Positions 1 through 64,000 of a stretch of 64,000 nt of DNA are shown piece by piece. The notes under the pieces were generated by a model that did no database searches, was not told where the DNA came from, and saw only the letters and a list, made by a program, of their open reading frames with translations. Positions within the stretch are counted from its first letter, which is position 1. Every line of letters begins with the position of its first letter. The translations under genes were made by a program, and so were the position numbers. The stretch comes from a virus, in the IMG/VR virus record IMGVR_UViG_3300031963_009547. The stretch is one strand, 5' to 3'.

Positions 1-147
1 TTCTTTTTCGTATTTAGTTTCTGCTATTATATATGCTTTAACCGCCTCTTCTTCACGTACATCAAAGTAATTATTATTTTTTACTTTTTTTTCCGTCTTT
101 TTCTCTTCGTATGTAACTTCTGTTATAGTTGCAGACGATATAGTCAT
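1..147 (-). CDS. 5' part of a probable phage sigma-factor-like protein (runs off the window)
   Basis: Not in ORF track. Manual translation MTISSATITEVTYEEKKTEKKVKNNNYFDVREEEAVKAYIIAETKYEKE; its ATG overlaps the TAA of the upstream GT2. The NYF..EEEAV..Y start resembles N-termini of large-phage gp55-like sigma factors (recall only). Confidence 0.45.
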   Translation of the reverse strand, partial: MTISSATITEVTYEEKKTEKKVKNNNYFDVREEEAVKAYIIAETKYEKE

Positions 148-953
148 TAGTTTTCTTGTGGTTCATATTTTATATTTCTATCCATGGTGAAGAAATGTTC
201 TTTTTTTGCTGATTCAATCCAAAAAGAAACTTCATCATCAGTAATTGAATTTTGACCATTTTTATAACTCCAAAAGATGGAACCCTCTCTAAAATTCATG
301 TGCTTATACCCAATTCTAGGGATTGTCATAATCTGAGCTGAATTGTAAGTTAGTCTTAACAAAAACTCATAAACAAATGTTAATTTGAACGAAGATTTAA
401 ATCCACCATTGTCAGAGTAAGTTGATTTTTTAATTACCATTCCACTTGTTTGAAAGTTTTGGTAGTTCATTAATACGTCATTTGTTAAATAACCTATTTC
501 TGAATTTAAACTCGCAGCAAATGTCGCCTCATTTGTAAAACCAACAAACATACCCTTTTCATCAGTATCAACAACTAGTGGTAAAAATGCATCAACTTCA
601 GGGTAAGACTCGATAAATCTTTTTACATTTTTAAACCAAATAGTAGAATACTCATCATCAAATTCTAAAATTGAAATATATTCACCATTTGAATTCTCAA
701 CACCTAAGTTAACTTGAGTACTAAAATCTGTCTTACCTTTATTTTCTACAAAATTTACAGTTAGACCACTGTAATCAAATTTATTTAATACTTCTTTTAA
801 ACCATCCTCATCAGAATGTACTACGATAACTTCTAAAGGACTTGTATGTTGAATTTGAACAGACTTAATTGCTCTTTCATAAAATGTTTCAAAATCCCTT
901 TGTTTAGATGAATTAATTGGGATTATTACTGATACGTTTAGATTATTTTCCAT
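147..953 (-). CDS. glycosyltransferase family 2 (GT-A fold)
   Basis: VSVIIP start, EVIVV, NLGVENSNGEYISILEFDDEY (DxD-like region). Confidence 0.85.
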   Translation of the reverse strand: MENNLNVSVIIPINSSKQRDFETFYERAIKSVQIQHTSPLEVIVVHSDEDGLKEVLNKFDYSGLTVNFVENKGKTDFSTQVNLGVENSNGEYISILEFDDEYSTIWFKNVKRFIESYPEVDAFLPLVVDTDEKGMFVGFTNEATFAASLNSEIGYLTNDVLMNYQNFQTSGMVIKKSTYSDNGGFKSSFKLTFVYEFLLRLTYNSAQIMTIPRIGYKHMNFREGSIFWSYKNGQNSITDDEVSFWIESAKKEHFFTMDRNIKYEPQEN

Positions 954-954
954 G

Positions 955-2022
955 TTATTTACTTTCTTCTGTTACATTTAGTTTATCCAATTGTTCTTGG
1001 AATGCGTTAAGTCTTGAGGTAAAGAATTCTTCAAAAAGTTCCAATACTTTTGACTCGAATTTATTTTTGTTTTGATAGTTTGATGATGTTGTAGACATAT
1101 TCTCATAAAGTGTTTCTGAAATATTATCTTCCAACCAATTTTGAATGAAATTTGCAACAACGTCAACAATTTCGTTAAATTGATTAGTCCAAACACCATT
1201 CTCTTCATTCATCCATTCAGGTACCATATTAGGTACTTTTGCAATAACTGGTGTTCCGCTTACCATTGATTCCAATGGGTAGGTACCAAATGATGACTCA
1301 TTATCAACCCATACACTTAAAAATGACTCCTTTAAGAATTTAGAAAAATCACTGATAGAAATACCTCTCATATCTCTAAAAGTAATCCATCTATATTGTG
1401 GATATTTCAAATAGAACGTTTTAATAATTTTTGCAGTGTCCCTTTGGTCTCTTGTATGAATTGAAATAATAGGTTTAGATGGTTTTTCTTTTTTAGAAAA
1501 AACCTCATCAATATAAGGTTCTAAAACATCAATACTTACATTTTTCATTACTTCTGAAATATATTCTTTTTGTTTTTCAGAAGTAGTTATTGCTTTATAA
1601 AATCCTAATTGAGGCCATGTAACACCCGGAGCTAAAGTTTCCAACATATGGTCATATGCCTGACATAAAACTATTTTACCACAAGGTAAGTTTTTAATTT
1701 GTTCCATAACGTGACCATAAAGTTCCGGTAATACAATCATATCTTCAGGTGAAATAGATAAGTTTTGACCGTCGATAGACTGATGTGGTAACTCCATATA
1801 TTTTTCATTCAACCACGAAGAAACACCTTCATAATCTGTTGTTTCGTGAATTATAATTGGATTATATCCTGAATTTTTTAAGGTTAGTGCCATATCATAG
1901 ATATATTTAATACTAGCCTTTGGGTTACCTTTTGTATCTTGTACTAAAAAATAAATTCTAGCCGTTTTTTCTTTAAGGTTATTAACTGAACCCTCAATCT
2001 TTTTTATTTTTTCTAAATCCAT
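955..2022 (-). CDS. GT-B fold glycosyltransferase-like protein
   Basis: ESSFGTYPLESMVSGTPVI resembles the GT4 E-x-FG-x-P-x-EAM-x-x-G-x-PVI motif. Confidence 0.7.
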   Translation of the reverse strand: MDLEKIKKIEGSVNNLKEKTARIYFLVQDTKGNPKASIKYIYDMALTLKNSGYNPIIIHETTDYEGVSSWLNEKYMELPHQSIDGQNLSISPEDMIVLPELYGHVMEQIKNLPCGKIVLCQAYDHMLETLAPGVTWPQLGFYKAITTSEKQKEYISEVMKNVSIDVLEPYIDEVFSKKEKPSKPIISIHTRDQRDTAKIIKTFYLKYPQYRWITFRDMRGISISDFSKFLKESFLSVWVDNESSFGTYPLESMVSGTPVIAKVPNMVPEWMNEENGVWTNQFNEIVDVVANFIQNWLEDNISETLYENMSTTSSNYQNKNKFESKVLELFEEFFTSRLNAFQEQLDKLNVTEESK

Positions 2023-2025
2023 TTT

Positions 2026-2307
2026 TTAAAATTTTTTGATTATTTTATTTAATAATAAAGTATTAAAAGAAATTTTGAATGGTATTGATAAATCTTTAGT
2101 ACTATGAATACCCAAATTTTCATCCACACCTTCTCTTTCCGATAGGACAATTTCCATTAATAACTTAAATGTTTCATATCTTGTTACGCTAATTTGTTCA
2201 TTTTCAGTGTCGCCAGATGGTACCGCAATTTTTGAACTATTTATACTTACTTGTGTTTCTAATTCGTCCACATCAAAGTAGTAATTCTCACCCCAAAGTT
2301 GTATCAT
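2026..2307 (-). CDS. hypothetical protein
   Basis: 93-aa ORF in the coupled operon, overlapping its upstream neighbour. Confidence 0.7.
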   Translation of the reverse strand: MIQLWGENYYFDVDELETQVSINSSKIAVPSGDTENEQISVTRYETFKLLMEIVLSEREGVDENLGIHSTKDLSIPFKISFNTLLLNKIIKKF

Positions 2308-2956
2308 TCTCTAATTTTTTTATTATTTCATCAAAGTCTCCCAACTTTTCTATTTTATAATCACACTCAATACTTACGTTATAGTCAGTGAGATATTGGA
2401 TTGTAGTTTTATGTTGTGGTACCTTAGTTAATATATTAGGATTTGCAGTTAATAAGATATCTATAGTATCCCACATATTATCTAAAGTTGAGTTTGAATA
2501 GAATTTAATATTTTCTATTAAACATCCAAATTTAGATAAGAAAAATAAAGTCGCCGGTTTTGATTTACCAATTTCATCAGATACAACATAAATCTCATAT
2601 TTGTCACGATTGTTTAAATAAAAATCATTTAAATCATTAAATGTAAAAGTTTCAGTAGAACCTGCATGACCAAACAATTGCATAGGGAAATCTTCAAACA
2701 TAAAATCATATAATTCCTCATCAGATTTGAATTTAAAATGGTTTTTTAATTCAAATGTATTGATAGGTTCGATAATTTCATAAATAAATTCGTCCTCAAC
2801 CTTATCAATTGATGTGTTACCAGACATATCCATGGTAAATGTTTGATTTGAATTTTCAGACTCATAATTTTCAATCATATGTTTTTCATATAATTGTCTA
2901 AACTTGCCAAATGTATCCCTTAAAACACCATTAACTTCAATCCCTATTCTCTTCAT
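2288..2956 (-). CDS. 5'(3')-deoxyribonucleotidase-like HAD protein with degenerate motif I
   Basis: N-terminal IGIEVNGVLRD corresponds to IGIDxDGVLxD, with both Asp replaced. Confidence 0.6.
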   Translation of the reverse strand: MKRIGIEVNGVLRDTFGKFRQLYEKHMIENYESENSNQTFTMDMSGNTSIDKVEDEFIYEIIEPINTFELKNHFKFKSDEELYDFMFEDFPMQLFGHAGSTETFTFNDLNDFYLNNRDKYEIYVVSDEIGKSKPATLFFLSKFGCLIENIKFYSNSTLDNMWDTIDILLTANPNILTKVPQHKTTIQYLTDYNVSIECDYKIEKLGDFDEIIKKLENDTTLG

Positions 2957-3674
2957 CGTATTTTTCTAATATTTTACTGATTAATGGGTTTCTTACGTTT
3001 TTAGCGTTTCTAAAATCATACACACCCACATCATTTATATTTTTGAACCTTTGTAAAGCATCATAAAGACCTGATTGTTTTTTGTCTTTATAACGGTCAG
3101 TTTGTTCTAAATCTCCTGATATAAAGAACTTACTATTAAACCCTATCCTTGTCAATAGTAATTTCATTTGATTTGGAGTTGCGTTTTGAGCTTCTTCAAA
3201 AATTAGAATGGAATTGTCGATATTCATACCTCTCATATAGGCTAAAGCAAATACCTCAATTATTTCAGCTTCTTTAAGTTTTTCTCTCGCCTCTTTACCT
3301 ATAATTTTATTTAATAGGTAATATGAAGGAAAAATGTAAGGGTCTAATTTTTCTTCCAAGTTACCTGGTAACGAACCCAGTTTTTCTTCAGCTTCAACTG
3401 CTGGTCTAACGATGATTAGTTTTTCATAAGAATTATTAGGGTCCATTAGTAGGTCAACCGCCGCTCTCATGGAAATAAAACTTTTACCAACACCTGCGGG
3501 ACCTGAACATATTGTGATTTGATTAGACATCAATATGTCATAATACTCTTTTTGATTGTCTGATAAGAATTTATTTTTTTGTTTTCTTTTAATAACTGAA
3601 TTTATGTAATCCTTTTTTGTGATTGTTTTAGGTATTACTGGTTCTTCTGGTTGAGTTATTTTTTTTCTTGTCAT
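2937..3674 (-). CDS. phoH: PhoH-family ATPase
   Basis: GPAGVGKS Walker A, RPAVEAEEKLGSLPG, AYMRG, EEAQN, LLTRIG, SGDLEQTD. Confidence 0.95.
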   Translation of the reverse strand: MTRKKITQPEEPVIPKTITKKDYINSVIKRKQKNKFLSDNQKEYYDILMSNQITICSGPAGVGKSFISMRAAVDLLMDPNNSYEKLIIVRPAVEAEEKLGSLPGNLEEKLDPYIFPSYYLLNKIIGKEAREKLKEAEIIEVFALAYMRGMNIDNSILIFEEAQNATPNQMKLLLTRIGFNSKFFISGDLEQTDRYKDKKQSGLYDALQRFKNINDVGVYDFRNAKNVRNPLISKILEKYDEENRD

Positions 3675-3682
3675 TTAATTAT

Positions 3683-4660
3683 TTATTTATTTTTATAGTA
3701 ATCCATCCAATACTCAATCATCTCATCTAACATAGATTCAAAAGTATATTTTGGATTCCAATTTAATCCATCTCTCAATTTTGATGAATCTCCTTTTAAA
3801 TTATATAACTCTTCAGGTCTGAAATGTTTCTCATCAATTACTATGTATTCACTATAATCTAATCCTAATGAACTAAATACGTAACTACATAAGTCTTGTA
3901 CCGAATGTGATATTCCTGTAGAACAAACGTAGTCTTCAGGTTTATCTGATTGTAGCATCAACCACATTGCTTCGACATAATCTTTAGCATGTCCCCAATC
4001 TCTTGTTGCATCTAAATTACCAATATTTAATTTTTCTTGTAAACCTAAACTAATTCTAACTGCTGCTTTAACAACTTTATTTGTTACAAAGTTTGTCCCT
4101 CTTCTTGGTGACTCGTGGTTAAACAAAATACCATTCCATATTTTCATACCATATGAATTGCGATAGTTTCGACAAATGTTGTATGAAAATACCTTAGCAC
4201 ATCCATAAGGCGATACTGGATTCATCGGTGTTGTTTCTCTTTGAAACCCATCTTCATCGATAGTATTTCCAAACATTTCAGATGACGATGCTTGGTAAAT
4301 TTTAATATCTTTATTTAATAGTTTTACCGCCTCCAATAAATTAAGAGTTCCAAGACCCGTTACATTTGCGGTGTAGATTGGTTGGTCAAAAGATATTCTT
4401 ACATGTGATTGTGCGGCCAAATTATAAATTTCAATTGGTTTAACTTCTTGTATTACTCTTGTAAGTGAAGATAAATCAGTTAAATCCGCATAGTGTAAAT
4501 GTAATTTATCGAATACGTCATCTAATCTACTTGTTTGATTTTCCGATACTGAATTTCTCTTTAATGTTCCGTGAACTTCATATCCTTTTTCTAAAAGAAA
4601 TTCTGCAAGATACGAACCATCCTGTCCGTTTATTCCTGTTATTAGTGCTACTTTTTTCAT
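3683..4660 (-). CDS. gmd: GDP-mannose 4,6-dehydratase
   Basis: ALITGINGQDGSYLAEFLL, YNLAAQSHV, YQASSSEMFG, PVSPYGCAK, LFNHESPRRG, RDWGHAKDYV. Confidence 0.97.
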   Translation of the reverse strand: MKKVALITGINGQDGSYLAEFLLEKGYEVHGTLKRNSVSENQTSRLDDVFDKLHLHYADLTDLSSLTRVIQEVKPIEIYNLAAQSHVRISFDQPIYTANVTGLGTLNLLEAVKLLNKDIKIYQASSSEMFGNTIDEDGFQRETTPMNPVSPYGCAKVFSYNICRNYRNSYGMKIWNGILFNHESPRRGTNFVTNKVVKAAVRISLGLQEKLNIGNLDATRDWGHAKDYVEAMWLMLQSDKPEDYVCSTGISHSVQDLCSYVFSSLGLDYSEYIVIDEKHFRPEELYNLKGDSSKLRDGLNWNPKYTFESMLDEMIEYWMDYYKNK

Positions 4661-5805
4661 TCGTTAATTATTGATACAATAGTTTGGATTTCATCAAAAG
4701 TCAATCCTTGATGGTTTGGTATGTAGAACCCAAACTTGTTTATTAATTCACAATTTTTTAATTCAACAGGTCCGTATTTTTTTACCCACATCGGTTTTTT
4801 AGACATGTCTCCAGCAATTAAAGGTCTAACCTCAATATTTTTTTCTAATAGTTTATTAACTATTTCATTTCTTCTTTCATTAATAATTGGGTATGCAAAG
4901 TTCGATACAAAATCACCTTTGTTTTCACCAACCATAATTTTATTATCACCAATTAGTGATTTATATTTTTTGAAATTTTCATTTCTTTTTTCACTATACC
5001 CGTCTAATTTATCAATTGCCATTAAACCAATAAATGCTTGTAAATCTGTTGCTCTTAAATTAAAACCCGGTAAATAAAAAGTATATAAAGAGTCAAACTC
5101 ATTTACATTATTTTCTTTTCTTAATTTTTCTTGTATGTGTGTAGGTAAATCCCTATCCCAACCGTGACTTCTCATCATTAATAATGAATAATAAAAATCC
5201 TCATCGTTTGTATTTATGAACCCACCTTCAATTGTGCTTAAGTGATGTCCAAAATACATCGAAAAAAATGATGCAAAACCAAAAGAACCTAAATACTTTC
5301 CTTGATATTTTGACCCCATACTTTCGCAAACATCTTCCAATAGAATTACATTGTATTTTTCACACAGTGAAATTACTTTTTCCATATTAGGAACTAAACC
5401 TAATGGTGAAACTAAAATCATACAAGATGGGTCATTTGTTTTAAACAACTCTTCTAAATGTTCTAAATCACAAGAAAGGTCTTCTAAGTTAGAGTCACAA
5501 AGTATTGGTTCCATACCTAATAACATTGGGGAACTAACATCGGTAGCCCAACTTAATCCAGGAACAACAACTTTGTTATTTTTTAATTTACCGGTGTGTA
5601 ATAATGATGCTAACGCTAAAATAATTGCTGACGACCCGGAATTAACATAGACAGAATATTTCGTACCTATTTTTTTAGCCCATTTTGATTCTAATTCCCA
5701 TGTTAAATCTCCTTTTGTAAGTCTTGGTATTTCATCTTGGTTTAACCATTCTATTAATTTATTGATGTCATTTTTATCAATTGTGTCTTTAACTAACTTT
5801 ATCAT
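4657..5805 (-). CDS. colD: GDP-4-keto-6-deoxymannose 3-dehydratase (ColD-type; DegT/DnrJ PLP fold)
   Basis: LEDVCESMG; FSMYFGHHLSTIEGG with His where aminotransferases have the Schiff-base Lys; RSHGWDRDLP; LPGFNLR; sits between gmd and an fcl-like gene. Confidence 0.8.
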   Translation of the reverse strand: MIKLVKDTIDKNDINKLIEWLNQDEIPRLTKGDLTWELESKWAKKIGTKYSVYVNSGSSAIILALASLLHTGKLKNNKVVVPGLSWATDVSSPMLLGMEPILCDSNLEDLSCDLEHLEELFKTNDPSCMILVSPLGLVPNMEKVISLCEKYNVILLEDVCESMGSKYQGKYLGSFGFASFFSMYFGHHLSTIEGGFINTNDEDFYYSLLMMRSHGWDRDLPTHIQEKLRKENNVNEFDSLYTFYLPGFNLRATDLQAFIGLMAIDKLDGYSEKRNENFKKYKSLIGDNKIMVGENKGDFVSNFAYPIINERRNEIVNKLLEKNIEVRPLIAGDMSKKPMWVKKYGPVELKNCELINKFGFYIPNHQGLTFDEIQTIVSIINE

Positions 5806-6703
5806 AATATGAATTATATACTAATTTTATACCTTCACTCAAAGGTGTGAATTCAAAATTTGGAAACAAATTTTTAAATTTATCTATTGAAACGTCTTTT
5901 CTAAATTGACCGTTTGGTTTTGTTGTGTCCCATTCAATTTTTATATTTTTACTATCGGTCACATCTAAAGCAATTTCAGCCATTTGTTTAATTGAAAGGT
6001 TTTCTTCAGTTGCAACATTGAAGCTTTCAGTTACATCTTTTTCAATTGTCTGTTTAATTATTTCTGCAAAATCACCAGCATACATGAATTGTCTTAGAGG
6101 TGTCCCATCACCAAAAAGAGTAATCTCACCTGAATTGTTATTTTTAGCGTAATTAATTTTTTTAATTAATGATGTTAAAAAATGACTTTTATTTTCGTCG
6201 TCCTTATCTTCAATACCATATAAGTTACAAGGAATTAAATATTGATAATTTAAATTATACTGAAGATTATATGCATCTATTTGTGCTCCCATTGAACGTT
6301 TAGAATAACCATAAGAGAAATTGGTTATAGTTGGTGGTCCCTCATGTAACATGGTTTCATCCATTGGGTATTTTCTTGCAACATCAGGGTATATACAAGT
6401 ACTTAAAATACCTATGAATTTTTTTACTTTGAAAATTCTTGAGTATTCGATTAGTAGTGTATTCATTAAAACATTCTGTGTAAAATATTCGGCAGGATGG
6501 TTAATATTATCAATTATACCACCAACCCTTGCTGCTAAATGAACTACTATATTAGGTTTATGTTTTAAAAACATTCGTTTAACACCTTCTTCCGTTGTTA
6601 AATCATAATCATTAGATGATATATAAATTGCTTCTGGTAATATCTTTTTTAAATATTTCCCAACTAATCCTGAACCGCCCGTTACTAATATTTTACTGTT
6701 CAT
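5789..6703 (-). CDS. GDP-L-fucose/GDP-L-colitose synthase (epimerase-reductase, Fcl/ColC family)
   Basis: ILVTGGSGLVG, HLAARVGGI, LSTCIYP, YGYSKR (YxxxK), PCNLYG, GDGTPLRQF. Confidence 0.9.
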   Translation of the reverse strand: MNSKILVTGGSGLVGKYLKKILPEAIYISSNDYDLTTEEGVKRMFLKHKPNIVVHLAARVGGIIDNINHPAEYFTQNVLMNTLLIEYSRIFKVKKFIGILSTCIYPDVARKYPMDETMLHEGPPTITNFSYGYSKRSMGAQIDAYNLQYNLNYQYLIPCNLYGIEDKDDENKSHFLTSLIKKINYAKNNNSGEITLFGDGTPLRQFMYAGDFAEIIKQTIEKDVTESFNVATEENLSIKQMAEIALDVTDSKNIKIEWDTTKPNGQFRKDVSIDKFKNLFPNFEFTPLSEGIKLVYNSYYDKVS

Positions 6704-6998
6704 TTTTAAAAAAAACTAAATCGTTTATTGCTTTGTCATCTACGATTAAATCGTAGTGTAATTTTCTACCAACATATAAATCATGGTATTTTACCCCCCA
6801 AGTTTCCAATTGATTTTTTGTTAAATTAAACCAATCAATTCCTGTTGTTGCCCCTCTTGCTGTGTCTATTATTATATGATTACCATCGTGATATAAATCA
6901 TTTAATTTTTTTATTCTTTGGTGAAAGGGTTCTGCCTTTTCGTAATCACCATATGTGTTAGTACATAAAGTACCATCTAAATCAAAACAATAAATCAT
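6693..6998 (-). CDS. small HAD phosphatase (capsule-biosynthesis type)
   Basis: FDLDGTL motif I, TARG motif II, VDDKA motif IV. Confidence 0.85.
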   Translation of the reverse strand: MIYCFDLDGTLCTNTYGDYEKAEPFHQRIKKLNDLYHDGNHIIIDTARGATTGIDWFNLTKNQLETWGVKYHDLYVGRKLHYDLIVDDKAINDLVFFKNEQ

Positions 6999-7939
6999 AT
7001 AATTGTAATTTTTTTTGGTTCTGAAAATTCTAATGTTTGAGGTCTGTTATTTTTAATTATAATATCTAAAATTTCATCATCACTTAACCCAACCAATTTA
7101 AAAGTTAAATTTGTTTTTTTAGAATCAATTAAACTAACATTTATTTCTGTATTTGTCACAGACCACTCTTCATTCAAAACATAGAAATCTACGTTACTAC
7201 CATAGTGAGTAATAAACCCTCCCGCATCGGCTGCGGTTAAAACCCCCCTTGATAAATAAAATAATGATATTAGTTCATCCTGAGTTAATGACTCATCAAT
7301 TTCCAAATAGTTTTCAGTAATATTATAAGATTGTGGTGGAAATCCTATATTAATGATATTATATCCGTTTGATATTAATTTATTTAATAATTTTTCTAAA
7401 TGGGGTAATGACGATAAAGTGTTATGTTCAGTCGATTTATTTTTAAAATTTCTAGTAATTAATATAAAGGTTTTATCTGTAAAAAGATGACCGTATTTTT
7501 TTTTAATCGATTTAAAAACTTTTTCAGTTGGTTTTATGGTCAAACCATTATCAAAGAATTTTTTAGCATAATCTAAAGAAGTGGTGTATGTGTTTCTTGG
7601 AGAAAATACATCAACAACACCGTCATCATATTCTGTTTTTTGCCAACTACGGATTTCAATATTATCAATACCATATTTTTCAGTACAGTAATTAATACAT
7701 TTTTCTAAAAAAAGGTCATTTTCTCGTGATGCACTATCTAATACAGATGGGTATGAAAAAAAATCTCCATTTTTTACGGTAATAATTTCATCAACTGATG
7801 ATAACACAATATAACCATTATACTGTGTTATTCCGATAACTTTAGAACCGTCAGTTTTAGATTCATTTATAAAAGAATTAAATGGTAATAATTGATTCCA
7901 TTCTTCAGGTTGTGTAATATAAATTAATACCTTAGACAT
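6995..7939 (-). CDS. hypothetical protein, possibly a GT-B (GT9-like) glycosyltransferase
   Basis: C-terminal ILITRN...IINIG...LISLFYLSRGVLTAADAGGFITH is loosely GT9-like; sugar-operon context. Confidence 0.4.
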   Translation of the reverse strand: MSKVLIYITQPEEWNQLLPFNSFINESKTDGSKVIGITQYNGYIVLSSVDEIITVKNGDFFSYPSVLDSASRENDLFLEKCINYCTEKYGIDNIEIRSWQKTEYDDGVVDVFSPRNTYTTSLDYAKKFFDNGLTIKPTEKVFKSIKKKYGHLFTDKTFILITRNFKNKSTEHNTLSSLPHLEKLLNKLISNGYNIINIGFPPQSYNITENYLEIDESLTQDELISLFYLSRGVLTAADAGGFITHYGSNVDFYVLNEEWSVTNTEINVSLIDSKKTNLTFKLVGLSDDEILDIIIKNNRPQTLEFSEPKKITII

Positions 7940-7946
7940 TTTTATT

Positions 7947-8777
7947 TTAGATATTATTAACTTTTCTAAGTTTTTTAGCTATTGGTTTTTCAGTTTCATA
8001 AACAACTTTGACACCGTCACCTAAAACCGTTTCCATTTTACGAATTCCAGACATTAACTCCCCAACGTTTTCAATAGACGCAGCTTGGTCTGAACCATAC
8101 ATTGTTCTGTCTTTTGTAATGTGAAATTCAATACATTCTGAACCTAATGCAACAGCCCCAAAACAAGGAATCATCCCACTTGCGTGATTAGAAAACCCAA
8201 TTTTATATTGTGGGTATTTTTCCTTCAAAGTTTTGATGTAATTTAAATTAATTTCTTCGTCTTTTGTTGGGTATGTACTTGTACATGCTAAAACATATTC
8301 CACATTATTTAAAATATTGATTGCGGAATCAACTTCTCTTTCTGTAGACATACCAGTAGAAACGATGATTGGTTTACCTGTTGAATTTAATTTTTCCAAA
8401 AATGTTTTATCTGTTAATAAAGCTGAAGCTACTTTATGATATTTCACATTTAAGTTTGATTCAATTAAATCGACACTTTTTGTATCCCAACAAGAAACAA
8501 TAAAATCTAAACCTAATGCGTTTGAGAATTTTTCTAAATCTTTATATTGTTCAATACTAAACTCTAATCCCATCTTTTGTTCACGATTAGTTGTTCCCCA
8601 TGGGGATTCTCTTTGTGCGTCCAATTCTTCTTTAGTGTATACCGACTCGATATCTCTTTTTTGAAATTTAACAGCATCACATTCATAAGTTTTTGCCATA
8701 ACTATTAATTCTTTCGCCAAATCAAGGTCACCATTATGGTTGATTCCGATTTCTGCAATCACATAAGTCTTTTTCAT
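7947..8777 (-). CDS. neuB: NeuB-family ulosonic acid synthase, short form lacking the C-terminal SAF domain
   Basis: IAEIGINHNGD, AVKFQKR, KVASA, PIIVSTGMS, CTSTYP, GFSNH, IEFHIT, GSDQAAS; only 276 aa. Confidence 0.92.
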   Translation of the reverse strand: MKKTYVIAEIGINHNGDLDLAKELIVMAKTYECDAVKFQKRDIESVYTKEELDAQRESPWGTTNREQKMGLEFSIEQYKDLEKFSNALGLDFIVSCWDTKSVDLIESNLNVKYHKVASALLTDKTFLEKLNSTGKPIIVSTGMSTEREVDSAINILNNVEYVLACTSTYPTKDEEINLNYIKTLKEKYPQYKIGFSNHASGMIPCFGAVALGSECIEFHITKDRTMYGSDQAASIENVGELMSGIRKMETVLGDGVKVVYETEKPIAKKLRKVNNI

Positions 8778-8790
8778 TTTTTAATATTTT

Positions 8791-9894
8791 TTATTTTTTA
8801 TTTGAAAGTTCAACTTTTACTTTTTTTAGTGCTGAACCGATAATCTGATGCATATCATAGTATTTGTATTCTGCCAATCTACCTCCGAATATTACATTAG
8901 GTAGTGTTTCTGCTAACTTTGCATACTTTTGATAAACTTCATTGTTTTTTTTATCATTTATTGGATAATATGGTATATCGTTTTCAGTGTAAGTTTTTGA
9001 ATATTCTTTAGTAATCCATGTAACATCTGACTTTGAATTTTCGAAGTGTTTATGTTCGGTAATTCTTGTATACGGTACTTCTTCATGTGTGTAGTTCATG
9101 ACAGCACAACCTTGGAAGTCTTCCAAATCTACTTTTTCATGAACAAAATCTAATGACCTATACTCTAATTTACCGTATTTATAATCAAAAAATTCATCTA
9201 TTTTACCTGTGAAAACAATTTTATCCGCTATTGAGTAATAGTAATCTTTGTTATCAAAAAAATCAACATCGGTCATTACATCAATACCATCAAATATTCT
9301 TTCAAATATTTTTGTATATCCATCTACAGGTATACCTTGATATTTGTCTGAAAAATAATTGTCATTGAAATTAGTTCTTATGGGTATTCTTTTGAGAATT
9401 GCCGATGGTAAATCTTTAGGGTCTCTACCCCACTGTTTTTTTGTGTATCCTTTAATAAAAATTTCATATATTTCTTTACCTATTTGTGAAAGTGCAAAAG
9501 TCTCGAAATTTTCATCTTGTAAATTTTTAGAAACAACTGAATTTAATTTTTCTTTAGCCATTTCAGGGCTTGTTACACCCCACACTTGACATAGTGTTAG
9601 TAAATTAATCGGGAAAGAATATATTTTATCTAAATAACTAACTTTAGGTCTGTGCTGGTAGTTATTAAATTCAGTAAATTGATTTATCCAATTCCAAATA
9701 GTTAAATCATTAGTGTGAAAAATGTGTGAACCATATATATGAACGTTTATATTATCTTTTTTTTCGCTATAACAATTACCACCTATGTGTTTTCTTTTTT
9801 CAATAACTAAACATTTTTTACCCGATTTAGTCATCTCATGCGCGAATACCGCACCAAATAAACCACTGCCGACAATTAAATAATCATATTTCAT
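8791..9894 (-). CDS. glf: UDP-galactopyranose mutase
   Basis: IVGSGLFG, HIGGNCY, YGSHIFHT, YTKKQWG, YQGIPVDGYT, GRLAEYKYYDMHQ. Confidence 0.96.
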   Translation of the reverse strand: MKYDYLIVGSGLFGAVFAHEMTKSGKKCLVIEKRKHIGGNCYSEKKDNINVHIYGSHIFHTNDLTIWNWINQFTEFNNYQHRPKVSYLDKIYSFPINLLTLCQVWGVTSPEMAKEKLNSVVSKNLQDENFETFALSQIGKEIYEIFIKGYTKKQWGRDPKDLPSAILKRIPIRTNFNDNYFSDKYQGIPVDGYTKIFERIFDGIDVMTDVDFFDNKDYYYSIADKIVFTGKIDEFFDYKYGKLEYRSLDFVHEKVDLEDFQGCAVMNYTHEEVPYTRITEHKHFENSKSDVTWITKEYSKTYTENDIPYYPINDKKNNEVYQKYAKLAETLPNVIFGGRLAEYKYYDMHQIIGSALKKVKVELSNKK

Positions 9895-10901
9895 ATAATA
9901 TCACCATTATTATAATAGGAATACCATAAATCTACAATCTTATTAAGTTCTTTTGATAATTTCCATGGTTTATTATGACCTGTATAGTGTATAATGTGTA
10001 TTTTATCATCGTTAATGAAAAGTTGGTTGTCTTTAATTCTCACTTCAGAACGACGTGTTCCCGTTAAAGGTGATACTTCCGTTAAATTTAAAAAGGTGGT
10101 GTCAGATAATTCACCATCACCTAAATAACCTCCTAAGTCATTTAACCCACTTAAATTCCATTGGGACCCCATATTATAAAATTTAATTTTATTTTTAACT
10201 AAAAATAAATTAATGTATGATTGTGCGAGAAATTCAAAAGAATGGCCAAAAGGAATTAACTCATCAAAAGAATCTGACATTTTTTTAAACATATCACTTT
10301 TTGCTGCAAAAACACCGCCATTCATACTTAAATAATCATCAACATTTTCTAACCCTAATTCATTCACAATTACATCCATACGTCCGTGATTAATTCTCTC
10401 ATCTTTATTCAAGGTGAGGCTTCTTAATTTAGTTAAGTATTCGTGTCTTTCCGCACCATCAAATGTAATTTGATTTCTAAATGGCCATATCCATTTAGGT
10501 TCTAAAAAATTAGCAACACCGTCATCCATTGAGCCAACAAATTCATTTGTGTCTAATTTTTCAAAATATTCTGAAAGGTCAGATAAAACTAATGTATCCA
10601 CTTCTAATGATAAAATATTTTCAAATCCCGACATCCAAGAAAAAAGTTGTGCAAAACAAGAAAAATCCTTCATAAACCCACCTTGCCAAAATCTAACTTT
10701 ACCTGATAGTAATTCATTTACAAATTTTAAATCAACAACTTTTATATTTTTTTCTTTTAGTTTATTTAAATTTTCTGCACTTATACCAGTATCAAAAACA
10801 CAAACACCGACATTAGGGTTTGATATTTTTAAAGAGTTTAACGTTGCAACTAAACCTAAAAAATATTCGTCATTAGTTGCTAAAACTATACCATTCTTCA
10901 T
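9891..10901 (-). CDS. glycosyltransferase family 8-like
   Basis: IVLATNDEY, LSLEVDTLVLSDL, MNGGVF, QSYINL, IIHYTGHNKPW. Confidence 0.85.
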   Translation of the reverse strand: MKNGIVLATNDEYFLGLVATLNSLKISNPNVGVCVFDTGISAENLNKLKEKNIKVVDLKFVNELLSGKVRFWQGGFMKDFSCFAQLFSWMSGFENILSLEVDTLVLSDLSEYFEKLDTNEFVGSMDDGVANFLEPKWIWPFRNQITFDGAERHEYLTKLRSLTLNKDERINHGRMDVIVNELGLENVDDYLSMNGGVFAAKSDMFKKMSDSFDELIPFGHSFEFLAQSYINLFLVKNKIKFYNMGSQWNLSGLNDLGGYLGDGELSDTTFLNLTEVSPLTGTRRSEVRIKDNQLFINDDKIHIIHYTGHNKPWKLSKELNKIVDLWYSYYNNGDII

Positions 10902-10906
10902 TTTTT

Positions 10907-11482
10907 TTATTTAAACATTTTATTTTCTACTATTTCTAAAATTGTATGCCCAAGTAGTGTGTGACATTCTTGTATTCTTGCTGTGTTATTTGAAGGTATG
11001 ATTAGATTGTAATCTGATATGTCTTTCATTTCTCCACCATCATTACCAATAAAAGATACAACAATAGCACCTTTGTTTTTGGCAACTTCAATAGCTTTAA
11101 TAACATTTTTTGATTTACCTGATGTTGAAAAACAAATTAGAATGTCACCTTCTTTTATTGATGATTTAATTTCTCGTGAAAAGATATCTGAGTATGAATA
11201 ATCATTTCCTACCGCAGTTAAGTAAGAAACATTAGACGCTAATAAAACCACCTCTAACGGGTCTCTATCAAAATAGAAACGACCACTTAATTCTGCTGAA
11301 AGGTGTTGTGCGTCTGCAAAACTACCACCATTACCACAAAAATATACCTTATTACCGTTTTTATAACACTCGATGATTTTTTCTGCAATCTTATTTGAGT
11401 TGTTTATAATTTCTTCATTATTCAATAATTCAGTCTTCAATCTAATTGACTCCTGAATATTTTTTATAACCATTTCTACCAT
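10907..11482 (-). CDS. gmhA: phosphoheptose isomerase (SIS domain)
   Basis: CGNGGSFADAQHLSAEL, TAVGNDYSY, STSGKSKNV, TARIQECH. Confidence 0.93.
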   Translation of the reverse strand: MVEMVIKNIQESIRLKTELLNNEEIINNSNKIAEKIIECYKNGNKVYFCGNGGSFADAQHLSAELSGRFYFDRDPLEVVLLASNVSYLTAVGNDYSYSDIFSREIKSSIKEGDILICFSTSGKSKNVIKAIEVAKNKGAIVVSFIGNDGGEMKDISDYNLIIPSNNTARIQECHTLLGHTILEIVENKMFK

Positions 11483-12294
11483 ACTGTTTTACCTCCGTCT
11501 ATAACGACATTCGAACCTGTCATATATGAACTTGCGTCAGAACACATAAACACAATCGCACCTTTATATTCATCAATATGAGCCATTCTACCCATCGGTA
11601 TAATATTAGATAACTTCGTTACAAAATCAACAGGATGGTCATTATAAACTCCTGTCGGACTTAAACAATTTACTCTAATATTATTTTTAGCGAAATATGT
11701 AGAAAGATATTTGGTCATACCAATTACTGCCCACTTGGCTGCAGAATACGTAATTGGTTTTACATTCTGTTCGTTTTCAGATTTTGTTTCATCTCTGTAT
11801 ATTCTTTGGTCAGGAGCAATTACACCTAAGTCGGATGAAATGTTTAGTACTACACCACCACCTGTTTCTAACATTTTATTACAAATAACTTGTGAAGTAA
11901 TAAAAGTTCCGTTTATAATTGCATCAATACCTTCTTTAAAATATGATTCAGTCATAACCTCAAATCTTGTTTCAGGTGTTAAACTTTTATCGTCCTTTGT
12001 AACTTTTGGGTCTTTAGCAGCATTGTTAATAAGGATATCAATTCTTTCATATTTGTTTGATACCTCATCCACACTATTTTTATCTGTGACATTCATGTAT
12101 TCCATAAACACATTTTCTTCTCCATAAATTGAAGAAAGCTCTTTGTGTTTCTTAGTTAACATATCCATGTCTACATCGGTAAGAATTACTTTAGCTCCAT
12201 ATTCTAAAAGAGCTTCAGCGTGTTTTGGACCTAATAATCCACCAGCACCTGTAATCAAAGCAACCTTACCATCTAAATCAAATAAGTTTCTCAT
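11476..12294 (-). CDS. short-chain dehydrogenase/reductase (PtmA-like)
   Basis: ALITGAGGLLG, LINNAA, NISS, YSAAK, NIRVNCLSPTG, PMGRM, VIDGG. Confidence 0.9.
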   Translation of the reverse strand: MRNLFDLDGKVALITGAGGLLGPKHAEALLEYGAKVILTDVDMDMLTKKHKELSSIYGEENVFMEYMNVTDKNSVDEVSNKYERIDILINNAAKDPKVTKDDKSLTPETRFEVMTESYFKEGIDAIINGTFITSQVICNKMLETGGGVVLNISSDLGVIAPDQRIYRDETKSENEQNVKPITYSAAKWAVIGMTKYLSTYFAKNNIRVNCLSPTGVYNDHPVDFVTKLSNIIPMGRMAHIDEYKGAIVFMCSDASSYMTGSNVVIDGGKTVW

Positions 12295-13058
12295 AATAAT
12301 GTTTTGATTTTTTGGTATGTATTTTTTATGTAATTTATTTCATCACCATCTACATCTCTTGCAAGTTGCAATATGATGTTATCAGTGTAATTAATATTTT
12401 TTAATGAATCAATTATAATTTTAAAATCAGTATCACCCAACCCAAAATGTTTTGTTTCTCCATTAAAGGTTCTATCTTTAAAATGTACATTTTTTATTTT
12501 TGACCCAAAGTAATGTATCAATTCTTTATGGTCTATTTTTTCTTTATATGTTGAGGTGAAATTACCGGTGTCGTAGGTAATAAAAAAATTGTTTTTATTA
12601 TTGACGACATCCATCACAATTTCTTTATCACATTCAAATTCAAAACAGAAATTAATCGATGGGTATTTTTCAGATATTGGGATTATGTTTTTTAAAAATT
12701 CATATCTGATATATTCATTTTCTACTGAACTATCTTCTAAAAGGGGTATTACAATTTTATTTAATTTTAGTTCTACCATTTTATCTAAAACTGGTACTAA
12801 ATTTTCATTCATAAATTCATCTTTGTAAAATGAATTATTAACCATAGTATCTACACAAACTGATAAGATGTTAGTAGGTAAATTAGGTTCATTAAATAAT
12901 GGATTATTTGAGTTATCATTTGGAGTTATTAACCATTCAATACCACATAATTCAATGTGATTTAAAACGTTAAATTCTGTCTTCCAATTAGATGGAAACT
13001 CTTGCATTTTTTTATTGACGGGTTCACTAAGACGACCCTGAAGAATTCCTACTTTCAT
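12291..13058 (-). CDS. sugar-phosphate isomerase/epimerase (xylose-isomerase-like TIM barrel)
   Basis: GILQGRLS start, FEFE, YDTGN, NVHFKDR, LGDTDF metal-binding pattern. Confidence 0.8.
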   Translation of the reverse strand: MKVGILQGRLSEPVNKKMQEFPSNWKTEFNVLNHIELCGIEWLITPNDNSNNPLFNEPNLPTNILSVCVDTMVNNSFYKDEFMNENLVPVLDKMVELKLNKIVIPLLEDSSVENEYIRYEFLKNIIPISEKYPSINFCFEFECDKEIVMDVVNNKNNFFITYDTGNFTSTYKEKIDHKELIHYFGSKIKNVHFKDRTFNGETKHFGLGDTDFKIIIDSLKNINYTDNIILQLARDVDGDEINYIKNTYQKIKTLL

Positions 13059-13468
13059 AATAACTCAACAAATTCTATAATATTATTTTCTGGGTCCATA
13101 CCAAAAAAAACTTTAACTGTTTTTTCATCAGAAATAGTTGGGGTATTGATGACAGATAAATTATTATCAATAAACTTATTGTAAAGAAAATTAACATCTT
13201 TTATAGTCAATGCAAAGTGAGTGTAACCATTTTCTAAAAGACTTTTTTTATTTACATCACAACTCCCAAAATAAAGTAATTCAACTATTGTTTTGTTATC
13301 AACCCCCAGTTTAATTATTCTTGGAGATTCATTATCAGAATTAAGAATATGATTTAAAAATCGACCTTCTTCTATTTTATCGTAAAGTATTTCTAAACCA
13401 ATTAAATCACGGTAAAACCATAACATTTTATCTAAGTCGTTTACGACTATACCAACATGTCTAAACAT
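13055..13468 (-). CDS. VOC/glyoxalase-family protein
   Basis: RHVGIVVNDL..FYRDLIGL, VELL, THFALTI, DPENNIIEFVE. Confidence 0.9.
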   Translation of the reverse strand: MFRHVGIVVNDLDKMLWFYRDLIGLEILYDKIEEGRFLNHILNSDNESPRIIKLGVDNKTIVELLYFGSCDVNKKSLLENGYTHFALTIKDVNFLYNKFIDNNLSVINTPTISDEKTVKVFFGMDPENNIIEFVELL

Positions 13469-14781
13469 TCTATCAAACTTTCTTTTAATACTCCAATACC
13501 TTCAATTAATGCATCATCATCGATTGTTAATGGTGGACCTATTTTTAAGGTTCCTGATTGAGTCCTAATCGATAATAAACCTTTTCTCATAGCCACTTCT
13601 ATAATCATATCAACAAAATCAATATCATTTCCATTTGGTGATTTTATGAACACACCAGATAATAACCCTTCGCAGTTTATTTTTTTTACATAATCAGGCA
13701 TTTCTGTTTTCCATTTTAACAATTCCATTCTCATTATTTCTCCCTTCCTATAAGACTCATTAACTAAGTCATTATCTAAAAGATATTTAACAGAAGCGTT
13801 TGATGCTGCAACCGCAACAGGATTACCACCATGCGTACTATTGTAAGACATGTCATTATTAATAATTCCATTATTAGTTATGACACAAGATAATGGTAAC
13901 GAAGATGAAATACCTTTAGCACAAACAATTATATCTGGAACAATTTCAAAATGTTCATATGCAAATAATTTACCAGTTCTACCAAAACCTGATTGTATTT
14001 CGTCTATAATTAACAAAACTTTATTTTCATCACACCATTTTCTTAATAATTTAACATAATCTTTTGATGCGAATTCAGCAGACCATCCTTGGTATGGTTC
14101 CATGATTACTGCGGAATATTCAGAAGGATTTAAACCTTTAAAGTATTTCTCAAATAGTTCTTGTGGTGTTAATTTTTCGTTTTCTAATGTAATGGTGTCG
14201 GGGTAAGGTAAATGTGTGACATATGTTTTAACAGGTATCCATTCTTGTGATTTAAATTTTCCACCCGCCATAGCTGAACCCATGGTTTTACCATGATACC
14301 CATTATTAAATGAAATAATTTTATTTTTACCAGAATGTTTAATTGACATTTTGATTGCACACTCAACCGCTTCAGAACCTGTTGATAAAAATAACACCTT
14401 GTCAAAATTTTCAGGAGTGGATTCTACCAACAATTTAGAAAATTCAGACCTCTCTTTTGTTGGGTAATAATATGCGTTTAATAAATTTTTATTAGTTGTG
14501 GATATAATTGCGTCTTTTACTTTTGGGTTTGAGTGACCTACATTTGCAACAAAAATTGATGATGTAAAATCAATCCATTTATTACCTGAAATATCATAAA
14601 TTGAATAGTTCGATGCCGAATCCCACACAACGGGTAATTGGTCGTTCATTGAATCGGGCTCATATTTGATGCAATCATTTAAATATTGTAATGATTGTGG
14701 TGAAGGTATTGGTGTGATGATGTTTCGATAACGAGTTTTTACAACATCACAGTTAAATGGAGTTAACTGAAACTTATGCAT
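13447..14781 (-). CDS. class III PLP aminotransferase
   Basis: DISGNKWIDF, STGSEAVE, YHGKT, MEPYQG, LIIDEIQSGFGRTG, PDIIVCAKG, THGGNP. Confidence 0.93.
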   Translation of the reverse strand: MHKFQLTPFNCDVVKTRYRNIITPIPSPQSLQYLNDCIKYEPDSMNDQLPVVWDSASNYSIYDISGNKWIDFTSSIFVANVGHSNPKVKDAIISTTNKNLLNAYYYPTKERSEFSKLLVESTPENFDKVLFLSTGSEAVECAIKMSIKHSGKNKIISFNNGYHGKTMGSAMAGGKFKSQEWIPVKTYVTHLPYPDTITLENEKLTPQELFEKYFKGLNPSEYSAVIMEPYQGWSAEFASKDYVKLLRKWCDENKVLLIIDEIQSGFGRTGKLFAYEHFEIVPDIIVCAKGISSSLPLSCVITNNGIINNDMSYNSTHGGNPVAVAASNASVKYLLDNDLVNESYRKGEIMRMELLKWKTEMPDYVKKINCEGLLSGVFIKSPNGNDIDFVDMIIEVAMRKGLLSIRTQSGTLKIGPPLTIDDDALIEGIGVLKESLIECLDMLV

Positions 14782-15442
14782 TTTTTTTATTTAAGATAAA
14801 CTCAATATAATTAAAATCCTCGATAGTGTCAATTTCATAAGTTTTATCAGTAATAAAAGAATAAATTTTATCACCGTAAAAATTGTCTGAATTCATAAAC
14901 ACTTCAGGATTTACTATATCTATATATCCATTTGGTGAATACGTTTTGGGATAACTTTGTCTAGGTAAGTTAGTATCCATACCCTCTACAATAGGACTCC
15001 AATATATCCCGTCTTGTTTATAAAATTTGTAAACAGATTCTGAAGTTTCGTGGGCGGACCTAAGACTTGTGATTAATGATTTATTCTTTAAAAATACTTC
15101 AATAGCATCGTCTATAACTGAATGATTAATCAAAGGTGTTGTTGCTCGTAAATGTATAATTGGTTCAGTATAGTTTAATTCCTTACAAAAATGTCTGAAA
15201 GAATCGATATCTAACGATGTGTCAGTTGACAATTCAGAAGGTCTTATAATTATTTTACATCCTAATTTTTTTGATATCTCAATAATTTCTTCGTCGTCGG
15301 AAGAAACGTATATATCCGTAATTTTTTTTGATTCTTTTGCCGAAGTGATAACATATTCAATTAAAGGTTTACCTAATAATTTTTTTATATTTTTTTTGGG
15401 TATTCCTTTACTACCTCCTCGAGCTAAAATTAAAGCTATCAT
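14774..15442 (-). CDS. neuA: CMP-ulosonate synthetase (acylneuraminate cytidylyltransferase)
   Basis: ALILARGGSKGIPKKNI, VSSDD, RPSELSTD, TTPL, PRQ, NGYIDI, EIDTIEDF. Confidence 0.93.
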   Translation of the reverse strand: MIALILARGGSKGIPKKNIKKLLGKPLIEYVITSAKESKKITDIYVSSDDEEIIEISKKLGCKIIIRPSELSTDTSLDIDSFRHFCKELNYTEPIIHLRATTPLINHSVIDDAIEVFLKNKSLITSLRSAHETSESVYKFYKQDGIYWSPIVEGMDTNLPRQSYPKTYSPNGYIDIVNPEVFMNSDNFYGDKIYSFITDKTYEIDTIEDFNYIEFILNKKNA

Positions 15443-16137
15443 TTTTTTTCCGCTTTACAAATTAACATTGCCTCTTTTGAGAATCTAATTATTTTGTTTG
15501 TTTTTTTACCCCATAATACTTTTTCAAAAGGTGAGTAAGGTAAAGGTAATTTTTGAATTATATACCTAAAAATGTTTAAAAATGGATATTTCCATGTTAA
15601 TGGTAACTGATACAAATAATCACATTCAGAGACAAATCCTGATAATTCACAGGCGGTTTCTAATGAGTATCGTGTAAAAGGGGTAACGTGAGTATGGTCA
15701 ATATAAAATGCTTCTTTATATGAATGTTTCCAGCTTGGCGCCATACATATTAATACTCCCCCTTTTTTTAACATTCTATAAGATTCATCTAATAAAATAT
15801 CTGGATTATGTAGATGTTCGACAACAGATTTTGAAAAAATAAAATCAAATTTTTCATCTTTAAATGGGTATTTTTTCTCATTTAAATTATATGACTTAAA
15901 CTTTTTTGATGGTATATTTTCTTTAGCTGAGTCAGAAATATCTATTCCATATGCGTCTATACCACACTCAATGAAACACTTAGTTAACACACCGTCTCCA
16001 CAACCAATATCTAAAATTTTATCACCCTTTTTTATATTATATTTTTTTATAATATAGTTAACTAACTTTTTTGGATAGTCTGTTTTATTCTCTTTATATG
16101 TTGTTTGTACGTAATTTGGATTAAATATTGAACTCAT
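15439..16137 (-). CDS. class I SAM-dependent methyltransferase
   Basis: ILDIGCGDG, GIDIS, FDFIFSKSVVEHL, LKKGG, DHTH. Confidence 0.92.
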   Translation of the reverse strand: MSSIFNPNYVQTTYKENKTDYPKKLVNYIIKKYNIKKGDKILDIGCGDGVLTKCFIECGIDAYGIDISDSAKENIPSKKFKSYNLNEKKYPFKDEKFDFIFSKSVVEHLHNPDILLDESYRMLKKGGVLICMAPSWKHSYKEAFYIDHTHVTPFTRYSLETACELSGFVSECDYLYQLPLTWKYPFLNIFRYIIQKLPLPYSPFEKVLWGKKTNKIIRFSKEAMLICKAEKK

Positions 16138-16862
16138 ATTTTTTCAGTTTTGAATATAGTTTTAAGAATTGAATCTTCGCTGGTGTTTATTATCTCAATA
16201 CCAAGATTTTTTACACTATCATTTATAATTTTAAAATCATTTAAAATATTATTTATACAGACATCAAATTCAATCACTGAATGAGGTCTCATATATGAAT
16301 TATAATAACCTTTTTTATAATCTAAATCTACACCGGATATAAAAATTTTATTACAACCAAGTAATATTGATAACGCTAACATATGTATTGCAACTGTATC
16401 ACCCGTACTATATCTTAAATCATAATTTGTAAATTTTTGTAATTCTTCTTGTATTGTTAATCTACCATCTATAAAATTTTTACATCCATTAGGGCAATTA
16501 TTACATTTAGAATTATTAAAATGTCTTTGGTCGTACCCAATATAATTTAATCCTGAGGAGTTTTTTTCTATCCATTCTCTTGGGGTTGAGTCAACTGAAT
16601 CCGAATGTACTATTGTTGTACCCTCATATTTTTTAAATCTTTCTAACATAAATGGAAATGTTTGCAATGAATTTGCAAACACCCAATAATCGGGTTTTAA
16701 ATTTGTGTTAATATCAATATCATTACAACATATTAAAATTATTTCGTCTCTATTTTTTGTAATGTATTCTATAGTCTCTGATAAGGACGGACCTAAACCA
16801 CATATAAATGCAGTTTTATTTAGATGTTTGTTTTTAATTTGCTCAAAATTATATTGTATCAT
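16134..16862 (-). CDS. Maf/DUF115-like protein, putative ulosonic-acid transferase
   Basis: AFICGLGPSL, CCND, TVAIHMLALSILLGCNKIFISGVDLDY, typical of Maf/CstII-like folds; next to neuA. Confidence 0.72.
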   Translation of the reverse strand: MIQYNFEQIKNKHLNKTAFICGLGPSLSETIEYITKNRDEIILICCNDIDINTNLKPDYWVFANSLQTFPFMLERFKKYEGTTIVHSDSVDSTPREWIEKNSSGLNYIGYDQRHFNNSKCNNCPNGCKNFIDGRLTIQEELQKFTNYDLRYSTGDTVAIHMLALSILLGCNKIFISGVDLDYKKGYYNSYMRPHSVIEFDVCINNILNDFKIINDSVKNLGIEIINTSEDSILKTIFKTEKI

Positions 16863-18085
16863 TTGAATGGTGATTCTATTAAATTATTTTTAATCATTTC
16901 TCTATTGATTAGGTATAAAACGTTTTTAGGTTTTAAATGTATATCATCTACATAATATATTTCTTTAGTCGTGTCTCCATCAACTAAGTAATCATATATA
17001 CTTAAAAATTTGTAACCTTTTTTTGAACACTCTTCCTTAACTCTTTGATTAAAATATTCTTTAAATTTTCTTCTTTCGCTATATGTACCTCTTGGTTTAT
17101 CAAACGCTTCTGGATTTTCTCTATAATAGAATATAAACGGCTCTTCTTTTAATTCCGGTGTTACCGAAAATAAAATTATATTTTTATTATATAAATTGTC
17201 AATAAATTGAAAATACCTATCAATAATTTCATCTATTAATTCAATATAATCTTTGTTTTGTTCGTCCATATTTTTTTTTACTTGAGCTCTACAATCTATT
17301 TCACCAAAACAAATAAGAATATTTTCATCATAAGATACATTATTAATTATTTCATATACATTTGGTTTGTTAATTAAGTTGTATGCTAAATAAGGTCCGA
17401 ACCTATAGGTATGATAAGAATCATATACAATTAATTCATTCATATTAAATAAACTTTCTTTATTAGAAAAAATACTAATATGACTATCACCAAAACAATT
17501 TATTTTTTGTATTTTTTTCTGCGTCCACCCTTCAAAAATAAATTCGTAATTAAAAATAGTATCATAATATACTGATACCTTTTCCAAAATTGAATTTCGT
17601 TTTTCAACATATCCGTCGACAAACCCGTGAAATTGTACCAAATAATTTTCAAAGACATTTAATTCAGGTATTGATGACAGATATTCTAATAATCTATACT
17701 CTTCCCCTTCAATATTAATTTTTATTAAATCTACTTGAAAAATTTGCTCCTCGAATAAAAATTCTTTTATAGATTTAAGTTTTATTTTTTCAGTTCTGTC
17801 GTTTTGTGAATATATTGATGATGCATCACCATTTGTGCTTATATATTCATCTCTTGTGATATCTGACAAACCAAAATTATAAACTTTTATATTTTCATTA
17901 TTTTTATATCTATGTACTATCTTTTCATAGAATGATAACACAGGTTCAAATATATATATTTTTGGATTTTCGTATCTGTCAATACAAATTTGAGCAAAAT
18001 CACCCATATACCCACCAACGTCAAAAATTACAGAATCTTTTTTTAATTCAAATTTCATTACATCATTCCAAGTTGGATTTCCCAT
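16859..18085 (-). CDS. FkbM-family methyltransferase fused to an SGNH-hydrolase domain
   Basis: N-half FDVGGYMG, IFEPV, IKINIEGEEY, VQFH; C-half FGDSH, FGEIDCR, DDIHL. Confidence 0.8.
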   Translation of the reverse strand: MGNPTWNDVMKFELKKDSVIFDVGGYMGDFAQICIDRYENPKIYIFEPVLSFYEKIVHRYKNNENIKVYNFGLSDITRDEYISTNGDASSIYSQNDRTEKIKLKSIKEFLFEEQIFQVDLIKINIEGEEYRLLEYLSSIPELNVFENYLVQFHGFVDGYVEKRNSILEKVSVYYDTIFNYEFIFEGWTQKKIQKINCFGDSHISIFSNKESLFNMNELIVYDSYHTYRFGPYLAYNLINKPNVYEIINNVSYDENILICFGEIDCRAQVKKNMDEQNKDYIELIDEIIDRYFQFIDNLYNKNIILFSVTPELKEEPFIFYYRENPEAFDKPRGTYSERRKFKEYFNQRVKEECSKKGYKFLSIYDYLVDGDTTKEIYYVDDIHLKPKNVLYLINREMIKNNLIESPFK

Positions 18086-18088
18086 TTT

Positions 18089-18862
18089 TCAAATTTTTAT
18101 CAATTTATTAAAATACACGTCACTTGTATCTATATTTTTTTTAGCGGGTCCAAACCATTTTTTTGGTCCTATCACTATTTTATTTTCATTCTTATTTAAC
18201 CAAGCCCCCCACCATGAAAATGACGAATTCGCTATAATATTATTATAACATAAAGACATCAAAATTAAATCTTCGTAATCTTTATTATTTTCACAATATA
18301 TAACATTATCTAAAAAGTTAAAATTTTCTTTACACCACCTAATATCATCTGAGAAAATAAAAAAAGTTTTATCAGAACCAACTATAGATATTGCTTCTTT
18401 ATAATATTCTAAACTTTGTGTTGGGTGGTGGTCTAATAGATTTAAATAATCACCTCTTCTTACATGTATAGAACAAGTGTTTTCATGTAATACTTCTTTA
18501 TATTTTTCACGTATGTTATTAACAACTTCATCACAATAAAAAAAATCTAAAATTTTATTTCTGTTGTGTTTGAAATATTTTTCAGATTGAAAATATCCGT
18601 GAAGTGATGTTGGTAACATAAAATCAGGTATGGGTGAATAGTGAAAATGTGGTTCATTATATATTTGACTCGTAACAAAATTACCATCTAATATTAAATT
18701 TTTCAAAATATTGTCCATGTAAACGTCAATTGGTTTATGGACTACTTGGACATTATTTGGGTTGATAACAAATTTTTCACCCAAATCTAAAGATTTAGAA
18801 TATGCTGTTGCGATTTGAAAAAGATAGTTCCCAAGACCACCCATTAAATAACAAGAAACCAT
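18089..18862 (-). CDS. GT11 alpha-1,2-fucosyl/colitosyltransferase
   Basis: MGGLGNYLFQ, GYFQSEKYF, SIHVRRGDYL, FSDDIRWC, IIANSSFSWWGAWL. Confidence 0.93.
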   Translation of the reverse strand: MVSCYLMGGLGNYLFQIATAYSKSLDLGEKFVINPNNVQVVHKPIDVYMDNILKNLILDGNFVTSQIYNEPHFHYSPIPDFMLPTSLHGYFQSEKYFKHNRNKILDFFYCDEVVNNIREKYKEVLHENTCSIHVRRGDYLNLLDHHPTQSLEYYKEAISIVGSDKTFFIFSDDIRWCKENFNFLDNVIYCENNKDYEDLILMSLCYNNIIANSSFSWWGAWLNKNENKIVIGPKKWFGPAKKNIDTSDVYFNKLIKI

Positions 18863-18863
18863 A

Positions 18864-19679
18864 TTATAAGTTTTCTTTTATGAATTTATACACATGTTCG
18901 TCAGGTAGTAAAAAGTTTTTACACTTATCAAAGTTTTCTCTAATAACATCTAATTTTGAGTTATAAAAATCTTCATTACAGTCGTTTAAAATTGTTTCTA
19001 ACTCATCCATATTATCAAATATTAACATACCGTCAGTATTGAAAAAATCACCAATAGAAGGACACCCCCAATATATAGGAATCGTTCCTGTTGCAAAACA
19101 ATCAATTAGTTTTTCTGTAAACCAATAATCTCTTTTACAATTTTCAATAACAACTGAAAAACGATAATCTTTAAGACCATCAATTTTAAAATTAATAGGG
19201 TTATAACTTCTACCGAACACATCCATTTTATCACCAAACTTTTGAATTACTTCGTGTCTTAATCTATGCCCGTCAGTGAATGTTTTATTAGATGAAATGA
19301 CTGAAATGTTTTTACTTTTATCGTAAACTTTTTGTTCTTCTTTCGGTATCCAACAACACCCAAAAGGAATGAATTTTGTATTGTAATCTAAATCTAATAA
19401 TGTTTTTTCATGTGTTAAAATGTAATCAAACTTCATTAGATTATTTCTAACGTAATCGTAATGTTGAGGTGCAACACAAACAGGCTCAATCAACCAAGCG
19501 ATTTTATTTTTAGATGGTGGTAAATTTGATGTTAAAAAATTATCAGTAATAACTAAATTTTCAGTATTATTTGGTTGGGTTCTTTCCCACTCAAAATTTT
19601 CTGACTTTTGAAAGTCAGAACAATAACCTAAAATAGAGTGTGAAAAAGTATTATCTGCAATTTTTATTTTTTGTTTCAT
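18864..19679 (-). CDS. GT10 alpha-1,3-fucosyltransferase-like protein
   Basis: YRFSVVIENCKRDYWFTEKLIDCFATGTIPIYWG matches the GT10 signature. Confidence 0.88.
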   Translation of the reverse strand: MKQKIKIADNTFSHSILGYCSDFQKSENFEWERTQPNNTENLVITDNFLTSNLPPSKNKIAWLIEPVCVAPQHYDYVRNNLMKFDYILTHEKTLLDLDYNTKFIPFGCCWIPKEEQKVYDKSKNISVISSNKTFTDGHRLRHEVIQKFGDKMDVFGRSYNPINFKIDGLKDYRFSVVIENCKRDYWFTEKLIDCFATGTIPIYWGCPSIGDFFNTDGMLIFDNMDELETILNDCNEDFYNSKLDVIRENFDKCKNFLLPDEHVYKFIKENL

Positions 19680-20401
19680 AATATCAATTTTTCGTATGGT
19701 TTAAATGTTCTGATTTTTTGAGTAATTGTTTGAACTTTAGGTAAATTAACCTTATGGTCATTTAATGGATTACTTTCATTATAAATGTAATTTATGTCAT
19801 TCATAAATCTATAATGTTCAATACCACTCATTTCAGCCATTGGGTACATAAACGATAAATCGCCAGCAACCCCCCAATAATTTCCATATTCATCTTTTAA
19901 ATCTTCCTGATTAATTTTTCTCCACAAAAATACTCTCCAAGTTCTTAGATGAGTTAATGTAAAAGTTTCGTTTCTAATATTATCAAAACTTGTATATGGC
20001 CTTGCAAACCCAGGTCTACCATCATGATATCTAAAACTACCATTCGCTAACCATACATCATCTGAATTATATGTATCAACAACTCTTTGGAATGTTTTTG
20101 AATCCGGTAACCAATCGTCACCATCAACCTCAACACAAATGTCGTTATCTTCAATATCAAACTCACCTCTTATTACTTGGTCATAATTTCCCGGTTGAAA
20201 CATTTTAGTTTTATTTTCAATTAAAACAAATCTATCATCACCTTTAATAAAATTCTTTATTTTTTCAACCGTTCCATCTGTTGATAAATCATCAGTGATA
20301 TAACATTTAAAATTTTTATAAGTTTGAGTCATAATTGTTGCTAAGGACCTCTCAACAAAATTCTCACAATTATATGTGGTAGTTAAAACTATTAGTTTCA
20401 T
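19676..20401 (-). CDS. glycosyltransferase family 2
   Basis: TTTYNCENFV, DDLSTDGT, VDGDDWL, GDLSFMYP. Confidence 0.88.
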   Translation of the reverse strand: MKLIVLTTTYNCENFVERSLATIMTQTYKNFKCYITDDLSTDGTVEKIKNFIKGDDRFVLIENKTKMFQPGNYDQVIRGEFDIEDNDICVEVDGDDWLPDSKTFQRVVDTYNSDDVWLANGSFRYHDGRPGFARPYTSFDNIRNETFTLTHLRTWRVFLWRKINQEDLKDEYGNYWGVAGDLSFMYPMAEMSGIEHYRFMNDINYIYNESNPLNDHKVNLPKVQTITQKIRTFKPYEKLIL

Positions 20402-22038
20402 CGGTTTAAAATTTTAATATATTCTTCTTTTATTTTTTTTGCAACTTCGATTGAGTTGAACTTTTCTACATCTGAAGGTACTTCATGTCTTTCTTTACTA
20501 AGAATATCACCTTTATCGTCTACTTGATAAATCCATCCTGGTTTGCCACATAACCACCCTTCTATCGTAGTTCTACCAAGTAAAATACCTGCAGTTTCCG
20601 TACAGTTTTTAACGTACTCCTCAACTTTATTAGTTGCTTGGAAATGTTTAACGTGTGAACTATTTAATAGTTCAGGTAAGTAATTTGATTTGTTTTCACC
20701 AACTAACCACAACTCTTTACCGATAGATTTTGAATACTCAACCAAATCTCGAATTGTTTTTTCTCTCAAATAATCAATAGTACCAACAAATAAAACATAT
20801 GGATATGTTTTTGTATTCACGTTATTAAATCTATTTGTGTCGATTGGATTATATATTACATCTGTGTTAGTTTCATCTATGTTAAAATTATCAACAACAT
20901 GTTTTTGAATTTCAGGTCGTATACAAATATACTTTTTAATTGAGTCGTGAATAAACGGATTTTCTAATTCAATCACCTCTGAATGTATTGTTGAAATTTT
21001 TGGGGTGTTTGGATACATATCACATACTCTTTGTGATATTGGATTATGTTGTACGTGAATGATATCAAAATTTACGTCTGACATCTTGTACAACATATTA
21101 GGTTGGCTTTGAACAAAACCTTGCGGTGTGTTCATTCCCCATTTTCCATCACCTAATTTATAACCAGGTGGGTTAGAGAATGGTAAAGTTTTAATTCCCT
21201 GTTGATTTGCTAATGTAGATAACGGACCATCAATATCTGAAAGAACCGTAATATCACAATTTAATTTTTTAAGACCCCTTGCAAGTTCATAAACATACAT
21301 CTCTGAGCCAGTAAAAGTTTTAAAGAATAGTGATGATAGTAATACTTTAATTGGTGACTCTAATGTGAGATTTCTTTTAATTTTAACGGGAAGAAGTTCT
21401 TTGTGTTTTTCTGCAAATTTAATTCTGTTTTGTTCCCATTCGTCATTTGTTTGACCTATTGATTTGTGAGTTACTCTAACATCGTAGATAATTCCAATTT
21501 TTACATCTTCAATAAAGTTTCTAAATGAAAAATCCACATCATAAAAGTGAAAACCTTTTATTTCTTCATTAAAAGTTTGTTTAATATTTTTCTTATTTAA
21601 AACAATGAAAAGACCATCGACTAAAACCACGTCTTCGATTTGGTTACCTAAACTTGCAGAATATTTTGATTCCCATTTTTTACCTTCGTGTTCATGATTA
21701 ACAATACCTTTCATTTTTGAAAAGTCTTCCCACCATTTTGCAGACTCAGGTAGTTGTGTTGAACCAGCAAGACCTAAAATTCCGTACTCAGGACTTCTTT
21801 TGAAATGTTTTAATATTTTACTACCCCAATTCTTACTATCGAAATAGATATCATCGTGACACAACACAACAATGTCATTTGTCGCTTGTTCTAAAATCAT
21901 ATTATAAGCTTCAGGTAGTGAATACTTACCCTCATTTTCTATTGGGATTATTTGTGGGTTTGGTACGCCGCACGTTTTCTTCAATAGTTCCACAAAACTA
22001 TCGTCAATTTTTCTTGTTGAAAATCCTATTGTAATCAT
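20398..22038 (-). CDS. two-domain glycosyltransferase (GT-A N-domain plus GT4-like GT-B C-domain)
   Basis: N: YNMIL, VLCHDD, VDGLF, FHFYDVDFS; C: TGSEMYVYELA, DIIHVQH, YNPID, GRTTIEGWLCGKP. Confidence 0.82.
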   Translation of the reverse strand: MITIGFSTRKIDDSFVELLKKTCGVPNPQIIPIENEGKYSLPEAYNMILEQATNDIVVLCHDDIYFDSKNWGSKILKHFKRSPEYGILGLAGSTQLPESAKWWEDFSKMKGIVNHEHEGKKWESKYSASLGNQIEDVVLVDGLFIVLNKKNIKQTFNEEIKGFHFYDVDFSFRNFIEDVKIGIIYDVRVTHKSIGQTNDEWEQNRIKFAEKHKELLPVKIKRNLTLESPIKVLLSSLFFKTFTGSEMYVYELARGLKKLNCDITVLSDIDGPLSTLANQQGIKTLPFSNPPGYKLGDGKWGMNTPQGFVQSQPNMLYKMSDVNFDIIHVQHNPISQRVCDMYPNTPKISTIHSEVIELENPFIHDSIKKYICIRPEIQKHVVDNFNIDETNTDVIYNPIDTNRFNNVNTKTYPYVLFVGTIDYLREKTIRDLVEYSKSIGKELWLVGENKSNYLPELLNSSHVKHFQATNKVEEYVKNCTETAGILLGRTTIEGWLCGKPGWIYQVDDKGDILSKERHEVPSDVEKFNSIEVAKKIKEEYIKILNR

Positions 22039-22655
22039 GATATTCCTGTTGAACCAAATCCGTTATCATTTCTATCTTTTGATTCAATATCTTTAACCTC
22101 AACTAAATCCACCCAATTACCATTTAAAACAGGACAAAGAACCGCTTGAGCAACTTTCTGACCTTTTTCTATTTTTATAGATTGGTTTGTGGTGTTAAAA
22201 AGAATAACTTTTATTTCCCCTTGATATCCACTATCAATTGTACCTGGTGAGTTTAAAACGAATAATCCTTGATTTAATGCTAGACCGCTCTTGGACCTGA
22301 TTTGCACTTCATATGAATCTGCAATATCTAATCTTATCCCTGTTGGTATGAGTGCTCTTGAATTTGCACCAATAACAACTTCTTCGGCTGCTCTTAAATC
22401 AAAACCTGAATCTGACGGATATACATAACTTGGATTAACATTATCTGAAGTATTAACAAACTTAAGAGTTGCTTTAGTTATTTGTGTTGAATACTCATCA
22501 TTCATCGACTCAAAGTGTTTATTTAAATCATCGGTACTTAGACCCATTTTTTTTAAAAACTCTTCAGGATTGTTCATATCAATCTCACCTAAGTGAGATT
22601 GTAAGTCTTTAATTGTTTTGAGTTGTTCTCTTATTTCTTTTATTCCTTTAAACAT
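22035..22655 (-). CDS. dut: trimeric dUTPase with a ~60-aa N-terminal extension
   Basis: DSGFDL, RSKSGL, GTIDSGYQGEI, VAQAV, RNDNGFGSTG (motifs I-V). Confidence 0.95.
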   Translation of the reverse strand: MFKGIKEIREQLKTIKDLQSHLGEIDMNNPEEFLKKMGLSTDDLNKHFESMNDEYSTQITKATLKFVNTSDNVNPSYVYPSDSGFDLRAAEEVVIGANSRALIPTGIRLDIADSYEVQIRSKSGLALNQGLFVLNSPGTIDSGYQGEIKVILFNTTNQSIKIEKGQKVAQAVLCPVLNGNWVDLVEVKDIESKDRNDNGFGSTGIS

Positions 22656-22656
22656 G

Positions 22657-23385
22657 TTATTTAAGAGATTTTAATTGTAAAATTGCGTTTATTAATACAT
22701 CTACATCTTTTTCACAGTATTCTGCTATTTCCTGTAGTCTATTATGGTTCCAATATGCTTCATGAACCATTCCACCATTAATTGGTCCGTCTTTAGGTGT
22801 AGGGATATCTAAACAAGTGCACATTAAATCTAATGAACCAATCGCGGTGTATGCACCATACTGCCAAATCTCTTTCGTGTCGATTGCCTTTACTTCCCAA
22901 GGTTTAGTATCATATGAGGGGAGAATCTTTGAGGGCATAATTCCATTGATAATCATTCGTTTTGCCAACATAGGGATGTCAAAGTTTTTAAGGTTATGAC
23001 CACAAAGATAAAAATCCAATTTATGACATCTATTCAAAAGGTCTCTAACCTCTAATAACAACTTGTGTTCGTCATCGTTAGAAAACGTTTGTTTTTTAAT
23101 TTCACCATTTTCTAAAACAAATGCCATAGACACACAAACTATTTTCGCAAACTCAGGAACTAAAGCAGTTCGTTTTGCATAAACATCATTCATTTTTTGC
23201 ATTTCTTCTTCGAGACCATTTGTTTCAACATTATCCTCTGGAAATCTTTTTAGGAACCAATCGAAATATTTAACAAATTGTTCTGCAATTTTAGGATGAC
23301 TTTCTTGACAAGAACTCCAGTCTTTACATAGACCAACAGTTTCTATATCTAAAAATAAAATTTTGTTAATAGGTATGTTTATCAT
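22657..23385 (-). CDS. stand-alone DEDDy 3'-5' exonuclease (PolB-exo-like)
   Basis: FLDIETV, GHNLKNFDIP, YCEKDV. Confidence 0.88.
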   Translation of the reverse strand: MINIPINKILFLDIETVGLCKDWSSCQESHPKIAEQFVKYFDWFLKRFPEDNVETNGLEEEMQKMNDVYAKRTALVPEFAKIVCVSMAFVLENGEIKKQTFSNDDEHKLLLEVRDLLNRCHKLDFYLCGHNLKNFDIPMLAKRMIINGIMPSKILPSYDTKPWEVKAIDTKEIWQYGAYTAIGSLDLMCTCLDIPTPKDGPINGGMVHEAYWNHNRLQEIAEYCEKDVDVLINAILQLKSLK

Positions 23386-24596
23386 TTTACTAAGGATTTA
23401 TATAATTCTGCTCTATTTTTTGTGACAACATTTAAGTCGTAAGTATCTTTTACTGTTTCATATAATTTTTGACCTAAATCATATGCGAAGTTAGGGTTAT
23501 CAATTAACTTTTTCATATACTTTGACCAATCACTATGATTTCTTGCTTCATCTACAAGTAACGCATTACCATCTGTAAATTCACCTTTATTAAGTGCGTG
23601 TTTCAAATCAATAGTATAAGGACCGACATTAGATGCTATAATTGCCTTTTTATAAAATCCTGCCTCAATTACTTTAAGTTGTGATTTAACTCTATTGAAT
23701 ACATGATTTTTGATTGGTGCTAAAGATACGTCAAACCATTTGTAGTTGTTAGCATAACTTGTTACTGGTTTTGTCCAAACACGATTATAGAATGTTGAAG
23801 TGTTTGATTTATACTCTTCTTCTGTAAACTTCATTAAATAATCTTTATGATTTTCATCAACAAGTTTATAGTTGTCCGTGAATATTTCCTCATAACGAGC
23901 CCAAACAGTTTCTTCAGGTTTGATTTGTCTTTGTTTTTGTTCACCTGTTTGTTGATTTATTTCGGTTACGGTTCCACGAATATCAAATCCACAAAGATAC
24001 ATACTAAATTTATCCTTCAATGGGGTTAATTTATTCATTGTACCATCTAAAAGTTTCAAGTCGTGTAAGTGTGAAGAACCACCTAACCAACCAAATCTTA
24101 ATCTATCTGACGGCTCGGTTTTTGCATTAAATTGAGATTCTTTTGGGTTAATTGCGTTAGGTAAAACAAAAACACTTTTATTGTATTTTGAAATTTCTGT
24201 TGCAAATACTGAAGTAGTAGTTGTTATGTGTTGAGCAACTTTAAGGTTCTCTATTATTTTTTTATGGAGATTAGTTTGAATTACCATTTGATGTACAGGA
24301 TGTTCTTTTGTCGGTAACCAATAGTCGTCTAAGTCCATGATAGTAACAACACCAAGGGAGTTAAGTTTTTTGATTAGATTAACTGAATTATCGTACTCGT
24401 GAGCGATAGTCCTATGAAAATGAACTATGTCGTATTGTTTCCAATAATTTAAATCATTTATCTTTGGTTCATAATCAATATCGACATGAAATTCATCTGA
24501 GTGGTTATTTTGTAACATAACGTGTGGGTCCACACTTCTAAATTTACCCACTCCTGTTTTGTCAGATGGTAGTACTAAAACTTTTATTTTACTCAT
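23382..24596 (-). CDS. GT-B (GT4-like) glycosyltransferase
   Basis: GVGKFRS, MDLDDYW, VLPNAI, FGWLGGSSHLHDL, DVSLAPI, FNRVKSQLKVIEAG. Confidence 0.82.
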   Translation of the reverse strand: MSKIKVLVLPSDKTGVGKFRSVDPHVMLQNNHSDEFHVDIDYEPKINDLNYWKQYDIVHFHRTIAHEYDNSVNLIKKLNSLGVVTIMDLDDYWLPTKEHPVHQMVIQTNLHKKIIENLKVAQHITTTTSVFATEISKYNKSVFVLPNAINPKESQFNAKTEPSDRLRFGWLGGSSHLHDLKLLDGTMNKLTPLKDKFSMYLCGFDIRGTVTEINQQTGEQKQRQIKPEETVWARYEEIFTDNYKLVDENHKDYLMKFTEEEYKSNTSTFYNRVWTKPVTSYANNYKWFDVSLAPIKNHVFNRVKSQLKVIEAGFYKKAIIASNVGPYTIDLKHALNKGEFTDGNALLVDEARNHSDWSKYMKKLIDNPNFAYDLGQKLYETVKDTYDLNVVTKNRAELYKSLVK

Positions 24597-24634
24597 AAAT
24601 ATTTTTTTTACATAAAAGATAATTTAAATAAAAC

Positions 24635-24663
24635 AAAAAATCCACCCCTTTTGAGAGTGGATT
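24635..24663 (-). terminator. intrinsic terminator between the late small-gene cluster and the sugar operon
   Basis: Minus strand AATCCACTCTC-AAAA-GGGGTGGATT followed by a T-run. Confidence 0.75.
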
Positions 24664-24683
24664 AATATCAATTTACAATGAAA

Positions 24684-25289
24684 TTATTTTAGTTTTTTTA
24701 CTGTGGTAACTTTACCAACAAACAAATGATTACCTACTTTAAATTGAATTGTATCATTAGATTTTGATGTAGATTCTACCAACATACCAGCGTCTTTAAG
24801 TTCTTCCCTTATAACATCTCTTACTGTGTCTCTAACAACGTCTCTAATCATTGACTTCATTTCATTCATATTAAAGTTAGAAGTTGGTTGTTTTGTTGTT
24901 AAATTTTTTGATGGTTCAGGTTGAGTTACCGTAGTATTTGGGTTCATACCCATTAATCTTTGAGCCCCCTCAATTATATCATTACTAATTACTGAACCAC
25001 CGTTCATAGAACTTGGTTGTACTATTGGTTGCTCAATCATTAATCTTTTAATTTCATCAGGTAGTTTTGAATTTTTAATTCTACTTTCATCTAAAGGTTG
25101 TGACGGGTCAAAGTTTTGCCCTTGTTGTGTGACTTCACCTACATATTCTTGAGGAATATTATATGATGCGTTTGGCACCTCATAATTTTCAACCATCGGT
25201 GTTGATGGGGTAGCAGTTCCTCTATTTATTCCATTATGGGCATCCATAATTTTTTTTGAAATTGCTAATTTTTGCATTAAATCTGACAT
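24684..25289 (-). CDS. hypothetical protein
   Basis: 201-aa ORF; IRDVVRDTVRDVIREEL helical repeat. Confidence 0.75.
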   Translation of the reverse strand: MSDLMQKLAISKKIMDAHNGINRGTATPSTPMVENYEVPNASYNIPQEYVGEVTQQGQNFDPSQPLDESRIKNSKLPDEIKRLMIEQPIVQPSSMNGGSVISNDIIEGAQRLMGMNPNTTVTQPEPSKNLTTKQPTSNFNMNEMKSMIRDVVRDTVRDVIREELKDAGMLVESTSKSNDTIQFKVGNHLFVGKVTTVKKLK

Positions 25290-25290
25290 A

Positions 25291-25689
25291 TTAAGCTAAG
25301 TTTTCTGTGTTATCAAAATTTGCGTTTAAAATAACGCTTGACATAAGTTTATCACCATCCGGATTGTAATCAGGTCTCATTTCATAAAAATTATCACCTT
25401 GTGGTTGATAAGTCAATATTTTAACTAATTTAAAAAATCTCCATCCTGGTATAGGGTTATCTCTTGTAACCTTAGAATGAGACGCCCCCTGTCTTTCCCA
25501 TGCTCGTAATACTAATTCACCTTTTTTCGAGTACCCAACACAAACAGGTTCAATCTCACGGAATCCTCTACCATACTCTCTACCGTCGTAGTTGATAGTA
25601 ATCACTTTTTTATTTCTAATACTATCTTGAACAACATCTAAATTTGCCGCTTCTAAAATTAAACTAGAAAGATTATTTAATAACTTCAC
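25291..25689 (-). CDS. stand-alone WYL-domain protein
   Basis: SIRNKKVITINY..REIEPVCVG..LVLRAW..GWRFFKLVKI is the WYL SH3-like pattern; no HTH. Confidence 0.75.
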   Translation of the reverse strand: MKLLNNLSSLILEAANLDVVQDSIRNKKVITINYDGREYGRGFREIEPVCVGYSKKGELVLRAWERQGASHSKVTRDNPIPGWRFFKLVKILTYQPQGDNFYEMRPDYNPDGDKLMSSVILNANFDNTENLA

Positions 25690-25979
25690 GATACTGTGTA
25701 ATATGGGTTATTTGGTGAAAATTTATTTATTTTTAAATCGTCTTTTCTTTCTGCGATGTCTGTAGACGTACCCGCAGCTTGATTATATACATCTAATTCG
25801 CCACCAGTACCCCTACCAATTTTATCACCATCTGCGATTGCATCTGGGTGTACTGATGAATATTGGTCTGCAGGATTAAAATCATTTCTTGGAAATAACT
25901 TTTTTCTTTGTTCTTCCGCAATTTTACTTAATTGATTATCAGGTTGCGAAAAATCCATTTTATCTGATTGGACTGCCAT
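25686..25979 (-). CDS. hypothetical protein
   Basis: 97-aa ORF coupled to its neighbours. Confidence 0.7.
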   Translation of the reverse strand: MAVQSDKMDFSQPDNQLSKIAEEQRKKLFPRNDFNPADQYSSVHPDAIADGDKIGRGTGGELDVYNQAAGTSTDIAERKDDLKINKFSPNNPYYTVS

Positions 25980-26443
25980 TATAATATTTTTTGGTATAGT
26001 TTATTCATTAATCTTATTTCTTGTTCAACTCTAACATCAATGTCACTATTAGTTTTTGAGTGACTATCTAATGGGTTAGATATCATTTGGTCTTTTTGGT
26101 GGCCATCAATAAATTGGTTCTGCATACCAGCATCCATTTTTATTTTTTTACCTCCTTTATCATTTTCTCTCCAAACTCTTAAAACCTCATCACACCATGT
26201 TTTCATTCTATCACCACCATTAAGGATAAACGGGGCGTCTTCTTTTCTACCACCATAGTTGTCGAACCAACTTTTTATTCTTTTTATCTGTTGATATGTT
26301 GCTTGTCTACCTTGACGTAATTGTTGATTTCTATTAAAACCCTCAGTGTTTTGATTTCCACCTACAGAATTAAAAGAGTCTTCTAAGTGTTTAACCAAAC
26401 TATCGGGTATTATTGCAATTCTATCGTATAAATTTTTATTCAT
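25979..26443 (-). CDS. hypothetical protein
   Basis: 154-aa ORF coupled to its neighbours. Confidence 0.7.
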   Translation of the reverse strand: MNKNLYDRIAIIPDSLVKHLEDSFNSVGGNQNTEGFNRNQQLRQGRQATYQQIKRIKSWFDNYGGRKEDAPFILNGGDRMKTWCDEVLRVWRENDKGGKKIKMDAGMQNQFIDGHQKDQMISNPLDSHSKTNSDIDVRVEQEIRLMNKLYQKIL

Positions 26444-27176
26444 CTTTTAACATTTGAATTAATTCTTTGGCTGATATTCCGTGCTCTTTAGCCAATTTTT
26501 TAATTGATTTAATGTTTCTTAATAAAAGAGGATTGATTAAATCTTTTAATTTTCTTTTTTCCGTATTTTCTTCAGAGTTTTTATCTATAACGACATCTTC
26601 ACCTATTTCTTTTTCTTTCAGAATTGGTCTACCAACAAAACCTTTTTTATTTTTATATGGTGATTTTTCATCTCTTTCAGGACTTTTACCAAATTCATCT
26701 TCCACTCTTTTTTCTGCCGACTCATCATCCATTTCTAACTCATCTTTGAAATAATCCAAAGTTTCTTTAGCGTCCATATTCATAGTATCCTTATACCCAA
26801 ATGCTTTAATCATATTTTCTTCTTTAACATACCCCTCACCATAGTATCCGTACCATCCACGTAACAATGGGTCTCTTGGGTTTCTTGCCGCTGGTACGAT
26901 TTGGTCAGTTGTTTTAGTACCAAGACCATTATTAGCAGGTGAAAGAATAGGAATGTCAGATGATAACCATGTTCCATCGTCATCAACAAGCTCAGTTACT
27001 TCCTGTTCCTTAGGTTCATCTTCAGAAGATTTTAATTTTTTTAAAAATATTTCGTGGGACTTACAAGGCATGTATTTTCTTTCACCATCTTCGTTGTGAT
27101 AGTGAGAGCCGACACAGCCCAAAGTTTTTGCAACTCTTTCTGCCCTTTCTTCTGTAGAGTATTTATATGTCTTCAT
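26436..27176 (-). CDS. hypothetical protein with an N-terminal Cys/His module (DUF3721-like)
   Basis: STEERAERVAKTLGCVGSHYH..YMPCKSH. Confidence 0.6.
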   Translation of the reverse strand: MKTYKYSTEERAERVAKTLGCVGSHYHNEDGERKYMPCKSHEIFLKKLKSSEDEPKEQEVTELVDDDGTWLSSDIPILSPANNGLGTKTTDQIVPAARNPRDPLLRGWYGYYGEGYVKEENMIKAFGYKDTMNMDAKETLDYFKDELEMDDESAEKRVEDEFGKSPERDEKSPYKNKKGFVGRPILKEKEIGEDVVIDKNSEENTEKRKLKDLINPLLLRNIKSIKKLAKEHGISAKELIQMLKDE

Positions 27177-27190
27177 TGAGCTTTTTACCT

Positions 27191-27216
27191 ATAAATACTT
27201 CAAACAAAGTATTTAT
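27191..27216. promoter_or_regulatory. back-to-back divergent putative late promoters (10-bp inverted repeat)
   Basis: ATAAATACTT-caaaca-AAGTATTTAT; each divergent gene has AAGTATTTAT on its coding strand. Confidence 0.65.
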
Positions 27217-27227
27217 CATAAAAAAGT

Positions 27228-29492
27228 ATGCCAACTCAAAATTTAAATACATATTATTATCCAAAGTACAAAAGTTTTTTAAATTCAAGGCAATATTTTG
27301 ATTTGACATTGGCTGCGGATGAAAGGGATTACGACGAAGAGGTTGTGTTCTCAACAGACATCATTGCGGCAAATGACGGAACAAGATTACCAATACGTTT
27401 AGATTTGAATGATACTGGTTCTTGTCCTCAACTTTCTATGTCTTTTGATGTATTTTATACGGGAGCTACTTTAGTATCTAAAAATTATTATAATCCGAAT
27501 AATTTAGATTTAGATTGTATATCTGCTTTCACAGGAACTTGTGATATTGGCTTAGTTGCCACAGATAACGGATTGTATACTGGAATGACAGGTCAAACTC
27601 TTTATTATACTATGGGTGTCAGAGACGATTATAAGTTTCATCCGCACTATTATGATAGAAGAATGAAATTACATATGGTTACCGGTTACACCACACCACC
27701 TAATACTGTATTTTCAGGTAGACCAAAAACAGCAATGTATAATATAGTGTCTAAAACGGCACCATCAATAGGTTACTATCAAGAACTATACGGAGGATTT
27801 TACCAAGGATTTTATAAATTATTTGGGTATGATTATGAAGTCTTTCCTGAAAGATTAAATAAAGGTTGGACTATGGAGACGGTAATTAAGCCAAGAATTA
27901 CTGATGAATATTCTATTAACACATCGACCGAAGAATACCTGAACACTCGTTACCCTCAAAATGCAGGAACGTTCTTTTATTTTGGCACTAGAGCTGAAAA
28001 TAAATATTATCATTTTGCAAGTGGTAGTCCTATAAGTGATAGTGGATATACTAGAGTAACGTCTGGACTTACAAGTTTAAGTAGTTGTACTTGTAATCAA
28101 TCGGGATTTACAAATGCGAATTGTGTTAAACTTTATCCTGTAAGTGCAACAACAGCTTATCATAACATTGGGTGTGGATGTGGCGCATGTACTGAACAAA
28201 TACCTGTAGAACCTTTGGACCCCAAATTTGATGTATTATCGAATGCGTTATCAATTAGGTTTAGTGGATGCGCCGCAGACCCAAGAATTTGTGTTAAAAG
28301 TATTATTATTACTGGTGATTGTGTAACAACTGGTAGTTGTTCAACAACAGGTTTAACATTTCAAACAGGATATACTATAACCGAGGTTTGTAGTCCGCCA
28401 ATTTATGATATATGTGATTATGTTTGTGAACAAATTTTAGAGGACAGATGGGTAATGGTTACTGCGGTTTTTGAAAGGTACACAACAATAGAAGAATGTG
28501 ATTTATTAAATTTAGGTGGGTTGGGAGATATAAGAGAAGTAACTTACCAATCTATATTGAATAATACATCTTACAATTTAATAATGCCACCTGAAACGCA
28601 TTCAGGTGGAACAAAAGAAGATAAAGTATATCGTGTTGTTTTCGATAGAAAATGGTTTGATGATGCTTGGTATAGATTAGGTAGATTAAAAATTTATATC
28701 AACGGATATTATTTTATGGTTATTGAAAACTTTGAAGAGATAATTCCGAGAGAATTGAATTGTGAAAAAGAAAAACAACTTGGAGTTCCATTCAACATAT
28801 CGTGGGGCGGTGGGTCTCAAGGTTTACACGACCATTTAATATTTTCTGCAACTTCAGCGACAACGGGACCTTATACTCAGGACCCCGAGTTATTCCCTGA
28901 TGAAATTTTATCTGCAACTACATTCAGCGGTTTAAGTACACAAATTTTAATGGAACAAAATTTCGGTGGAACTTTTATGGGAGGACTATCCCAATTTAGA
29001 ATGTACACAGAAGCTTTTAATAGTTCACAAGTACAACATAATTTTAGAATTTTAAAAGATAGGTTTAATCTTTTTGATTACTGGTGTCCAAATTGTTTAA
29101 CCCCAAGTTTACCTACCCCAACACCATCACCTACACCGACGGTAACACCAACTCCAACTCCAACCCCAACTGCCACTCCAACACCTACGGTCACACCAAC
29201 TCCAACTCCAACACCTTCTGGTCAATTTTTAGCGGCGTTAGCAAGTTGTAGTAATACTAATCAACCAACACAATCTATGTTATTACCATTGGCATATCTA
29301 CCGGTTACTGAAGGGGCGTTCTCAACTTGGTATACCTACACAGTAAGGGACACATTGGGTGATTGTTGGACAATTACAGGTCAATATTTTGATACTCCAA
29401 CCACTCCAACTCTAACTTGGGATGGAAGTAACACATTGAATTTAATAAACAACTTTGGTTCTGGTACTTACGCAGGATGTGCTTCATGTTAA
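27228..29492 (+). CDS. Cys/Thr-rich putative virion protein (LamG/ConA-like features, PT linker, C-terminal Cys module)
   Basis: WTMETVIKP, RWVMVTAVF, LKIYING, FMGGLSQFRMY resemble LamG strands; PT repeat; ends in CASC. Confidence 0.6.
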   Translation: MPTQNLNTYYYPKYKSFLNSRQYFDLTLAADERDYDEEVVFSTDIIAANDGTRLPIRLDLNDTGSCPQLSMSFDVFYTGATLVSKNYYNPNNLDLDCISAFTGTCDIGLVATDNGLYTGMTGQTLYYTMGVRDDYKFHPHYYDRRMKLHMVTGYTTPPNTVFSGRPKTAMYNIVSKTAPSIGYYQELYGGFYQGFYKLFGYDYEVFPERLNKGWTMETVIKPRITDEYSINTSTEEYLNTRYPQNAGTFFYFGTRAENKYYHFASGSPISDSGYTRVTSGLTSLSSCTCNQSGFTNANCVKLYPVSATTAYHNIGCGCGACTEQIPVEPLDPKFDVLSNALSIRFSGCAADPRICVKSIIITGDCVTTGSCSTTGLTFQTGYTITEVCSPPIYDICDYVCEQILEDRWVMVTAVFERYTTIEECDLLNLGGLGDIREVTYQSILNNTSYNLIMPPETHSGGTKEDKVYRVVFDRKWFDDAWYRLGRLKIYINGYYFMVIENFEEIIPRELNCEKEKQLGVPFNISWGGGSQGLHDHLIFSATSATTGPYTQDPELFPDEILSATTFSGLSTQILMEQNFGGTFMGGLSQFRMYTEAFNSSQVQHNFRILKDRFNLFDYWCPNCLTPSLPTPTPSPTPTVTPTPTPTPTATPTPTVTPTPTPTPSGQFLAALASCSNTNQPTQSMLLPLAYLPVTEGAFSTWYTYTVRDTLGDCWTITGQYFDTPTTPTLTWDGSNTLNLINNFGSGTYAGCASC
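29112..29219 (+). repeat. Pro-Thr coding repeat (PTPTPSPTPTVTPTPTPTPTATPTPTVTPTPTPTPS)
   Basis: CCN-ACN tandem codons visible in the sequence. Confidence 0.95.
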
Positions 29493-29502
29493 AATTAAAA
29501 AA

Positions 29503-29856
29503 ATGGAATTTTTTATAAAACAAAATACAACTTTACCTATAGTCAAAATGGATGTAGTTTTTGATGGTAGAACAGATGCTGGTGAAAATTTTTACTCATT
29601 GATAGATAATGCTACTTTAAGGTTTTCTATGATTAGTGAAGAAACTGGTATTCCTAAAGTTAGTATGAAACAAGCATATATTGTTGCTAAAGACAAAAGA
29701 AATCCAGATTCACCGTGGGAATATTACATTTACTATAAGTGGGGTGCAAAAGATACTAACAAGAAAGGAAGATTTTTAGGTCAATTTTTAGTAGTTTTGG
29801 AAAGTGGGGAACTTATTTCACCGATTAGAGAAAATCTTTACATCAACATTATTTGA
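29503..29856 (+). CDS. BppU-N-like Ig-fold structural protein (start revised from 29455)
   Basis: MEFFIKQNTTLP..YYKWGAKDT..GRFLGQF..P..ENLYINI pattern; ATG at 29503 follows an A-rich leader. Confidence 0.55.
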   Translation: MEFFIKQNTTLPIVKMDVVFDGRTDAGENFYSLIDNATLRFSMISEETGIPKVSMKQAYIVAKDKRNPDSPWEYYIYYKWGAKDTNKKGRFLGQFLVVLESGELISPIRENLYINII

Positions 29857-29883
29857 CATTAAGACAACTCATTTTTATATTTA
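29852..29883 (+). promoter_or_regulatory. host-type promoter upstream of DNA polymerase
   Basis: TTGACA-N17-TATATT; also TTTG-N20-TATATTTA (Bacteroidota-like, 1 mismatch). Confidence 0.65.
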
Positions 29884-29947
29884 TTGAAGAAGGGAAACCA
29901 CGACTTAGTTCGTGAGAACAATAACCCAAAACTAAAAAATATAAAAT

Positions 29948-32776
29948 ATGGTTCCACAAGAAGAAATTGAACGCTTCCTATTAGGCGAAGACGAAGAAAA
30001 ATATATCGTATCACTCGAATACGATTACAAATCATCTAAAATTTATAAGGTAATACAAGACCCTGTTAAGGGTAAATTATTACGCCCCGACACATTTATT
30101 CCATTTGCTTGGGTTGGTGACTTGAAAGGAAAAAACTTTTACAAGAACGATAAACACGCACAAAAACGTGCGATGAGTGAAAATGGTATCATCATAGAAA
30201 AACTTGAAACTCACGGTGATGAACGTTTAGAAAACGGATTAAAGTATTTGGTTAAAACAACCAAGTCATATTCTAACCTTGTAAACTTCTTTAAAGGTGG
30301 TGGATTAGACCCATGGGGTAGAGATAACACAGATTCAATTCAAATATTATCACCCGTAGAACAATACTTAATTCAAAAAAGTAAAAGACTATTCAAAGGT
30401 TTTGATGAATACGATGAAATCCACAGGTTTGTATTCGATATCGAGACCACAGGTCTTGACCCCAAAACAAGTAAAATATTCTTGATAGGGATGAAAGACA
30501 ATCGTGGTTTTCTAAAATTATTATCAGCACAAAATGAAGATGAAGAACGACAAATGATTGTCGACTTCTTTAAGACTATTGATGAGTTGAAACCATCTTT
30601 GATTGGTGGTTACAACTCAGCTTTCTTTGACTTTCCATTTATTTTGAAAAGAGCTGAAATATTAAAAGTTAATATAAAAAAAATCTGTAAGACCTTGCAT
30701 CCTGATTATACACTGAAACAAAAAGATGGTATCTTAAAGTTGGCAAACGAAATGGAACCATACGTTCAGACACAGATGTGGGGGTATAACATTGTGGATA
30801 TTGCACACGCTGTTCGTAGAGCGCAAGCAATCAACTCAGACATTAAGAGTTGGTCTTTGAAGTATATCACCAAATTTATTGAAGCAGAAAAACCAAATCG
30901 TGTTTATGTTGAAGGAGATAAGATTGGTAAAATTTATTTTGATAACCTTGAATATTGGATGAACAAAGAAAACGGAGCATATAAAAAAGTTGGATTTGAT
31001 TCAAAAATAGATGAGGTATGTAAAAGAAGAGATGATGTTTATAAATTAGTTACAGGTTCAAAAATTATTGAAGACTACTTGGACGATGACCTTTATGAAA
31101 CGATGGTTGTCGATGAGCAGTTTAACCAAGCGAACTTCTTGTTGTCGAAACTTGTACCAACAACCTATGAACGACTTTCAACAATGGGAACCGCAACGTT
31201 ATGGAAAATGATTATGTCCGCGTGGTCATATAAACATAACTTAGCTTTACCAAGAAAATTAGAGAAAAGAAAGTTTACAGGAGGTCTTTCTCGTTTGGTT
31301 CAGGTTGGGTTCTCTAAAAACGTATTAAAACTTGACTACTCATCACTATACCCATCTATTCAGTTGGTTCACGATGTGTTCCCCGCTTGTGATGTAACGG
31401 GAGCGATGAAGAGCATGTTAAAGTATTTCCGTGATACTCGTATTAAATACAAGAACTTAGCGAGTGAATATAAGTCTATTGACCCGAAACTTGCAATTTC
31501 TTATGACCGAAAGCAATTACCAATTAAAATTTTTATCAACGCATTCTTTGGTTCATTATCAGCACCACAAGTATTTCCGTGGGGTGATATTGATATGGGT
31601 GAACAGATTACTTGTACTGGTAGACAATACCTTCGTCAAATGATTATGTTTTTTATGAAAAGAGGTTACGTTCCACTTGTAATGGACACGGACGGTGTGA
31701 ACTTTGAAACGCCACAAGATAGGGAGACATATAAGTATATTGGTAAAGGTTTGAACGGTCTTGTTAAAGAGGGTAAAGAATATGTTGGGGCTGAAGCGGA
31801 TGTTGCAGAATACAACGACTTATTCTTACGAGGTGAGATGGGATTAGACATTGATGGTGTTTGGCCTTCAACAATAAACGTGGCTCGTAAAAACTACGCA
31901 CTTCTCACAGACAAGGGTAAAGTAAAACTAACGGGTAATACAATTAAATCTAAAAAACTTCAAACGTATGTTGCCGAGTTTTTGGACACAGGTCTTCGAA
32001 TGTTATTAGATGGTAAGGGTGGAGAATTTTTGGACTTCTACTACGAATATGTAGACAAACTTTATAACAGACAAATTCCTTTGGCTAAAATCGCAAACAA
32101 AGCTCGTGTTAAACAATCAATTGATGATTACAAAGTTCACATTACTAAAACCACTAAGTCCGGTAATATGATGTCTCGTCAGGCTCACATGGAACTTTTG
32201 ATTAAAGAAGGTAAAAACCCTGGTCTTGGTGATACAATCTTCTATGTTAATAATGGTGAAAAGAAATCTCATGGGGACGTTCAAAAGAAAAAAGATGAAT
32301 TAGTTTTAAATTGTTATTTGATTGATGAACGTGATATAGAAATGAATCCAGATTTATTGGGTGAGTATAATGTTCCAAGATATTTGGCGGCATTTAACAA
32401 AAGAATTGAACCATTACTTGTTGTTTATAAACCTGAAATTAGAGAAGACATTTTAATTGAAAACCCAAAAGATAGACCTATATTCACTAAAACCCAAACC
32501 GAATTAGTTCGTGGTTATCCTATGAAAGAAGCTCACCAAGATACATTAGAAGAAGTATTAACATTATCAGATACCGAACTAACGTTTTGGAAAAATGTAG
32601 GTATTGACCCTTATTATATGTATTTGGATGGAACTGTAGATTTAGTCGACACTGAGTGGGTTGAAAATAACAGAGTTCTAATGGAACAATATGTTCAACA
32701 ACAAAAGAAAGTGGATGCTGACGAGTATTACGAATTTGATGTTGATGGTGATTTGATGGCTCTTAGTTTCGACTAA
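29948..32776 (+). CDS. family B DNA polymerase with 3'-5' exonuclease
   Basis: Exo FDIETTG, GYNSAFFDFPFI; Pol DYSSLYPSI, KIFINAFFG, MDTDGV, RKNYA; no intein evident. Confidence 0.97.
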   Translation: MVPQEEIERFLLGEDEEKYIVSLEYDYKSSKIYKVIQDPVKGKLLRPDTFIPFAWVGDLKGKNFYKNDKHAQKRAMSENGIIIEKLETHGDERLENGLKYLVKTTKSYSNLVNFFKGGGLDPWGRDNTDSIQILSPVEQYLIQKSKRLFKGFDEYDEIHRFVFDIETTGLDPKTSKIFLIGMKDNRGFLKLLSAQNEDEERQMIVDFFKTIDELKPSLIGGYNSAFFDFPFILKRAEILKVNIKKICKTLHPDYTLKQKDGILKLANEMEPYVQTQMWGYNIVDIAHAVRRAQAINSDIKSWSLKYITKFIEAEKPNRVYVEGDKIGKIYFDNLEYWMNKENGAYKKVGFDSKIDEVCKRRDDVYKLVTGSKIIEDYLDDDLYETMVVDEQFNQANFLLSKLVPTTYERLSTMGTATLWKMIMSAWSYKHNLALPRKLEKRKFTGGLSRLVQVGFSKNVLKLDYSSLYPSIQLVHDVFPACDVTGAMKSMLKYFRDTRIKYKNLASEYKSIDPKLAISYDRKQLPIKIFINAFFGSLSAPQVFPWGDIDMGEQITCTGRQYLRQMIMFFMKRGYVPLVMDTDGVNFETPQDRETYKYIGKGLNGLVKEGKEYVGAEADVAEYNDLFLRGEMGLDIDGVWPSTINVARKNYALLTDKGKVKLTGNTIKSKKLQTYVAEFLDTGLRMLLDGKGGEFLDFYYEYVDKLYNRQIPLAKIANKARVKQSIDDYKVHITKTTKSGNMMSRQAHMELLIKEGKNPGLGDTIFYVNNGEKKSHGDVQKKKDELVLNCYLIDERDIEMNPDLLGEYNVPRYLAAFNKRIEPLLVVYKPEIREDILIENPKDRPIFTKTQTELVRGYPMKEAHQDTLEEVLTLSDTELTFWKNVGIDPYYMYLDGTVDLVDTEWVENNRVLMEQYVQQQKKVDADEYYEFDVDGDLMALSFD

Positions 32777-33105
32777 GAGTTCTTCAATCCATCAGAAGAT
32801 AAAATATACCAATAATCTCCTATTTTTCTATATTCAACACAAGCTCCTTTATCTAATTCTATAATATCAAACTCCTCATCTATTGGTGAGTCTGCGGTCA
32901 CATTTACTTTTGTTAATGCTTTAATTACAACGTGGTCTGTTGTTTTTGAATCTAAAAATAAATCGCAGACATCAATATCTTTTATTACTATTGCTGATTC
33001 ACCATTTGTTGAATAATATTTGTTTGTTACGACAGCAACATCAGAAGTTACGATTTCGTGACCATTTATAATTCTTTTAGATGGTATTGACCTAAATACT
33101 GACAT
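32773..33105 (-). CDS. hypothetical protein, probably structural and beta-rich
   Basis: 110 aa, downstream of the neck gene; C-terminal IELDKGACVEYRKIGDYWYI. Confidence 0.6.
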   Translation of the reverse strand: MSVFRSIPSKRIINGHEIVTSDVAVVTNKYYSTNGESAIVIKDIDVCDLFLDSKTTDHVVIKALTKVNVTADSPIDEEFDIIELDKGACVEYRKIGDYWYILSSDGLKNS

Positions 33106-33110
33106 AAATA

Positions 33111-34232
33111 TTAAATTACGGTATATGGACTTTGGAATGCCCTGAACTTTAATAATTTGTTCAAGTTCTCTGCTTGTAAAGCCTTTTGTTCCATCATTTT
33201 TTCAGGACGTAATCTTTCTAAACGAGTTTTTAATTCTTCCCATAGCATTGTTTTCTCATCTTTCGCTTCCGTTGCTAATGATGAATAGTCCATAGTTAAT
33301 TCGGAATCAGGAGTTTTAAGATTACCACTAAACTTACCTCTCACTCTTGCTAATGTTTCTTTACAGTACGCGGTAAACCATCTTCTTACCCAAATTTGTG
33401 CGGGTGAATTTAACTTATCCCATCTTAATCTTTCTAAAGGAATGTCTGAAGGTAGTCTGACTACATCAGGATTATTTGCTAAACAATCTTCTCTGTCAAA
33501 AGTATCATAGTACCAATACCATACCCTGTAGTCATTATGTTTCATGTTACCAAAATCAAACTTACCACCCGGTACATTATAAAGATGAATTGCTTTTTTA
33601 CCTTCCGGAAGTGCTGTTACTCGGTAAGTTAATTCTCCAGTAATAATTCTTCTTTTGATATTGATATCAGACATTCTTAAAAGAATATCGAATGCTGGTG
33701 TAATAAAATAATTACCTGTTGTACCTAATTGTGAAAATCCGGCACCACCACCTAAACCAATACCACCAAATCCTCCAAAACCACCCATGAATGGGTCGAA
33801 GTATGCTGCGTCCAATTCTGAACGTGAAAACCAAAGAAGTTCATTAAGTTCCCTACCTGCCGGTATTTCATAAATTTGTTGATTTGGTACTAAATCAATG
33901 TAATCTTTCTTCAAGACCCAATCGCCACCGGCTTGTAAACCAACAATTTTAGAGTAAGCATAAGTGTATTGAGTTTCCCAATCCATACTTCTTGTTGATA
34001 AAGCTCTCGTGATGGATTGTTCATCTAAGTTAAGACCATAAACTGAAGTCCACTGTGACTCAATTAACCAATCTTGTACATGTTGTTCATAATCTTCGAT
34101 AGATAATTCTAAAAGAGAATCCAACATTTCGTCTTCAAGTTCCACTGAACGTAAAGGTGCACCCAAAAGATTACGTATTCTTTTGTAAAGTTTACTTCTT
34201 TCTGGTTCGTTGATAATAACTGTAGTTGACAT
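33111..34232 (-). CDS. neck/head-tail adaptor protein (T4 gp13-like)
   Basis: LLGAPLRSVELEDEML at the N-terminus and WVRRWFTAYCKETLARVRGKF..LTMD at the C-terminus, typical of gp13-like proteins. Confidence 0.75.
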   Translation of the reverse strand: MSTTVIINEPERSKLYKRIRNLLGAPLRSVELEDEMLDSLLELSIEDYEQHVQDWLIESQWTSVYGLNLDEQSITRALSTRSMDWETQYTYAYSKIVGLQAGGDWVLKKDYIDLVPNQQIYEIPAGRELNELLWFSRSELDAAYFDPFMGGFGGFGGIGLGGGAGFSQLGTTGNYFITPAFDILLRMSDINIKRRIITGELTYRVTALPEGKKAIHLYNVPGGKFDFGNMKHNDYRVWYWYYDTFDREDCLANNPDVVRLPSDIPLERLRWDKLNSPAQIWVRRWFTAYCKETLARVRGKFSGNLKTPDSELTMDYSSLATEAKDEKTMLWEELKTRLERLRPEKMMEQKALQAENLNKLLKFRAFQSPYTVI

Positions 34233-34267
34233 AGATTTTTTTATATAAATATCCTACCAAAATAAAT

Positions 34268-35356
34268 CTAAACAGACTTCTTTTTAATTTGTGTTGTATA
34301 TTGGTCGTTTACAAACCCCCAATTCACAACTTTCCAAAAGTTTTTAATGTATTCGTCTCGTTTATTTTTATATTTTAAGTAGTACGCGTGTTCCCATAAA
34401 TCTAAACCAAGTAATGGGTAACCATTTTCTTTTTCGGTATTCATTAAAGGATTATCTTGATTAGAAGTTGTAACAATTTTTAATCTATTATTTTTTGTTA
34501 AAATTAACCAAGCCCACCCTGAACCAAATTTAGTTTTAGCTTCTTCACTAAATTGCTCCTTGAATTTTTCAAACGAACCAAAATCTTTTTTTATTTTAGA
34601 AAGTATTGGGTCCGATACTTCTTGTTTTTTTGGCGATAACATCTTCCAAAACAAAGCGTGATTAAAAGCACCACCACCATTGTTTTTAACAACATTATTA
34701 AATTTTGAAATCTTTTCTACGATTTCTTCTAAATCTAAATCCTTACCTTTAATTTTTTCTAATTCAACATTTAGTTTTTCAACATAACCCTTGTAATGTT
34801 TGTTGTAGTGGGTATTCATTGTTTCACCATCAATAAATTTTTCTAAAGAGTTATAGTCATATGGAAGTTTATCAACACTTACTTTTTTAATTTCGGTAAT
34901 TAATAATTCTTTTTTTGAAGATTCAATTTCTAATAATGTTTCAATTTTTTCAATTTGCTCTGAAAAAGATTTATAGATAATTTTTTCCATATCCTTATTA
35001 TTTTTTTCAAACTTTTTAATTTCTTGAGACGCCTGTGAACTTGCTTCATCTTCGTTTTTTCCACCAATATCTTTTCCTTTTTTTCTTTTCAAAACGGTTC
35101 GTTGGTATTCATGTGACCATTCATGAGCCAATGTTCTTAACACATCACGATTCAATCTATCTTTTACTAAAATTTTAAGTTTGTTTTTATCGGTTCTCGA
35201 ACCTGTAGTCATTTCGCCGGTTCTTTTATTTTGGAATACAATATCCAAATTATCCTCTAATGGGTAATTTTTTTTAAGTTGTGAAATAAAATCATTGATT
35301 AAAACTTTATCCTCTTTACTTGGCTCAATTCCAATATATTCAACATTTACGTCCAT
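34268..35356 (-). CDS. Mn/Fe superoxide dismutase fused to an N-terminal HExxH zincin-like domain
   Basis: SOD: LPYDYNSLE, THYNKHYKGYV, NGGGAFNHALFW, FGSGWAWL, NQDNP, DLWEHAYY; N-term RTLAHEWSHEYQ..NEDEA. Confidence 0.9.
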   Translation of the reverse strand: MDVNVEYIGIEPSKEDKVLINDFISQLKKNYPLEDNLDIVFQNKRTGEMTTGSRTDKNKLKILVKDRLNRDVLRTLAHEWSHEYQRTVLKRKKGKDIGGKNEDEASSQASQEIKKFEKNNKDMEKIIYKSFSEQIEKIETLLEIESSKKELLITEIKKVSVDKLPYDYNSLEKFIDGETMNTHYNKHYKGYVEKLNVELEKIKGKDLDLEEIVEKISKFNNVVKNNGGGAFNHALFWKMLSPKKQEVSDPILSKIKKDFGSFEKFKEQFSEEAKTKFGSGWAWLILTKNNRLKIVTTSNQDNPLMNTEKENGYPLLGLDLWEHAYYLKYKNKRDEYIKNFWKVVNWGFVNDQYTTQIKKKSV

Positions 35357-35368
35357 GATATATAAATA

Positions 35369-37132
35369 TCATCGGTTTTTAGAAATCATATTTAACATTT
35401 CTTCAATTATCGACGCTTCGTCAAATGTATCATCACCCATTACCGTTGATATGATTTTTTTCTTTCTATTTAAGATGTCGTAAATTGCGCCTTCAATACT
35501 ATTTTCAAATAGGGGGTAATATACTGATGTTGAATTTTTTTGTCCAATACGGTGAGACCTGTCTTCTGCTTGTGAATGTTCTGCAGGTACAAAAGATAAA
35601 TCATTCATGATTACGGCTTCTGCTGAGGTTAAAGTAATACCAACACCAGCAGCTTTCAAGTTTCCGACAAATACTTTGATTTTATCATTTGTTTGAAACT
35701 CATCAACGGCATTTTGTCTGTGGAACTTAGAACAACTACCATCCAAATAAACAGCTGACTTACCAAAGTGGTTATAGATTTGATTTAGTGTGTCGGTAAA
35801 GTTTGTAAATATAATAACCTTTTTACCTTGTTCTATAATGTTTTCAGCTAACTCAATTGTGTTATTAATTTTTTCTTGTGCAATAACTTTTCTAACTTTC
35901 ATCAATTTTGAAAACTGAATTGTAAGTGATGAAGACTCTTCAGGATTTTGGTCGTACCAATTGAAATACTCACCCATTAACTCTTCGTAATCTTTTGATT
36001 TGAGTCTCAAATATACAGGAGTGATAATTTTTTCAGGTAAATCTAAAACGTCTTCTTTTAACCTTCTTAAGATGTGTGTTGAGGTTCTTTCTCTTAATTC
36101 TTCTAGATTAGATGCTCCCGTAACATTCCATACTTTTCTTTTTCCAACACTAAATTGGAATCCGTTACAATATCTTTTAGCATAAGCCATCCAATTCATT
36201 GCTACAGGACTATCAACAAGGTTTAATAAATTATAATAATTCATAGGTCGCGATGTCATAGGTGTTCCTGATAACAACCAAACTCTATTTGATTTACTTG
36301 CAATGTCGTTGGCAATTTTTGTTCTTTGTGCTTGTGGATTAGAAATCATGTGAGCTTCATCCATAATAACTAAATCAAAATTAATCTTCATTATTTCTGA
36401 TTTTTCCTTTTCTTTAGTGTCGTGGAAATTTTTTAAGATATCATAGTTCACAATAACAAAATCATGTTCATCTGAAAATTTCTTACCTTCTGCAATATAT
36501 ACGGTTCTATCTGAATAATTTGCAATCTCCCTCTGCCAATTTATTTTTAAAGACGCAGGACACACGATTAAAACTTTTTTAGCACCTGTTTCTAAAGCAG
36601 CAATGATTGTAGATGTTGTTTTACCAAGTCCCATATCATCTGCCAAGATAAACTTTTTGTTTCTTACAAGTTTTTCGATTGCTTCTTTTTGATGTTCCAT
36701 AGGTGGTCTATGGGTATATTTGTCGTAATCAATTGAAATGTTTTTTACTTCATTGTCTTTTAGTAATGCCGATTTTGGCATCCAAAAGTCATGTAAAGTC
36801 TCACCTGAAAAGATTTTACCCCAAATATGATAAGCCTTATCCTTTTCAACCAACAACTTTTCAACATAAATTTCTGAAGGTTCTTTGGTATACATTTTAT
36901 CTTCCATCAGTTTTTTACCAAAATATGAATCTAATTTGACCCATTTTTTTGCAACTTTTGGTTGTAATGTGTGATAATTATTGATGTAATCTGCTTGAGG
37001 TCTTGTAGGTACAAAAGACTTACTATTTTGTTTTTTGTGTTTTAAATTAAGGATATAGTTATTTGACCCTTCATAATCATCTAATATCAAAAGAGCTTTC
37101 GATTCGGGTGTTTTTTGCACAAAATCTTCCAT
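35369..37132 (-). CDS. SNF2/SMARCAL1-like helicase (start revised from 37300 to MEDFVQ)
   Basis: LADDMGLGKT, VCPASL, DEAH, LSGTP, LRRLK, GVGITL, QAEDRSHRIGQ; the longer start would overlap the divergent gene. Confidence 0.92.
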   Translation of the reverse strand: MEDFVQKTPESKALLILDDYEGSNNYILNLKHKKQNSKSFVPTRPQADYINNYHTLQPKVAKKWVKLDSYFGKKLMEDKMYTKEPSEIYVEKLLVEKDKAYHIWGKIFSGETLHDFWMPKSALLKDNEVKNISIDYDKYTHRPPMEHQKEAIEKLVRNKKFILADDMGLGKTTSTIIAALETGAKKVLIVCPASLKINWQREIANYSDRTVYIAEGKKFSDEHDFVIVNYDILKNFHDTKEKEKSEIMKINFDLVIMDEAHMISNPQAQRTKIANDIASKSNRVWLLSGTPMTSRPMNYYNLLNLVDSPVAMNWMAYAKRYCNGFQFSVGKRKVWNVTGASNLEELRERTSTHILRRLKEDVLDLPEKIITPVYLRLKSKDYEELMGEYFNWYDQNPEESSSLTIQFSKLMKVRKVIAQEKINNTIELAENIIEQGKKVIIFTNFTDTLNQIYNHFGKSAVYLDGSCSKFHRQNAVDEFQTNDKIKVFVGNLKAAGVGITLTSAEAVIMNDLSFVPAEHSQAEDRSHRIGQKNSTSVYYPLFENSIEGAIYDILNRKKKIISTVMGDDTFDEASIIEEMLNMISKNR

Positions 37133-37140
37133 AATATAAT

Positions 37141-37170
37141 AAAATATAAGAAACAACCATAAAAAATCAA
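37141..37170 (-). promoter_or_regulatory. host-type promoter for the helicase
   Basis: Minus strand TTGATT-N16-TATATTTT. Confidence 0.45.
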
Positions 37171-37187
37171 TTAAAGTATTTATAGGT

Positions 37188-37703
37188 ATGGCGGATAGTA
37201 GAGTTCCAATAACAAGATTAAATAAGTTTTTTGCCGAAGAAGACTTCAATTTAGAAATTTCTATGGGTGATGAATGGCTTGGGGGTGATATGAATTTCAC
37301 TCTTGTTTTATATCGTGTTGATAGACAAAGAACGGTGAATGATGATGTTTATGGTGAAACTTTAGAAGATGGAATACAATTTTTACCACCTGTTGAATTT
37401 AAAGGGTATGTACAGATTGAGGCACCTTCTAATGTCGATTATGGGGCATCTAGATTATCTCAGTCCGAGCCAGGTAATTTGAAGGTTGGTGTTTACCAAA
37501 AACAACTTGATGAATTACAAATTGAAATTAACTTTGGTGATTATATTGGGTATTACGAAACAGAAGACCGAGTAAGATACTATACTGTTGTAAATGATGG
37601 TCGTGTGTTAAGTGATAATAAACACACCTATGGCGGTTACAAACCTTTCTATCGTTCCATAGTAGCATCACCTGTTACAGATAATGAATTTAGAGGAATA
37701 TAA
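37188..37703 (+). CDS. head closure/neck protein (T4 gp14-like)
   Basis: NDDVYGE, PPVEFKGYV, GDYIGY; position before the tail terminator and sheath genes. Confidence 0.6.
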   Translation: MADSRVPITRLNKFFAEEDFNLEISMGDEWLGGDMNFTLVLYRVDRQRTVNDDVYGETLEDGIQFLPPVEFKGYVQIEAPSNVDYGASRLSQSEPGNLKVGVYQKQLDELQIEINFGDYIGYYETEDRVRYYTVVNDGRVLSDNKHTYGGYKPFYRSIVASPVTDNEFRGI

Positions 37704-37705
37704 TA

Positions 37706-38746
37706 ATGGCATTACCATCAAAAGTTAAAAAAAATTTACCATTGATACCTGAAAAGGTTGGTCGTGAAAGAAGACAACAAATGTTGGATGATATCACTGA
37801 CCACGGAACTTTTTTACCAAAAGGGGTTTTACATGCCGACTTAGATTTAGGTATGTTAGATTTTGTAAAAGAACAATTAAAATTAGTGGTAACTGAAAAA
37901 CCTGTACCTACTGTAGATAAAATTATAACGACTCAGAACTGGTCTCAATTCACAGAGACATGGAACTTTCAAGATTTAGATAAGAACATCTCACTACCAT
38001 TTATTGCAACAGTAAGAACCCCTGAGGTTAAGTACGGAACTTTTCAAGGGGGAGCTGCTAACATACCTAACAGAAGACAATTCTTTTATTATACCGTTCC
38101 AACTTGGGATGGTCAAAGAAAGGGTGCAGATGTTTATACAATACCTCAACCAATACCTGTTGACATTACATATAATGTAAAGTTATTCTGTAATAGAATG
38201 CGTGAACTTAATGAGTTTAATAAAATTGTTATGCAAACGTTCACATCAAAACAGGCATACACCCAAATCAAAGGTCACTATATCCCAATTATTATGGAAG
38301 GTGTTGCTGATGAGTCAGTTAAAGAATTAGAAAAAAGAAAATATTATATTGCAAACTATACTTTTATAATGAAAGGTCTTCTAATTGATGAGGCAGAATT
38401 CAAGGTATCACCTGCAGTTACTAGACAAGTTTCTTTATTTGAAACTGAAACAAGAAATACGTCAAGAAGAGTGAAATTAGAACCATCAAGACCCGATAAC
38501 TTTGATTTAGATTTATTATTTGTCGCAGGTAATAACCAATTATCTGAAGTTTTTAGATATACGGTTGACTTAAAAGTGACCGAATTAGAAAACGTAAGTT
38601 CTTATGATGTGTTCATCAATTCAAATTATGTGGGAACTGATTTAACCACAATTCAAATTAATGACGGAGATACATTTTTAATTACTGTAACAAAGGCAAA
38701 CTTATTAGCTGAAAGTAAAATTAAAACAGTATCTTATTTAGTTTGA
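37706..38746 (+). CDS. tail terminator/sheath stabiliser (T4 gp15-like)
   Basis: LPFIATVR, IPQPIPVDITYNVKLF..MRELNEF; immediately upstream of the sheath gene. Confidence 0.62.
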   Translation: MALPSKVKKNLPLIPEKVGRERRQQMLDDITDHGTFLPKGVLHADLDLGMLDFVKEQLKLVVTEKPVPTVDKIITTQNWSQFTETWNFQDLDKNISLPFIATVRTPEVKYGTFQGGAANIPNRRQFFYYTVPTWDGQRKGADVYTIPQPIPVDITYNVKLFCNRMRELNEFNKIVMQTFTSKQAYTQIKGHYIPIIMEGVADESVKELEKRKYYIANYTFIMKGLLIDEAEFKVSPAVTRQVSLFETETRNTSRRVKLEPSRPDNFDLDLLFVAGNNQLSEVFRYTVDLKVTELENVSSYDVFINSNYVGTDLTTIQINDGDTFLITVTKANLLAESKIKTVSYLV

Positions 38747-38908
38747 TTATTCACCGTAGATATCTTTAGTTTCTTTACAATTTTCCATAATTAACTTTTC
38801 CAAAAACTTGTAAATTTTTAATCCGTTTTTATCACAGTATTTTTTTAACTGATTGTGTATTTCTGCATCAATTTTTAGGTTTTTTATTTTCTTAACGGGT
38901 TTTTTCAT
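38747..38908 (-). CDS. 53-aa ribbon-helix-helix-like DNA-binding protein
   Basis: Not in ORF track: MKKPVKKIKNLKIDAEIHNQLKKYCDKNGLKIYKFLEKLIMENCKETKDIYGE; KNLKID strand followed by two helices with a G turn. Confidence 0.7.
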   Translation of the reverse strand: MKKPVKKIKNLKIDAEIHNQLKKYCDKNGLKIYKFLEKLIMENCKETKDIYGE

Positions 38909-39031
38909 AGCAGGTAGAAAAAAGGCAGAATTTATTCTTACTCCCTAATAAATATTATAAGAATGTAAAGTTTTTTGTTATTTGACGATGTATTTATATA
39001 TAAAAAATAAATTTAAAATACTTTTATTAAC

Positions 39032-42000
39032 ATGGCATCATCAAATAAGGTTTTTGTTTCTCCTGGTGTGTACACATCGGAAAGAGACTTAACGTTTGTG
39101 GCTCAAAGTGTGGGTGTAACCACTTTAGGTGTTGTAGGTGAAACACTACAAGGACCGGCTTTTGAACCAATCTTTATAACAAATTTTGACGAGTTCCAAA
39201 CTTATTTTGGAGGAACAAGTCCTGAAAAATTTGTTAATACACAAATACCAAAATACGAATTGGCTTATATCTCTAAATCTTACCTATCACAATCAAACCA
39301 ACTATTTGTAACGAGAGTTTTAGGTTTATCAGGATATGATGCAGGTCCGTCATGGTCTATCGTAACCATTGGTAATGTTGACCCATCCACAATACAAGTA
39401 ACAGGAACAACTGGTCCTGTTGCAGTAACATTCACAGGAACAACTGGTGGAACTGTAACATACACATCAGTCCCATCGTCAATTAACGTAAATGGAAATT
39501 TTTATAACTCTTACACTGAGTTTAATGGAGCTACTTCTTCAATTGCTGAAGATTTAACAACTTATTTAACAAATCAAATGTATTTGTTTGCTACAAGTTC
39601 CTCAACATCAGGTAGTACTGCAATTTTGTGGGGTTCATCAAGTGCATCGACTTTGACAAGTACTACAGGTGTTACTTCATTGAATACTATTACAGGTTCT
39701 ACCGAAATGTTCGGAGTTCCAAATGTAAACCAAGCTTCTAATAATTTTTCAGCATCAACTAATGACCCATGGTATTATGGATTATTTAATTACTACCAAG
39801 GCTCAAATGATGTAAATACATATTTCGGACAAAGTATGGGTGCTGCACTTTCAGGTATTTCTACAACACCAACAACGGGTGTATATTCAGGAACTGTTGC
39901 ATTCTTTACTACATCTTATTCAGGAGCACCATATACAACTTATGATGATTTGGTTGTTGCAACATTAAGGTCAAGAGGTATTTCAACATATACTTCAACT
40001 AATGCTGGACCATTCTATGAAGTTACGGGAACTACAGATGTTGCTATGATTTGTACAGGTGCATACTCGGCGGTAACTAAAAATCCATATTCAACATTCC
40101 AAATTTCGGGTGTTACTTATGATGGTGATAACTTTAGTTTTGAAACATCGATGTTAAGTACAAACAAAAACTATTTAAGAAATGTATTTGGAGCATCTAA
40201 CTTTGGTAAAGCAAGAAATGAAGTTCCTTTATTTGTTGAAGAGACTTATTCGGCATTATTACAAACAGGTTATAGAGCAGGTCAAATTAGAGGTTTATAT
40301 TGTGACTTAGTTGAATTGCCAGGTGCAAGGTCAGGTAATGCTGATAGTATCGGTTTCTACTTAGAACAATACCAAACACCTGAGACACCTTTCTTAGTTT
40401 CTGAACTTCGTGGTAGTAAAGTTTTCAAATTATTTAAATTTGTTCTAATCTCTGATGGTAACTCTGCTAATACATACGTAAAATTATCTATTGGTAATAT
40501 TTCATTTAATAATGGAACATTCGATGTATTTGTAAGAGATTATTTTGACAATGACCAAAATGTTAGAGTATTAGAAAGTTTTACGAACTGTTCATTAGAC
40601 CCAACTAATAATAACTACGTAGCAAATAAAATTGGTACGTCAAACGGTGAATACCAAGTAAAATCTAAATATGTAATGTTAGAGATGAGTGATGAAGCTC
40701 CGATTGATGCATTACCTTGTGGTTTTGAAGGATATGTAATGAGAGAATATGCAAACGCAACACCACCATTTGTTCCTTACAAAACTAAATACTATTCAGC
40801 GGGTGAAACAATTTACAACCCACCTTTTGGTTCGACAAGTGGTGGAGACAACCCTGTTATATCAAGTGGGGAAAATCCAAGAAGAGCTTACTTAGGTATT
40901 TCTAATATTAGTGGTTTTGATTACGACTTCTTCCAATATAAAGGAAAACAATTACCAAACAGTTTGGCTACAGACACTACGGGACCAGCTTGGGGTTACT
41001 TAACTAAAGGGTTCCACATGGATAGTGGTGCAACAGTTGTGACTATCGCTAACTCATATGCAACTTCAGGTCAATCGGCATTTGAAGTGGGTGTTGGGTC
41101 ATTTAATTCTGAACCAGTTGATACCGATAATCCTTATTACAGATTAAACACACGTAAGTATACAGTAATGGCTTACGGAGGTTTTGATGGTTGGGACATT
41201 TATAGAGAATCAAGAACTAACACTGATACATTCGCATTAGGTCAAACAGGATTTAAATACGGGGCAGCAAGTTCAGTAACTTACCCTACCGCATCAGGAT
41301 GGGGAGCATTCAAACAAATTTCAGGACCTAACCAAGAAACTTGGGCGAATACTGACTACTACGCTTACAAATGGGGACAATCAACATTTGCAAATCCTGA
41401 ATCTACAAACATCAACGTGTTTGCAACACCGGGTATTGATTATGTTAATAACTCAAACTTAGTGGAAGAATCAATTGATATGATTGAAACAGATAGAGCA
41501 GATTCAATCTACATTACTACAACCCCTGACTTCAATATGTTCTTACCATCTTATCAAGATGTAACGGAAGGTTTGATTTACCCTCAGGAGGCGGTAGATA
41601 ATTTAGAGAACACAGGTATCGACTCTAACTATACTGCAACATATTACCCTTGGATTTTGACAAGAGATACTGTTAATAACACTCAAATCTATATTCCTGC
41701 AACTTCTGAGGTTGTAAGAAACTTAGCATTGACTGATAACATCGCATTCCCTTGGTTCGCATCAGCGGGTTACACAAGAGGTTTAGTAAACGCAATTAGA
41801 GCAAGACGTAAGTTAACACAAGACGATAGAGATACTTTATATAAAGGTAGAATCAACCCAATCGCTACTTTCTCTGATGTGGGCACTGTAATTTGGGGTA
41901 ACAAAACTCTTCAAATCAGAGAATCTGCACTTGACAGAATCAACGTAAGAAGATTGTTACTACAAGCTCGTAAATTGATTTCAGCAGTAGCCGTAAGATT

Positions 42001-42244
42001 ATTGTTCGAACAAAACGATAATAAAGTAAGACAAGACTTCTTGGATTCAGTTAACCCAATCTTAGACCAAATTAGAAGAGATAGAGGTTTGATTGACTTT
42101 AGAGTTCAAGTATCTAACACACCTGAAGATTTAGATTCAAATACATTAACAGGTAAAATCTTCTTGAAACCAACAAGAGCGTTAGAATACATTGACATCG
42201 AGTTTGTCATCACACCAACAGGAGCGTCTTTCGACGATATCTAA
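39032..42244 (+). CDS. contractile tail sheath protein
   Basis: FVSPGVYTSERDL N-terminus; FPWFASAGYTRG, LYKGRINPI, WGNKTLQ, LDRINVRRLL, PTRALEYIDIEF C-terminus. Confidence 0.96.
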   Translation: MASSNKVFVSPGVYTSERDLTFVAQSVGVTTLGVVGETLQGPAFEPIFITNFDEFQTYFGGTSPEKFVNTQIPKYELAYISKSYLSQSNQLFVTRVLGLSGYDAGPSWSIVTIGNVDPSTIQVTGTTGPVAVTFTGTTGGTVTYTSVPSSINVNGNFYNSYTEFNGATSSIAEDLTTYLTNQMYLFATSSSTSGSTAILWGSSSASTLTSTTGVTSLNTITGSTEMFGVPNVNQASNNFSASTNDPWYYGLFNYYQGSNDVNTYFGQSMGAALSGISTTPTTGVYSGTVAFFTTSYSGAPYTTYDDLVVATLRSRGISTYTSTNAGPFYEVTGTTDVAMICTGAYSAVTKNPYSTFQISGVTYDGDNFSFETSMLSTNKNYLRNVFGASNFGKARNEVPLFVEETYSALLQTGYRAGQIRGLYCDLVELPGARSGNADSIGFYLEQYQTPETPFLVSELRGSKVFKLFKFVLISDGNSANTYVKLSIGNISFNNGTFDVFVRDYFDNDQNVRVLESFTNCSLDPTNNNYVANKIGTSNGEYQVKSKYVMLEMSDEAPIDALPCGFEGYVMREYANATPPFVPYKTKYYSAGETIYNPPFGSTSGGDNPVISSGENPRRAYLGISNISGFDYDFFQYKGKQLPNSLATDTTGPAWGYLTKGFHMDSGATVVTIANSYATSGQSAFEVGVGSFNSEPVDTDNPYYRLNTRKYTVMAYGGFDGWDIYRESRTNTDTFALGQTGFKYGAASSVTYPTASGWGAFKQISGPNQETWANTDYYAYKWGQSTFANPESTNINVFATPGIDYVNNSNLVEESIDMIETDRADSIYITTTPDFNMFLPSYQDVTEGLIYPQEAVDNLENTGIDSNYTATYYPWILTRDTVNNTQIYIPATSEVVRNLALTDNIAFPWFASAGYTRGLVNAIRARRKLTQDDRDTLYKGRINPIATFSDVGTVIWGNKTLQIRESALDRINVRRLLLQARKLISAVAVRLLFEQNDNKVRQDFLDSVNPILDQIRRDRGLIDFRVQVSNTPEDLDSNTLTGKIFLKPTRALEYIDIEFVITPTGASFDDI

Positions 42245-42258
42245 AAAAATAAAATGAG

Positions 42259-42280
42259 TGGGGGGTAGAAATATCCCCCA
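42259..42280 (+). terminator. GC-rich hairpin with GAAA tetraloop after the sheath gene (weak terminator or mRNA stabiliser)
   Basis: TGGGGGGTA-GAAA-TATCCCCCA; poor U-tract. Confidence 0.55.
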
Positions 42281-42303
42281 TAAATTATTTAATACATAAA
42301 ACT

Positions 42304-42441
42304 ATGAAAATAGAAAAAAAATTAATCAAAGAATCTTTAGGTTATAAAACTGAAGGTAAAAAAACGTTTTCAGAAAAAAAACAAAATATTGTAATTACTG
42401 AAGCACAATTAGAAAGACTTTTAGAAAAACTTAAAAAATAA
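42304..42441 (+). CDS. 45-aa hypothetical protein
   Basis: Not in ORF track: MKIEKKLIKESLGYKTEGKKTFSEKKQNIVITEAQLERLLEKLKK; TAATG overlap with the next gene. Confidence 0.7.
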   Translation: MKIEKKLIKESLGYKTEGKKTFSEKKQNIVITEAQLERLLEKLKK

Positions 42442-43310
42442 TGAATATCAATAAGTACGTAAGAGAATTTGTAAAAAACAAACTTAACGAAGGTTTTACG
42501 GAAGAAGGTAATCCTGATACAAAGTATTATGCTTTTGATTGGGATGATAATATAATGTTTATGCCTACGTCAATCATTGTTTTAAGTGAAAACGACGATG
42601 AGGTTCCGATGTCTACAGAGGACTTTGCAGAACACAGACACCAAATTGGTAAAGAACCATTTAGTTATAAAGGTACTACTGTTGTTGATTTTGCACCAGA
42701 CCCATTTAGAAATTTTGGAGTTAAAGGCGATAAGAGATTCGTATTAGATGCAATGGTGGCATCTGTTGGTCCATCTTGGAATGATTTTGTTGAGTGTATC
42801 AATGGTGGGTCTATATTTGCAATCATCACAGCAAGAGGTCACAACCCGAATACTTTAAAAGAAGGTGTTTATAATCTTATAATGGCTAACAAGAATGGTC
42901 TAAATAGTAGAACACTAGCAGAAAACCTTTATAGATATAGAAATATCGGTAATGAAGTCACCGGTGAAAAAAAGGCAAAAGCTTTGACACCAAAAGAATT
43001 ACGTGAGTATTTGGACCTTTGTAGATTTTATCCCGTGTCTTTCGGTGAGGGGTCTGCGACTAACCCTGAAGAAGGGAAAATAAAAGCAATGAGGGAGTTT
43101 ATTTCTTATTGTAAAGATATGGCTCAAGAAATAGGTGAAAAAGCATTCTTCAAAAATGATGTAGAAAACAATGAAATACTTCCTATTATTGGTTTTTCTG
43201 ACGATGACCCTAGAAATATAGATAAGATGAAAGAATTTTTAGATGATGAAGATACTGAAAAACTAGTAAAAACTTATTTAACTAAAGGAGGAGAAAAAAA
43301 GGAAATCTAG
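42441..43310 (+). CDS. HAD-superfamily phosphatase
   Basis: AFDWDDNI motif I, IITARGH motif II, K (GKIK), GFSDDD motif IV. Confidence 0.8.
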   Translation: MNINKYVREFVKNKLNEGFTEEGNPDTKYYAFDWDDNIMFMPTSIIVLSENDDEVPMSTEDFAEHRHQIGKEPFSYKGTTVVDFAPDPFRNFGVKGDKRFVLDAMVASVGPSWNDFVECINGGSIFAIITARGHNPNTLKEGVYNLIMANKNGLNSRTLAENLYRYRNIGNEVTGEKKAKALTPKELREYLDLCRFYPVSFGEGSATNPEEGKIKAMREFISYCKDMAQEIGEKAFFKNDVENNEILPIIGFSDDDPRNIDKMKEFLDDEDTEKLVKTYLTKGGEKKEI

Positions 43311-43418
43311 AAATACTTATAATGCAACGATAATTTTTAAAAATAACAAAGTAAATAGAAAAAAATTTAGTTGGATATATTTATAATAAAAATAAAAGAA
43401 ACAAAAAAATAGATAGAC

Positions 43419-43907
43419 ATGGCTGATTTGTTAATGAAAATGCCCTTTCAATATGAACCTAAAAGAAAAAATAGGTTTATTATAACGTTCCCCTCTTCTT
43501 TGGGGATTAACTCTTGGTATGTTGAAAGTTCTTCAAGACCAAAGGTGGAGATTAATCCAGTAGCTATCCCGTTTTTGAACACTGAAACTTATGTTGCAGG
43601 TAATTTTAAATGGGGAACAATAGACGTTACATTCCGTGACCCAATTGGTCCTTCAGCATCACAAGCTCTTATGGAGTGGGTTCGTTTACACGCTGAATCA
43701 GTAACAGGTCGTATGGGTTATGCTGCAGGTTACAAAAAAGACGTTGACCTTGAAATGTTAGACCCAACAGGTGTGGCAGTTGAAAAATGGATTTTACAAG
43801 GATGTTTTTTAACAAATGTTGACTTCGACACATTAGGATATAGTGAAGATGGTTTGATTACTGTAAAAGCAACATTAAGACCTGATAGATGTATCTTGGT
43901 ATACTAA
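43419..43907 (+). CDS. tail tube protein (T4 gp19-like)
   Basis: EPKRKNRF, YVAGNFKWGTIDVTFRDPI, LMEWV, LDPTG..EKWILQGCF. Confidence 0.9.
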   Translation: MADLLMKMPFQYEPKRKNRFIITFPSSLGINSWYVESSSRPKVEINPVAIPFLNTETYVAGNFKWGTIDVTFRDPIGPSASQALMEWVRLHAESVTGRMGYAAGYKKDVDLEMLDPTGVAVEKWILQGCFLTNVDFDTLGYSEDGLITVKATLRPDRCILVY

Positions 43908-43928
43908 AAACAAAATAAAATATTATTC

Positions 43929-43957
43929 AATCCCATCTATTTTAGGTGGGATTTTTT
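43929..43957 (+). terminator. intrinsic terminator after the tail tube gene
   Basis: AATCCCATCTA-TTT-TAGGTGGGATT-TTTT. Confidence 0.85.
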
Positions 43958-44000
43958 ATTTACATAAACTAAAGTCAAGTTATTTTTAAAGAAAAAAATT

Positions 44001-44759
44001 ATGGACCAAAGCACACAATACGGACAAATGGATTTCAACCTTCCACATGATATGGTAAAATTACCAAGTGGTGGACATACTTATAGACCAAAAAAAGAAT
44101 CTTTAAAAGTGGGGTATCTTACTGCTACGGATGAAAATATTTTAATGTCTCAAAATACACCAAAAGACGGGTTGATTATGACTCTACTTAAAAATAAAAT
44201 TTATGAGCCAGGTTTTGATGTGGGTCAATTATTAGAAGTTGATGTCCAAGCTATATTAATATTTTTAAGAAATACTGCCTTCGGACCTGAATATGATTAT
44301 CTTATAACTGACCCAAAAACGGACAATAAATTTGAAGTCAAACTTATTGTGGATGAGGTAAATTACATAAAACCTAAACATGAAATGGGTACAGATGGTT
44401 TGTTTAGCGTTGAGTTACCAAAATCAAAAAATAAAGTTAAATGTAAATTACTAAGTATAAAAGAAAGTAATGAAATTGAATCGATTAGTAATAATTACCC
44501 TTCAGGAATGATTGCACCAATAGTTACAAAAAAATTAGAGAGTCAGATAGTAGAACTAAACGGGTCAACGGATAAGGGTGAGATTGCAAAAATGATTTCA
44601 AACATGCCAATTGCCGACTCCAAATTTTTAAGAAGATTTTTATCTGAGTGTGAACCACAACTTGATTTAATAAAAACAGTTACAGCCCCGTCAGGAGAAA
44701 AAGTCAACGTAATGGTTGGTTTTGGGGTTGAATTTTTTCGCCCTTTCTTCACAATATAA
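44001..44759 (+). CDS. tail assembly chaperone/baseplate hub assembly protein (T4 gp26-like)
   Basis: VKLPSGG..Y, YLTATDENILMS, AILIFLRNTAFGPEY, MPIADSKFLR, ends FFRP; lies between tube and tape measure genes. Confidence 0.75.
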   Translation: MDQSTQYGQMDFNLPHDMVKLPSGGHTYRPKKESLKVGYLTATDENILMSQNTPKDGLIMTLLKNKIYEPGFDVGQLLEVDVQAILIFLRNTAFGPEYDYLITDPKTDNKFEVKLIVDEVNYIKPKHEMGTDGLFSVELPKSKNKVKCKLLSIKESNEIESISNNYPSGMIAPIVTKKLESQIVELNGSTDKGEIAKMISNMPIADSKFLRRFLSECEPQLDLIKTVTAPSGEKVNVMVGFGVEFFRPFFTI

Positions 44760-44892
44760 AAAAATTTTAATGGATGAATTTTATTATTTAATAAAATTTG
44801 CAAACTTTTCATACTTGGATTTACTTAAAATGCCAACATTCGAAAGAAAGTACTTTTTGGATAAGCTAATATCTGAATCAAATAAAACATAA
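44713..44892 (+). CDS. overlapping +1-frame ORF (gp51/GT-like chaperone extension); internal ATG at 44770
   Basis: +1 frame open 44713-44892: ..FFALSSQYKKILMDEFYYLIKFANFSYLDLLKMPTFERKYFLDKLISESNKT. Confidence 0.7.
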   Translation, partial: WLVLGLNFFALSSQYKKILMDEFYYLIKFANFSYLDLLKMPTFERKYFLDKLISESNKT

Positions 44893-44921
44893 TCCTAAAA
44901 TATTTATTTAAAAAAATTATT

Positions 44922-46718
44922 ATGTTTTTTAATGACCCACAACTAGAAGGAGGTGCTGCCAAATCAATAGCCGAGCAAATTGAGGCCTTAAAGGGTGCTA
45001 TTAAAGCAAATATAGCAGCACTCAGTGCATCGGATGCATTTACAGCTTACAAAAATATAGAAAAAACCGCAATAAGTATTGCTGATAGTTCTAAGACCTT
45101 ACAAAGGTCTATGGGTGGTGTTGTTATGGACAGCTCTAAATTTGCGAGTAAATTAATTGAGTCATACAAAAACACCGTCAAAATAGGTGCCGAGTTTAAA
45201 GATATCACTGGAACAGTCCAAGGACTTGCTGAAAGTATGCAAAGAATGGTAGACCCTTCTTTGCAAACTATTGAAAATATGGTTGCTCTTTCACAGGCAA
45301 CAGGTATGGGTGCTGGTGAAGTTGGTAAAATGGTTGGTGAACTTACTAGATTTGGTGGAACACAGTTGCAAGCAACAGAAAAAATGCATGATTTAGCCGT
45401 TGAAGCTAGAAAAGTGGGGATTGATTCAAAAAAGTTTTTAACTGATGTCAACGCCAATATGAAATCATTAAATGGTTTTGGTTTCGGTAATAGTGTAAAA
45501 GGTTTAACTGACATGGTAAAACAAGCTACACTTTTAAGAACATCTATTGAAAAAATTGGTGCAAGTGCATTACAATCAAAAATATTAGACCCTGAAGGTG
45601 CTATGGAAACTGCAGCATCATTTCAAATGTTAGGTGGTGCTGTAGGTAAATTAGCGGACCCTTTTCAATTAATGAGAATGGCACAATCAGACATGAAAGG
45701 GTTGCAAGATGAAATTATAAAATCAAGTGCATCTGCCTTTAAATTTAATAGTGAAACAGGAAAATTTGATACTTCAGTTGCTGACATGTATAGATTAAGA
45801 GAACAAGCAGCGTTAATGGGTAAATCTTTGGATGAGGTAATGGAAGTTGGAAGAGAGGCTGCAAAGGCAAACTTTTTGAAAGATAGATTTGGTTTTGCGG
45901 ATTTGGATGAGGATGAATTGAATTTAGTAACGGGACTTACTGAAATTGGGCCTGACGGTAAAGTAACGATTGATATACCTGGTTATGGTGAAATTGAAGA
46001 AGCTAATTTAGGTAGTGCTGAAGCCCAACAAGCATTAAATGATTATATGCAGAAGGCTGGTAAAGACGAAAAAGATATTGCGATAAATAACTTAACTATT
46101 ACTGAAAATCAGGCAAAAGATGTAAACATTATTAAAAGTGCTATATTAACACAAATGGGTGTTCAAGATAGGGCTACTTTTTTGAAAAATATTGAAACCG
46201 CAAACGAAAAACTTGGTAAAGCCATAACAAACGGAGCTGAAACAACAGCAAATACTCTTGAAAAAACCGCTAGAGATACTGCGAAATTTGAAACAACCGC
46301 AGCAGGTGAATTACCAGACCCATTAATTTCTGAAAATGCAGTGAATAGAATGATGGATGTACAAGAGGAAGTAAAAAAAACTATCAAAAAACCAATTGAA
46401 CCGGTACCTACCGTTACCGGTAATGATATGTTATTTAAACCTGGAGGTGCCCCACAAATAATGGCTAAAGACACGATATATAAAGGAATAGTTGGTGATG
46501 AGGTTGCTTTCGGAACTAACTTAACAGACGCACTTAATAAAGGTGGTGGGAGTATTGGAGGTAATATAGATATTAACATTAATTTAAATGGGTCTATTGC
46601 TGGTGACCCAGGACAATTGAACAAAATGTTTAATTCTCCTGAAGTTCAAAAACAAATTATGGATACCGTACTTTATAAAATGAACGAATATAAAAGACAA
46701 CAAGGCGTATTATCCTAA
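44922..46718 (+). CDS. tape measure protein
   Basis: Ala/Gly/Met-rich, helical 598-aa protein directly after the chaperone genes. Confidence 0.75.
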   Translation: MFFNDPQLEGGAAKSIAEQIEALKGAIKANIAALSASDAFTAYKNIEKTAISIADSSKTLQRSMGGVVMDSSKFASKLIESYKNTVKIGAEFKDITGTVQGLAESMQRMVDPSLQTIENMVALSQATGMGAGEVGKMVGELTRFGGTQLQATEKMHDLAVEARKVGIDSKKFLTDVNANMKSLNGFGFGNSVKGLTDMVKQATLLRTSIEKIGASALQSKILDPEGAMETAASFQMLGGAVGKLADPFQLMRMAQSDMKGLQDEIIKSSASAFKFNSETGKFDTSVADMYRLREQAALMGKSLDEVMEVGREAAKANFLKDRFGFADLDEDELNLVTGLTEIGPDGKVTIDIPGYGEIEEANLGSAEAQQALNDYMQKAGKDEKDIAINNLTITENQAKDVNIIKSAILTQMGVQDRATFLKNIETANEKLGKAITNGAETTANTLEKTARDTAKFETTAAGELPDPLISENAVNRMMDVQEEVKKTIKKPIEPVPTVTGNDMLFKPGGAPQIMAKDTIYKGIVGDEVAFGTNLTDALNKGGGSIGGNIDININLNGSIAGDPGQLNKMFNSPEVQKQIMDTVLYKMNEYKRQQGVLS

Positions 46719-46756
46719 AAAAATCTAAAACAATCTATTTATCATAAAAAGACTGA

Positions 46757-49700
46757 ATGGAGAGTCCACTATCATTTAATTCGAGCGAAAATTTTAGAAA
46801 AAAACTATTGGTGAGAAACCTTCCACCATACAAAGTAGATAGTGCTTTTTCAAATGACGGTAAACCAGGTTCTTCTGAATTTAATATTAATGACCTAACA
46901 CCCATTGACTCCCCAAGTGTTGAACAAATAGGTAACCAACAAGAACAAATTCTTTTACCTATAAATCAGTATGGTCCACAAACAAGTACTGGAGAATATG
47001 GAGACATCGTACCAATCAATATTAATTTAAATTATAAATCAAATGAAGGTGAATATGGATATCCTGACACTATAGAAAGTGATTTAGAGATTATTGGTAA
47101 CAATACTGAAAAACAAATTATAATAAAAAATGTTTATAGACCTGAAAATGGTTTATCAGACTTCGGCTCAACTGCTTGGTACATTAATAATGATAAAGTT
47201 ATTAATACTGTTGGTGAAGGTGAATATACGGTACAAGATACGATTGGTAGTAATTTAGAAACTACCGCAAATGCCGACCGACCTATTCTTATTACAAATA
47301 ATCAATACGGACCTGAAAACCCTTCTAATGTCGAAGTTTCGATTAATAATAATTTACAAACTAATGCTAACGAAGGTGAGTATGGTTTTCCTGATACTGT
47401 AGATAGTCCATTAGAAATAAAAGGAGAAACGGATAGACCTGCATTAATTGCTATAAATCAATATGGTCCTGAAAATTTACCAACAACCGAAGTATCAATA
47501 AATAATAACCTACAAACCAACTCAAATGAAGGTGAATATGGGTTTCCTGATACTGTAGATAGTGAATTACAAATTGTAGGTGAAGACGTTAGAAAACCTA
47601 ATTTCTTACAAAATCAATGGGGCCCTGAACAGGGACAAAGTGAAACTGAAGTTGAACCGTACAGAAAACAAAAAAATTTAGTAATACCACAAGGTAATTA
47701 CGACGTTACTGATTCGGATGGCTCTCTTTTAGAACTTGTTGGAGGAATTAAAGAAACTGAAGCATACCTATCAAACAGATATGCTACGGGTGATGGTGAA
47801 TATGACCCGACAGATTTCAAAACCCTTCAACAAGAGGCGTTACAGTTACCATATGCTAATTCAGATAATACGTTTATATTTTTACCATCTACCTACACAC
47901 CATATAGTATATTATTAAATGATGACCCATCGGGTTCTGATGGTAGTTTATCACAAGACTCTGACTTAGCAAATATTGGCGCAAAACAATTAAATAAAGA
48001 ATTTAAACATAGAGTTGCGCTTGAGTTATTTCAACAAACATTAGGACAAGTAAATATATTCAATTCTAATGTTAATCCCGATACTGGAGAAATATCTGCT
48101 CAACCAAATACCGACCCTTTCGATGCTATTGGTTTATTAACAGGTAATATTCCTATTGTATCGAGAGTTTATAATATTACAACTCCTGATTTTCTATTTG
48201 GTCAAGGTATTAACTTTGCCGCTAAATTAGGTGGTCTTTATTCACCCTATTCTTATATTCCTGGTGAGTATTTTGATTATCCTGAACGAATAGGTAATGG
48301 ACCTTTTGAAAACCCATTATCATTAATAGGTGGGGCTTTAGGTTCTTTATTTAGTGCTCTACAACCCGCAAATCAATCTTCATCTGAATTATTTGTTGAA
48401 TTTACATCAGTACCAACACGTAAATTACTTTATGACCAATTAAAATATAATCAGTACAGACCCGATTATAAAATAGGTAATAATTTACTCGCACCTAAAG
48501 GTGTGTTCTACCTTGGTGATAGAAAAAATCATTTGACAGAATTAATGTCCCCCGCACCCGAACTACCATATGCAAAAGATGGTAAAACCTCATCAATGGG
48601 ACCTGTGCTTTCTTACTCTAATATGGGTAAGTTATATGAAGGAGAACAATTAAATGAAACACAATTTGGTTTAAATAGTAGAAACTTATATAGTGCGGGA
48701 GCTAATAAAGATGGTGTTAAATGGATTGGTGCTGGTATCTTCGGTGGCGTAACTTGGATTGGTAGTAAGAGTCCGAAAGAGGATAACAAACCACTACAAG
48801 GTAAATTACAAGGTAGAGGTGGAGAGCAATTCGAAGACAATAGTGAATTTACTTTTGGTAATTTAGTAGGTTTTGATTCAACTAAGTCTACTAATTTAGA
48901 TTTCACACCAGGTTCTTTATTAGATGTAACACAAAAACTTGTAGATGCAGGGCAACGAAGTTCACAACCTTTAGAACATGTTGGAACCGCAATTAACCAA
49001 GTATCAAAAGTATTTAACGACGGATATCAAGAATTAACAAAAGGTTCAAGAGTTGTAAGATATACAACCCAAAACTCTAAACCTGATAGTAGCGCAACAC
49101 CAACAGGTCTTGAGTATTGTAGAGTATTCACAAAAGACAGACCATACTACACTTATGACGAGTTACAAAAAACAGATGGTAATATAAGAGGTTATACTAA
49201 TTCAGTATTAGACAACACTTACAATTTAAATATTGCACCAACTGACGGATATAGTATAAAAGATGGTAAAGTAAAAAAATACATGCTATCTTTAGAAAAC
49301 TTGGCATGGAGAACATCAAATAAAAAGGGTTTTACTTATGATGATTTACCGGCTTGTGAAAAGGGACCAAATGGAGGTAGAATTATGTGGTTCCCACCAT
49401 ATGATTTAAGTTTTGATGAAAGTGTTAGTACACAATGGACTGACAACAATTTTTTAGGTAGAACTGAACCGATTTATACTTACACTAACACATCAAGAAA
49501 GGGTAACGTTTCTTTTAAAATTATTGTTGACCATCCATCAATCCTTAATGTATTAGTTGATAAAGAATTAGAAAATGTTGGAAACAATGGAGAAATAACA
49601 CAAATTATTGATTCATTCTTTGCGGGATGTACTAAGTACGATTTATGGGACTTAGTTAGTAAATTCCCAATGTTTACTCCTAATGATATTTTTGAAACTC

Positions 49701-52700
49701 AAATATTAACTACGGAAGATGTTGTCACTGTAGTACAAGAAAACAGTTATTCTATACCTGAACAAGAAATTGATATTGATAGTGAAATAGAACCTACACC
49801 TACACCATCACCATGTGTTGTTTTAAAATACCAAATTGGTGTTACCACCGATTTAACGTATACGGGTTGTTCAGGAGATGTAATAACACTAACAGGTTTA
49901 GCACCAAACGCGAGTGGAGAAATATGTGCAATAAGAAGTAATGCTTATAATTACTCAACACCTGACCCTACAAATACTATAACACCAACAGGACAAAATT
50001 GTGTTCAAACAACACCTGGACCAACTCCAGGACCAACACCTACACCAACACCTACAGCAACCGAACCACCATTAAATATTCAATTTCCGGATATTGGTTT
50101 TTATTTTGATAACAACTTTCCTGACGGAACAGGAAATAGATACGGTACCACTGTTACTCAAGATTTTGAACATTGGTACGATTTATATATTGCTTCAAAA
50201 AACAATTATTTAAATGATGGAAAACCTGATACCTATAGTGCTGCTTTGAATAAAATATTTTCATACGATGATAGTACTAAAGCAGATAAAACTAGTTTCA
50301 TTTTAGGACTTGATGATAGTAATGCGGCTAAAATAGAATATCTAAGGAATTATGTAGATACAAGAAAAGAGGAAATAGGTATTTTTTTCGATTATATAAC
50401 TAAAGAATTTAATGAAGCCAAAAGTTTCATACCAAAACTAGGTAAAATATTAGATGACGGGGGAACCGTTGAATTTGATTTAGAGGCTAGTGCATCCGCT
50501 GTTACCGACCCTGAATATAATCTAAATTTATCTAAAAGAAGAAATGATGCAGTTTTGAAGTGGATATTAAAACAAAAGTCACCAAATCAAACAACTTTAC
50601 AAAATTATAACCAACAAGGTAAATTGAAAATTAATCAAACGTCCGTTGGGGAAAGTCCCACACTGGAAGACAAACCATATAGATTTGTTGTATGTTCTAA
50701 AGGTTTTAAATCATCGAAACAAGAAGGTGTTGTGTCAATAAACGCAATGGCTTGTCGTAGAACTAAAATTAGTAATATCAAACCTATATATAACCAATCA
50801 CAAAACGAAAACCAATCACAAAATTCAACTGTTCCATTAACTAATGGTGGTGATTCGTCACAAACTGGTCAAGAATTATCAGGTCAAGATTTCTTAGTGA
50901 TTGCACCGAATCCACAACCCGGTGTTGATGGTGGTGTACCACAACCAAATGACACAACTAACCCTTTTGTTACCCAAGACCCAATTTCACAACCTTATAC
51001 AAATACACCAAATACGAGACAACAAGACGTACAAACACAAACACTACAAAAAAGAAAAGATTTAACAAAAAGATTAGCAAGAAAACTTTTAACTGAATGT
51101 AATTATTTTGAATACATCAAACAAAATGAACCAATGGTTTATGATGGTATTAAATCAAAAATAAAATACTTCCAACCTGCATTCCATTCAATAACGCCAG
51201 AAGGACTTAATGCTAGATTAGTGTTCTTACAACAATGTATGAGACCTGGAGACACGATACCTACTGTATCTCAGTCAGATAGCGGTCAACAAACATTATT
51301 ATTTAATGATGCGACGAACAGTGCTTTTGGTGCACCTCCAGTTTGTATTTTAAGAATAGGTGATTTTTTCCATACAAAAATTGTTATTGACCAAATAACT
51401 TTTAAATATGATGATGGTAGATTTGATTTAAATCCTGAAGGTATCGGAGTTCAACCAATGATTGCAACTGTGAATGTATCATTCAATTTTATAGGTGCTC
51501 ATGGTTTGGCAGGTCCTGTCGCTCAATTACAAAATGCATTATCATTTAACTATTATGCTAATACTGAAATGTATGACGAAAGAGCCGAATCAACAGAACA
51601 ACTTAATTTAGAAGTTTATGATGCTCAAATACTTTCACAAGTAAAAGATGACTTAAATGTTGTCAATACGGAAGCACCAAGACCGGTAGTTAATGACGGA
51701 GGAGTTACGATTGGGACAATAATAACTAATACAATTGATTTAAACACATCTATTACTTCAGGTACCATCAAGTATAAAGATGTAATGAGTGGGTTGGCAA
51801 ATTTAACAAAAGAATATACTGAAAAAACACTTTCTACTTTAGAAAAAATAAATGAAAATTATTTGATTGGTGGACTACAGGTGTTCACAAAAGATAGAAA
51901 ATATATAGAAGGTAATTTTAATTATTTAGGTGGAAATATAACAAATACTGCAAACATATTTGGGTACTCTTATGACGTTCAAACTAAAATTGAAAGTATT
52001 GCAACTAAAGCGAAGGAAGATGTTGATAATGGAGACGTTTGTCCACTTCTTTCAGGATTAGCAAATCAAAACTTATCAAACGTTCAAGTGAGAAAAGTTA
52101 AAAAAGAATTAAAAAATCAAATAGATGCTAAAAAAGAACAAATGTTGAATGATTTAGAAAATTATGCAAATGAAATTAATAATATACAATACCCATTAAT
52201 AAGTTCAATTGACAAAATAAATTATGTTTCAGATGCCCATGATGGGTTCATAAAGAAAAATAATTCAGTAGTTATCTATAATCTTTCAGGAACAACACAG
52301 ATAACACAACCAACCCTATCTGGTGTGAACAATACATTACAAGAACTTGTTGAAGATTCTTATTTGGTGAAAAATAACATAAATGATTTTTATCAAAAGT
52401 TACAAGATTTCAGTTTAATACCAACAGGTGAGGATGTATACAGAGACGATTTTACTCAAAATACTTATATATCCAATCAAAACTTTTTACCACAAGAAAC
52501 TGTATTCTTTATTTTATTTGGTAAAGACATAATAGATGATTCTGATAAGTTTGCAATAGATTTGATAGATAAAGCAATACCAAATTTAAATCAAGATGAT
52601 GAAATTGCTTGGTTGAAATTCTTAGATGAAAATCTAAATCAACCGAATACAGGACTTAGAGATTCATACAAAGCTTCTAAAACTGTTGTCGATAAAAAAA

Positions 52701-52894
52701 TTGCAGATTTCAGAACAACGTATTTTAATTCTACATTTACAAATTATAAACCCTATAATTTAGATAAAGAAAGAATAATGTGGTATGAATCCCAAGTAAC
52801 AGCACAAGCACCTTATACTGATAATTTATCTGCAATTTACTCGTCAACAAATGCGACGTGGGACAAATTTAATTTACAAAAAAGTTTTCAATAA
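46757..52894 (+). CDS. giant baseplate protein (tube-initiator gp48/54-like domain, OmpA-like insert, N-terminal 52-aa repeats)
   Basis: IMWFPPYDLSFDE..FLGRTEPIYTY..SFKIIVDHP and PPVCILRIGDFF; ASAS..YNLNLSKRRNDAV..CRRTKI. Confidence 0.65.
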   Translation: MESPLSFNSSENFRKKLLVRNLPPYKVDSAFSNDGKPGSSEFNINDLTPIDSPSVEQIGNQQEQILLPINQYGPQTSTGEYGDIVPININLNYKSNEGEYGYPDTIESDLEIIGNNTEKQIIIKNVYRPENGLSDFGSTAWYINNDKVINTVGEGEYTVQDTIGSNLETTANADRPILITNNQYGPENPSNVEVSINNNLQTNANEGEYGFPDTVDSPLEIKGETDRPALIAINQYGPENLPTTEVSINNNLQTNSNEGEYGFPDTVDSELQIVGEDVRKPNFLQNQWGPEQGQSETEVEPYRKQKNLVIPQGNYDVTDSDGSLLELVGGIKETEAYLSNRYATGDGEYDPTDFKTLQQEALQLPYANSDNTFIFLPSTYTPYSILLNDDPSGSDGSLSQDSDLANIGAKQLNKEFKHRVALELFQQTLGQVNIFNSNVNPDTGEISAQPNTDPFDAIGLLTGNIPIVSRVYNITTPDFLFGQGINFAAKLGGLYSPYSYIPGEYFDYPERIGNGPFENPLSLIGGALGSLFSALQPANQSSSELFVEFTSVPTRKLLYDQLKYNQYRPDYKIGNNLLAPKGVFYLGDRKNHLTELMSPAPELPYAKDGKTSSMGPVLSYSNMGKLYEGEQLNETQFGLNSRNLYSAGANKDGVKWIGAGIFGGVTWIGSKSPKEDNKPLQGKLQGRGGEQFEDNSEFTFGNLVGFDSTKSTNLDFTPGSLLDVTQKLVDAGQRSSQPLEHVGTAINQVSKVFNDGYQELTKGSRVVRYTTQNSKPDSSATPTGLEYCRVFTKDRPYYTYDELQKTDGNIRGYTNSVLDNTYNLNIAPTDGYSIKDGKVKKYMLSLENLAWRTSNKKGFTYDDLPACEKGPNGGRIMWFPPYDLSFDESVSTQWTDNNFLGRTEPIYTYTNTSRKGNVSFKIIVDHPSILNVLVDKELENVGNNGEITQIIDSFFAGCTKYDLWDLVSKFPMFTPNDIFETQILTTEDVVTVVQENSYSIPEQEIDIDSEIEPTPTPSPCVVLKYQIGVTTDLTYTGCSGDVITLTGLAPNASGEICAIRSNAYNYSTPDPTNTITPTGQNCVQTTPGPTPGPTPTPTPTATEPPLNIQFPDIGFYFDNNFPDGTGNRYGTTVTQDFEHWYDLYIASKNNYLNDGKPDTYSAALNKIFSYDDSTKADKTSFILGLDDSNAAKIEYLRNYVDTRKEEIGIFFDYITKEFNEAKSFIPKLGKILDDGGTVEFDLEASASAVTDPEYNLNLSKRRNDAVLKWILKQKSPNQTTLQNYNQQGKLKINQTSVGESPTLEDKPYRFVVCSKGFKSSKQEGVVSINAMACRRTKISNIKPIYNQSQNENQSQNSTVPLTNGGDSSQTGQELSGQDFLVIAPNPQPGVDGGVPQPNDTTNPFVTQDPISQPYTNTPNTRQQDVQTQTLQKRKDLTKRLARKLLTECNYFEYIKQNEPMVYDGIKSKIKYFQPAFHSITPEGLNARLVFLQQCMRPGDTIPTVSQSDSGQQTLLFNDATNSAFGAPPVCILRIGDFFHTKIVIDQITFKYDDGRFDLNPEGIGVQPMIATVNVSFNFIGAHGLAGPVAQLQNALSFNYYANTEMYDERAESTEQLNLEVYDAQILSQVKDDLNVVNTEAPRPVVNDGGVTIGTIITNTIDLNTSITSGTIKYKDVMSGLANLTKEYTEKTLSTLEKINENYLIGGLQVFTKDRKYIEGNFNYLGGNITNTANIFGYSYDVQTKIESIATKAKEDVDNGDVCPLLSGLANQNLSNVQVRKVKKELKNQIDAKKEQMLNDLENYANEINNIQYPLISSIDKINYVSDAHDGFIKKNNSVVIYNLSGTTQITQPTLSGVNNTLQELVEDSYLVKNNINDFYQKLQDFSLIPTGEDVYRDDFTQNTYISNQNFLPQETVFFILFGKDIIDDSDKFAIDLIDKAIPNLNQDDEIAWLKFLDENLNQPNTGLRDSYKASKTVVDKKIADFRTTYFNSTFTNYKPYNLDKERIMWYESQVTAQAPYTDNLSAIYSSTNATWDKFNLQKSFQ
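46965..47810 (+). repeat. degenerate 156-bp (52-aa) tandem coding repeats
   Basis: NQYGPE/NQWGPE units start at 47300, 47456, 47612; NEGEYG(F/Y)PDT recurs; looser copies flank these. Confidence 0.85.
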
Positions 52895-53211
52895 TGGATT
52901 ACTACAATAGATATAAAGATTTTTTGATTAACGGACAACAAACTGTTGTTCCGTTTTTATCTATACCTGGTAGAGTTACAGACCAGCAATATTTGTATAG
53001 ACAAGGAAGAAGTAGGTTAGATAAAATAAGTTTTGAAAAATATGGAACACCATATTTTGGTTGGTTAATATTGGCAGCAAATTCTTTATATGGTGGACTT
53101 GAACAAAACATACCTGATGGTACAATATTAATTATTCCTTTTCCATTAACTGCGGCATTACAAGATTATAAAGCTGCTTTAGATACTCACATATTCTATT
53201 ATGGCCGTTAG
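52894..53211 (+). CDS. baseplate wedge LysM/gp53-like protein
   Basis: SRLDKISFEKYGTPYFGWLILAAN..IPDGTILIIP. Confidence 0.75.
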   Translation: MDYYNRYKDFLINGQQTVVPFLSIPGRVTDQQYLYRQGRSRLDKISFEKYGTPYFGWLILAANSLYGGLEQNIPDGTILIIPFPLTAALQDYKAALDTHIFYYGR

Positions 53212-56200
53212 ATTAAAACAAAATAAAAAAATCTTTATTGAGACCGATTATGATAACATTGTTGTTGTTAACCCAAACGAAGTTTTTTCTCCCGACGGTA
53301 CAAAACAAGAACGCCTTGTTGACCATGAAGATTTAGTTTATTATGCCAATTTAGAAACATTTATAATCCCAAGAACTAAGTTAGCTATTGGTGATAATTT
53401 TGACTCACCGGTTATTAATACAACAAGTATCGCAACAATGTTTGCGGGTGACGACGCGTTGAAAATTAATTTCATGAAACCAAAAGGTAAGACACAATTT
53501 GATACAAGTTGGTCAGACCAATTGACGGGAGAAGGCACAAGAACTTTCAACGGAGCTAATCAATCAAGTGAAAGAGTTGTGAACTTTGAAGGTAGACAAT
53601 CTTTTAAACGTTCCGTTTCCAACCCTGAAGATACACAATTATTAGGTATAAAAGAAATAAGAGTTAATATTAAGGGAACGGGTGTTCCTGAAGTAAATAT
53701 ACAATTAGTCGATATACAAGGAAGGTCTTTATTTGAACAAGGAGAAAATTCATTATATTCTGCATTTTTTAATTTTCCTTATCCATTATTTTATTTGACG
53801 TTGAAAGGTTATTATGGTAAAGCTGTCAAATATAGATTATCATTAATGTCATTCAACGCAAGTTTTGATGCGGACACAGGTAATTATAATATTTCACTCA
53901 AACTAATTGGTAAATTCACTGCACTTCTTTTTGATACGCCTTTATCTTACGCGGTAAACGCACCAAAAATGTATAATACCCAAATTACCGTAACACAAGC
54001 AAGCACAGGTAATAAGAACGTCTTCAATACATATAAGGGTAGACAAAAATTAGAAGAGGTTTACAAAACCTATATGAGAAAAGGTTTAATACCTGACAAC
54101 TTTCCGATGCTCTCGATAGAGGATTTTGTTTTGAGAGTGGAAAACTTTGAATCTAAATTGAAAAAAAATTTAGAAACTCAGGCAGATTTTACTAAGTTAA
54201 ACGATTTGAAGTTGTTTGCGGATACTTTGATTAATTTAAGAAAAAAAGTTTATGATTATTCTATTAATAATTTTCTTGATAGAACAAGTTTTTATGTTGT
54301 CGGTGAAGAAATATATTACCCTTTCAAAAAAGAAGTTGCGTTACAGTCTAGAGAAGATTACAAAACATTTATAGACAAAAATATAATTGATTATACAAAA
54401 CAATTGAAAGACAATGCAACTTTTGGTGAAAAAGGAGAAACAAAAGACCAAATTACTATTTTAACTAAAAATAAAAAAGATGTAATAAAAAAATTAGATT
54501 TTAATGCTTGGCAAAACAATAGGGCCGATGTGTTAAATACATACTTATCAAGGTATAGTAGAAATTTAGAAGCAGAAAATCCTGATGAATATAAAAAATT
54601 TATTGAAAACGAAGCAAGAAATGCTCAACTTACAACACAAGTAAGAGATGAAAAAGGCCAAATCATAAATGACACGCCTGATTATTTTGTTTTTGGGAAC
54701 AAAATTGTTGCTGACGGCATATACGTCAAAAATTCTTATTTAGATAAGATTGACGAAATGCAAAAAAGTTTAGAGGCAAAACAAAAAGTTATTGAGGATA
54801 CGTTAACAAAATATTATGCAAGTTTACAATTAAAAAACCCAAGTGAAGGTGGATTAGGATTTAAACCAACGATTAGAAACATTTTTGCGATAATAATTGC
54901 AGGTGCCGATGCTTTTTATAGATTGATGGAAGATAACCATGAAGAAGCATGGAATGTAAGAACTGATAAGGACAGGTTATTAGCGGTAATACCAGCAGAA
55001 AAAAACTTTTCAGTTGATGCTGTGAAAAGTATACAAAAGTCAAGTACGGAATTAAATGATGATAATGTTGTATATCCTTGGCCTTTATATTTTACATTAG
55101 AAAAACAAGAAAATGGTAGTGATTTATATACAATACAATATCCTGGAGACGCGAAGTACATAAGACAGACAAAGGCTTATGATTATAGAGTTTGGCCCGA
55201 AGTTGGTTTTGTTGAGGCATACATAAAGGCTTCATTAGAAAAAGAAAAACCAACTTCTAATTACTCATATGACAACCCAACAGATGTAACTAAATATGTT
55301 TCTTGTAATGCTTTAGAGTTCCCATTCAAAACAGCACCATATCAAGATTTGAATGCTATTAAAACATTTTATGAAATATTTGAAAGAAGTTATATTAGTT
55401 CTCACTATGGAAACTTACCACTTGATTTATCACAAAAAAAACAGATAGATAAATTTTATGGAGATATTGAAAGTTCTAATATAGGTTTAGTTGCTCCTGA
55501 GGATATTACAATCAATCAAAATTTAAAGAATTTAAAATTCAATTCATTAGACAAATTGATTGATTATATGAAAACAATATCAAACAATGGTAAAGGACAA
55601 AGCTGGCAAACGTACATACGAGATATATTCAACACAGAATATATTAAAAACTTACTACAAAACGTCAATGAAATTTATTCAATCGACACATTATCCGATA
55701 GGTCTGTGAAAGTTTCTGCTGACCTACCATTGGCAACCAATATGAAAGAATTTTTAGAGGATAGTGGGACATCCAAAAAAAATACGTTAGATACGTATCC
55801 ATTTACTGATTTAACATGGTTACAAGAAAATATGGCAAACGGAAGTAATATAGGTGCGTTTGAAGATTATAATAATACCACAAGAAGTTACATTTATTTA
55901 GATGATAAAAAGACTATCGCTAGAATTAATGAAACTGAAAAATACCCTAATTTAAAATTATTCACAAATAACACGGTATTTCAAAGTAACACACAAGCAT
56001 ATTTAACAGAAGTAGGGTCAACTGAAAAAATCAATTCAAGATTATCTCTTAAAAACTTTTTTGAAACAAGACAAGACAAAGATTTATATTTAACTGAATC
56101 ATATATTAACTATGGAACAAGTTATAGTGGAAATATCGGAACTTTTATTCAAACAACATCATTATTAAACACACCATATTTTGTTAATGCTCTCATCGAT

Positions 56201-59200
56201 GGGGTGACAAAACAAAAAAATAATCAAGAAAACCCATTTGTAGGTTTAGGTTATTTGTATTTGAACTCATTACCACTGATAACAACCAAAGAAAAAATAA
56301 AAGACATAACAGATAATGTATTAACGGATTTAGATTATTTAGCTGCAACATTTAATAAATTTTCAGCAATACATCAAGTACCTTATGCTTGGGTATTAAA
56401 GTACGGTTCAATATGGCATAGATATAAAAAATACATAGAAGATAATGTAGATATATTAGACGATTGTTGGAAAAATTTTGATTTTAATGTTGCTTATGCG
56501 CCAACAACAGGTGATAGTACAACCACATACACAATATTAGACTATAGTGGTAATCCTCAAAATATCACACTACAAGGTGCTCAATTTTATCAAAATCCAC
56601 AAAACTCATTCATATTAAGAAATACGTTCGATGTTGGGTTTTACCCTAAAGTTGTAAATTCATTAGAATATTATTTGAATGAAGAAGATTTATTAACGGG
56701 TTATACAACAAGTGATTTTGCGGATGTATATAATAAAGGTTTGAAAATTGGTTTCAATAGTGAGTCTACCACAATGTATGGTACAGGATTTGACCCAAAT
56801 AATGGATTCAGAGAGTTCTTAAAGAAAAACTATTTTACATATAGATTAATTGAAAACACTGCGGTTCAGTCGCAACCAGACACAATAAGACTATACCCAT
56901 CAATGGGAGGTATACCATTCGACCAATCAATTTTTGAATGTTTCAATCAAACGAATAAAATTACCGAAGAAATATATAACAACTCCTCAGTTTTCAACGG
57001 TACTGTTAGGTCATTATGGGGTATTTCTAATTTTGGATATTATAACAACGATTTAATTAAAAAACCATTACCGACCGAATATCTTAAAGTTATTAAAAAT
57101 AATGCACCACTTCAAAACGATTTTAATATTGTTAGTAATGATTTAACTTACTCAAAAATAGACGAAATATTCAATTTGTTTGATGTTGATTTATTGGATA
57201 AAATGGAAGAAAAGTTTTTAACTTTCTGTAATTTTAAACCATTGGCGAGTGAATTAAAATTGAATGAGGAAAATATTACACCTAATTATATAGACACTAA
57301 CGGTTTAACAAATTCAGACGTTAAATTATTACGATATCAGATTAAAAACATTTTTGATTTTGATAGTAGTTTATTTAATAGTGTGAATCAAAACGAAGAT
57401 GGAATAGAATTAGGAAAATTACAAATTTCAAATTTATATACATCATTAAATAAATTTTTAAATTTTGATTGCGTATTAAAAATTGCAAACCCAACAAACT
57501 TTGATAGAAAATTATTTGATTCATTTAGTACTATTTCAAACTTACAAGTACAAGACAAGTATAAATTTGAACCTTATGTGAAAGGTACGTTACCCGGTGA
57601 CGGAACAGCAACTACTTTATTACAAAGTATAACTCAAAACCCTTCTGCTTGGGATGCGTTCAGAAAATATTTAGGATATACTACAATACCTGGGTTAGAG
57701 TTTCAAACACAAGTACAACCGGTGTTACCATCCGTACCTATCGCACAAAATAATCCACCTACACCATATACACCACCCGTTGCGGGACAAAATTATAGAA
57801 CGTTCCAAGATTTATGTAGTGGTACGTATTTTAATATAATTGACCCAAATGATAACACAAGCACAACATCATTTAATTACTATAATAATGACGTATGGTT
57901 CTTAGAGGTTGTTGATAACACATCACAAACAAAAAAATTCTGTGCAAGAAAGGTACCTGATAGTGCGACAACAACCACATATAATTTGGAGAATGATGAC
58001 AATTACCCACAGACAAATGCGGTAGGAACAACACCGGCAAGTTACTGTATGTCATTTTATCAAACACAATTAAATTGCCAACAATCACCTTTACTAGACC
58101 CAATACAATTACAATTTATTGGAGATTCGGCAACAATATTACCTGACGTACCTGGTGATGGTGATTATATTAACATTGAAAAAACAGACGGTACATATCA
58201 GGTGTTTAGAATTATAGGTGACCCTAATTTTGATGCTAACAAGATTGAAAATATAAGATTTTATCCACCGGGAACCGACCCAATAAACCCACCAATCGGT
58301 ACTAGTATATATCGTGAAGGGTTTGGGGGTGTTGACACAAACTACGCGAGAGTATTTAGAGTTGATAATAATGTAGGTGGTAATTATGTTATGACGGTAG
58401 AATACACCCCTAATTCCCCAAATGAAATTATATTATCTGCGAATGTTTCAACCCTACCTGGTTTACAAAACACAATACCACAACAAACAACAGTACCCCA
58501 ACAGGCACAACCATTACAAAATACACAAAAATCTTTCTTAACTGATTTCTTCATTGATAATTCAATTGCATTTAATGAACAAAATATTATTACTTTATAT
58601 CCATTAGTAAGACTTTATGGTGAACAAAAAAGACTTGACCCTACTTATGACAAAACTAAATTCACGACATATATAAATAATTTTTTAGAGGATAGAAGAA
58701 GTTTACAGGACAAAATGGTTACAGAAACTTTTTCCAACCTAAATAAAATTTTAAATAATATTGATGTAACGGTTGATTTACCTACTACTGCGCTTAACGG
58801 TGACACTACAAAATTAGCTTTATATAATACATTGAAAGGATTTAACGATAAATGGATTGCTGGCTCTGATTTAAAAAACAATACTTTGTTTGAGGACTTT
58901 TTATTTATGGATAGGGCAAATAGTGATTTAGGTAATTCATTTGTATTAGACGTACAAAAAGTTGTAAATGCGTTAGACCTTAAGTCAAAACAAGACCAAA
59001 GTTTAATGAGTGTAATAAGTAGAATTTTGGAAGAAAATTATTTTATTTTTATGGCAATGCCTGCTTATATTAATTTTTATGGTATACAAAGAGCGGTAAA
59101 AGATGGTCAACCATTGAAAGATGTTGAAATTGGTAATTCATTATTTGGTACGTATTTAGAAGTTGACTATACAAACTCAAGTCCCAAATTTTTGTGTTTA

Positions 59201-60490
59201 TATGTTGGAAACCCTTCAGAATACCCTAAACCAAAAGAGAACACTTTCAATCGTTTTGGTGATGATAGTTTTGACTTGAGAATGTCGGATAACCCACTTA
59301 GAGTTTCGGACCCAAAAACAAACTATTCGTTGAGTAATCGTGTTGTTGGATTTGCGGTTGATTTTGGTATAAGAAATCAAAACATATTCAAAAGCTTGAG
59401 TCTAGATATGTCAGAAATGAAAAACACATCAGAGTCATTCAAAGTTTATGCTGACATGGGTAGTTCTGTTGCTGGTGATAAAGTGGCACAACAATCCGCA
59501 TCGCTTTATAGTATATATAAATCTAGGTCATATAGTTGTGGTGTAAGTAGTATGGGAAATGTCATGATACAACCTACAATGTATTTTGTACTAAGACACG
59601 TCCCTATGTTTTATGGTCCATATTGGATAACTGAAGTGAACCATAATATTAATACTGGCGGATTTAATACCGAATTTAAAGGTACTCGCATACCAAAATA
59701 TGCATTACCAAAAGTGGATAATTTATTGGCGTCTGTAAATCAAATAGTAATAACTAAGATTAAAGAGTTGGCAGCAAAGGATAAAGAAAAACCAACAACT
59801 GAAAATGAACCAGTCACACAAAATCCAGTACCTGTTAATTTAGCTAGCCCTGAAAATAATTGTGAAACAATTACACAATATCCTTCAGTACCATTTGAAA
59901 CACTTGTACAGAGCACGTTCACAGATACAGATATCATACCTGTAATAAAACAAGAAACAAGTGACACATCTTTACGAGCTTTAATTTATGGATTGACTAA
60001 AGGAGTTGTTCCAGGAACCACAATGAATAACGGTATTACAAATTGCATCAATAACAACCCATTCGGAATTAATACAATAATAAATTATAAAGGTAATCTT
60101 CCTAGTTTGATTTTAAAACAATCTTGTATAAATATTGCAAATACACCAACCCCTTTAGTTAAGTTTAATAATTTAACAGAGTCTATAAAGTTCATGATTT
60201 CATACATGACTCAGGTTATAAATTTAGTACCACAGTTAAAAACATTAAATCCTGACGCCGACGAAAACAAACAATATGGAAAGGCTTTATTTCAGTTAGT
60301 ATATGCTTCTTGGTTAACTCAAAAAGCATTTGGTAACCCAACTGCGGTACCACCACAACCCCCATTAAACGCTCAACAGATAAAAGATACTACTATACAA
60401 GATTTTACAAATCAAAATAAATTAGACACATATAACAATTGGGTTGAAGAATTTGCCCGAAGTTATAAGTATTTTAAACAAAACCCATAG
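53201..60490 (+). CDS. giant baseplate hub-like structural protein (2429 aa)
   Basis: LLGIKEIRV..DIQGRSLFE..FYLTLKGYYG N-terminus; MGNVMIQPTMYF..GPYWITEVNHNI..FNTEFKGTR is a gp27/VgrG-like hub motif. Confidence 0.62.
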   Translation: MAVRLKQNKKIFIETDYDNIVVVNPNEVFSPDGTKQERLVDHEDLVYYANLETFIIPRTKLAIGDNFDSPVINTTSIATMFAGDDALKINFMKPKGKTQFDTSWSDQLTGEGTRTFNGANQSSERVVNFEGRQSFKRSVSNPEDTQLLGIKEIRVNIKGTGVPEVNIQLVDIQGRSLFEQGENSLYSAFFNFPYPLFYLTLKGYYGKAVKYRLSLMSFNASFDADTGNYNISLKLIGKFTALLFDTPLSYAVNAPKMYNTQITVTQASTGNKNVFNTYKGRQKLEEVYKTYMRKGLIPDNFPMLSIEDFVLRVENFESKLKKNLETQADFTKLNDLKLFADTLINLRKKVYDYSINNFLDRTSFYVVGEEIYYPFKKEVALQSREDYKTFIDKNIIDYTKQLKDNATFGEKGETKDQITILTKNKKDVIKKLDFNAWQNNRADVLNTYLSRYSRNLEAENPDEYKKFIENEARNAQLTTQVRDEKGQIINDTPDYFVFGNKIVADGIYVKNSYLDKIDEMQKSLEAKQKVIEDTLTKYYASLQLKNPSEGGLGFKPTIRNIFAIIIAGADAFYRLMEDNHEEAWNVRTDKDRLLAVIPAEKNFSVDAVKSIQKSSTELNDDNVVYPWPLYFTLEKQENGSDLYTIQYPGDAKYIRQTKAYDYRVWPEVGFVEAYIKASLEKEKPTSNYSYDNPTDVTKYVSCNALEFPFKTAPYQDLNAIKTFYEIFERSYISSHYGNLPLDLSQKKQIDKFYGDIESSNIGLVAPEDITINQNLKNLKFNSLDKLIDYMKTISNNGKGQSWQTYIRDIFNTEYIKNLLQNVNEIYSIDTLSDRSVKVSADLPLATNMKEFLEDSGTSKKNTLDTYPFTDLTWLQENMANGSNIGAFEDYNNTTRSYIYLDDKKTIARINETEKYPNLKLFTNNTVFQSNTQAYLTEVGSTEKINSRLSLKNFFETRQDKDLYLTESYINYGTSYSGNIGTFIQTTSLLNTPYFVNALIDGVTKQKNNQENPFVGLGYLYLNSLPLITTKEKIKDITDNVLTDLDYLAATFNKFSAIHQVPYAWVLKYGSIWHRYKKYIEDNVDILDDCWKNFDFNVAYAPTTGDSTTTYTILDYSGNPQNITLQGAQFYQNPQNSFILRNTFDVGFYPKVVNSLEYYLNEEDLLTGYTTSDFADVYNKGLKIGFNSESTTMYGTGFDPNNGFREFLKKNYFTYRLIENTAVQSQPDTIRLYPSMGGIPFDQSIFECFNQTNKITEEIYNNSSVFNGTVRSLWGISNFGYYNNDLIKKPLPTEYLKVIKNNAPLQNDFNIVSNDLTYSKIDEIFNLFDVDLLDKMEEKFLTFCNFKPLASELKLNEENITPNYIDTNGLTNSDVKLLRYQIKNIFDFDSSLFNSVNQNEDGIELGKLQISNLYTSLNKFLNFDCVLKIANPTNFDRKLFDSFSTISNLQVQDKYKFEPYVKGTLPGDGTATTLLQSITQNPSAWDAFRKYLGYTTIPGLEFQTQVQPVLPSVPIAQNNPPTPYTPPVAGQNYRTFQDLCSGTYFNIIDPNDNTSTTSFNYYNNDVWFLEVVDNTSQTKKFCARKVPDSATTTTYNLENDDNYPQTNAVGTTPASYCMSFYQTQLNCQQSPLLDPIQLQFIGDSATILPDVPGDGDYINIEKTDGTYQVFRIIGDPNFDANKIENIRFYPPGTDPINPPIGTSIYREGFGGVDTNYARVFRVDNNVGGNYVMTVEYTPNSPNEIILSANVSTLPGLQNTIPQQTTVPQQAQPLQNTQKSFLTDFFIDNSIAFNEQNIITLYPLVRLYGEQKRLDPTYDKTKFTTYINNFLEDRRSLQDKMVTETFSNLNKILNNIDVTVDLPTTALNGDTTKLALYNTLKGFNDKWIAGSDLKNNTLFEDFLFMDRANSDLGNSFVLDVQKVVNALDLKSKQDQSLMSVISRILEENYFIFMAMPAYINFYGIQRAVKDGQPLKDVEIGNSLFGTYLEVDYTNSSPKFLCLYVGNPSEYPKPKENTFNRFGDDSFDLRMSDNPLRVSDPKTNYSLSNRVVGFAVDFGIRNQNIFKSLSLDMSEMKNTSESFKVYADMGSSVAGDKVAQQSASLYSIYKSRSYSCGVSSMGNVMIQPTMYFVLRHVPMFYGPYWITEVNHNINTGGFNTEFKGTRIPKYALPKVDNLLASVNQIVITKIKELAAKDKEKPTTENEPVTQNPVPVNLASPENNCETITQYPSVPFETLVQSTFTDTDIIPVIKQETSDTSLRALIYGLTKGVVPGTTMNNGITNCINNNPFGINTIINYKGNLPSLILKQSCINIANTPTPLVKFNNLTESIKFMISYMTQVINLVPQLKTLNPDADENKQYGKALFQLVYASWLTQKAFGNPTAVPPQPPLNAQQIKDTTIQDFTNQNKLDTYNNWVEEFARSYKYFKQNP

Positions 60491-60518
60491 ATAGATATAT
60501 TTATATAATAAAAATGTT

Positions 60519-60743
60519 ATGAGTATGAAAGCATTATTAGATGATTATTTAAAAAAAGATACGAGAGTTACCCAAAGAGACGCGGGTAATGGTTATCAAG
60601 AAGTTTGTGATTTAGATACGGGTGATTGTTATACAATCAGAATGAAAGATGGTCTAATCGAAAGAGTGGATAATACTATGAGAACAAACAGAACATTAAA
60701 GGTTGAGACTCCACAAGGTGTTAAAACATTATTAAACGGATAA
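60519..60743 (+). CDS. hypothetical protein
   Basis: 74 aa; VCDLDTGDCY; preceded by TATTTAT. Confidence 0.7.
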   Translation: MSMKALLDDYLKKDTRVTQRDAGNGYQEVCDLDTGDCYTIRMKDGLIERVDNTMRTNRTLKVETPQGVKTLLNG

Positions 60744-61436
60744 ATGTATAGTAAAATGAACGTAGAAAAAAAAATATTGGAAGAATTAAAAAGATTCAAC
60801 CAAATTAATTCATATATCTTAAAAGAGCAACCTGAAGCACCTACAGAACCTGAAGGTGGTGTGCCACCGGCACCAGAAGCACCTATTGAAGGTGATGCAC
60901 CACCGGCACCTGATGCTGCCGCACCAGCTCCTGAAGCACCGGCAGCAGATGCAGGAGCTGCTCCAACTGAAGTTCCTGAACCTGTAGATGTGGAAAACGA
61001 CCCGGATGTAGAAGAGGTTGATGCTGAAAAACCTGAGGATGAGGAAACTGAAGAAATTGATATCACTGACCTTGTAACATCACAACAAGAAATTCAGGCA
61101 AAACAAGATGAGTTCATGAATGATATGTTTTCAAAAATTGATGATTTGGCATCAAAATTAGAAAACATGGACCAAATCATGAGTAAGATAAATGACTTAG
61201 AAGCTAAATTTGATAAGTACAGAGAAAAAACACCTGAAGAGAAACTAATGTTACGTTCTTTAGATTCTTATCCTTACAATCAAAAACTGACAGATTTCTT
61301 TCAAGATAAAGAAGAAGAGATGGAGAAAACAGGAAAAAATGAATATGTATTAACATCAGACGAGGTTGAGAACTTTTCTCCAAATGAGGTAAAAAAAACA
61401 TTTAATATATATGACGACGAGAATCCAAACATGTAA
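60744..61436 (+). CDS. acidic Pro/Ala-rich coiled-coil protein (possible head-internal/scaffold protein)
   Basis: PEAP/APA low-complexity region, E/D-rich, heptad C-half. Confidence 0.65.
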   Translation: MYSKMNVEKKILEELKRFNQINSYILKEQPEAPTEPEGGVPPAPEAPIEGDAPPAPDAAAPAPEAPAADAGAAPTEVPEPVDVENDPDVEEVDAEKPEDEETEEIDITDLVTSQQEIQAKQDEFMNDMFSKIDDLASKLENMDQIMSKINDLEAKFDKYREKTPEEKLMLRSLDSYPYNQKLTDFFQDKEEEMEKTGKNEYVLTSDEVENFSPNEVKKTFNIYDDENPNM

Positions 61437-61462
61437 AAAATAATAGGATAAAGAATCATTAT

Positions 61463-61488
61463 AAAGGGGGGCATAAGTCCCCTTTTTT
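61463..61488 (+). terminator. intrinsic terminator ending the late tail unit
   Basis: AAAGGGGGGC-ATAA-GTCCCCTTTTTT. Confidence 0.8.
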
Positions 61489-61489
61489 A

Positions 61490-61520
61490 TTTGACAAACT
61501 TAAATATTCACCTATATTTG
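61490..61520 (+). promoter_or_regulatory. Bacteroidota-type sigma-A promoter for the SSB-recA unit
   Basis: TTTG(61490)-N19-TATATTTG(61513) is an exact match to TTTG-N19-21-TAnnTTTG; also contains TTGACA. Confidence 0.75.
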
Positions 61521-61555
61521 TTGTAGATAAAAGAGTAATAATTAAAAATTTATTT

Positions 61556-62410
61556 ATGGCAAATTCAGTATTAGATTCAGTACTTGCGCAGTACGAAAAG
61601 AACTCAACAACTACGGGTTCACAAAAATCAAACATTTCACAAGAAGACAGATTGAAGAAGTATTTTTCAGCAATCCTTCAGAAGAATGAAAAATCCGCAT
61701 CACGACGTATTCGTATCTTACCTACAAAAGATGGTTCTTCACCATTTGTTGAAGTATGGTATCACGAAATCCAAGTAAACGGACAATGGGTTAAGTTGTA
61801 TGACCCTGAAAAAAATGACAACGAACGTTCACCTTTGACTGAAGTTTATAATGAACTTATTTCAACAGGTAAGAAAGAAGACAAAGAATTGGCATCACAA
61901 TACCGTTCACGTTTATTTTACATCGTAAAAGTAATTGACCGCGACAACGAACAAGATGGTGTTAAATTCTGGCGATTCAAACACAACTACAAACAAGAAG
62001 GTGTGTTAGATAAAATTCTTCCTATTTGGAAAGCTAAAGGTGATGTAACTGACGCCGAGAAAGGTCGTGACTTAATCATCGAGCTTACAAAAGCAAAAAC
62101 ACCACAAGGAAAAGAGTATACCGTTATTCAAACAATCATGTATGATGACCCTCAACCTTTACACGAGGATAAAGAAATCATGGAAGGATGGCTCCAAGAT
62201 GAACTTACATGGAATGATGTGTATTCAAAAAAACCCGTAGAATATTTAGAAGCAGTTGCGGTTGGCGAAACACCAATGTGGTCATCTGAACTTAAAAAAT
62301 ATGTTTACGGTGAAGAAGCTGAAATTTCACTTGGAGGGGCAAAACAAGAAACACCAACTCCTGTTGACCCACAAGCGAACGAAGAACCAGCAGAAGATTT
62401 GCCATTCTAA
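61556..62410 (+). CDS. single-stranded DNA-binding protein (T4 gp32-like)
   Basis: IRILP..SPFVEVWYH, FYIVKVIDRD, VKFWRF, DAEKGRDLII, acidic tail ending EDLPF. Confidence 0.82.
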   Translation: MANSVLDSVLAQYEKNSTTTGSQKSNISQEDRLKKYFSAILQKNEKSASRRIRILPTKDGSSPFVEVWYHEIQVNGQWVKLYDPEKNDNERSPLTEVYNELISTGKKEDKELASQYRSRLFYIVKVIDRDNEQDGVKFWRFKHNYKQEGVLDKILPIWKAKGDVTDAEKGRDLIIELTKAKTPQGKEYTVIQTIMYDDPQPLHEDKEIMEGWLQDELTWNDVYSKKPVEYLEAVAVGETPMWSSELKKYVYGEEAEISLGGAKQETPTPVDPQANEEPAEDLPF

Positions 62411-62418
62411 ATTTAATT

Positions 62419-62460
62419 AAGCATGGATACTTTTAAACATATTGTATCCATGCTTTTTTT
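62419..62460 (+). terminator. intrinsic terminator after SSB
   Basis: AAGCATGGATAC-13 nt loop-GTATCCATGCTT-TTTTT. Confidence 0.8.
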
Positions 62461-62483
62461 ATAAACAAAATTAAAAACACAAA

Positions 62484-62705
62484 ATGAAACCAGTGATTGC
62501 AGAAAAATTAAAAGAAGCATTAGTTAAAAAATATGAAGCAGAAATTGCTGATGCTGAAGCAAGACTTTATGTTTATTTCACAAACCCTGTTGGGATTGGT
62601 GAACATCCACAACACACAGAAGAGATGGATAATTTAGTTGGACAACTTACAGATGCTAAAGATAAGTTGGAAACTATAACAAATTTTAAAATTTACGAAC
62701 TATAA
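62484..62705 (+). CDS. small hypothetical protein
   Basis: 73 aa; NPVGIGEHP between two helices. Confidence 0.75.
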   Translation: MKPVIAEKLKEALVKKYEAEIADAEARLYVYFTNPVGIGEHPQHTEEMDNLVGQLTDAKDKLETITNFKIYEL

Positions 62706-63712
62706 TGGCTATTAAAAAGAACGACTTTAGTTCACTTAAAAAGAAATTTTCCACATCGGCAAAGTATAAACCACAAAGATTCTTTGACCTTGGTGCGCCG
62801 TTTTTGGATGCGGTTGGTTTACCTGGTCCTGCGATGGGACACATCAATATGTTCTTAGGACATTCAGATACAGGTAAGACTACAGCATTAGTTAAAACTG
62901 CGGTTGATGCTCAGAAGAAAGGTATTTTACCTGTATTCATCATCACTGAACAAAAATGGTCGTTTGACCACGCAAAATTAATGGGTTTTGAATGTGAAGA
63001 AGTTGTTGATACAGAAACAGGAGAATTAGAGTGGGACGGTTTTTATATATTCAATAATAACTTTGATTATATTGAACAAATCACAGATTACATCAATGAT
63101 TTATTAGACGCTCAAGAAAAGGGTGATTTAGATTATTCATTGTGTATTATGTGGGACTCAGTTGGTTCTGTTCCTTGTAAAATGACTTACGAAGGTAAAG
63201 GAGGTAAACAACACAACGCAAGTGTTTTGGCAGACAAGATTGGTATGGGTATTAACCAACGTATTTCAGGTTCACGTAAAGCTGACTCTAAATACGAAAA
63301 CACCTTAATCATCGTTAACCAACCTTGGGTTGAATTACCTGATAATCCATTTGGACAACCTAAAATCAAAGCAAAAGGTGGTGAAGCTATTTGGTTGAAC
63401 TCTTCATTAGTATTCTTATTTGGAAATCAAAAAGGTGCTGGTACTACGAAAATTACCGCAACTAAAGATAAGAGGACTGTGAAGTTTGCATCAAGAACAA
63501 AGGTATCGGTTATGAAAAACCACATTAACGGACTTGGTTTCGAAGATGGGAAGATTATCGTGACACCACACGGTTTCTTACCAGGAAAAGAAGCTTCCGA
63601 AGAAAAGGCATCAATCGAACAATACAAAAAAGAATATGCCGAGTACTGGAAGGAAATAATCGGAGTTGATGGTGACTTCGATTTGAAAGCAGAAAAAGAA
63701 GAAGTAGAGTAG
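62705..63712 (+). CDS. uvsX: RecA/UvsX-like recombinase
   Basis: GHSDTGKTT Walker A, IMWDSVG Walker B, IIVNQ, KGGEAI, VMKNHI. Confidence 0.9.
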   Translation: MAIKKNDFSSLKKKFSTSAKYKPQRFFDLGAPFLDAVGLPGPAMGHINMFLGHSDTGKTTALVKTAVDAQKKGILPVFIITEQKWSFDHAKLMGFECEEVVDTETGELEWDGFYIFNNNFDYIEQITDYINDLLDAQEKGDLDYSLCIMWDSVGSVPCKMTYEGKGGKQHNASVLADKIGMGINQRISGSRKADSKYENTLIIVNQPWVELPDNPFGQPKIKAKGGEAIWLNSSLVFLFGNQKGAGTTKITATKDKRTVKFASRTKVSVMKNHINGLGFEDGKIIVTPHGFLPGKEASEEKASIEQYKKEYAEYWKEIIGVDGDFDLKAEKEEVE

Positions 63713-63733
63713 TAACAATTAAAAACAAAAAAA

Positions 63734-64000
63734 GTGACAAAAACCTTATTGGTTGATGGAAACAATTTGATTAAAATTGGTTTTCATGGGGTGAAAGATT
63801 ACTTTCACAACGGACAACATATCGGTGCTATTTGGCACTTTTTGAATACTTTAAGAAAGTTCTTAGAAGAAAACAACTATAACAAAGTTGTTGTATTTTG
63901 GGACAGTGATACGAATTCATCTCAAAGAAGGATTATCTACCCTAAGTATAAATTAAATCGTAAGGACGACTCTAATGAGTTTAAACAAGCTTCTTATGAA
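63734..64000 (+). CDS. 5'-3' exonuclease/RNase H (T4 rnh/PolA-N-like), 5' part
   Basis: Manual translation from GTG: TKTLLVDGNNL..VVVFWDS..RRIIYPKYKLNRK. Confidence 0.88.
   Translation, partial: MTKTLLVDGNNLIKIGFHGVKDYFHNGQHIGAIWHFLNTLRKFLEENNYNKVVVFWDSDTNSSQRRIIYPKYKLNRKDDSNEFKQASYE

Follow-up and report, generated by a model that had tools for sequence, protein, structure and literature searches.

A phage-borne 24-kb glycan operon with conserved arms and a variable centre in a moraphage-like jumbo phage, possibly acting on virion proteins

The moraphages, jumbo phages from aquatic environments that are uncultured, have genomes of 200-307 kb with a PolB and no RNA polymerase, and their predicted hosts are Bacteroidota; their description reports a histone-like protein, Hc1, and four core orthogroups of putative glycosyltransferases, whose role is left open there (Perez-Hernandez et al. 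2025, Arch Virol, PMC12619734). A precedent for virion glycosylation is provided by mycobacteriophages (Freeman 2023, as cited in PMC12619734), and clade-specific clusters of 6-33 genes serve the virion fibrils of Megavirinae (PMC10117803). The 24-kb glycan operon described here is genuine and phage-borne. It lies in a window of 64 kb, the whole stretch of DNA that was analysed, and its source is a large, abundant, uncultured phage, probably with a freshwater Bacteroidota host.

The ORF listing of the window gives 29 ORFs at 147-24596, all on the minus strand, and all 28 junctions between them are overlaps or gaps of 1-13 nt, with 13 overlaps of the 4-nt ATGA type and the remainder of 7 to 22 nt; the initial annotation had likewise read about 29 co-oriented, tightly joined genes. 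The phage context that it named (sheath, tube, PolB and UvsX) was recovered in the same window, together with hub and SSB genes, the UvsX assignment being to a UvsX-like gene. The hairpin and T-run immediately upstream of g1, also present in several relatives, divide the block from an operon at 27176-24684. The neighbourhood of the island is of early type (dut, exonuclease, phoH) and lies behind this terminator. An ORF cut off by the start of the window (1-147) is homologous to a 248-aa protein of a relative, for which neither Pfam nor PDB gave a match.

The block is composed of two conserved arms flanking a cassette slot, an architecture newly observed here (Table 1). The first arm comprises the GT4-like g1, an exonuclease, a dUTPase and the GT2+GT4 fusion g4, and the second phoH, two unknowns, a GT-B enzyme and a GT2. 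Of the phage genes described earlier as interleaved, phoH, dut and the exonuclease stand and the sigma-like gene does not, a sigma signal being absent for g26 in Pfam, PHROGs, Atlas and a PDB profile search, and for g27 in Pfam and PHROGs. For g26 there is an NT5C-like lead instead.

Table 1. Coordinates of the glycan operon and adjoining features in the window.
Feature	Position	Strand	Assignment and evidence
754-aa protein	27228..29492	+	~40-residue (Pro-Thr)n tract near C-terminus; adjoins island, not an operon member
Hairpin + T-run	24639..24663	-	Terminator-like; immediately upstream of g1
g1	23382..24596	-	GT-B, GT4-like glycosyltransferase; conserved arm; phrog_7162, E 1.7e-45
g2	22657..23385	-	PolB-exo-like 3'-5' exonuclease; conserved arm; PF10108, 47.7 bits
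g3	22035..22655	-	dUTPase; conserved arm; PF00692, 94.9 bits
g4	20398..22038	-	Two-domain GT2 (GT-A; PF13712, 94.8 bits) + GT4 (GT-B; PF13439, 49.8 bits); conserved arm and left edge of slot
Cassette slot	3683..20401	-	Between g4 and phoH
g5-g7	18089..20401	-	g5 GT2, g6 GT10-like, g7 GT11; semi-conserved, highly divergent trio
g8	16859..18085	-	FkbM methyltransferase (PF05050, 30 bits) fused to SGNH domain
g9	16134..16862	-	Single-domain CMP-ulosonate (sialyl-type) transferase; PF01973, 62.7 bits
g10-g16	10907..16137	-	Ulosonic-acid module: g10 SAM methyltransferase, g11 CMP-transferase (PF02348, 104 bits), g12 class III aminotransferase, g13 VOC/glyoxalase-fold, g14 TIM-barrel (AP_endonuc_2), g15 PtmA-like SDR, g16 GmhA-like SIS isomerase
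g17, g18	8791..10901	-	g17 GT8 (PF01501, 46.8 bits); g18 UDP-galactopyranose mutase, UDP-Galf route (PF03275, 277.7 bits)
g19-g21	6693..8777	-	g19 short NeuB-type synthase, 276 aa, without C-terminal domain (PF03102, 208 bits; TIGR03569, 226 bits, under cut-off); g20 unassigned, glycosyltransferase lead from Atlas only; g21 small HAD-phosphatase-like protein (phrog_1238, E 4.6e-25)
g22-g24	3683..6703	-	g22 Fcl/ColC-like reductase, g23 ColD 3-dehydratase, g24 Gmd; right edge of slot
g25-g27	2026..3674	-	g25 PhoH (PF02562, 212 bits), g26 NT5C-like lead, g27 93 aa; conserved arm
g28, g29	147..2022	-	g28 GT-B glycosyltransferase, g29 GT2 (PF00535, 40.6 bits); conserved arm; glycan genes end here

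Routes to three sugar donors are encoded, namely GDP-L-colitose, UDP-galactofuranose and a CMP-activated ulosonic acid. These are the three announced by the initial annotation, its GDP-deoxyhexose being narrowed to GDP-L-colitose given the presence of Gmd, ColD and an Fcl-like SDR. The Gmd scores 414.6 bits on TIGR01472, for which the cut-off is 415 (PF16363, 408 bits), and the DegT-fold protein g23 has ColD as its best PDB match (2gms, E 1.7e-55) and keeps a His-His in place of the catalytic (Schiff-base) Lys, its GHH aligning with the SHH of ColD; the first of these His differs in the deposited ColD variant 3b8x. The Fcl-like SDR g22 reaches 191.7 bits, the cut-off being 500, and its position beside ColD suggests the ColC epimerase/reductase. 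For the ulosonic acid, the g19 NeuB and g11 CMP-transferase scores both lie under the NCBIfam equivalog cut-offs, and none of the canonical UDP/GDP-GlcNAc-derived precursor enzymes (NeuC, PseB/C/H/G, LegB/C/H/G) is found among the 29 proteins; in their place are the GmhA-like isomerase, the SDR, the TIM-barrel, the class III aminotransferase, the VOC protein and the HAD phosphatase. An equivalent gene set surrounds short NeuB genes in diverse bacteria and archaea, and the ulosonic acid is probably aminated and methylated. The transferases, estimated earlier at about 9-10, amount to 10 domains in nine proteins (g1, g4 with two, g5, g6, g7, g9, g17, g28 and g29), with g20 as a further candidate. 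The trio g5-g7 are candidate colitosyl/fucosyl-type transferases, the GT10 score of g6 (26.3 bits) being barely above the cut-off, and g8, whose SGNH matches are below cut-off, is predicted to serve glycan O-methylation/O-acyl tailoring.

The arms and the slot recur in 80 related loci, taken from 80 contigs that were fetched from a set of at least 197 matching stretches, so that the block does occur in related phages, where the initial annotation had proposed to look for it. Homologues of g1 and g2 are found in 73 and 77 of these loci, respectively, and those of g5-g7 in 48-57, at 31-82% identity; the g8 family is in no other locus of the 80 at the clustering threshold, with a single 27%-identity match. 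In the 80 loci taken together, 204 protein families occur in the slot, arranged in 60 architectures, and its length ranges from 4.0 to 16.7 kb, whereas the arm transferases are conserved across the entire clade. The four large relatives (contigs of 281-321 kb) have the same conserved arms, with g28 and g29 in all four, and a variable centre: two of them, G001 and G002, carry different glycosyltransferases, methyltransferases and epimerases in the slot. Cassette-level indels are also seen, since g17 and g18 are a cassette inserted within the ulosonate module and are missing from another relative whose flanking module matches. The middle part is exchanged between related phages, much as in bacterial O-antigen loci. 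In G001 (281 kb, 96% complete), the five ORFs following the g29 counterpart have no Pfam match.

We propose, at a probability of about 45%, that this is a phage-encoded cytoplasmic glycan locus of a moraphage-like jumbo phage whose glycans are built on virion proteins. In our inferred scheme, which covers the acceptor, the sequence in which sugars are added and the biological benefit, priming may be performed by the GT60-like polypeptide-type transferase of the lineage, the conserved transferases would assemble a shared inner glycan in the cytoplasm, on virion-protein tracts rich in Ser/Thr, either ahead of virion assembly or while it proceeds, and the cassette enzymes would append strain-specific outer sugars. 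Here the slot supplies GDP-L-colitose, UDP-galactofuranose and CMP-ulosonic acid with matching transferases of GT11 and GT10 types, a GT8, a GT2 and a CstII/Maf-fold enzyme, as well as O-methyl/O-acyl tailoring. If this is true, related phages differ in virion 'serotypes'. We consider this reading the best because the arms are conserved in the clade, G001 has no polytopic membrane protein (no ORF with more than three hydrophobic segments), a GT60-like gene is present and a (Pro-Thr)n tract lies beside the island. The GT60-like transferase (PF11397) occurs in all four large relatives at 188-200 bits, and in G001 its gene is coupled to that of an HtrL_YibB protein, with fibre genes of Pro-Thr-tract, SprB-repeat and collagen-like types on either side. 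The Pro-Thr proteins beside it and the 754-aa protein of the window, a candidate glycan acceptor, both belong to phrog_15511. In cultured jumbo phages the GT60-like homologues lie outside the structural module, which counts against virion proteins as acceptors.

A virion-protein glycan had already been put forward in the initial annotation. Its premise of a phage-borne locus is upheld and the locus is self-contained for cytoplasmic glycan assembly, but the supporting logic, drawn from a Maf-like enzyme, a promoter-type motif and the lack of export genes and membrane spans, is not compelling. The Maf-like protein g9 is a PF01973 member. In the flagellin Mafs, enzymes of ~600 aa, PF01973 is flanked by flagellin-binding domains that are absent in g9, a 242-aa catalytic domain alone (AF2 pLDDT 91.5). 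The glycan-capping sialyltransferase CstII fits at least as well (E 5e-8, versus 7.5e-7 for Maf 5mu5), and the g9 model does not specifically indicate a protein acceptor, a further point against the virion-protein reading. The TATTTAT string, thought to be shared by g1 with structural genes, is present but overlaps the ATG itself, is found upstream of g1 in 3 of 29 relatives, i.e. is not conserved, and precedes 87 of 318 ORFs of every class in one relative. It is therefore not a mark of structural genes and the argument for a virion role fails, leaving g1 without a well-placed conserved motif. As had been stated, the block contains no priming phosphoglycosyltransferase, flippase, ABC exporter or polymerase; a ligase is absent too, and no convincing hydrophobic span was detected in any of the 29 proteins, the highest hydrophobic window (g9) corresponding to a buried helix and strand in the model. 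However, peripheral GT2, GT4, GT10 and GT11 enzymes without membrane spans routinely use lipid-linked acceptors, and the enzymes for priming, flipping and ligation could come from the host, so the absence of spans is not compelling for a soluble acceptor.

It can be hypothesised, as a serious if rather unlikely rival, that the soluble or peripheral phage transferases and the sugar routes remodel the host envelope by acting on undecaprenyl-phosphate-linked intermediates or on the LPS core, the host performing priming, flipping and ligation, with a surface change that would, for example, block superinfection or prevent adsorption of progeny to debris. The GT2, GT4, GT10 and GT11 families, colitose, Galf and ulosonate are of the type found in O-antigen and capsule loci, the variable centre between conserved flanks has the same layout, and the genomic neighbourhood is early-type. 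In addition, the best Foldseek matches of the g1 model (AF2 pLDDT 81.8) are PglA, GlgM, HepE, PimB' and MshA, and the closest-fold GT4s (PglA, PimA/B') act on lipid-linked acceptors. The enzyme families, the neighbourhood and the fold of g1 weigh against virion proteins, and envelope modification is the usual reading of the cyanomyovirus sets of P-SSM2 and S-SCSM2R (13 glycosyltransferases including GT10 and GT11; PMC12801897). With no membrane machinery in the block, nor any polytopic protein in the 96%-complete relative, the phage glycan would nevertheless need to fit the machinery of each host, and arm transferases that are core in a wide clade are unusual for an accessory host-modification function. 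We know of no envelope change by a lytic phage that has been experimentally demonstrated.

The locus itself does not fix the acceptor, and another soluble one (a protein of phage or host outside the virion, a small molecule or a glycolipid), used to take over the host, to evade defences or to release an oligosaccharide, is conceivable but improbable. The closest PDB match of g28 is a soluble GT-B acting in the extension of free oligosaccharides (8xsg, E 3.9e-8), and Agt, a homologue of that enzyme, extends glycopeptides in the cytoplasm. Some ten transferase domains together with three rare donors nevertheless imply a long, exposed and variable glycan, a poor match to a regulatory or small-molecule role, and no gene for a carrier or a biosynthetic scaffold was identified. 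Glycosylation of modified phage bases, T-even style, is very improbable, even if the transferases are interleaved with dUTPase, exonuclease and PhoH genes and phage transferases produce a variety of glycans on DNA (Pyle 2024, as cited in PMC12619734). No match to the T4 alpha- or beta-glucosyltransferases (PF09198/PF11440-type) appears among the 29 proteins at E <= 0.01, nor in the fold neighbours listed for g1. A dCMP/dUMP hydroxymethylase is absent in the 96%-complete relative, whose only thymidylate-synthase-family protein is a true ThyA (PDB thymidylate synthases at E about 1e-71, no hydroxymethylase among the best 60); no gene of this family was found in the other three large relatives, which are incomplete. 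To our knowledge, neither GDP-colitose, UDP-Galf nor CMP-ulosonate is a DNA-sugar donor. A chimeric phage/bacterial join has a negligible probability: the bacterial-type genes are slightly lower in GC than the structural region of the window (0.24-0.31 versus 0.29-0.36) and IMG/VR labels one relative as a provirus, but translational coupling is tight across all junctions, the architecture recurs in contigs of up to 321 kb, and g4 is found in at least 197 IMG/VR contigs at 56-90% identity and g1 in at least 7990 protein clusters.

Wzx/Wzy O-antigen loci, such as those of the colitose-containing E. coli O55/O111 types, carry gmd-colD-colC and GT11-type transferases as a variable set between conserved flanks. 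The present locus shares this arrangement of sugar and transferase genes, but has no priming transferase, Wzx, Wzy, Wzz or ligase and is carried by a virus. We know of no sugar-nucleotide pathway encoded by the mycobacteriophage glycosylation systems. In these, phage transferases have been shown experimentally to modify capsid and tail-tube proteins (Freeman et al. 2023, as cited in PMC12619734), with few transferases only, two being reported for phage Maravista. The cyanomyoviruses P-SSM2, S-SCSM1 and S-SCSM2R (PMC12801897) are large aquatic myoviruses with up to 13 glycosyltransferases (GT10, GT11, GT2, GT1), NDP-sugar epimerases and a CMP-ulosonate (Kdo) route; they belong to another lineage, with no sequence relationship detected, whereas in the phage described here the genes form a single coupled operon whose centre is swappable between conserved arms, and the sugars are colitose, Galf and a NeuB-type ulosonate. 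It resembles the moraphages in features of its relatives, namely jumbo size (281-321 kb), Hc1 (PF07432, in all four relatives tested), four core/arm transferases and Bacteroidota signals (SprB repeats in relatives); neither a cassette slot nor the sugar routes are described in the available text of that work (PMC12619734). Giant viruses (Megavirinae fibrils, PMC10117803; chloroviruses, PMC9614988) likewise cluster sugar pathways and transferases for bacterial-type rare sugars, with clade-specific content and cytoplasmic synthesis without lipid-carrier or export machinery; they have eukaryotic hosts and chemically demonstrated virion glycans. As in giant viruses and mycobacteriophages, the transferases of this locus are virus-encoded and come without export machinery, and their variation, with 60 architectures in 80 loci, is much finer-grained than in giant viruses.

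The operon of glycan genes consists of conserved arms around a hypervariable centre, which is the main new result of this analysis. By ORF calling, its 29 genes, numbered g1 to g29 in transcription order, are joined at all 28 junctions by an overlap or a gap of 1-13 nt, 13 of the overlaps being of the 4-nt ATGA type; the co-oriented operon described in the initial annotation is confirmed and extended. The 20 nt 5' of the operon genes are A/T-rich, and no Shine-Dalgarno (GGAGG-type) motif is evident in them by eye. The gene assignments collected in the table were obtained by Pfam, NCBIfam, PHROGs and PDB searches. No credible membrane span was found in any of the 29 proteins, as had first been noted, and several searches returned no sigma signal of any kind, so that the supposed sigma-like gene of the block falls away. 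The product of g26 is a conserved 222-aa protein with an IGIExNGVLRD motif at its N-terminus; this resembles the DxDGVL found in deoxynucleotidases of the NT5C type, although neither Asp is retained, and Atlas points only weakly to NT5C, through 14% of one cluster. The gene that follows g29 overlaps the g29 stop and runs off the window start, and no Pfam or PDB match was obtained by sequence for its 248-aa homologue in the related contig G001.

Features of the operon, the rest of the window and related phage loci (window positions unless another contig is named)
Feature	Position	Strand	Assignment or content
Glycan operon	147-24596	-	29 ORFs
g1		-	GT-B transferase
g2		-	PolB-exo-like exonuclease
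g3		-	dUTPase
g4		-	GT2+GT4 fusion
Slot between g4 and phoH	3683-20401	-	variable stretch
g5		-	GT2
g6		-	GT10-like
g7		-	GT11
g8		-	FkbM methyltransferase and SGNH, fused
g9		-	PF01973 transferase
g10		-	SAM methyltransferase
g11		-	CMP-transferase
g12		-	class III aminotransferase
g13		-	VOC protein
g14		-	TIM-barrel
g15		-	PtmA-like SDR
g16		-	GmhA-like isomerase
g17		-	GT8
g18		-	UDP-galactopyranose mutase
g19		-	short NeuB
g20		-	no family assignment; glycosyltransferase lead from Atlas
g21		-	HAD-phosphatase-like
g22		-	Fcl-like reductase
g23		-	ColD
g24		-	Gmd
g25		-	PhoH
g26	2288-2956	-	no assignment; beside phoH
g27		-	no assignment
g28		-	GT-B
g29		-	GT2
Gene after g29	1-147	-	
754-aa protein	27228-29492	+	(Pro-Thr)n tract
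TATTTAT(A) intergenic sites	27160-46742		several
Superoxide dismutase	34268-35356	-	Fe/Mn type
Giant ORF, 2045 aa	46757-52894	+	after tail genes
Giant ORF, 2429 aa	53201-60490	+	after tail genes
GT60-like gene and HtrL_YibB-family gene	G001 179799-181843 (L093:1333-3377)		translationally coupled
Thymidylate synthase, 430 aa	G001 244976-246268 (L089:1486-2778)		
Inserted mutase gene	L005:888-1939; L112:8931-9982		between dUTPase gene and g4

The arms, g1-g4 and g25-g29, are all found in the four large related phage contigs (G001-G004) at 51-93% identity, whereas the content from g4 to phoH varies among them. G003 keeps most of the window's slot genes with some swapped, the 11-kb slot of G004 includes genes for Gmd, ColD and GT11, and the slots of G001 (7.5 kb) and G002 (10.4 kb) carry gene sets quite unlike the window's, with GT2, GT92-like, GT32-like and GT4 transferases, FkbM methyltransferases, UDP-GlcNAc 2-epimerase and RmlD-like enzymes. 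At least 197 viral contigs were recovered by a search with g4, and in a comparison of 80 loci (79 fetched loci and the window) the 839 slot proteins fell into 204 families, with 79 singletons, and the slots showed 60 distinct gene orders. In the fetched loci, where slots above 10 kb are not visible whole, the complete ones are 4.0-8.9 kb long, against 16.7 kb in the window. Comparison of the loci indicates that slot modules move as units: in L107 the ulosonate module is 87% identical to the window's at the nucleotide level, g8 and the g17-g18 (GT8 and mutase) cassette are missing, and g5-g7 are just 37-56% identical. The "conserved" left arm also takes insertions, since two loci hold within it a UDP-galactopyranose mutase gene with 65% nucleotide identity to g18. 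An assembly chimera with bacterial DNA was rejected, given that the block recurs across many assemblies.

Two sugar routes of the slot can be described more closely. The identity of g23 as ColD is firm on sequence grounds, ColD being its top PDB match (E 1.7e-55), with His where the usual Schiff-base Lys sits; these features suggest that the GDP route most likely ends in L-colitose, and the GDP-deoxyhexose donor first proposed is borne out and sharpened to probable GDP-L-colitose. The ulosonate module comprises the GmhA-like isomerase, SDR, TIM-barrel, CMP-transferase, class III aminotransferase, VOC protein, methyltransferase and short NeuB. It recurs as neighbouring genes at 24-58% identity in many bacteria and archaea, among them Lachnospiraceae, Gallionellaceae, Thiobacillus and Nitrosopumilus; in the fetched syntenic sets from unrelated bacteria and Thaumarchaeota (L188-L216), the aminotransferase, VOC and methyltransferase genes are often but not always present. 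This recurrence indicates a widespread cellular pathway acquired by the phage and not a phage invention. The pathway looks like an uncharacterised ulosonic-acid route, no characterised match having been found, and when a bacterial source of the module was sought, just relatives of 37-56% identity turned up, from many phyla, with no recent donor and no clue to the host.

Outside the operon the window is clearly that of a phage, encoding PolB, an SNF2 helicase, a 1070-aa sheath with a Ser/Thr-rich insertion, tube, hub, SSB and UvsX-like proteins, in agreement with the sheath, tube, PolB and UvsX first recognised on the contig. The island is in no cultured relative, as neither tblastn with g4 nor megablast with the block, the latter against 50,697 phage records, gave a match, and the sheath and PolB share only 25-31% identity with those of the closest cultured relatives. 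At least 213 IMG/VR contigs carry PolB at 75-99% identity, one of them (G001) being 281 kb long and rated 96% complete; the g4 search added three contigs of 317-321 kb, and the clade must be very abundant, since metagenomes contain at least 7990 protein clusters for g1 alone. Genome-wide statements about this phage are drawn from G001-G004. The published moraphages are jumbo phages of aquatic habitats that are predicted to infect Bacteroidota and whose core includes four glycosyltransferase orthogroups with a role left open (Perez-Hernandez et al, 2025; PMC12619734). Our phage resembles this group in several features: an Hc1 histone-like protein encoded in all four large relatives, SprB repeats in fibre-region proteins of relatives, genes apparently without Shine-Dalgarno sites, and four conserved transferases.

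Several further observations concern the window and its relatives. The superoxide dismutase, a conserved protein in 78 of the 80 loci, has both Pfam halves at residues 161-351, after an N-terminal extension of ~160 residues, and a 105-aa ORF lies between the two giant ORFs. G002 (IMGVR_UViG_3300042691_055965; 229 kb) is classed as a provirus by IMG/VR, which may be a mislabel due to its bacterial-looking glycan island. The thymidylate synthase of G001, longer than the typical ~265-315 aa, aligns to typical enzymes in two or three separate stretches and probably holds an insertion, such as an intein or homing element.

A terminator-like hairpin precedes the operon upstream of g1; save for this hairpin, scans for sigma-70-type promoters and terminators stayed at chance level. 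The Bacteroidota -7 motif TAnnTTTG shows no enrichment, with 129 copies in the window against 113 expected, and is found with a -33 partner 5' of just 6 of the 318 G001 ORFs. TATTTAT lies 5' of 87 of these ORFs (27%; ~10 by chance from base composition), mostly 11-24 nt and in a few cases up to ~50 nt from the ATG; TATTTAT(A) is the T4 late-promoter box in reverse complement. In G001 it precedes ORFs of all classes, small early-looking and structural genes alike, so it was rejected as a mark of structural genes and probably serves this lineage as a general promoter or leader element. The TATTTAT at g1, once taken to link the operon to structural genes, is thus a real but general motif, and no conserved, properly placed copy stands at the operon start.

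We propose, with a probability of roughly 45%, that the glycan is carried by virion proteins, which is the best single reading. A PF11397 "GlcNAc" (GT60-like) transferase, of a family whose characterised members glycosylate polypeptides, is encoded in all four large relatives and in none of 14 control genomes. Its gene in G001, coupled to that of an HtrL_YibB-family protein (as also in L101 and L102), sits among fibre proteins with Pro-Thr tracts, collagen-like sequence and SprB repeats, the last named after the gliding-motility adhesin of Flavobacterium; in the window, a Pro-Thr tract of ~40 residues is found in the 754-aa protein, whose gene lies 2.6 kb from the operon. The GT60-like gene, its fibre-module setting and the Pro-Thr tracts are hints of protein acceptors. 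Homologues at 44-48% identity occur in the cultured jumbo phages XacN1, Xoo-sp13, CM1 and RAS14, and in Xanthomonas phage XacN1 the gene adjoins polymerase, RNase H, carbamoyltransferase and GT9 genes outside the structural module, so the fibre-module placement is lineage-specific and not a family rule. The "Maf-like" g9 is a PF01973 transferase as first read; it is a bare 242-aa catalytic domain whose model (pLDDT 91.5) fits CstII, a sialyltransferase that caps glycans, no worse than it fits Maf, and it was dropped as a pointer to a protein acceptor. The virion reading of the initial annotation remains the likeliest, while its motif argument fails.

It can tentatively be hypothesised, at somewhat less than even odds, that the members of an extremely abundant clade of jumbo phages from aquatic habitats decorate their own virion proteins with glycans resembling O-antigens. 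Assembly would take place wholly in the cytoplasm on Pro-Thr-rich fibre and tail proteins, and strains would swap the outer sugars (colitose, galactofuranose, modified ulosonic acids) via the dedicated cassette slot, giving tailed phages heritable, fast-diversifying "serotypes" selected by hosts, competitors or grazers. Remodelling of the host envelope by the phage enzymes comes second, as a less likely but serious rival; a lipid-linked export route of the phage's own is excluded by the predicted proteome, in which no G001 ORF has more than three hydrophobic segments, whereas host machinery could be used, as enzymes of such families often work peripherally on lipid-linked acceptors. Other soluble acceptors come third and are improbable. 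DNA glycosylation is very unlikely, as no T4-type DNA glucosyltransferase family was matched in the operon proteins, g1 (with no PDB match by sequence) is modelled as a generic GT4 fold that does not reveal its acceptor, and the sole thymidylate-synthase homologue of near-complete G001 is a true ThyA.

For twenty years, big glycan gene sets have been on record from large aquatic phages, routinely under the label "LPS genes"; we know of no established acceptor for them. The present lineage is an unusually clean case, with a very abundant clade, a self-contained operon, conserved transferases as possible handles for reconstitution and dozens of natural cassette variants. Should the glycans be on virions, tailed phages would bear a surface chemistry that diversifies in a way comparable to that of bacterial O-antigens, which would matter for the recognition of hosts, the evasion of defences, losses to grazing and the stability of phages in lakes; should they be on the host envelope, a lytic phage would be using sugars of its own supply to rewrite the host surface. 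In either case it would become clear what such common "auxiliary" gene sets are for. Rare-sugar enzymes could also be drawn from this compact locus, for GDP-colitose and for the putative ulosonic-acid route common to many bacteria and archaea. The system is of the same kind as the "LPS" gene sets of cyanomyoviruses, the glycosylation clusters of giant viruses and the virion glycosylation of mycobacteriophages, of which its arms-plus-cassette layout and the scale of its diversity in a very abundant clade make it a new variant.

Follow-up and report, generated by a model that had tools for sequence, protein, structure and literature searches.

In the CMP-Kdn pathway of Bacteroides thetaiotaomicron and Prymnesium parvum, a NeuB-family synthase condenses mannose-6-phosphate (Man-6-P) with phosphoenolpyruvate (PEP), after which a HAD phosphatase and then a CTP_transf_3 CMP-synthetase act on the product (PMC6200933). 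The Kdo pathway (KdsD, KdsA, KdsC, and KdsB) follows the same order with an SIS-fold isomerase, a PEP aldolase, a HAD phosphatase, and a CMP-transferase, and in the Kdo8N branch of Shewanella (KdnB and KdnA) the free ulosonate is oxidized and then transaminated, which gives an amino sugar-acid whose amine is free (PMC5125639). The legionaminic acid (LegB/C/H/G/I/F) and pseudaminic acid (PseB/C/H/G/I/F) pathways likewise combine synthases of the NeuB family and CMP-synthetases of the NeuA family with transferases of the MptE/Maf type. Here, we describe a gene cassette from a large freshwater phage that shares parts with each of these systems; we propose, with a probability of roughly 0.7, that its product is an amino ulosonic acid, made by a phosphorylated (Kdn/Kdo-type) route, activated with CMP, and then transferred.

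Organization and distribution of the cassette

The window, i.e., the whole stretch of 64,000 nucleotides that was analyzed, carries at positions 6693-16862 a gene set that an initial annotation had read as a non-canonical ulosonic-acid pathway. Analysis of open reading frames with Pfam and NCBIfam recovered every gene named there (NeuB, GmhA, epimerase, SDR, class III aminotransferase, VOC, NeuA, methyltransferase, Maf-like, and HAD) and three inside the same interval that it had missed, i.e., Glf, GT8, and a gene for a 314-aa glycosyltransferase-like protein. All lie on the minus strand, mostly overlapping, as listed below.

16134..16862, minus strand: Maf/MptE-like protein, 242 aa (PF01973, 62.7 bits)
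15439..16137, minus strand: class I SAM-dependent methyltransferase (Methyltransf_23/11)
14774..15442, minus strand: NeuA-type CMP-ulosonate synthetase (CTP_transf_3, 104 bits)
13447..14781, minus strand: class III (omega-type) PLP aminotransferase (Aminotran_3, 284 bits)
13055..13468, minus strand: VOC/glyoxalase-fold protein (PF00903)
12291..13058, minus strand: TIM-barrel, ketose-3-epimerase-like protein (AP_endonuc_2, 31.8 bits versus a cut-off of 31.1)
11476..12294, minus strand: classical SDR oxidoreductase (adh_short)
10907..11482, minus strand: SIS/GmhA, sedoheptulose-7-phosphate isomerase (GmhA models, motifs)
9891..10901, minus strand: GT8 glycosyltransferase (PF01501)
8791..9894, minus strand: UDP-galactopyranose mutase, Glf (TIGR00031, 406 bits versus a cut-off of 304)
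7947..8777, minus strand: SAF-less short NeuB, 276 aa, NeuB domain only (PF03102, 208 bits)
6995..7939, minus strand: 314-aa glycosyltransferase-like protein (feature-search clusters; without a Pfam family)
6693..6998, minus strand: predicted 101-aa capless HAD phosphatase (HAD motifs)

The gene set is tightly packed, with 10 of the 14 junctions counted (13 inside 6693-16862 and 1 with the upstream gene) overlapping by 4 to 22 bases and the other 4 being gaps of 5 to 13 bases. The gene at 8791-9894 encodes, judging from its sequence, a true UDP-galactopyranose mutase; together with the GT8 gene it constitutes one insertion, each being missing at that position in close relatives, and no GT8 gene was found between gmhA and neuB in viral records L006-L008 and L010. 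The 314-aa protein, which matched no Pfam or NCBIfam model, was placed by a protein-atlas feature search in "glycosyltransferase family protein" clusters at 0.96 to 0.97, and its homologues occur in viral records L003, L006-8, and L011. It is probably a glycosyltransferase, its likeness to GT9 being a lead only.

A gene-neighborhood search, suggested by the initial annotation, found the cassette again in at least 10 viral contigs at 33 to 99% identity and with shuffled gene order; bacterial chromosomes also carry the gene set (25 to 48% identity; GC, 42 to 60%). The short NeuB was detected in 15 of 401 (approximately 4%) Pseudomonadota genomes sampled, with the cassette visible at several of the nine loci examined. 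This recurrence in viral contigs and bacterial chromosomes places the grouping far beyond chance, and because the short NeuB and the cassette recur in Pseudomonadota genomes, what the phage carries is its copy of an uncharacterized module widespread among bacteria, not an invention of its own. No characterized pathway or paper matching it was found in the literature.

The short NeuB and a probable phosphorylated route

The short NeuB scored well below the equivalog cut-offs of both NeuB (226.6 versus 399.65) and PseI (153 versus 340). The PEP and metal residues of Neisseria meningitidis NeuB are all kept, the SAF domain with Arg314 is absent, and the position of the acid Glu134 is occupied by Leu in the phage protein and by Leu or Met (Cys in one) across 19 of 19 short members. 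In the phylogeny, another check that had been suggested, the short NeuBs form a separate clade with 99/98 support, and it is this clade and the lack of SAF that distinguish the cassette enzyme from the CMP-Kdn synthases. We consider it a putative PEP-dependent ulosonate(-phosphate) synthase whose catalytic machinery seems intact but whose sugar pocket has changed. In the Kdo pathway, by contrast, the aldolase is of the KdsA type and the isomerase is KdsD, where the cassette has NeuB-type and GmhA-type enzymes.

The predicted phosphatase is a 101-aa mini-HAD, unlike the KdsC-like enzyme of the CMP-Kdn pathway. Its DxDGT, T, K, and DD motifs are complete, and it gave weak matches to EcbF/BcbF and to the BT0820 HAD; it is very small and far below any curated cut-off. 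In viral copies its gene adjoins or stands near neuB, and in one bacterium a protein fusing a HAD domain to a class IV aminotransferase is 53% identical to it over the N-terminal domain. The phage mini-HAD thus looks functional by its motifs. Bacterial versions show the order gmhA, then a gene for a KdsC/Kdn-9-P family phosphatase that fits the Kdn-9-P phosphatase model best, then the short neuB. The presence of a dedicated phosphatase suggests a route through phosphorylated intermediates, as for Kdn and Kdo, and the intact mini-HAD motifs, together with the phosphatase between bacterial gmhA and neuB, lend support to the Kdn-like scheme that had been put forward; we regard a route of the Kdn type leading to an amino ulosonic acid as quite probable.

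Could the cassette instead belong to a standard pathway for Neu5Ac, legionaminic acid, or pseudaminic acid, in which the host provides ManNAc or a diacetamido sugar for NeuB and the remaining genes do unrelated tailoring or belong to other sugar pathways? Both NeuB and NeuA have domains that are plainly of the sialic-acid type, and phages often draw on host precursors. The NeuB scores, the loss of SAF, Arg314, and Glu134, and the separate clade all speak against it, as does the conserved phosphatase beside NeuB, which Leg/Pse systems do not share. Moreover, the window and related records showed no PseB/LegB, N-acetyltransferase, or NeuC (five viral records in the case of NeuC), bearing out the earlier claim that precursor enzymes of Neu5Ac, Leg, and Pse are absent. 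A neighboring DegT protein was considered as a PseC/LegC aminotransferase and rejected; because His replaces its PLP-lysine, it is a ColD/RfbH-type dehydratase. The cassette therefore differs from Leg/Pse pathways in having no NDP-sugar 4,6-dehydratase, N-acetyltransferase, or hydrolyzing 2-epimerase and in an amination that is not canonical PseC/LegC. Altogether, an ordinary pathway is very improbable.

GmhA and the number of carbons

Unlike the CMP-Kdn pathway, the cassette recruits GmhA and not a source of Man-6-P. Four GmhA models ranked top for the isomerase (TIGR00441, 183.6 bits versus a cut-off of 209), and it matched Burkholderia pseudomallei GmhA (2xbl) with an E value of 1.8e-47. 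The motifs GNGGS, AQH..E, STSGKS, and IQE.H..LGH are kept, all catalytic residues are present, and in phages the gene sits within the cassette. As originally noted, its usual partners are missing: no heptose kinase or nucleotidyltransferase (GHMP or PfkB kinase, NTP_transferase) was found in five related viral records, so that nothing else encoded there would consume heptose-7-phosphate. An intact GmhA without these partners favors heptose-7-phosphate as the NeuB substrate and a ten-carbon product, which we hold to be a serious candidate at slightly less than even odds. We know of no NeuB-family enzyme that takes a heptose phosphate. Putative C10 CMP-ulosonic acids, in which the alpha-keto acid sugar activated with CMP has more than nine backbone carbons, have been seen by mass spectrometry in Magnetospirillum gryphiswaldense (PMC8157484; bioRxiv 10.64898/2026.04.20.719630). 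The predicted cassette product may belong to the same compound class, although each of the Magnetospirillum compounds bears two N-acetyl groups plus one O-acetyl group.

The same architecture could yield a nine-carbon amino-Kdn-type sugar from Man-6-P or another hexose-6-phosphate, GmhA then being a Fru-6-P to Man-6-P isomerase or meeting a separate need for heptose (for example, to supply the 314-aa, GT9-like protein with host ADP-heptose). Man-6-P with PEP is the only phosphorylated substrate pair demonstrated, in bacterial and algal NeuB homologues (PMC6200933), and the weak GT9 (heptosyltransferase family) lead fits a separate heptose use. In addition, two partial viral records with a short NeuB (L014 and L015) have no GmhA, nor do most bacterial loci: of the nine examined, only two place gmhA within 10 kb of neuB, so the gene is facultative. 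GmhA is present somewhere in every bacterial genome checked, a weak test since this is expected in Pseudomonadota. However, every heptose-isomerase motif is kept and the protein aligns with GmhA models only, bacterial gmhA directly adjoins the phosphatase gene and neuB even in one genome with a second GmhA elsewhere, and two viral records with GmhA (L001 and L010) have no homologue of the 314-aa protein. Man-6-P is also a universal metabolite for which no isomerase need be recruited. We hold a nine-carbon product from Man-6-P to be somewhat less likely than the ten-carbon one.

Proposed amination, tailoring, and transfer

The remaining genes set the cassette apart from the CMP-Kdn pathway by adding an SDR, a TIM-barrel epimerase, an aminotransferase, a VOC protein, and a methyltransferase. 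The SDR has intact TGxxxGxG, NNAA, Ser, and YxxxK motifs and is the most conserved cassette protein after NeuB, at 64 to 99% identity among most viral copies and 40 to 47% to bacterial ones; it is only weakly like PtmA of Leg/Pse systems (99.8 bits versus a cut-off of 350). We infer that it catalyzes the carbonyl-forming step. The TIM-barrel gene adjoins that of the SDR in all viral copies that have it and in most bacterial ones. An AlphaFold2 model (pLDDT 90.7) returned as top Foldseek matches the L-xylulose-5-P 3-epimerase UlaE, ketose 3-epimerases, and the 3-keto-glucoside 4-epimerase YcjR, which predicts a metal-dependent, ketose-3-epimerase-like enzyme. The pairing recalls E. coli ycjQRS, in which a dehydrogenase accompanies an AP_endonuc_2 TIM-barrel epimerase that inverts the center beside the new carbonyl; that system acts on another substrate class, the sequence identity is only about 16%, and in the cassette the carbonyl is probably captured by the aminotransferase.

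In the class III aminotransferase, the DEIQSGFGRTG motif and Lys289 are invariant, and its nearest solved structures are GABA, acetylornithine, and putrescine aminotransferases. Amination appears integral, since an aminotransferase was detected in every version with a readable cassette interior; depending on the version, it belongs to one of three types that are unrelated to each other (class III, class IV, or DegT). The VOC gene adjoins that of the class III aminotransferase at every locus with the latter; its product, which had no close relative among solved structures, is possibly an epimerase or isomerase acting beside a carbonyl. The methyltransferase travels with these two in viral and bacterial copies and would methylate N or O of the sugar. 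The comparison with KdnB/KdnA that had been drawn earlier holds as an analogy only: KdnB is an iron alcohol dehydrogenase (PMC5125639), whereas the oxidase here is an SDR, and the aminotransferase is of class III here and of class IV or DegT type in other versions.

That VOC and the class III aminotransferase lack sugar-specific relatives among solved structures would suit two separate pathways, with the SDR/TIM/VOC/aminotransferase block making some other amino compound (a separate amino sugar or an aglycone) beside a plain Kdn-like NeuB/HAD/NeuA set. Yet the SDR and TIM-barrel genes stay with the short NeuB through many changes of order in phages and bacteria, the phosphatase is fused to an aminotransferase in one bacterium, and three unrelated aminotransferase folds in the same slot argue for one conserved keto intermediate. 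Since the cassette also has no other sugar-activating enzyme, such a division is improbable.

For activation, NeuA scored 110 bits with the PseF model, below its cut-off, and its best PDB matches are the CMP-Neu5Ac synthetases 6ifd and 1eyr. The Maf-like protein, encoded in most viral copies, matched the WaaZ Kdo-III transferase model over the full length, although weakly; its AlphaFold2 model (pLDDT 88) matched best, by Foldseek, Campylobacter jejuni CstII and CstI, Maf (5mu5), and other sialyltransferases. At 242 aa it is close to the CstII catalytic domain (chains of 243 to 258 aa), compared with 632 aa for the solved Maf chain 5mu5. These model matches strengthen the proposed role in transfer, and this Maf/MptE-like, sialyltransferase-fold protein is likely a CMP-ulosonate transferase. 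The 29 operon proteins include no polytopic membrane protein (three have a single hydrophobic stretch each), and for this reason the acceptor is probably soluble, e.g., virion proteins.

In the pathway that we favor, GmhA, whose family assignment is clear, would convert sedoheptulose-7-phosphate to D-glycero-D-manno-heptose-7-phosphate for NeuB. The SAF-less NeuB would condense the aldose phosphate with PEP, and the mini-HAD would take off the terminal phosphate. The SDR would then make a carbonyl, with the TIM-barrel epimerase acting on a neighboring center, the aminotransferase would turn the carbonyl into an amine, and the VOC protein and methyltransferase would tailor the product further. 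Finally, NeuA would form the CMP-sugar, and the small Maf-like protein would transfer it to a probably soluble acceptor. This sequence of reactions, like the site of amination and the number of carbons, is inferred. If this is true, a new sialic-acid-like amino sugar-acid would be built, activated, and attached, possibly with ten carbons instead of nine.

Gene content and setting of the cassette

All genes that the initial annotation had assigned to a noncanonical ulosonic-acid pathway were found where it had placed them when open reading frames (ORFs) were called and searched against Pfam and NCBIfam, and three additional genes were detected among them.

Genes of the ulosonic-acid cassette in order of transcription
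16134-16862, minus strand: MptE/Maf-like protein
15439-16137, minus strand: methyltransferase
14774-15442, minus strand: NeuA-type cytidylyltransferase
13447-14781, minus strand: class III aminotransferase
13055-13468, minus strand: VOC protein
12291-13058, minus strand: AP_endonuc_2 TIM barrel
11476-12294, minus strand: short-chain dehydrogenase/reductase (SDR)
10907-11482, minus strand: GmhA
9891-10901, minus strand: GT8 (not listed in the initial annotation)
8791-9894, minus strand: UDP-galactopyranose mutase (Glf), a true member of its family (not listed in the initial annotation)
7947-8777, minus strand: NeuB domain without SAF domain
6995-7939, minus strand: 314-aa protein without a family (not listed in the initial annotation)
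6693-6998, minus strand: HAD-like protein, 101 aa

The cassette sits within a ~24-kb run of sugar genes, in a region (147-27176) encoded throughout on the minus strand, and 10 of 14 gene junctions overlap by 4 to 22 bases. Because gmhA adjoins neuB directly in the closely related viral loci L006 to L008 and L010, the glf and GT8 genes are a local insertion; their absence from L006 to L008, which are 95% identical, points to fast turnover of glycan genes within one phage lineage. In a related phage contig of 91 kb (L003:13289-16507), homing-endonuclease-like ORFs with NUMOD3/AP2 and LAGLIDADG domains are inserted among the sugar genes.

The window comes from a large tailed phage of low GC content (~30%), with a family B DNA polymerase, PhoH, and a tail sheath of 1070 aa (39032-42244, plus strand) among its phage-type genes. 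Sheath families are matched by the C-terminal third of the latter only, indicating a long insertion or extension upstream. A genome of ~300 to 400 kb is implied by CheckV estimates for near-identical IMG/VR contigs. At least 14 studies of lakes and fresh water have metagenomes with near-identical cassette DNA; no RNA data set was listed among the sequencing runs that contain it. The closest cultured phages are distant, with polymerase identity of merely 25% to Salinibacter and Nostoc phages. Two further proteins carry N-terminal additions: an Fe/Mn superoxide dismutase (34268-35356, minus strand), with ~160 extra residues that match no family, and a dUTPase/dCTP-deaminase-like protein (22035-22655, minus strand), with an extension of ~70 aa, whose gene is translationally coupled to the last glycosyltransferase gene of the sugar block.

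Downstream of the cassette, the gene at 3683-4660 (minus strand) scored 414.6 bits on the Gmd model (cut-off, 415), followed by a DegT-fold protein (4657-5805, minus strand) with His at the pyridoxal phosphate-lysine position and RfbH as its best match, and an Fcl-like reductase (5789-6703, minus strand). These predicted functions fit a GDP-colitose-type 3,6-dideoxyhexose set, in which the DegT protein is of the ColD/RfbH type. In the more distant cassette loci L005, L011, and L012, a CDP-type E1-like DegT protein and a dehydratase are found instead; thus, a 3,6-dideoxyhexose set, GDP type here and CDP type there, seems to accompany the ulosonate cassette. On the other side, 16859-20401 (minus strand) encodes a 408-aa protein that combines an FkbM methyltransferase with an SGNH/GDSL domain, then GT11, GT10-like, and GT2 proteins, and the fucosyltransferase-like enzymes among these could transfer the colitose-type sugar.

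Precursor enzymes of Neu5Ac, Leg, and Pse had been described as absent, and this holds: NDP-HexNAc 4,6-dehydratase, PseC/LegC aminotransferase, N-acetyltransferase, and hydrolyzing epimerase were not found in the glycan block of the window, NeuC-type epimerase (Epimerase_2) was not found in five related viral records, and the adjoining DegT protein is RfbH-like. Gene absences refer to the window and these five partial records.

A SAF-less synthase and the carbon number of its product

The 276-aa NeuB matches PF03102 with 208 bits, and its alignment by HMMER to Neisseria meningitidis NeuB (1xuu) and to the family shows that all PEP and metal residues (E25, K53, Q55, K129, S132, S154, Y186, S213, H215, E234, H236, and D247) are kept. 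The protein stops after the barrel (reference length, 349 aa) and lacks the SAF/antifreeze-like domain and with it Arg314, an essential residue that the SAF domain contributes to the sugar site. The phage protein has Leu where N. meningitidis NeuB has Glu134; all 19 viral and bacterial short forms have Ser-Ala (Ser-Pro in one) ahead of this position, which is occupied by Leu or Met in 18 of them and by Cys in the remaining one. Long homologues have Gly/Ser then Glu/Asp, or His-Ser. Scores on the equivalog models are below their cut-offs (NeuB_NnaB TIGR03569, 226.6 versus 399.65; PseI TIGR03586, 153 versus 340.25), and in a maximum-likelihood tree, the phylogeny that the initial annotation had proposed, the short forms make up a single clade (support, 99/98), within which eight viral sequences form the main viral clade (100/100) and two others pair up in a position nested among bacterial sequences. 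The retention of the PEP and metal residues, the loss of SAF/Arg314 and Glu134, the separate clade, and the low equivalog scores together mark a separate subfamily, which should remain active as a PEP aldolase but has a remodeled pocket for the aldose.

The 101-aa capless HAD protein possesses complete phosphatase motifs (DLDGT at residues 6 to 10, T46, K79, and D87-D88), and its gene lies beside or near neuB across the viral loci. Its family scores are weak (EcbF/BcbF, 31 bits; BT0820, 24 bits), and no match to the Kdn-9-P or KdsC phosphatase models was obtained. In bacterial cassettes, the gene between gmhA and neuB encodes a member of the KdsC/Kdn-9-P phosphatase family with Kdn-9-P phosphatase as the best model, although the scores of 81 to 102 bits do not reach the cut-offs of 180 and 107. 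A dedicated phosphatase indicates entry of the aldose in phosphorylated form, the principle of the Kdn and Kdo routes; in the former, the aldose is supplied in phosphate form and a dedicated phosphatase is present (PMC6200933). The intact motifs in the phage and the KdsC/Kdn-9-P-type enzyme in bacteria therefore support the KDN-like phosphorylated route proposed initially. Furthermore, a 475-aa protein encoded by a bacterial genome with 52% GC (L032:11328-12755) unites this small phosphatase and a class IV aminotransferase in one chain; the two parts are 53% identical to the phage phosphatase and 59% identical to the class IV aminotransferase of the phage locus L010, respectively. The fusion connects the phosphatase and amination steps in the Rosetta-stone sense.

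The identity of the aldose hinges on GmhA. The phage protein scored 183.6 bits on TIGR00441, under the cut-off of 209.45, with bacterial GmhA proteins at 167 to 203 bits in the same search range; its top four models are all GmhA. It aligns to Burkholderia pseudomallei GmhA (2xbl) with an E value of 1.8e-47, keeping GNGGS, AQH...E, STSGKS, and IQE.H..LGH; in the B. pseudomallei enzyme, these motifs hold the serines that bind phosphate and the His, Glu, Gln, and His of the catalytic/zinc site. Thus, it passes as GmhA on all tests but the curated cut-off. The predicted product formed from sedoheptulose-7-P, D-glycero-D-manno-heptose-7-P, has the manno configuration, like the usual NeuB substrates. 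A single GmhA, inside the cassette, occurs in three of the five related viral records, and GHMP kinase, PfkB kinase, and NTP_transferase were not found in the five partial records, suggesting that these phages encode no further enzyme that would use heptose-7-P. In one bacterial genome, a second GmhA copy exists elsewhere in addition to the cassette-linked one. As evidence against a heptose substrate, two partial viral records and most bacterial loci lack GmhA. Every short-NeuB genome checked carries a GmhA, a weak test, since the enzyme is expected in Pseudomonadota anyway and a copy elsewhere in the genome does not discriminate.

We consider a heptose-derived, ten-carbon product a tentative but quite plausible reading of these data. 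The alternative, a nine-carbon product of the Kdn type, we regard as somewhat less likely. With respect to the ten-carbon product, CMP-activated ulosonic acids whose carbon backbone is extended have been reported by mass spectrometry in Magnetospirillum (PMC8157484; bioRxiv 10.64898/2026.04.20.719630), so that such acids may exist, although their substituents differ from those expected for the product of the cassette.

Proposed amination, tailoring, and transfer

Within the cassette, only NeuB is better conserved than the SDR, whose cofactor motif and catalytic residues are intact. The gene for the TIM barrel adjoins that for the SDR in all viral copies having the former and in most bacterial ones. 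A model of the barrel (pLDDT, 90.7) was matched by Foldseek to L-xylulose-5-P 3-epimerase UlaE, ketose 3-epimerases, and the 3-keto-glucoside 4-epimerase YcjR, with predicted-fold TM scores of 0.71 to 0.79 to UlaE and ketose 3-epimerases, and its invariant E140, D163, H192, and E240 match the Glu-Asp-His-Glu pattern of a putative metal site. The matched epimerases all act at a carbon adjoining a carbonyl.

Every version whose cassette interior could be read contained an aminotransferase, which belongs to one of three unrelated types: class III in the window and most loci, class IV in L010 and one bacterium, and DegT in L014 and the Kyanoviridae genome L015. Such replacement by unrelated enzymes speaks for a single, conserved keto intermediate in need of amination. 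The VOC protein and a methyltransferase accompany the class III enzyme only. In L010, a related 219-kb phage contig, the class IV enzyme replaces the class III aminotransferase, VOC protein, and methyltransferase (L010:4261-10004); this locus also gains a carbamoyltransferase and a STELLO-like glycosyltransferase, and its HAD homologue is 213 aa. Class III enzymes mostly act on aldehydes at a chain end, which they aminate, and the phosphatase-aminotransferase fusion hints at the dephosphorylated end as the possible site of the amine.

In its architecture, the cassette resembles the Kdn and Kdo pathways, to which an oxidation and a transamination like those of the Kdo8N branch are added, and in this respect the initially proposed likeness to KdnB/KdnA stands as an analogy. 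It fails for the oxidase: KdnB is an iron-dependent alcohol dehydrogenase, type III FeADH (PMC5125639), and the cassette oxidoreductase is a classical SDR. An analogy to PtmA/PtmF was also considered and dropped, as the SDR reached 99.8 bits on the PtmA model (cut-off, 350), and PtmF is not a SIS protein, being listed as a 326-aa oxidoreductase in Plesiomonas (PMC4481668). Given the NeuB and PseI equivalog scores below cut-off, an SDR unlike KdnB, and the absence of Leg/Pse precursor enzymes, no characterized pathway matches the gene set, and no description of the cassette was found in the literature.

The nearest relatives of the NeuA-type cytidylyltransferase are CMP-Neu5Ac synthetases. The Maf-like protein matched PF01973 with 62.7 bits (cut-off, 34.6), and its model (pLDDT, 88) was best matched by the Campylobacter jejuni sialyltransferases CstII and CstI, a Maf glycosyltransferase, and other sialyltransferases (Foldseek: CstII, E value of 1e-7 and TM score of 0.54; Maf 5mu5, E value of 2e-6), making it a plausible CMP-ulosonate transferase. 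The protein has an MptE-like domain and a predicted fold of the sialyltransferase type, but at 242 aa it is too small for a classical Maf; Maf proper has ~600 aa, flanking domains, and a flagellin acceptor, unlike this protein in its phage context. Flippase, polymerase, and initiating transferase were not found in the sugar-gene operon, suggesting a soluble acceptor, e.g., virion proteins; among the 29 proteins of the operon, none is a polytopic membrane protein. The same absences may instead reflect transfer that relies on host machinery. On a bolder reading, to which we assign a probability of roughly 0.4, sedoheptulose-7-P would be converted via GmhA and the SAF-less NeuB to an amino, possibly N-methylated, 3-deoxy-dec-2-ulosonic acid, with which freshwater jumbo phages would decorate their virion proteins or the infected cell. 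If true, this ten-carbon amino ulosonate would represent a class of sugars that has no solved structure or known pathway.

Distribution and significance

In public metagenomes, the short NeuB falls into at least 120 clusters of 70 to 98% identical proteins, and many phage contigs encode it. The gene-neighborhood search suggested by the initial annotation, carried out with neighborhoods and BLAST synteny over 15 loci, revealed a common set of NeuA, aminotransferase, VOC, TIM barrel, SDR, GmhA, NeuB, and the small HAD phosphatase, with a Maf-like gene nearby. This set persists at identities down to 33 to 50% although the genes are ordered in several ways, and its survival through such rearrangement speaks for a single function.

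Among 401 Pseudomonadota genomes, 15 (~4%) encode a short NeuB with 43 to 49% identity to the phage protein; SAF-bearing forms of 343 to 350 aa are set clearly apart at 34 to 41%. At nine short-NeuB bacterial loci, several have the cassette in chromosomal DNA of 42 to 60% GC and others part only, with orders such as HAD-MT-NeuB-NeuA-AT3-VOC-MT-TIM-SDR-SDR and GmhA-HAD-NeuB-TIM-NeuA-AT3-VOC-MT-MT-SDR-SDR (MT, methyltransferase; AT3, class III aminotransferase). A phage-only cassette was rejected on these grounds. A scan of the genomes of 185,579 species with patterns from the TIM-barrel alignment had given a single match, on L005, but these patterns were too narrow, and the phage-specific look of the cassette was an artifact. 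L005 (NZMJ01000023.1, 12.7 kb, 35% GC, from a "Maricaulis sp." metagenome-assembled genome [MAG]) carries a phage-type cassette and is probably a contig mis-binned into a high-GC alphaproteobacterial MAG. The cassette region had no Megablast match among 50,697 phage records, and the TIM-barrel protein had none by tblastn in the cultured-phage search, where NeuB matched only a Kyanoviridae single-virus genome (61%), an uncultured 484-kb phage, and a Moritella record.

Altogether, the observation made by the initial annotation is confirmed and its interpretation borne out in part: the cassette is a phage copy of a widespread, uncharacterized variant of ulosonic-acid pathways and a testable candidate for the formation of a ten-carbon amino sugar-acid. 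Sialic-acid-like sugars govern the recognition of cells and viruses, and to our knowledge their biosynthetic routes are few, i.e., the Neu5Ac, Kdn, Leg, Pse, and Kdo types, to which the cassette adds a further, unstudied one. It gives an enzyme set that bears on whether and how ten-carbon ulosonic acids form, for which mass spectrometry has so far given hints only, and biochemistry has clear handles in the aminotransferases, of which three types are interchangeable, and in the fusion of one of them to the phosphatase. The cassette also bears on the investment of ~24 kb that large phages make in glycan genes.

Follow-up and report, generated by a model that had tools for sequence, protein, structure and literature searches.

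A conserved frameshift in the tail-assembly-chaperone genes of long-tailed phages was reportedly described by Xu, Hendrix and Duda in 2004. The G-T tail-chaperone frameshift is considered to be conserved "except T4" (Atkins et al. 2016, PMC5009743), and T4 gp26 and gp51 are listed as hub assembly chaperones (Leiman et al. 2010, Table 2, PMC3004832). In influenza virus a +1 shift occurs at UCC_UUU_CGU, and UUU_Ynn sequences are prone to +1 shifting in bacteria, as in Yersinia YopN-TyeA (PMC5009743). In constructs, −1 shifting is attenuated, and +1 shifting can be stimulated, by a stem-loop located 4 nt upstream of the site (PMC5009743). A literature search found no paper linking gp26, gp51, or "baseplate hub" to a frameshift, either +1 or −1.

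The DNA analyzed here comes from a large freshwater phage and is referred to as the window, a stretch of 64,000 nt whose chaperone locus lies at positions 44001-44892. Comparison with related loci points to a programmed +1 ribosomal frameshift at the 3' end of this gp26/gp51-family chaperone gene (probability about 0.8). The one gene very probably makes both a short protein of 252 aa and a long protein of 296 aa.

The chaperone gene, its family, and its neighborhood

The features of the locus and its surroundings are listed below.

39032-42244: tail sheath gene, upstream of the chaperone gene (family search)
43419-43907, plus strand: tail tube gene, T4 gp19-like (phrog_4542 tail tube protein, E 6e-28), adjoining the chaperone gene
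43929-43962, plus strand: terminator-like hairpin with T-tail between the tube and chaperone genes (consensus scan, one site: 11-pair stem followed by TTTTATTT)
44001-44759, plus strand: zero-frame ORF of 252 aa, the putative short form, assigned to the gp26/gp51-family hub/tail assembly chaperones (PF12322, phrog_150, fold)
44683-44730, plus strand: 5' stem-loop ending 2 nt before the U-run (outer helix 44683-90/44723-30; inner helix approximately 44700-08/44714-23)
44733-44741, plus strand: putative shift site UUU_UUU_CGC (candidate P-site codon 44736-38, A-site CGC 44739-41, post-slip UUC 44737-39)
44740-44892, plus strand: +1-frame extension of 50 codons plus stop, a conserved peptide and the predicted C-terminal domain of the 296-aa long form
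44770-44772, plus strand: internal +1-frame ATG, a possible, non-conserved start of a 40-aa peptide (ATG in 12/45 close relatives)
44922-46718, plus strand: 598-aa gene, presumed tape measure (position and size)

The zero-frame ORF ends in GAA (44730) TTT TTT CGC CCT TTC TTC ACA ATA TAA (44757-59). In the +1 frame, a stop at 44710-12 is followed by an open stretch from 44713 to 44892, with an ATG at 44770. Re-reading of the window confirmed this description of the ORF end and of the open +1 frame, which had been given in the initial annotation. The fusion had been estimated there at about 296 aa, compared with 252 aa for the ORF, and this was also correct, since a product of 296 aa (P0124) results when TTTC at 44736-39 is read in one step.

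The gene had been placed at the tube-chaperone-tape measure position. The tube gene was indeed found upstream; it also gave a weak match to PF06841, under the Pfam cut-off. On the other side, the 598-aa gene is presumed to be the tape measure from its position and size. It had no match in Pfam, PHROGs, or NCBIfam and no significant similarity to T4 gp29. Two giant ORFs follow it, at 46757-52894 (2045 aa) and 53201-60490 (2429 aa); neither matched Pfam, and either could be the true tape measure, a hub protein, or a fibre protein. The terminator-like hairpin at 43929-43962 could reduce the expression of the chaperone gene and the downstream genes relative to that of the tube gene. No tRNA genes were found within the window, and blastn of the chaperone region against known phages gave no match.

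The 252-aa ORF matched PF12322 (T4_baseplate) with 30.4 bits (cut-off, 24.5), residues 20-243 corresponding to positions 8-214 of the 219 in the profile, and phrog_150 (baseplate hub) with an E value of 7e-11. T4 gp26 and T4 gp51 both match the same model, PF12322 ("hub assembly chaperones"). A fold model of the short form, built with 40 homologues in the alignment, had a pLDDT of 85. In BFVD it matched models annotated as baseplate hub subunit, hub assembly chaperone, or Gp26 of many myoviruses, with E values down to 1.5e-15, indicating that the predicted fold is the same as that of the annotated gp26/hub assembly chaperone models.

When residues 129-226 were compared by VIA-align with 48,161 solved chains, the best three were YqbN (3klu; Z 6.1, rmsd 3.2, 83 aligned), which we take to be a tail assembly chaperone, 3fgx (Z 5.8, rmsd 3.9, 88 aligned), and HK97 gp10, a tail assembly chaperone (2ob9; Z 5.7, rmsd 3.2, 79 aligned); these scores exceed those of unrelated chains (Z ≤3.7) yet stay under the caution line of Z 8. 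Foldseek of the short form against the PDB found 2ob9 at a probability of 0.57 and no match at E ≤0.001. The original designation as a tail assembly chaperone is to be refined: on its profile matches, the gene is assigned to the T4 gp26/gp51 family of hub assembly chaperones (PF12322) and not to the classical gpG family, although its C-terminal half appears to resemble the solved tail assembly chaperones.

The extension, modeled alone, was predicted to be a three-helix mini-domain (pLDDT 93), for which the VIA-align matches were all of a generic helix-loop-helix kind (Z ≤5.9). An alignment of 31 extensions matched a seven-member gp51 alignment at the C-terminal tail, the correct place, with an E value of 1.5e-4; against T4 gp51 alone, the E value was 0.017. 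T4 gp26 ends three residues past the shared EFF motif, and gp51 continues from the equivalent point with a tail of about 48 aa. Since gp26 stops there and the gp51 tail matches the +1 extension, T4 too has a short and a long form.

Proposed shift site and direction, and the 5' stem-loop

A scan of viral contigs gave 80 loci with 47-67% protein identity, of which 45 were distinct around the site. A single-protein search of viral contigs with P0140 gave no match, and a profile (A2) was therefore needed for the distant loci; its scan gave 80 further loci, 74 of them distinct. Together with five loci sampled singly, these metagenome-derived relatives make up a set of 124 distinct +1 loci.

The in-frame TTTTTTCG and the +1 ORF were kept in 45/45 distinct close loci, where TTTTTTCG was invariant and the +1 frame opens 5 to 21 codons before the U-run and runs for about 52 codons. 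The alignment check suggested with the initial annotation supported its reading: the slip site was kept in 45/45 close loci, and +1 coding precedes the position of the ATG. In the distant set, the extension HMM matched the +1 frame in 74/74 distinct loci. The singly sampled LR756508 (AAC TTT CTA), Mel-JY01 (TTT TTT TGG), L084, and L086 agreed on +1. The +1 arrangement was what every locus reached by searches from the window showed (124/124), the conserved extension of about 50 aa being in the +1 frame and the overlap containing an in-frame UUU with U or C as the next base. The sequence at this place was TTT_CGN in 66 loci, TTT_TGG in 41, TTT_CTT in 9, and of other types in 8. The zero-frame stop in the relatives lies 6 to 8 codons after the first UUU, and in a whole-library search nearly all of the best 150 of 1,439 family representatives stop 2 to 8 residues past the FF motif. 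Judged from this conservation, the arrangement is far beyond chance.

In one lake metagenome, contig depth within window positions 44705-44791 was about tenfold higher over a 36-nt core (44715-44750), at which many contigs with unlike flanks were found. The unlike flanks and the rise in depth indicate that many co-occurring relatives carry a near-identical core.

The codon in the candidate A site, CGC, is used less than any other sense codon that occurs in the window (7/20,127 codons) and accounts for 1.1% of the Arg codons, compared with 72% for AGA, which agrees with the earlier impression of a rare codon in an AGA-biased genome. Among the approximately 20,000 codons, CGG is absent. This site is the window's sole in-frame TTT_CGN, although about four occurrences would be expected from codon frequencies. 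The site thus has the makeup of the UUU_CGN type: UUU is in frame, the next base is C, and the A site holds a rare CGN codon.

On the U6 run of the window, tRNA-Phe could re-pair at +1, −1, or −2. After 12 codons the −1 frame meets a stop, and it contains nothing conserved. A −2 shift would reach the same frame as +1: tRNA-Phe on the second UUU would move back two bases onto UUU, UUC and GCC would then be read, and the product would be 297 aa long, with one extra Phe. We regard this shift as unlikely. It would have the benefit of perfect UUU-to-UUU re-pairing on the U6 or U7 runs present in 109/124 loci, but the other 15 loci, with U-runs of just 3 to 5, retain the frame offset. In those loci only +1 re-pairing (UUU to UUC or UUU) is possible, and the broken U-runs therefore favor +1. 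Examples are LR756508 and L162, the latter having TTC TTT CGC where its close relative L161 has TTT TTT CGC. Loci such as L085 (3790-3830), L139, L140, L150, L154, and L157 end in GTT TTC YTC AAT and have the extension in the +1 frame. There is no good +1 re-pairing at the homologous place in these loci, which fit either a −2 slip from UUC to UUU at GTT TTC YTC or a shift at the in-frame TTT_CTT located nine codons upstream in the open +1 frame.

The claim of a +1 shift at UUU_CGN was accordingly upheld by the 66 loci with TTT_CGN and by the U3-U5 relatives, with the reservation that −2 on U6 leads to the same frame. A P-site slip from 44736-38 to 44737-39 is favored because of the U3-U5 relatives, the rarity of CGC, the lack of any other in-frame TTT_CGN in the window, and the precedent in the review (Atkins et al.). 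A "hungry codon" cannot be the full explanation, since the A-site codon in the UUU_UGG clades is not one that is biased against.

Other kinds of signal were considered and rejected. For a +1 shift of the prfB (RF2) type, the A site would have to hold a stop rather than the sense codon CGC, and a Shine-Dalgarno-like element would be expected about 3 nt before the P-site codon, whereas the sole AGGAG (44693-97) is 39 nt upstream. This distance also speaks against a Shine-Dalgarno-type stimulator, as does the conserved GGGG, 5 to 8 nt from the candidate P-site codons. The start sites at 44001 and 44922 have A/T-rich leaders without Shine-Dalgarno-like motifs. A canonical −1 shift at X_XXY_YYZ, which usually goes with a 3' stem-loop or pseudoknot, was rejected on the HMM result and the early closure of the −1 frame given above, and on the absence of excess structure 3' of the site.

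Synonymous positions upstream of the site are unusually fixed at GCC CCG (−48 to −43), GGA GAA (−39 to −34), and TTT GGG (−12 to −7). In the alignment of the close relatives (A1, 45 loci), 93% of the cells of the stem-loop at 44683-44730 were paired, versus 37 to 57% when the partners were slid. Its covariation was 0.31, versus ≤0.125 when slid, and 0/500 shuffles reached this value. Four pairs of the inner helix were changed on both sides, three of them joining two third-codon positions, and neither arm of the outer helix showed variation. In distant UUU_CGN loci the outer CCCC/GGGG helix is retained, and the inner helices that it encloses differ widely in sequence. Across the 66 UUU_CGN loci, the mean MFE of the 52 nt before the site was −15.9 kcal/mol (z −2.5), versus −3.8 to −6.2 kcal/mol (z about 0) for control windows within the same genes, and the 52 nt after the site had no excess structure (z −0.5). 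In the UUU_UGG clade, RNAalifold found no consensus structure and the upstream stability was that of the base composition (z −0.6); the hairpin is therefore claimed for the UUU_CGN clade only.

The covariation of the inner helix and the analogy with synthetic constructs make it plausible that the hairpin acts as a forward stimulator and a backward blocker. The position of the outer 3' arm, which would sit inside the ribosome when the slip happens, counts against such a role. A 5' hairpin without 3' structure is the opposite of the usage in backward shifts (PMC5009743), which argues further against −2. We consider it possible, at somewhat less than even odds, that the stem-loop is a natural direction switch: its refolding at the mRNA exit would make the U6 shift go +1 and would block the backward slip, the family using TTTTTTC in two phasings, +1 with the hairpin here and −1 without it in a sister clade.

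A further complementarity was seen near the site. The invariant AGGAGAA (44692-44698) is complementary to the invariant UUUCUUC (44745-44751), which would give an alternative fold enclosing the U-run, and the UUU_UGG clade has a similar purine-rich GGRGG and a CUUUCUUCC, both upstream. Neither side varies, so covariation has no bearing on this pairing.

Signs of coding in both frames and the proposed mechanism

The +1 peptide is conserved directly after the U-run in 45/45 close loci and, in all clades, from the second residue on. Following CGN, the sequence CCT TTC TTC shows little or no variation over its nine bases. C, G, or T is found at the third position of CGN, which is unconstrained in frame 0 and forms the middle of the first +1 codon. 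Selection on both RPFF (frame 0) and x-L-S-S (+1 frame) would be expected to produce this pattern, which also puts the switch at CGN or immediately before it. A change here in L072 is silent in +1 and not in frame 0.

It is very unlikely that no recoding takes place and that the extension is a separate small gene, starting from the ATG at 44770 (40 aa) or from a non-canonical start in relatives. Separate initiation of the 40-aa peptide could occur in this phage, because the ATG follows an A-rich stretch. The GenBank record of Microcystis phage Mel-JY01 (L081; PP395634) has AAC TTT TTT TGG and the extension in +1 at 4740-4976, and lists the extension as an independent CDS that begins at a TTG within the chaperone gene and so overlaps it. 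However, the ATG is absent in the remaining 33/45 close relatives, which have Leu or Tyr codons at this position and a first ATG that falls within the conserved domain. An ATG occurs in the first 13 codons past the slip in only 24/124 loci, 83/124 have no usable ATG for the extension, and 12/124 have no ATG, GTG, or TTG. Protein conservation also covers the 12 codons that precede the ATG position, beginning precisely at the slip site. In every locus the +1 frame runs through the U-run without a stop, and T4 gp51 has a homologous tail fused to the same domain. The initial annotation had held that a downstream ORF conserved only from its own ATG, with loss of the slippery site and frame offset, would speak against a frameshift. 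The relatives showed the reverse, as the +1 peptide is conserved right after the U-run, most loci lack an ATG, and both the site and the offset are kept. The Mel-JY01 record itself probably misses a frameshift.

Least likely of all is transcriptional slippage, in which the polymerase would drop one U in T6 and a minority of mRNAs would encode an in-frame fusion, for although a homopolymeric T-run is present and the T9 of the −1 sister clade is long enough for it, T6 is short, relatives with T3 to T5 keep the arrangement, and neither the 5' RNA hairpin nor the CGN, UGG, or CUN that comes after UUU would play a part in it. The one RNA-library contig of a relative across the 36-nt core is ungapped, and the DNA run showed no length heterogeneity, though contigs would hide rare variants. 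Two contigs from another RNA library lie inside ORF1, and the RNA contigs as a whole have no bearing on expression or slippage.

In the +1 frameshift proposed here, most ribosomes would read UUU UUU CGC and terminate six codons further on, giving the 252-aa short form. Some ribosomes would instead stall while peptidyl-tRNA-Phe occupies the second UUU (44736-38), since no sense codon in use by the phage is rarer than the CGC then in the A site. The tRNA-Phe would then re-pair one base forward, from UUU to UUC (44737-39), and GCC at 44740 would be decoded next, resulting in a 296-aa long form that carries the three-helix C-terminal domain. The stem-loop probably refolds behind the paused ribosome, where it would favor the forward slip and disfavor −1 on U6. 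By analogy with lambda gpG/gpGT and T4 gp26/gp51, both forms may function as non-virion chaperones in the assembly of the hub, tape measure, and tube.

Comparison with known frameshift systems

As in lambda gpG/gpGT, a short and a long chaperone would be made from one gene, adjacent to the tube gene, through a low-level shift near the 3' end, and the overlap, slip site, and extension are conserved, here in 124 distinct loci. Unlike in lambda, the predicted shift is +1 and not −1, the site is UUU_CGN and not X_XXY_YYZ, the RNA element is 5' and not 3', and the protein belongs to PF12322.

The proposed event, in which tRNA-Phe re-pairs from UUU to UUC while the A site holds a CGN that is decoded slowly, is shared with the UUU_CGN sites of influenza A PA-X and amalgaviruses. 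Those shifts and that of YopN-TyeA are found in eukaryotic viruses or in a bacterial secretion gene, unlike the one proposed here. PA-X has no known stimulator (PMC5009743), whereas the window site has a conserved 5' hairpin, and the relatives of the window also use UUU_UGG and UUU_CUN, unlike PA-X and the amalgaviruses.

The −1 sister clade (L087 and L168-L176) has GAT TTT TTT TTC CC (T9; L087:3520-3550) and the extension in the −1 frame in 10/10 loci, with no hairpin abutting the T-run in these 10 loci. It has the protein family, the FF position, the kind of extension, and the heptanucleotide TTTTTTC in common with the window. In contrast to this clade, the window has its U-run phased TTT_TTT_C, the extension one base forward, and the RNA structure 5' of the site. 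The T9 of the sister clade is long enough for polymerase slippage to be a real alternative to a ribosomal −1 shift in that clade.

The new elements are the +1 form, the breadth of its occurrence, and the 5' hairpin. The loci provide a large natural set of putative +1 sites (UUU_CGN, UUU_UGG, and UUU_CUN) with a covarying 5' hairpin, and together with the −1 branch the family offers a comparative system for what sets the direction and efficiency of a shift. If the stem-loop is a direction switch, these loci would form the first natural class of +1 frameshifting stimulated by a 5' hairpin. The extension is split or given a wrong start by gene callers, as in Mel-JY01, and many genomes of large phages may therefore contain a wrongly annotated small ORF.

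The closest comparison is with T4 gp26 (208 aa) and gp51 (249 aa), which share PF12322 with the window ORF and likewise form a short/long pair. The T4 forms are encoded by two diverged and divergently transcribed genes (26 and 51) without a frameshift, whereas here they would come from one gene. This locus and its 123 relatives indicate that the gp26/gp51 family uses the same short-form/long-form logic, though reviews call T4 the exception, and this logic suggests a concrete role for the poorly understood gp26 and gp51 of T4. If the direction switch holds, T4-like phages would have a G/GT system of their own, which T4 has resolved into genes 26 and 51.
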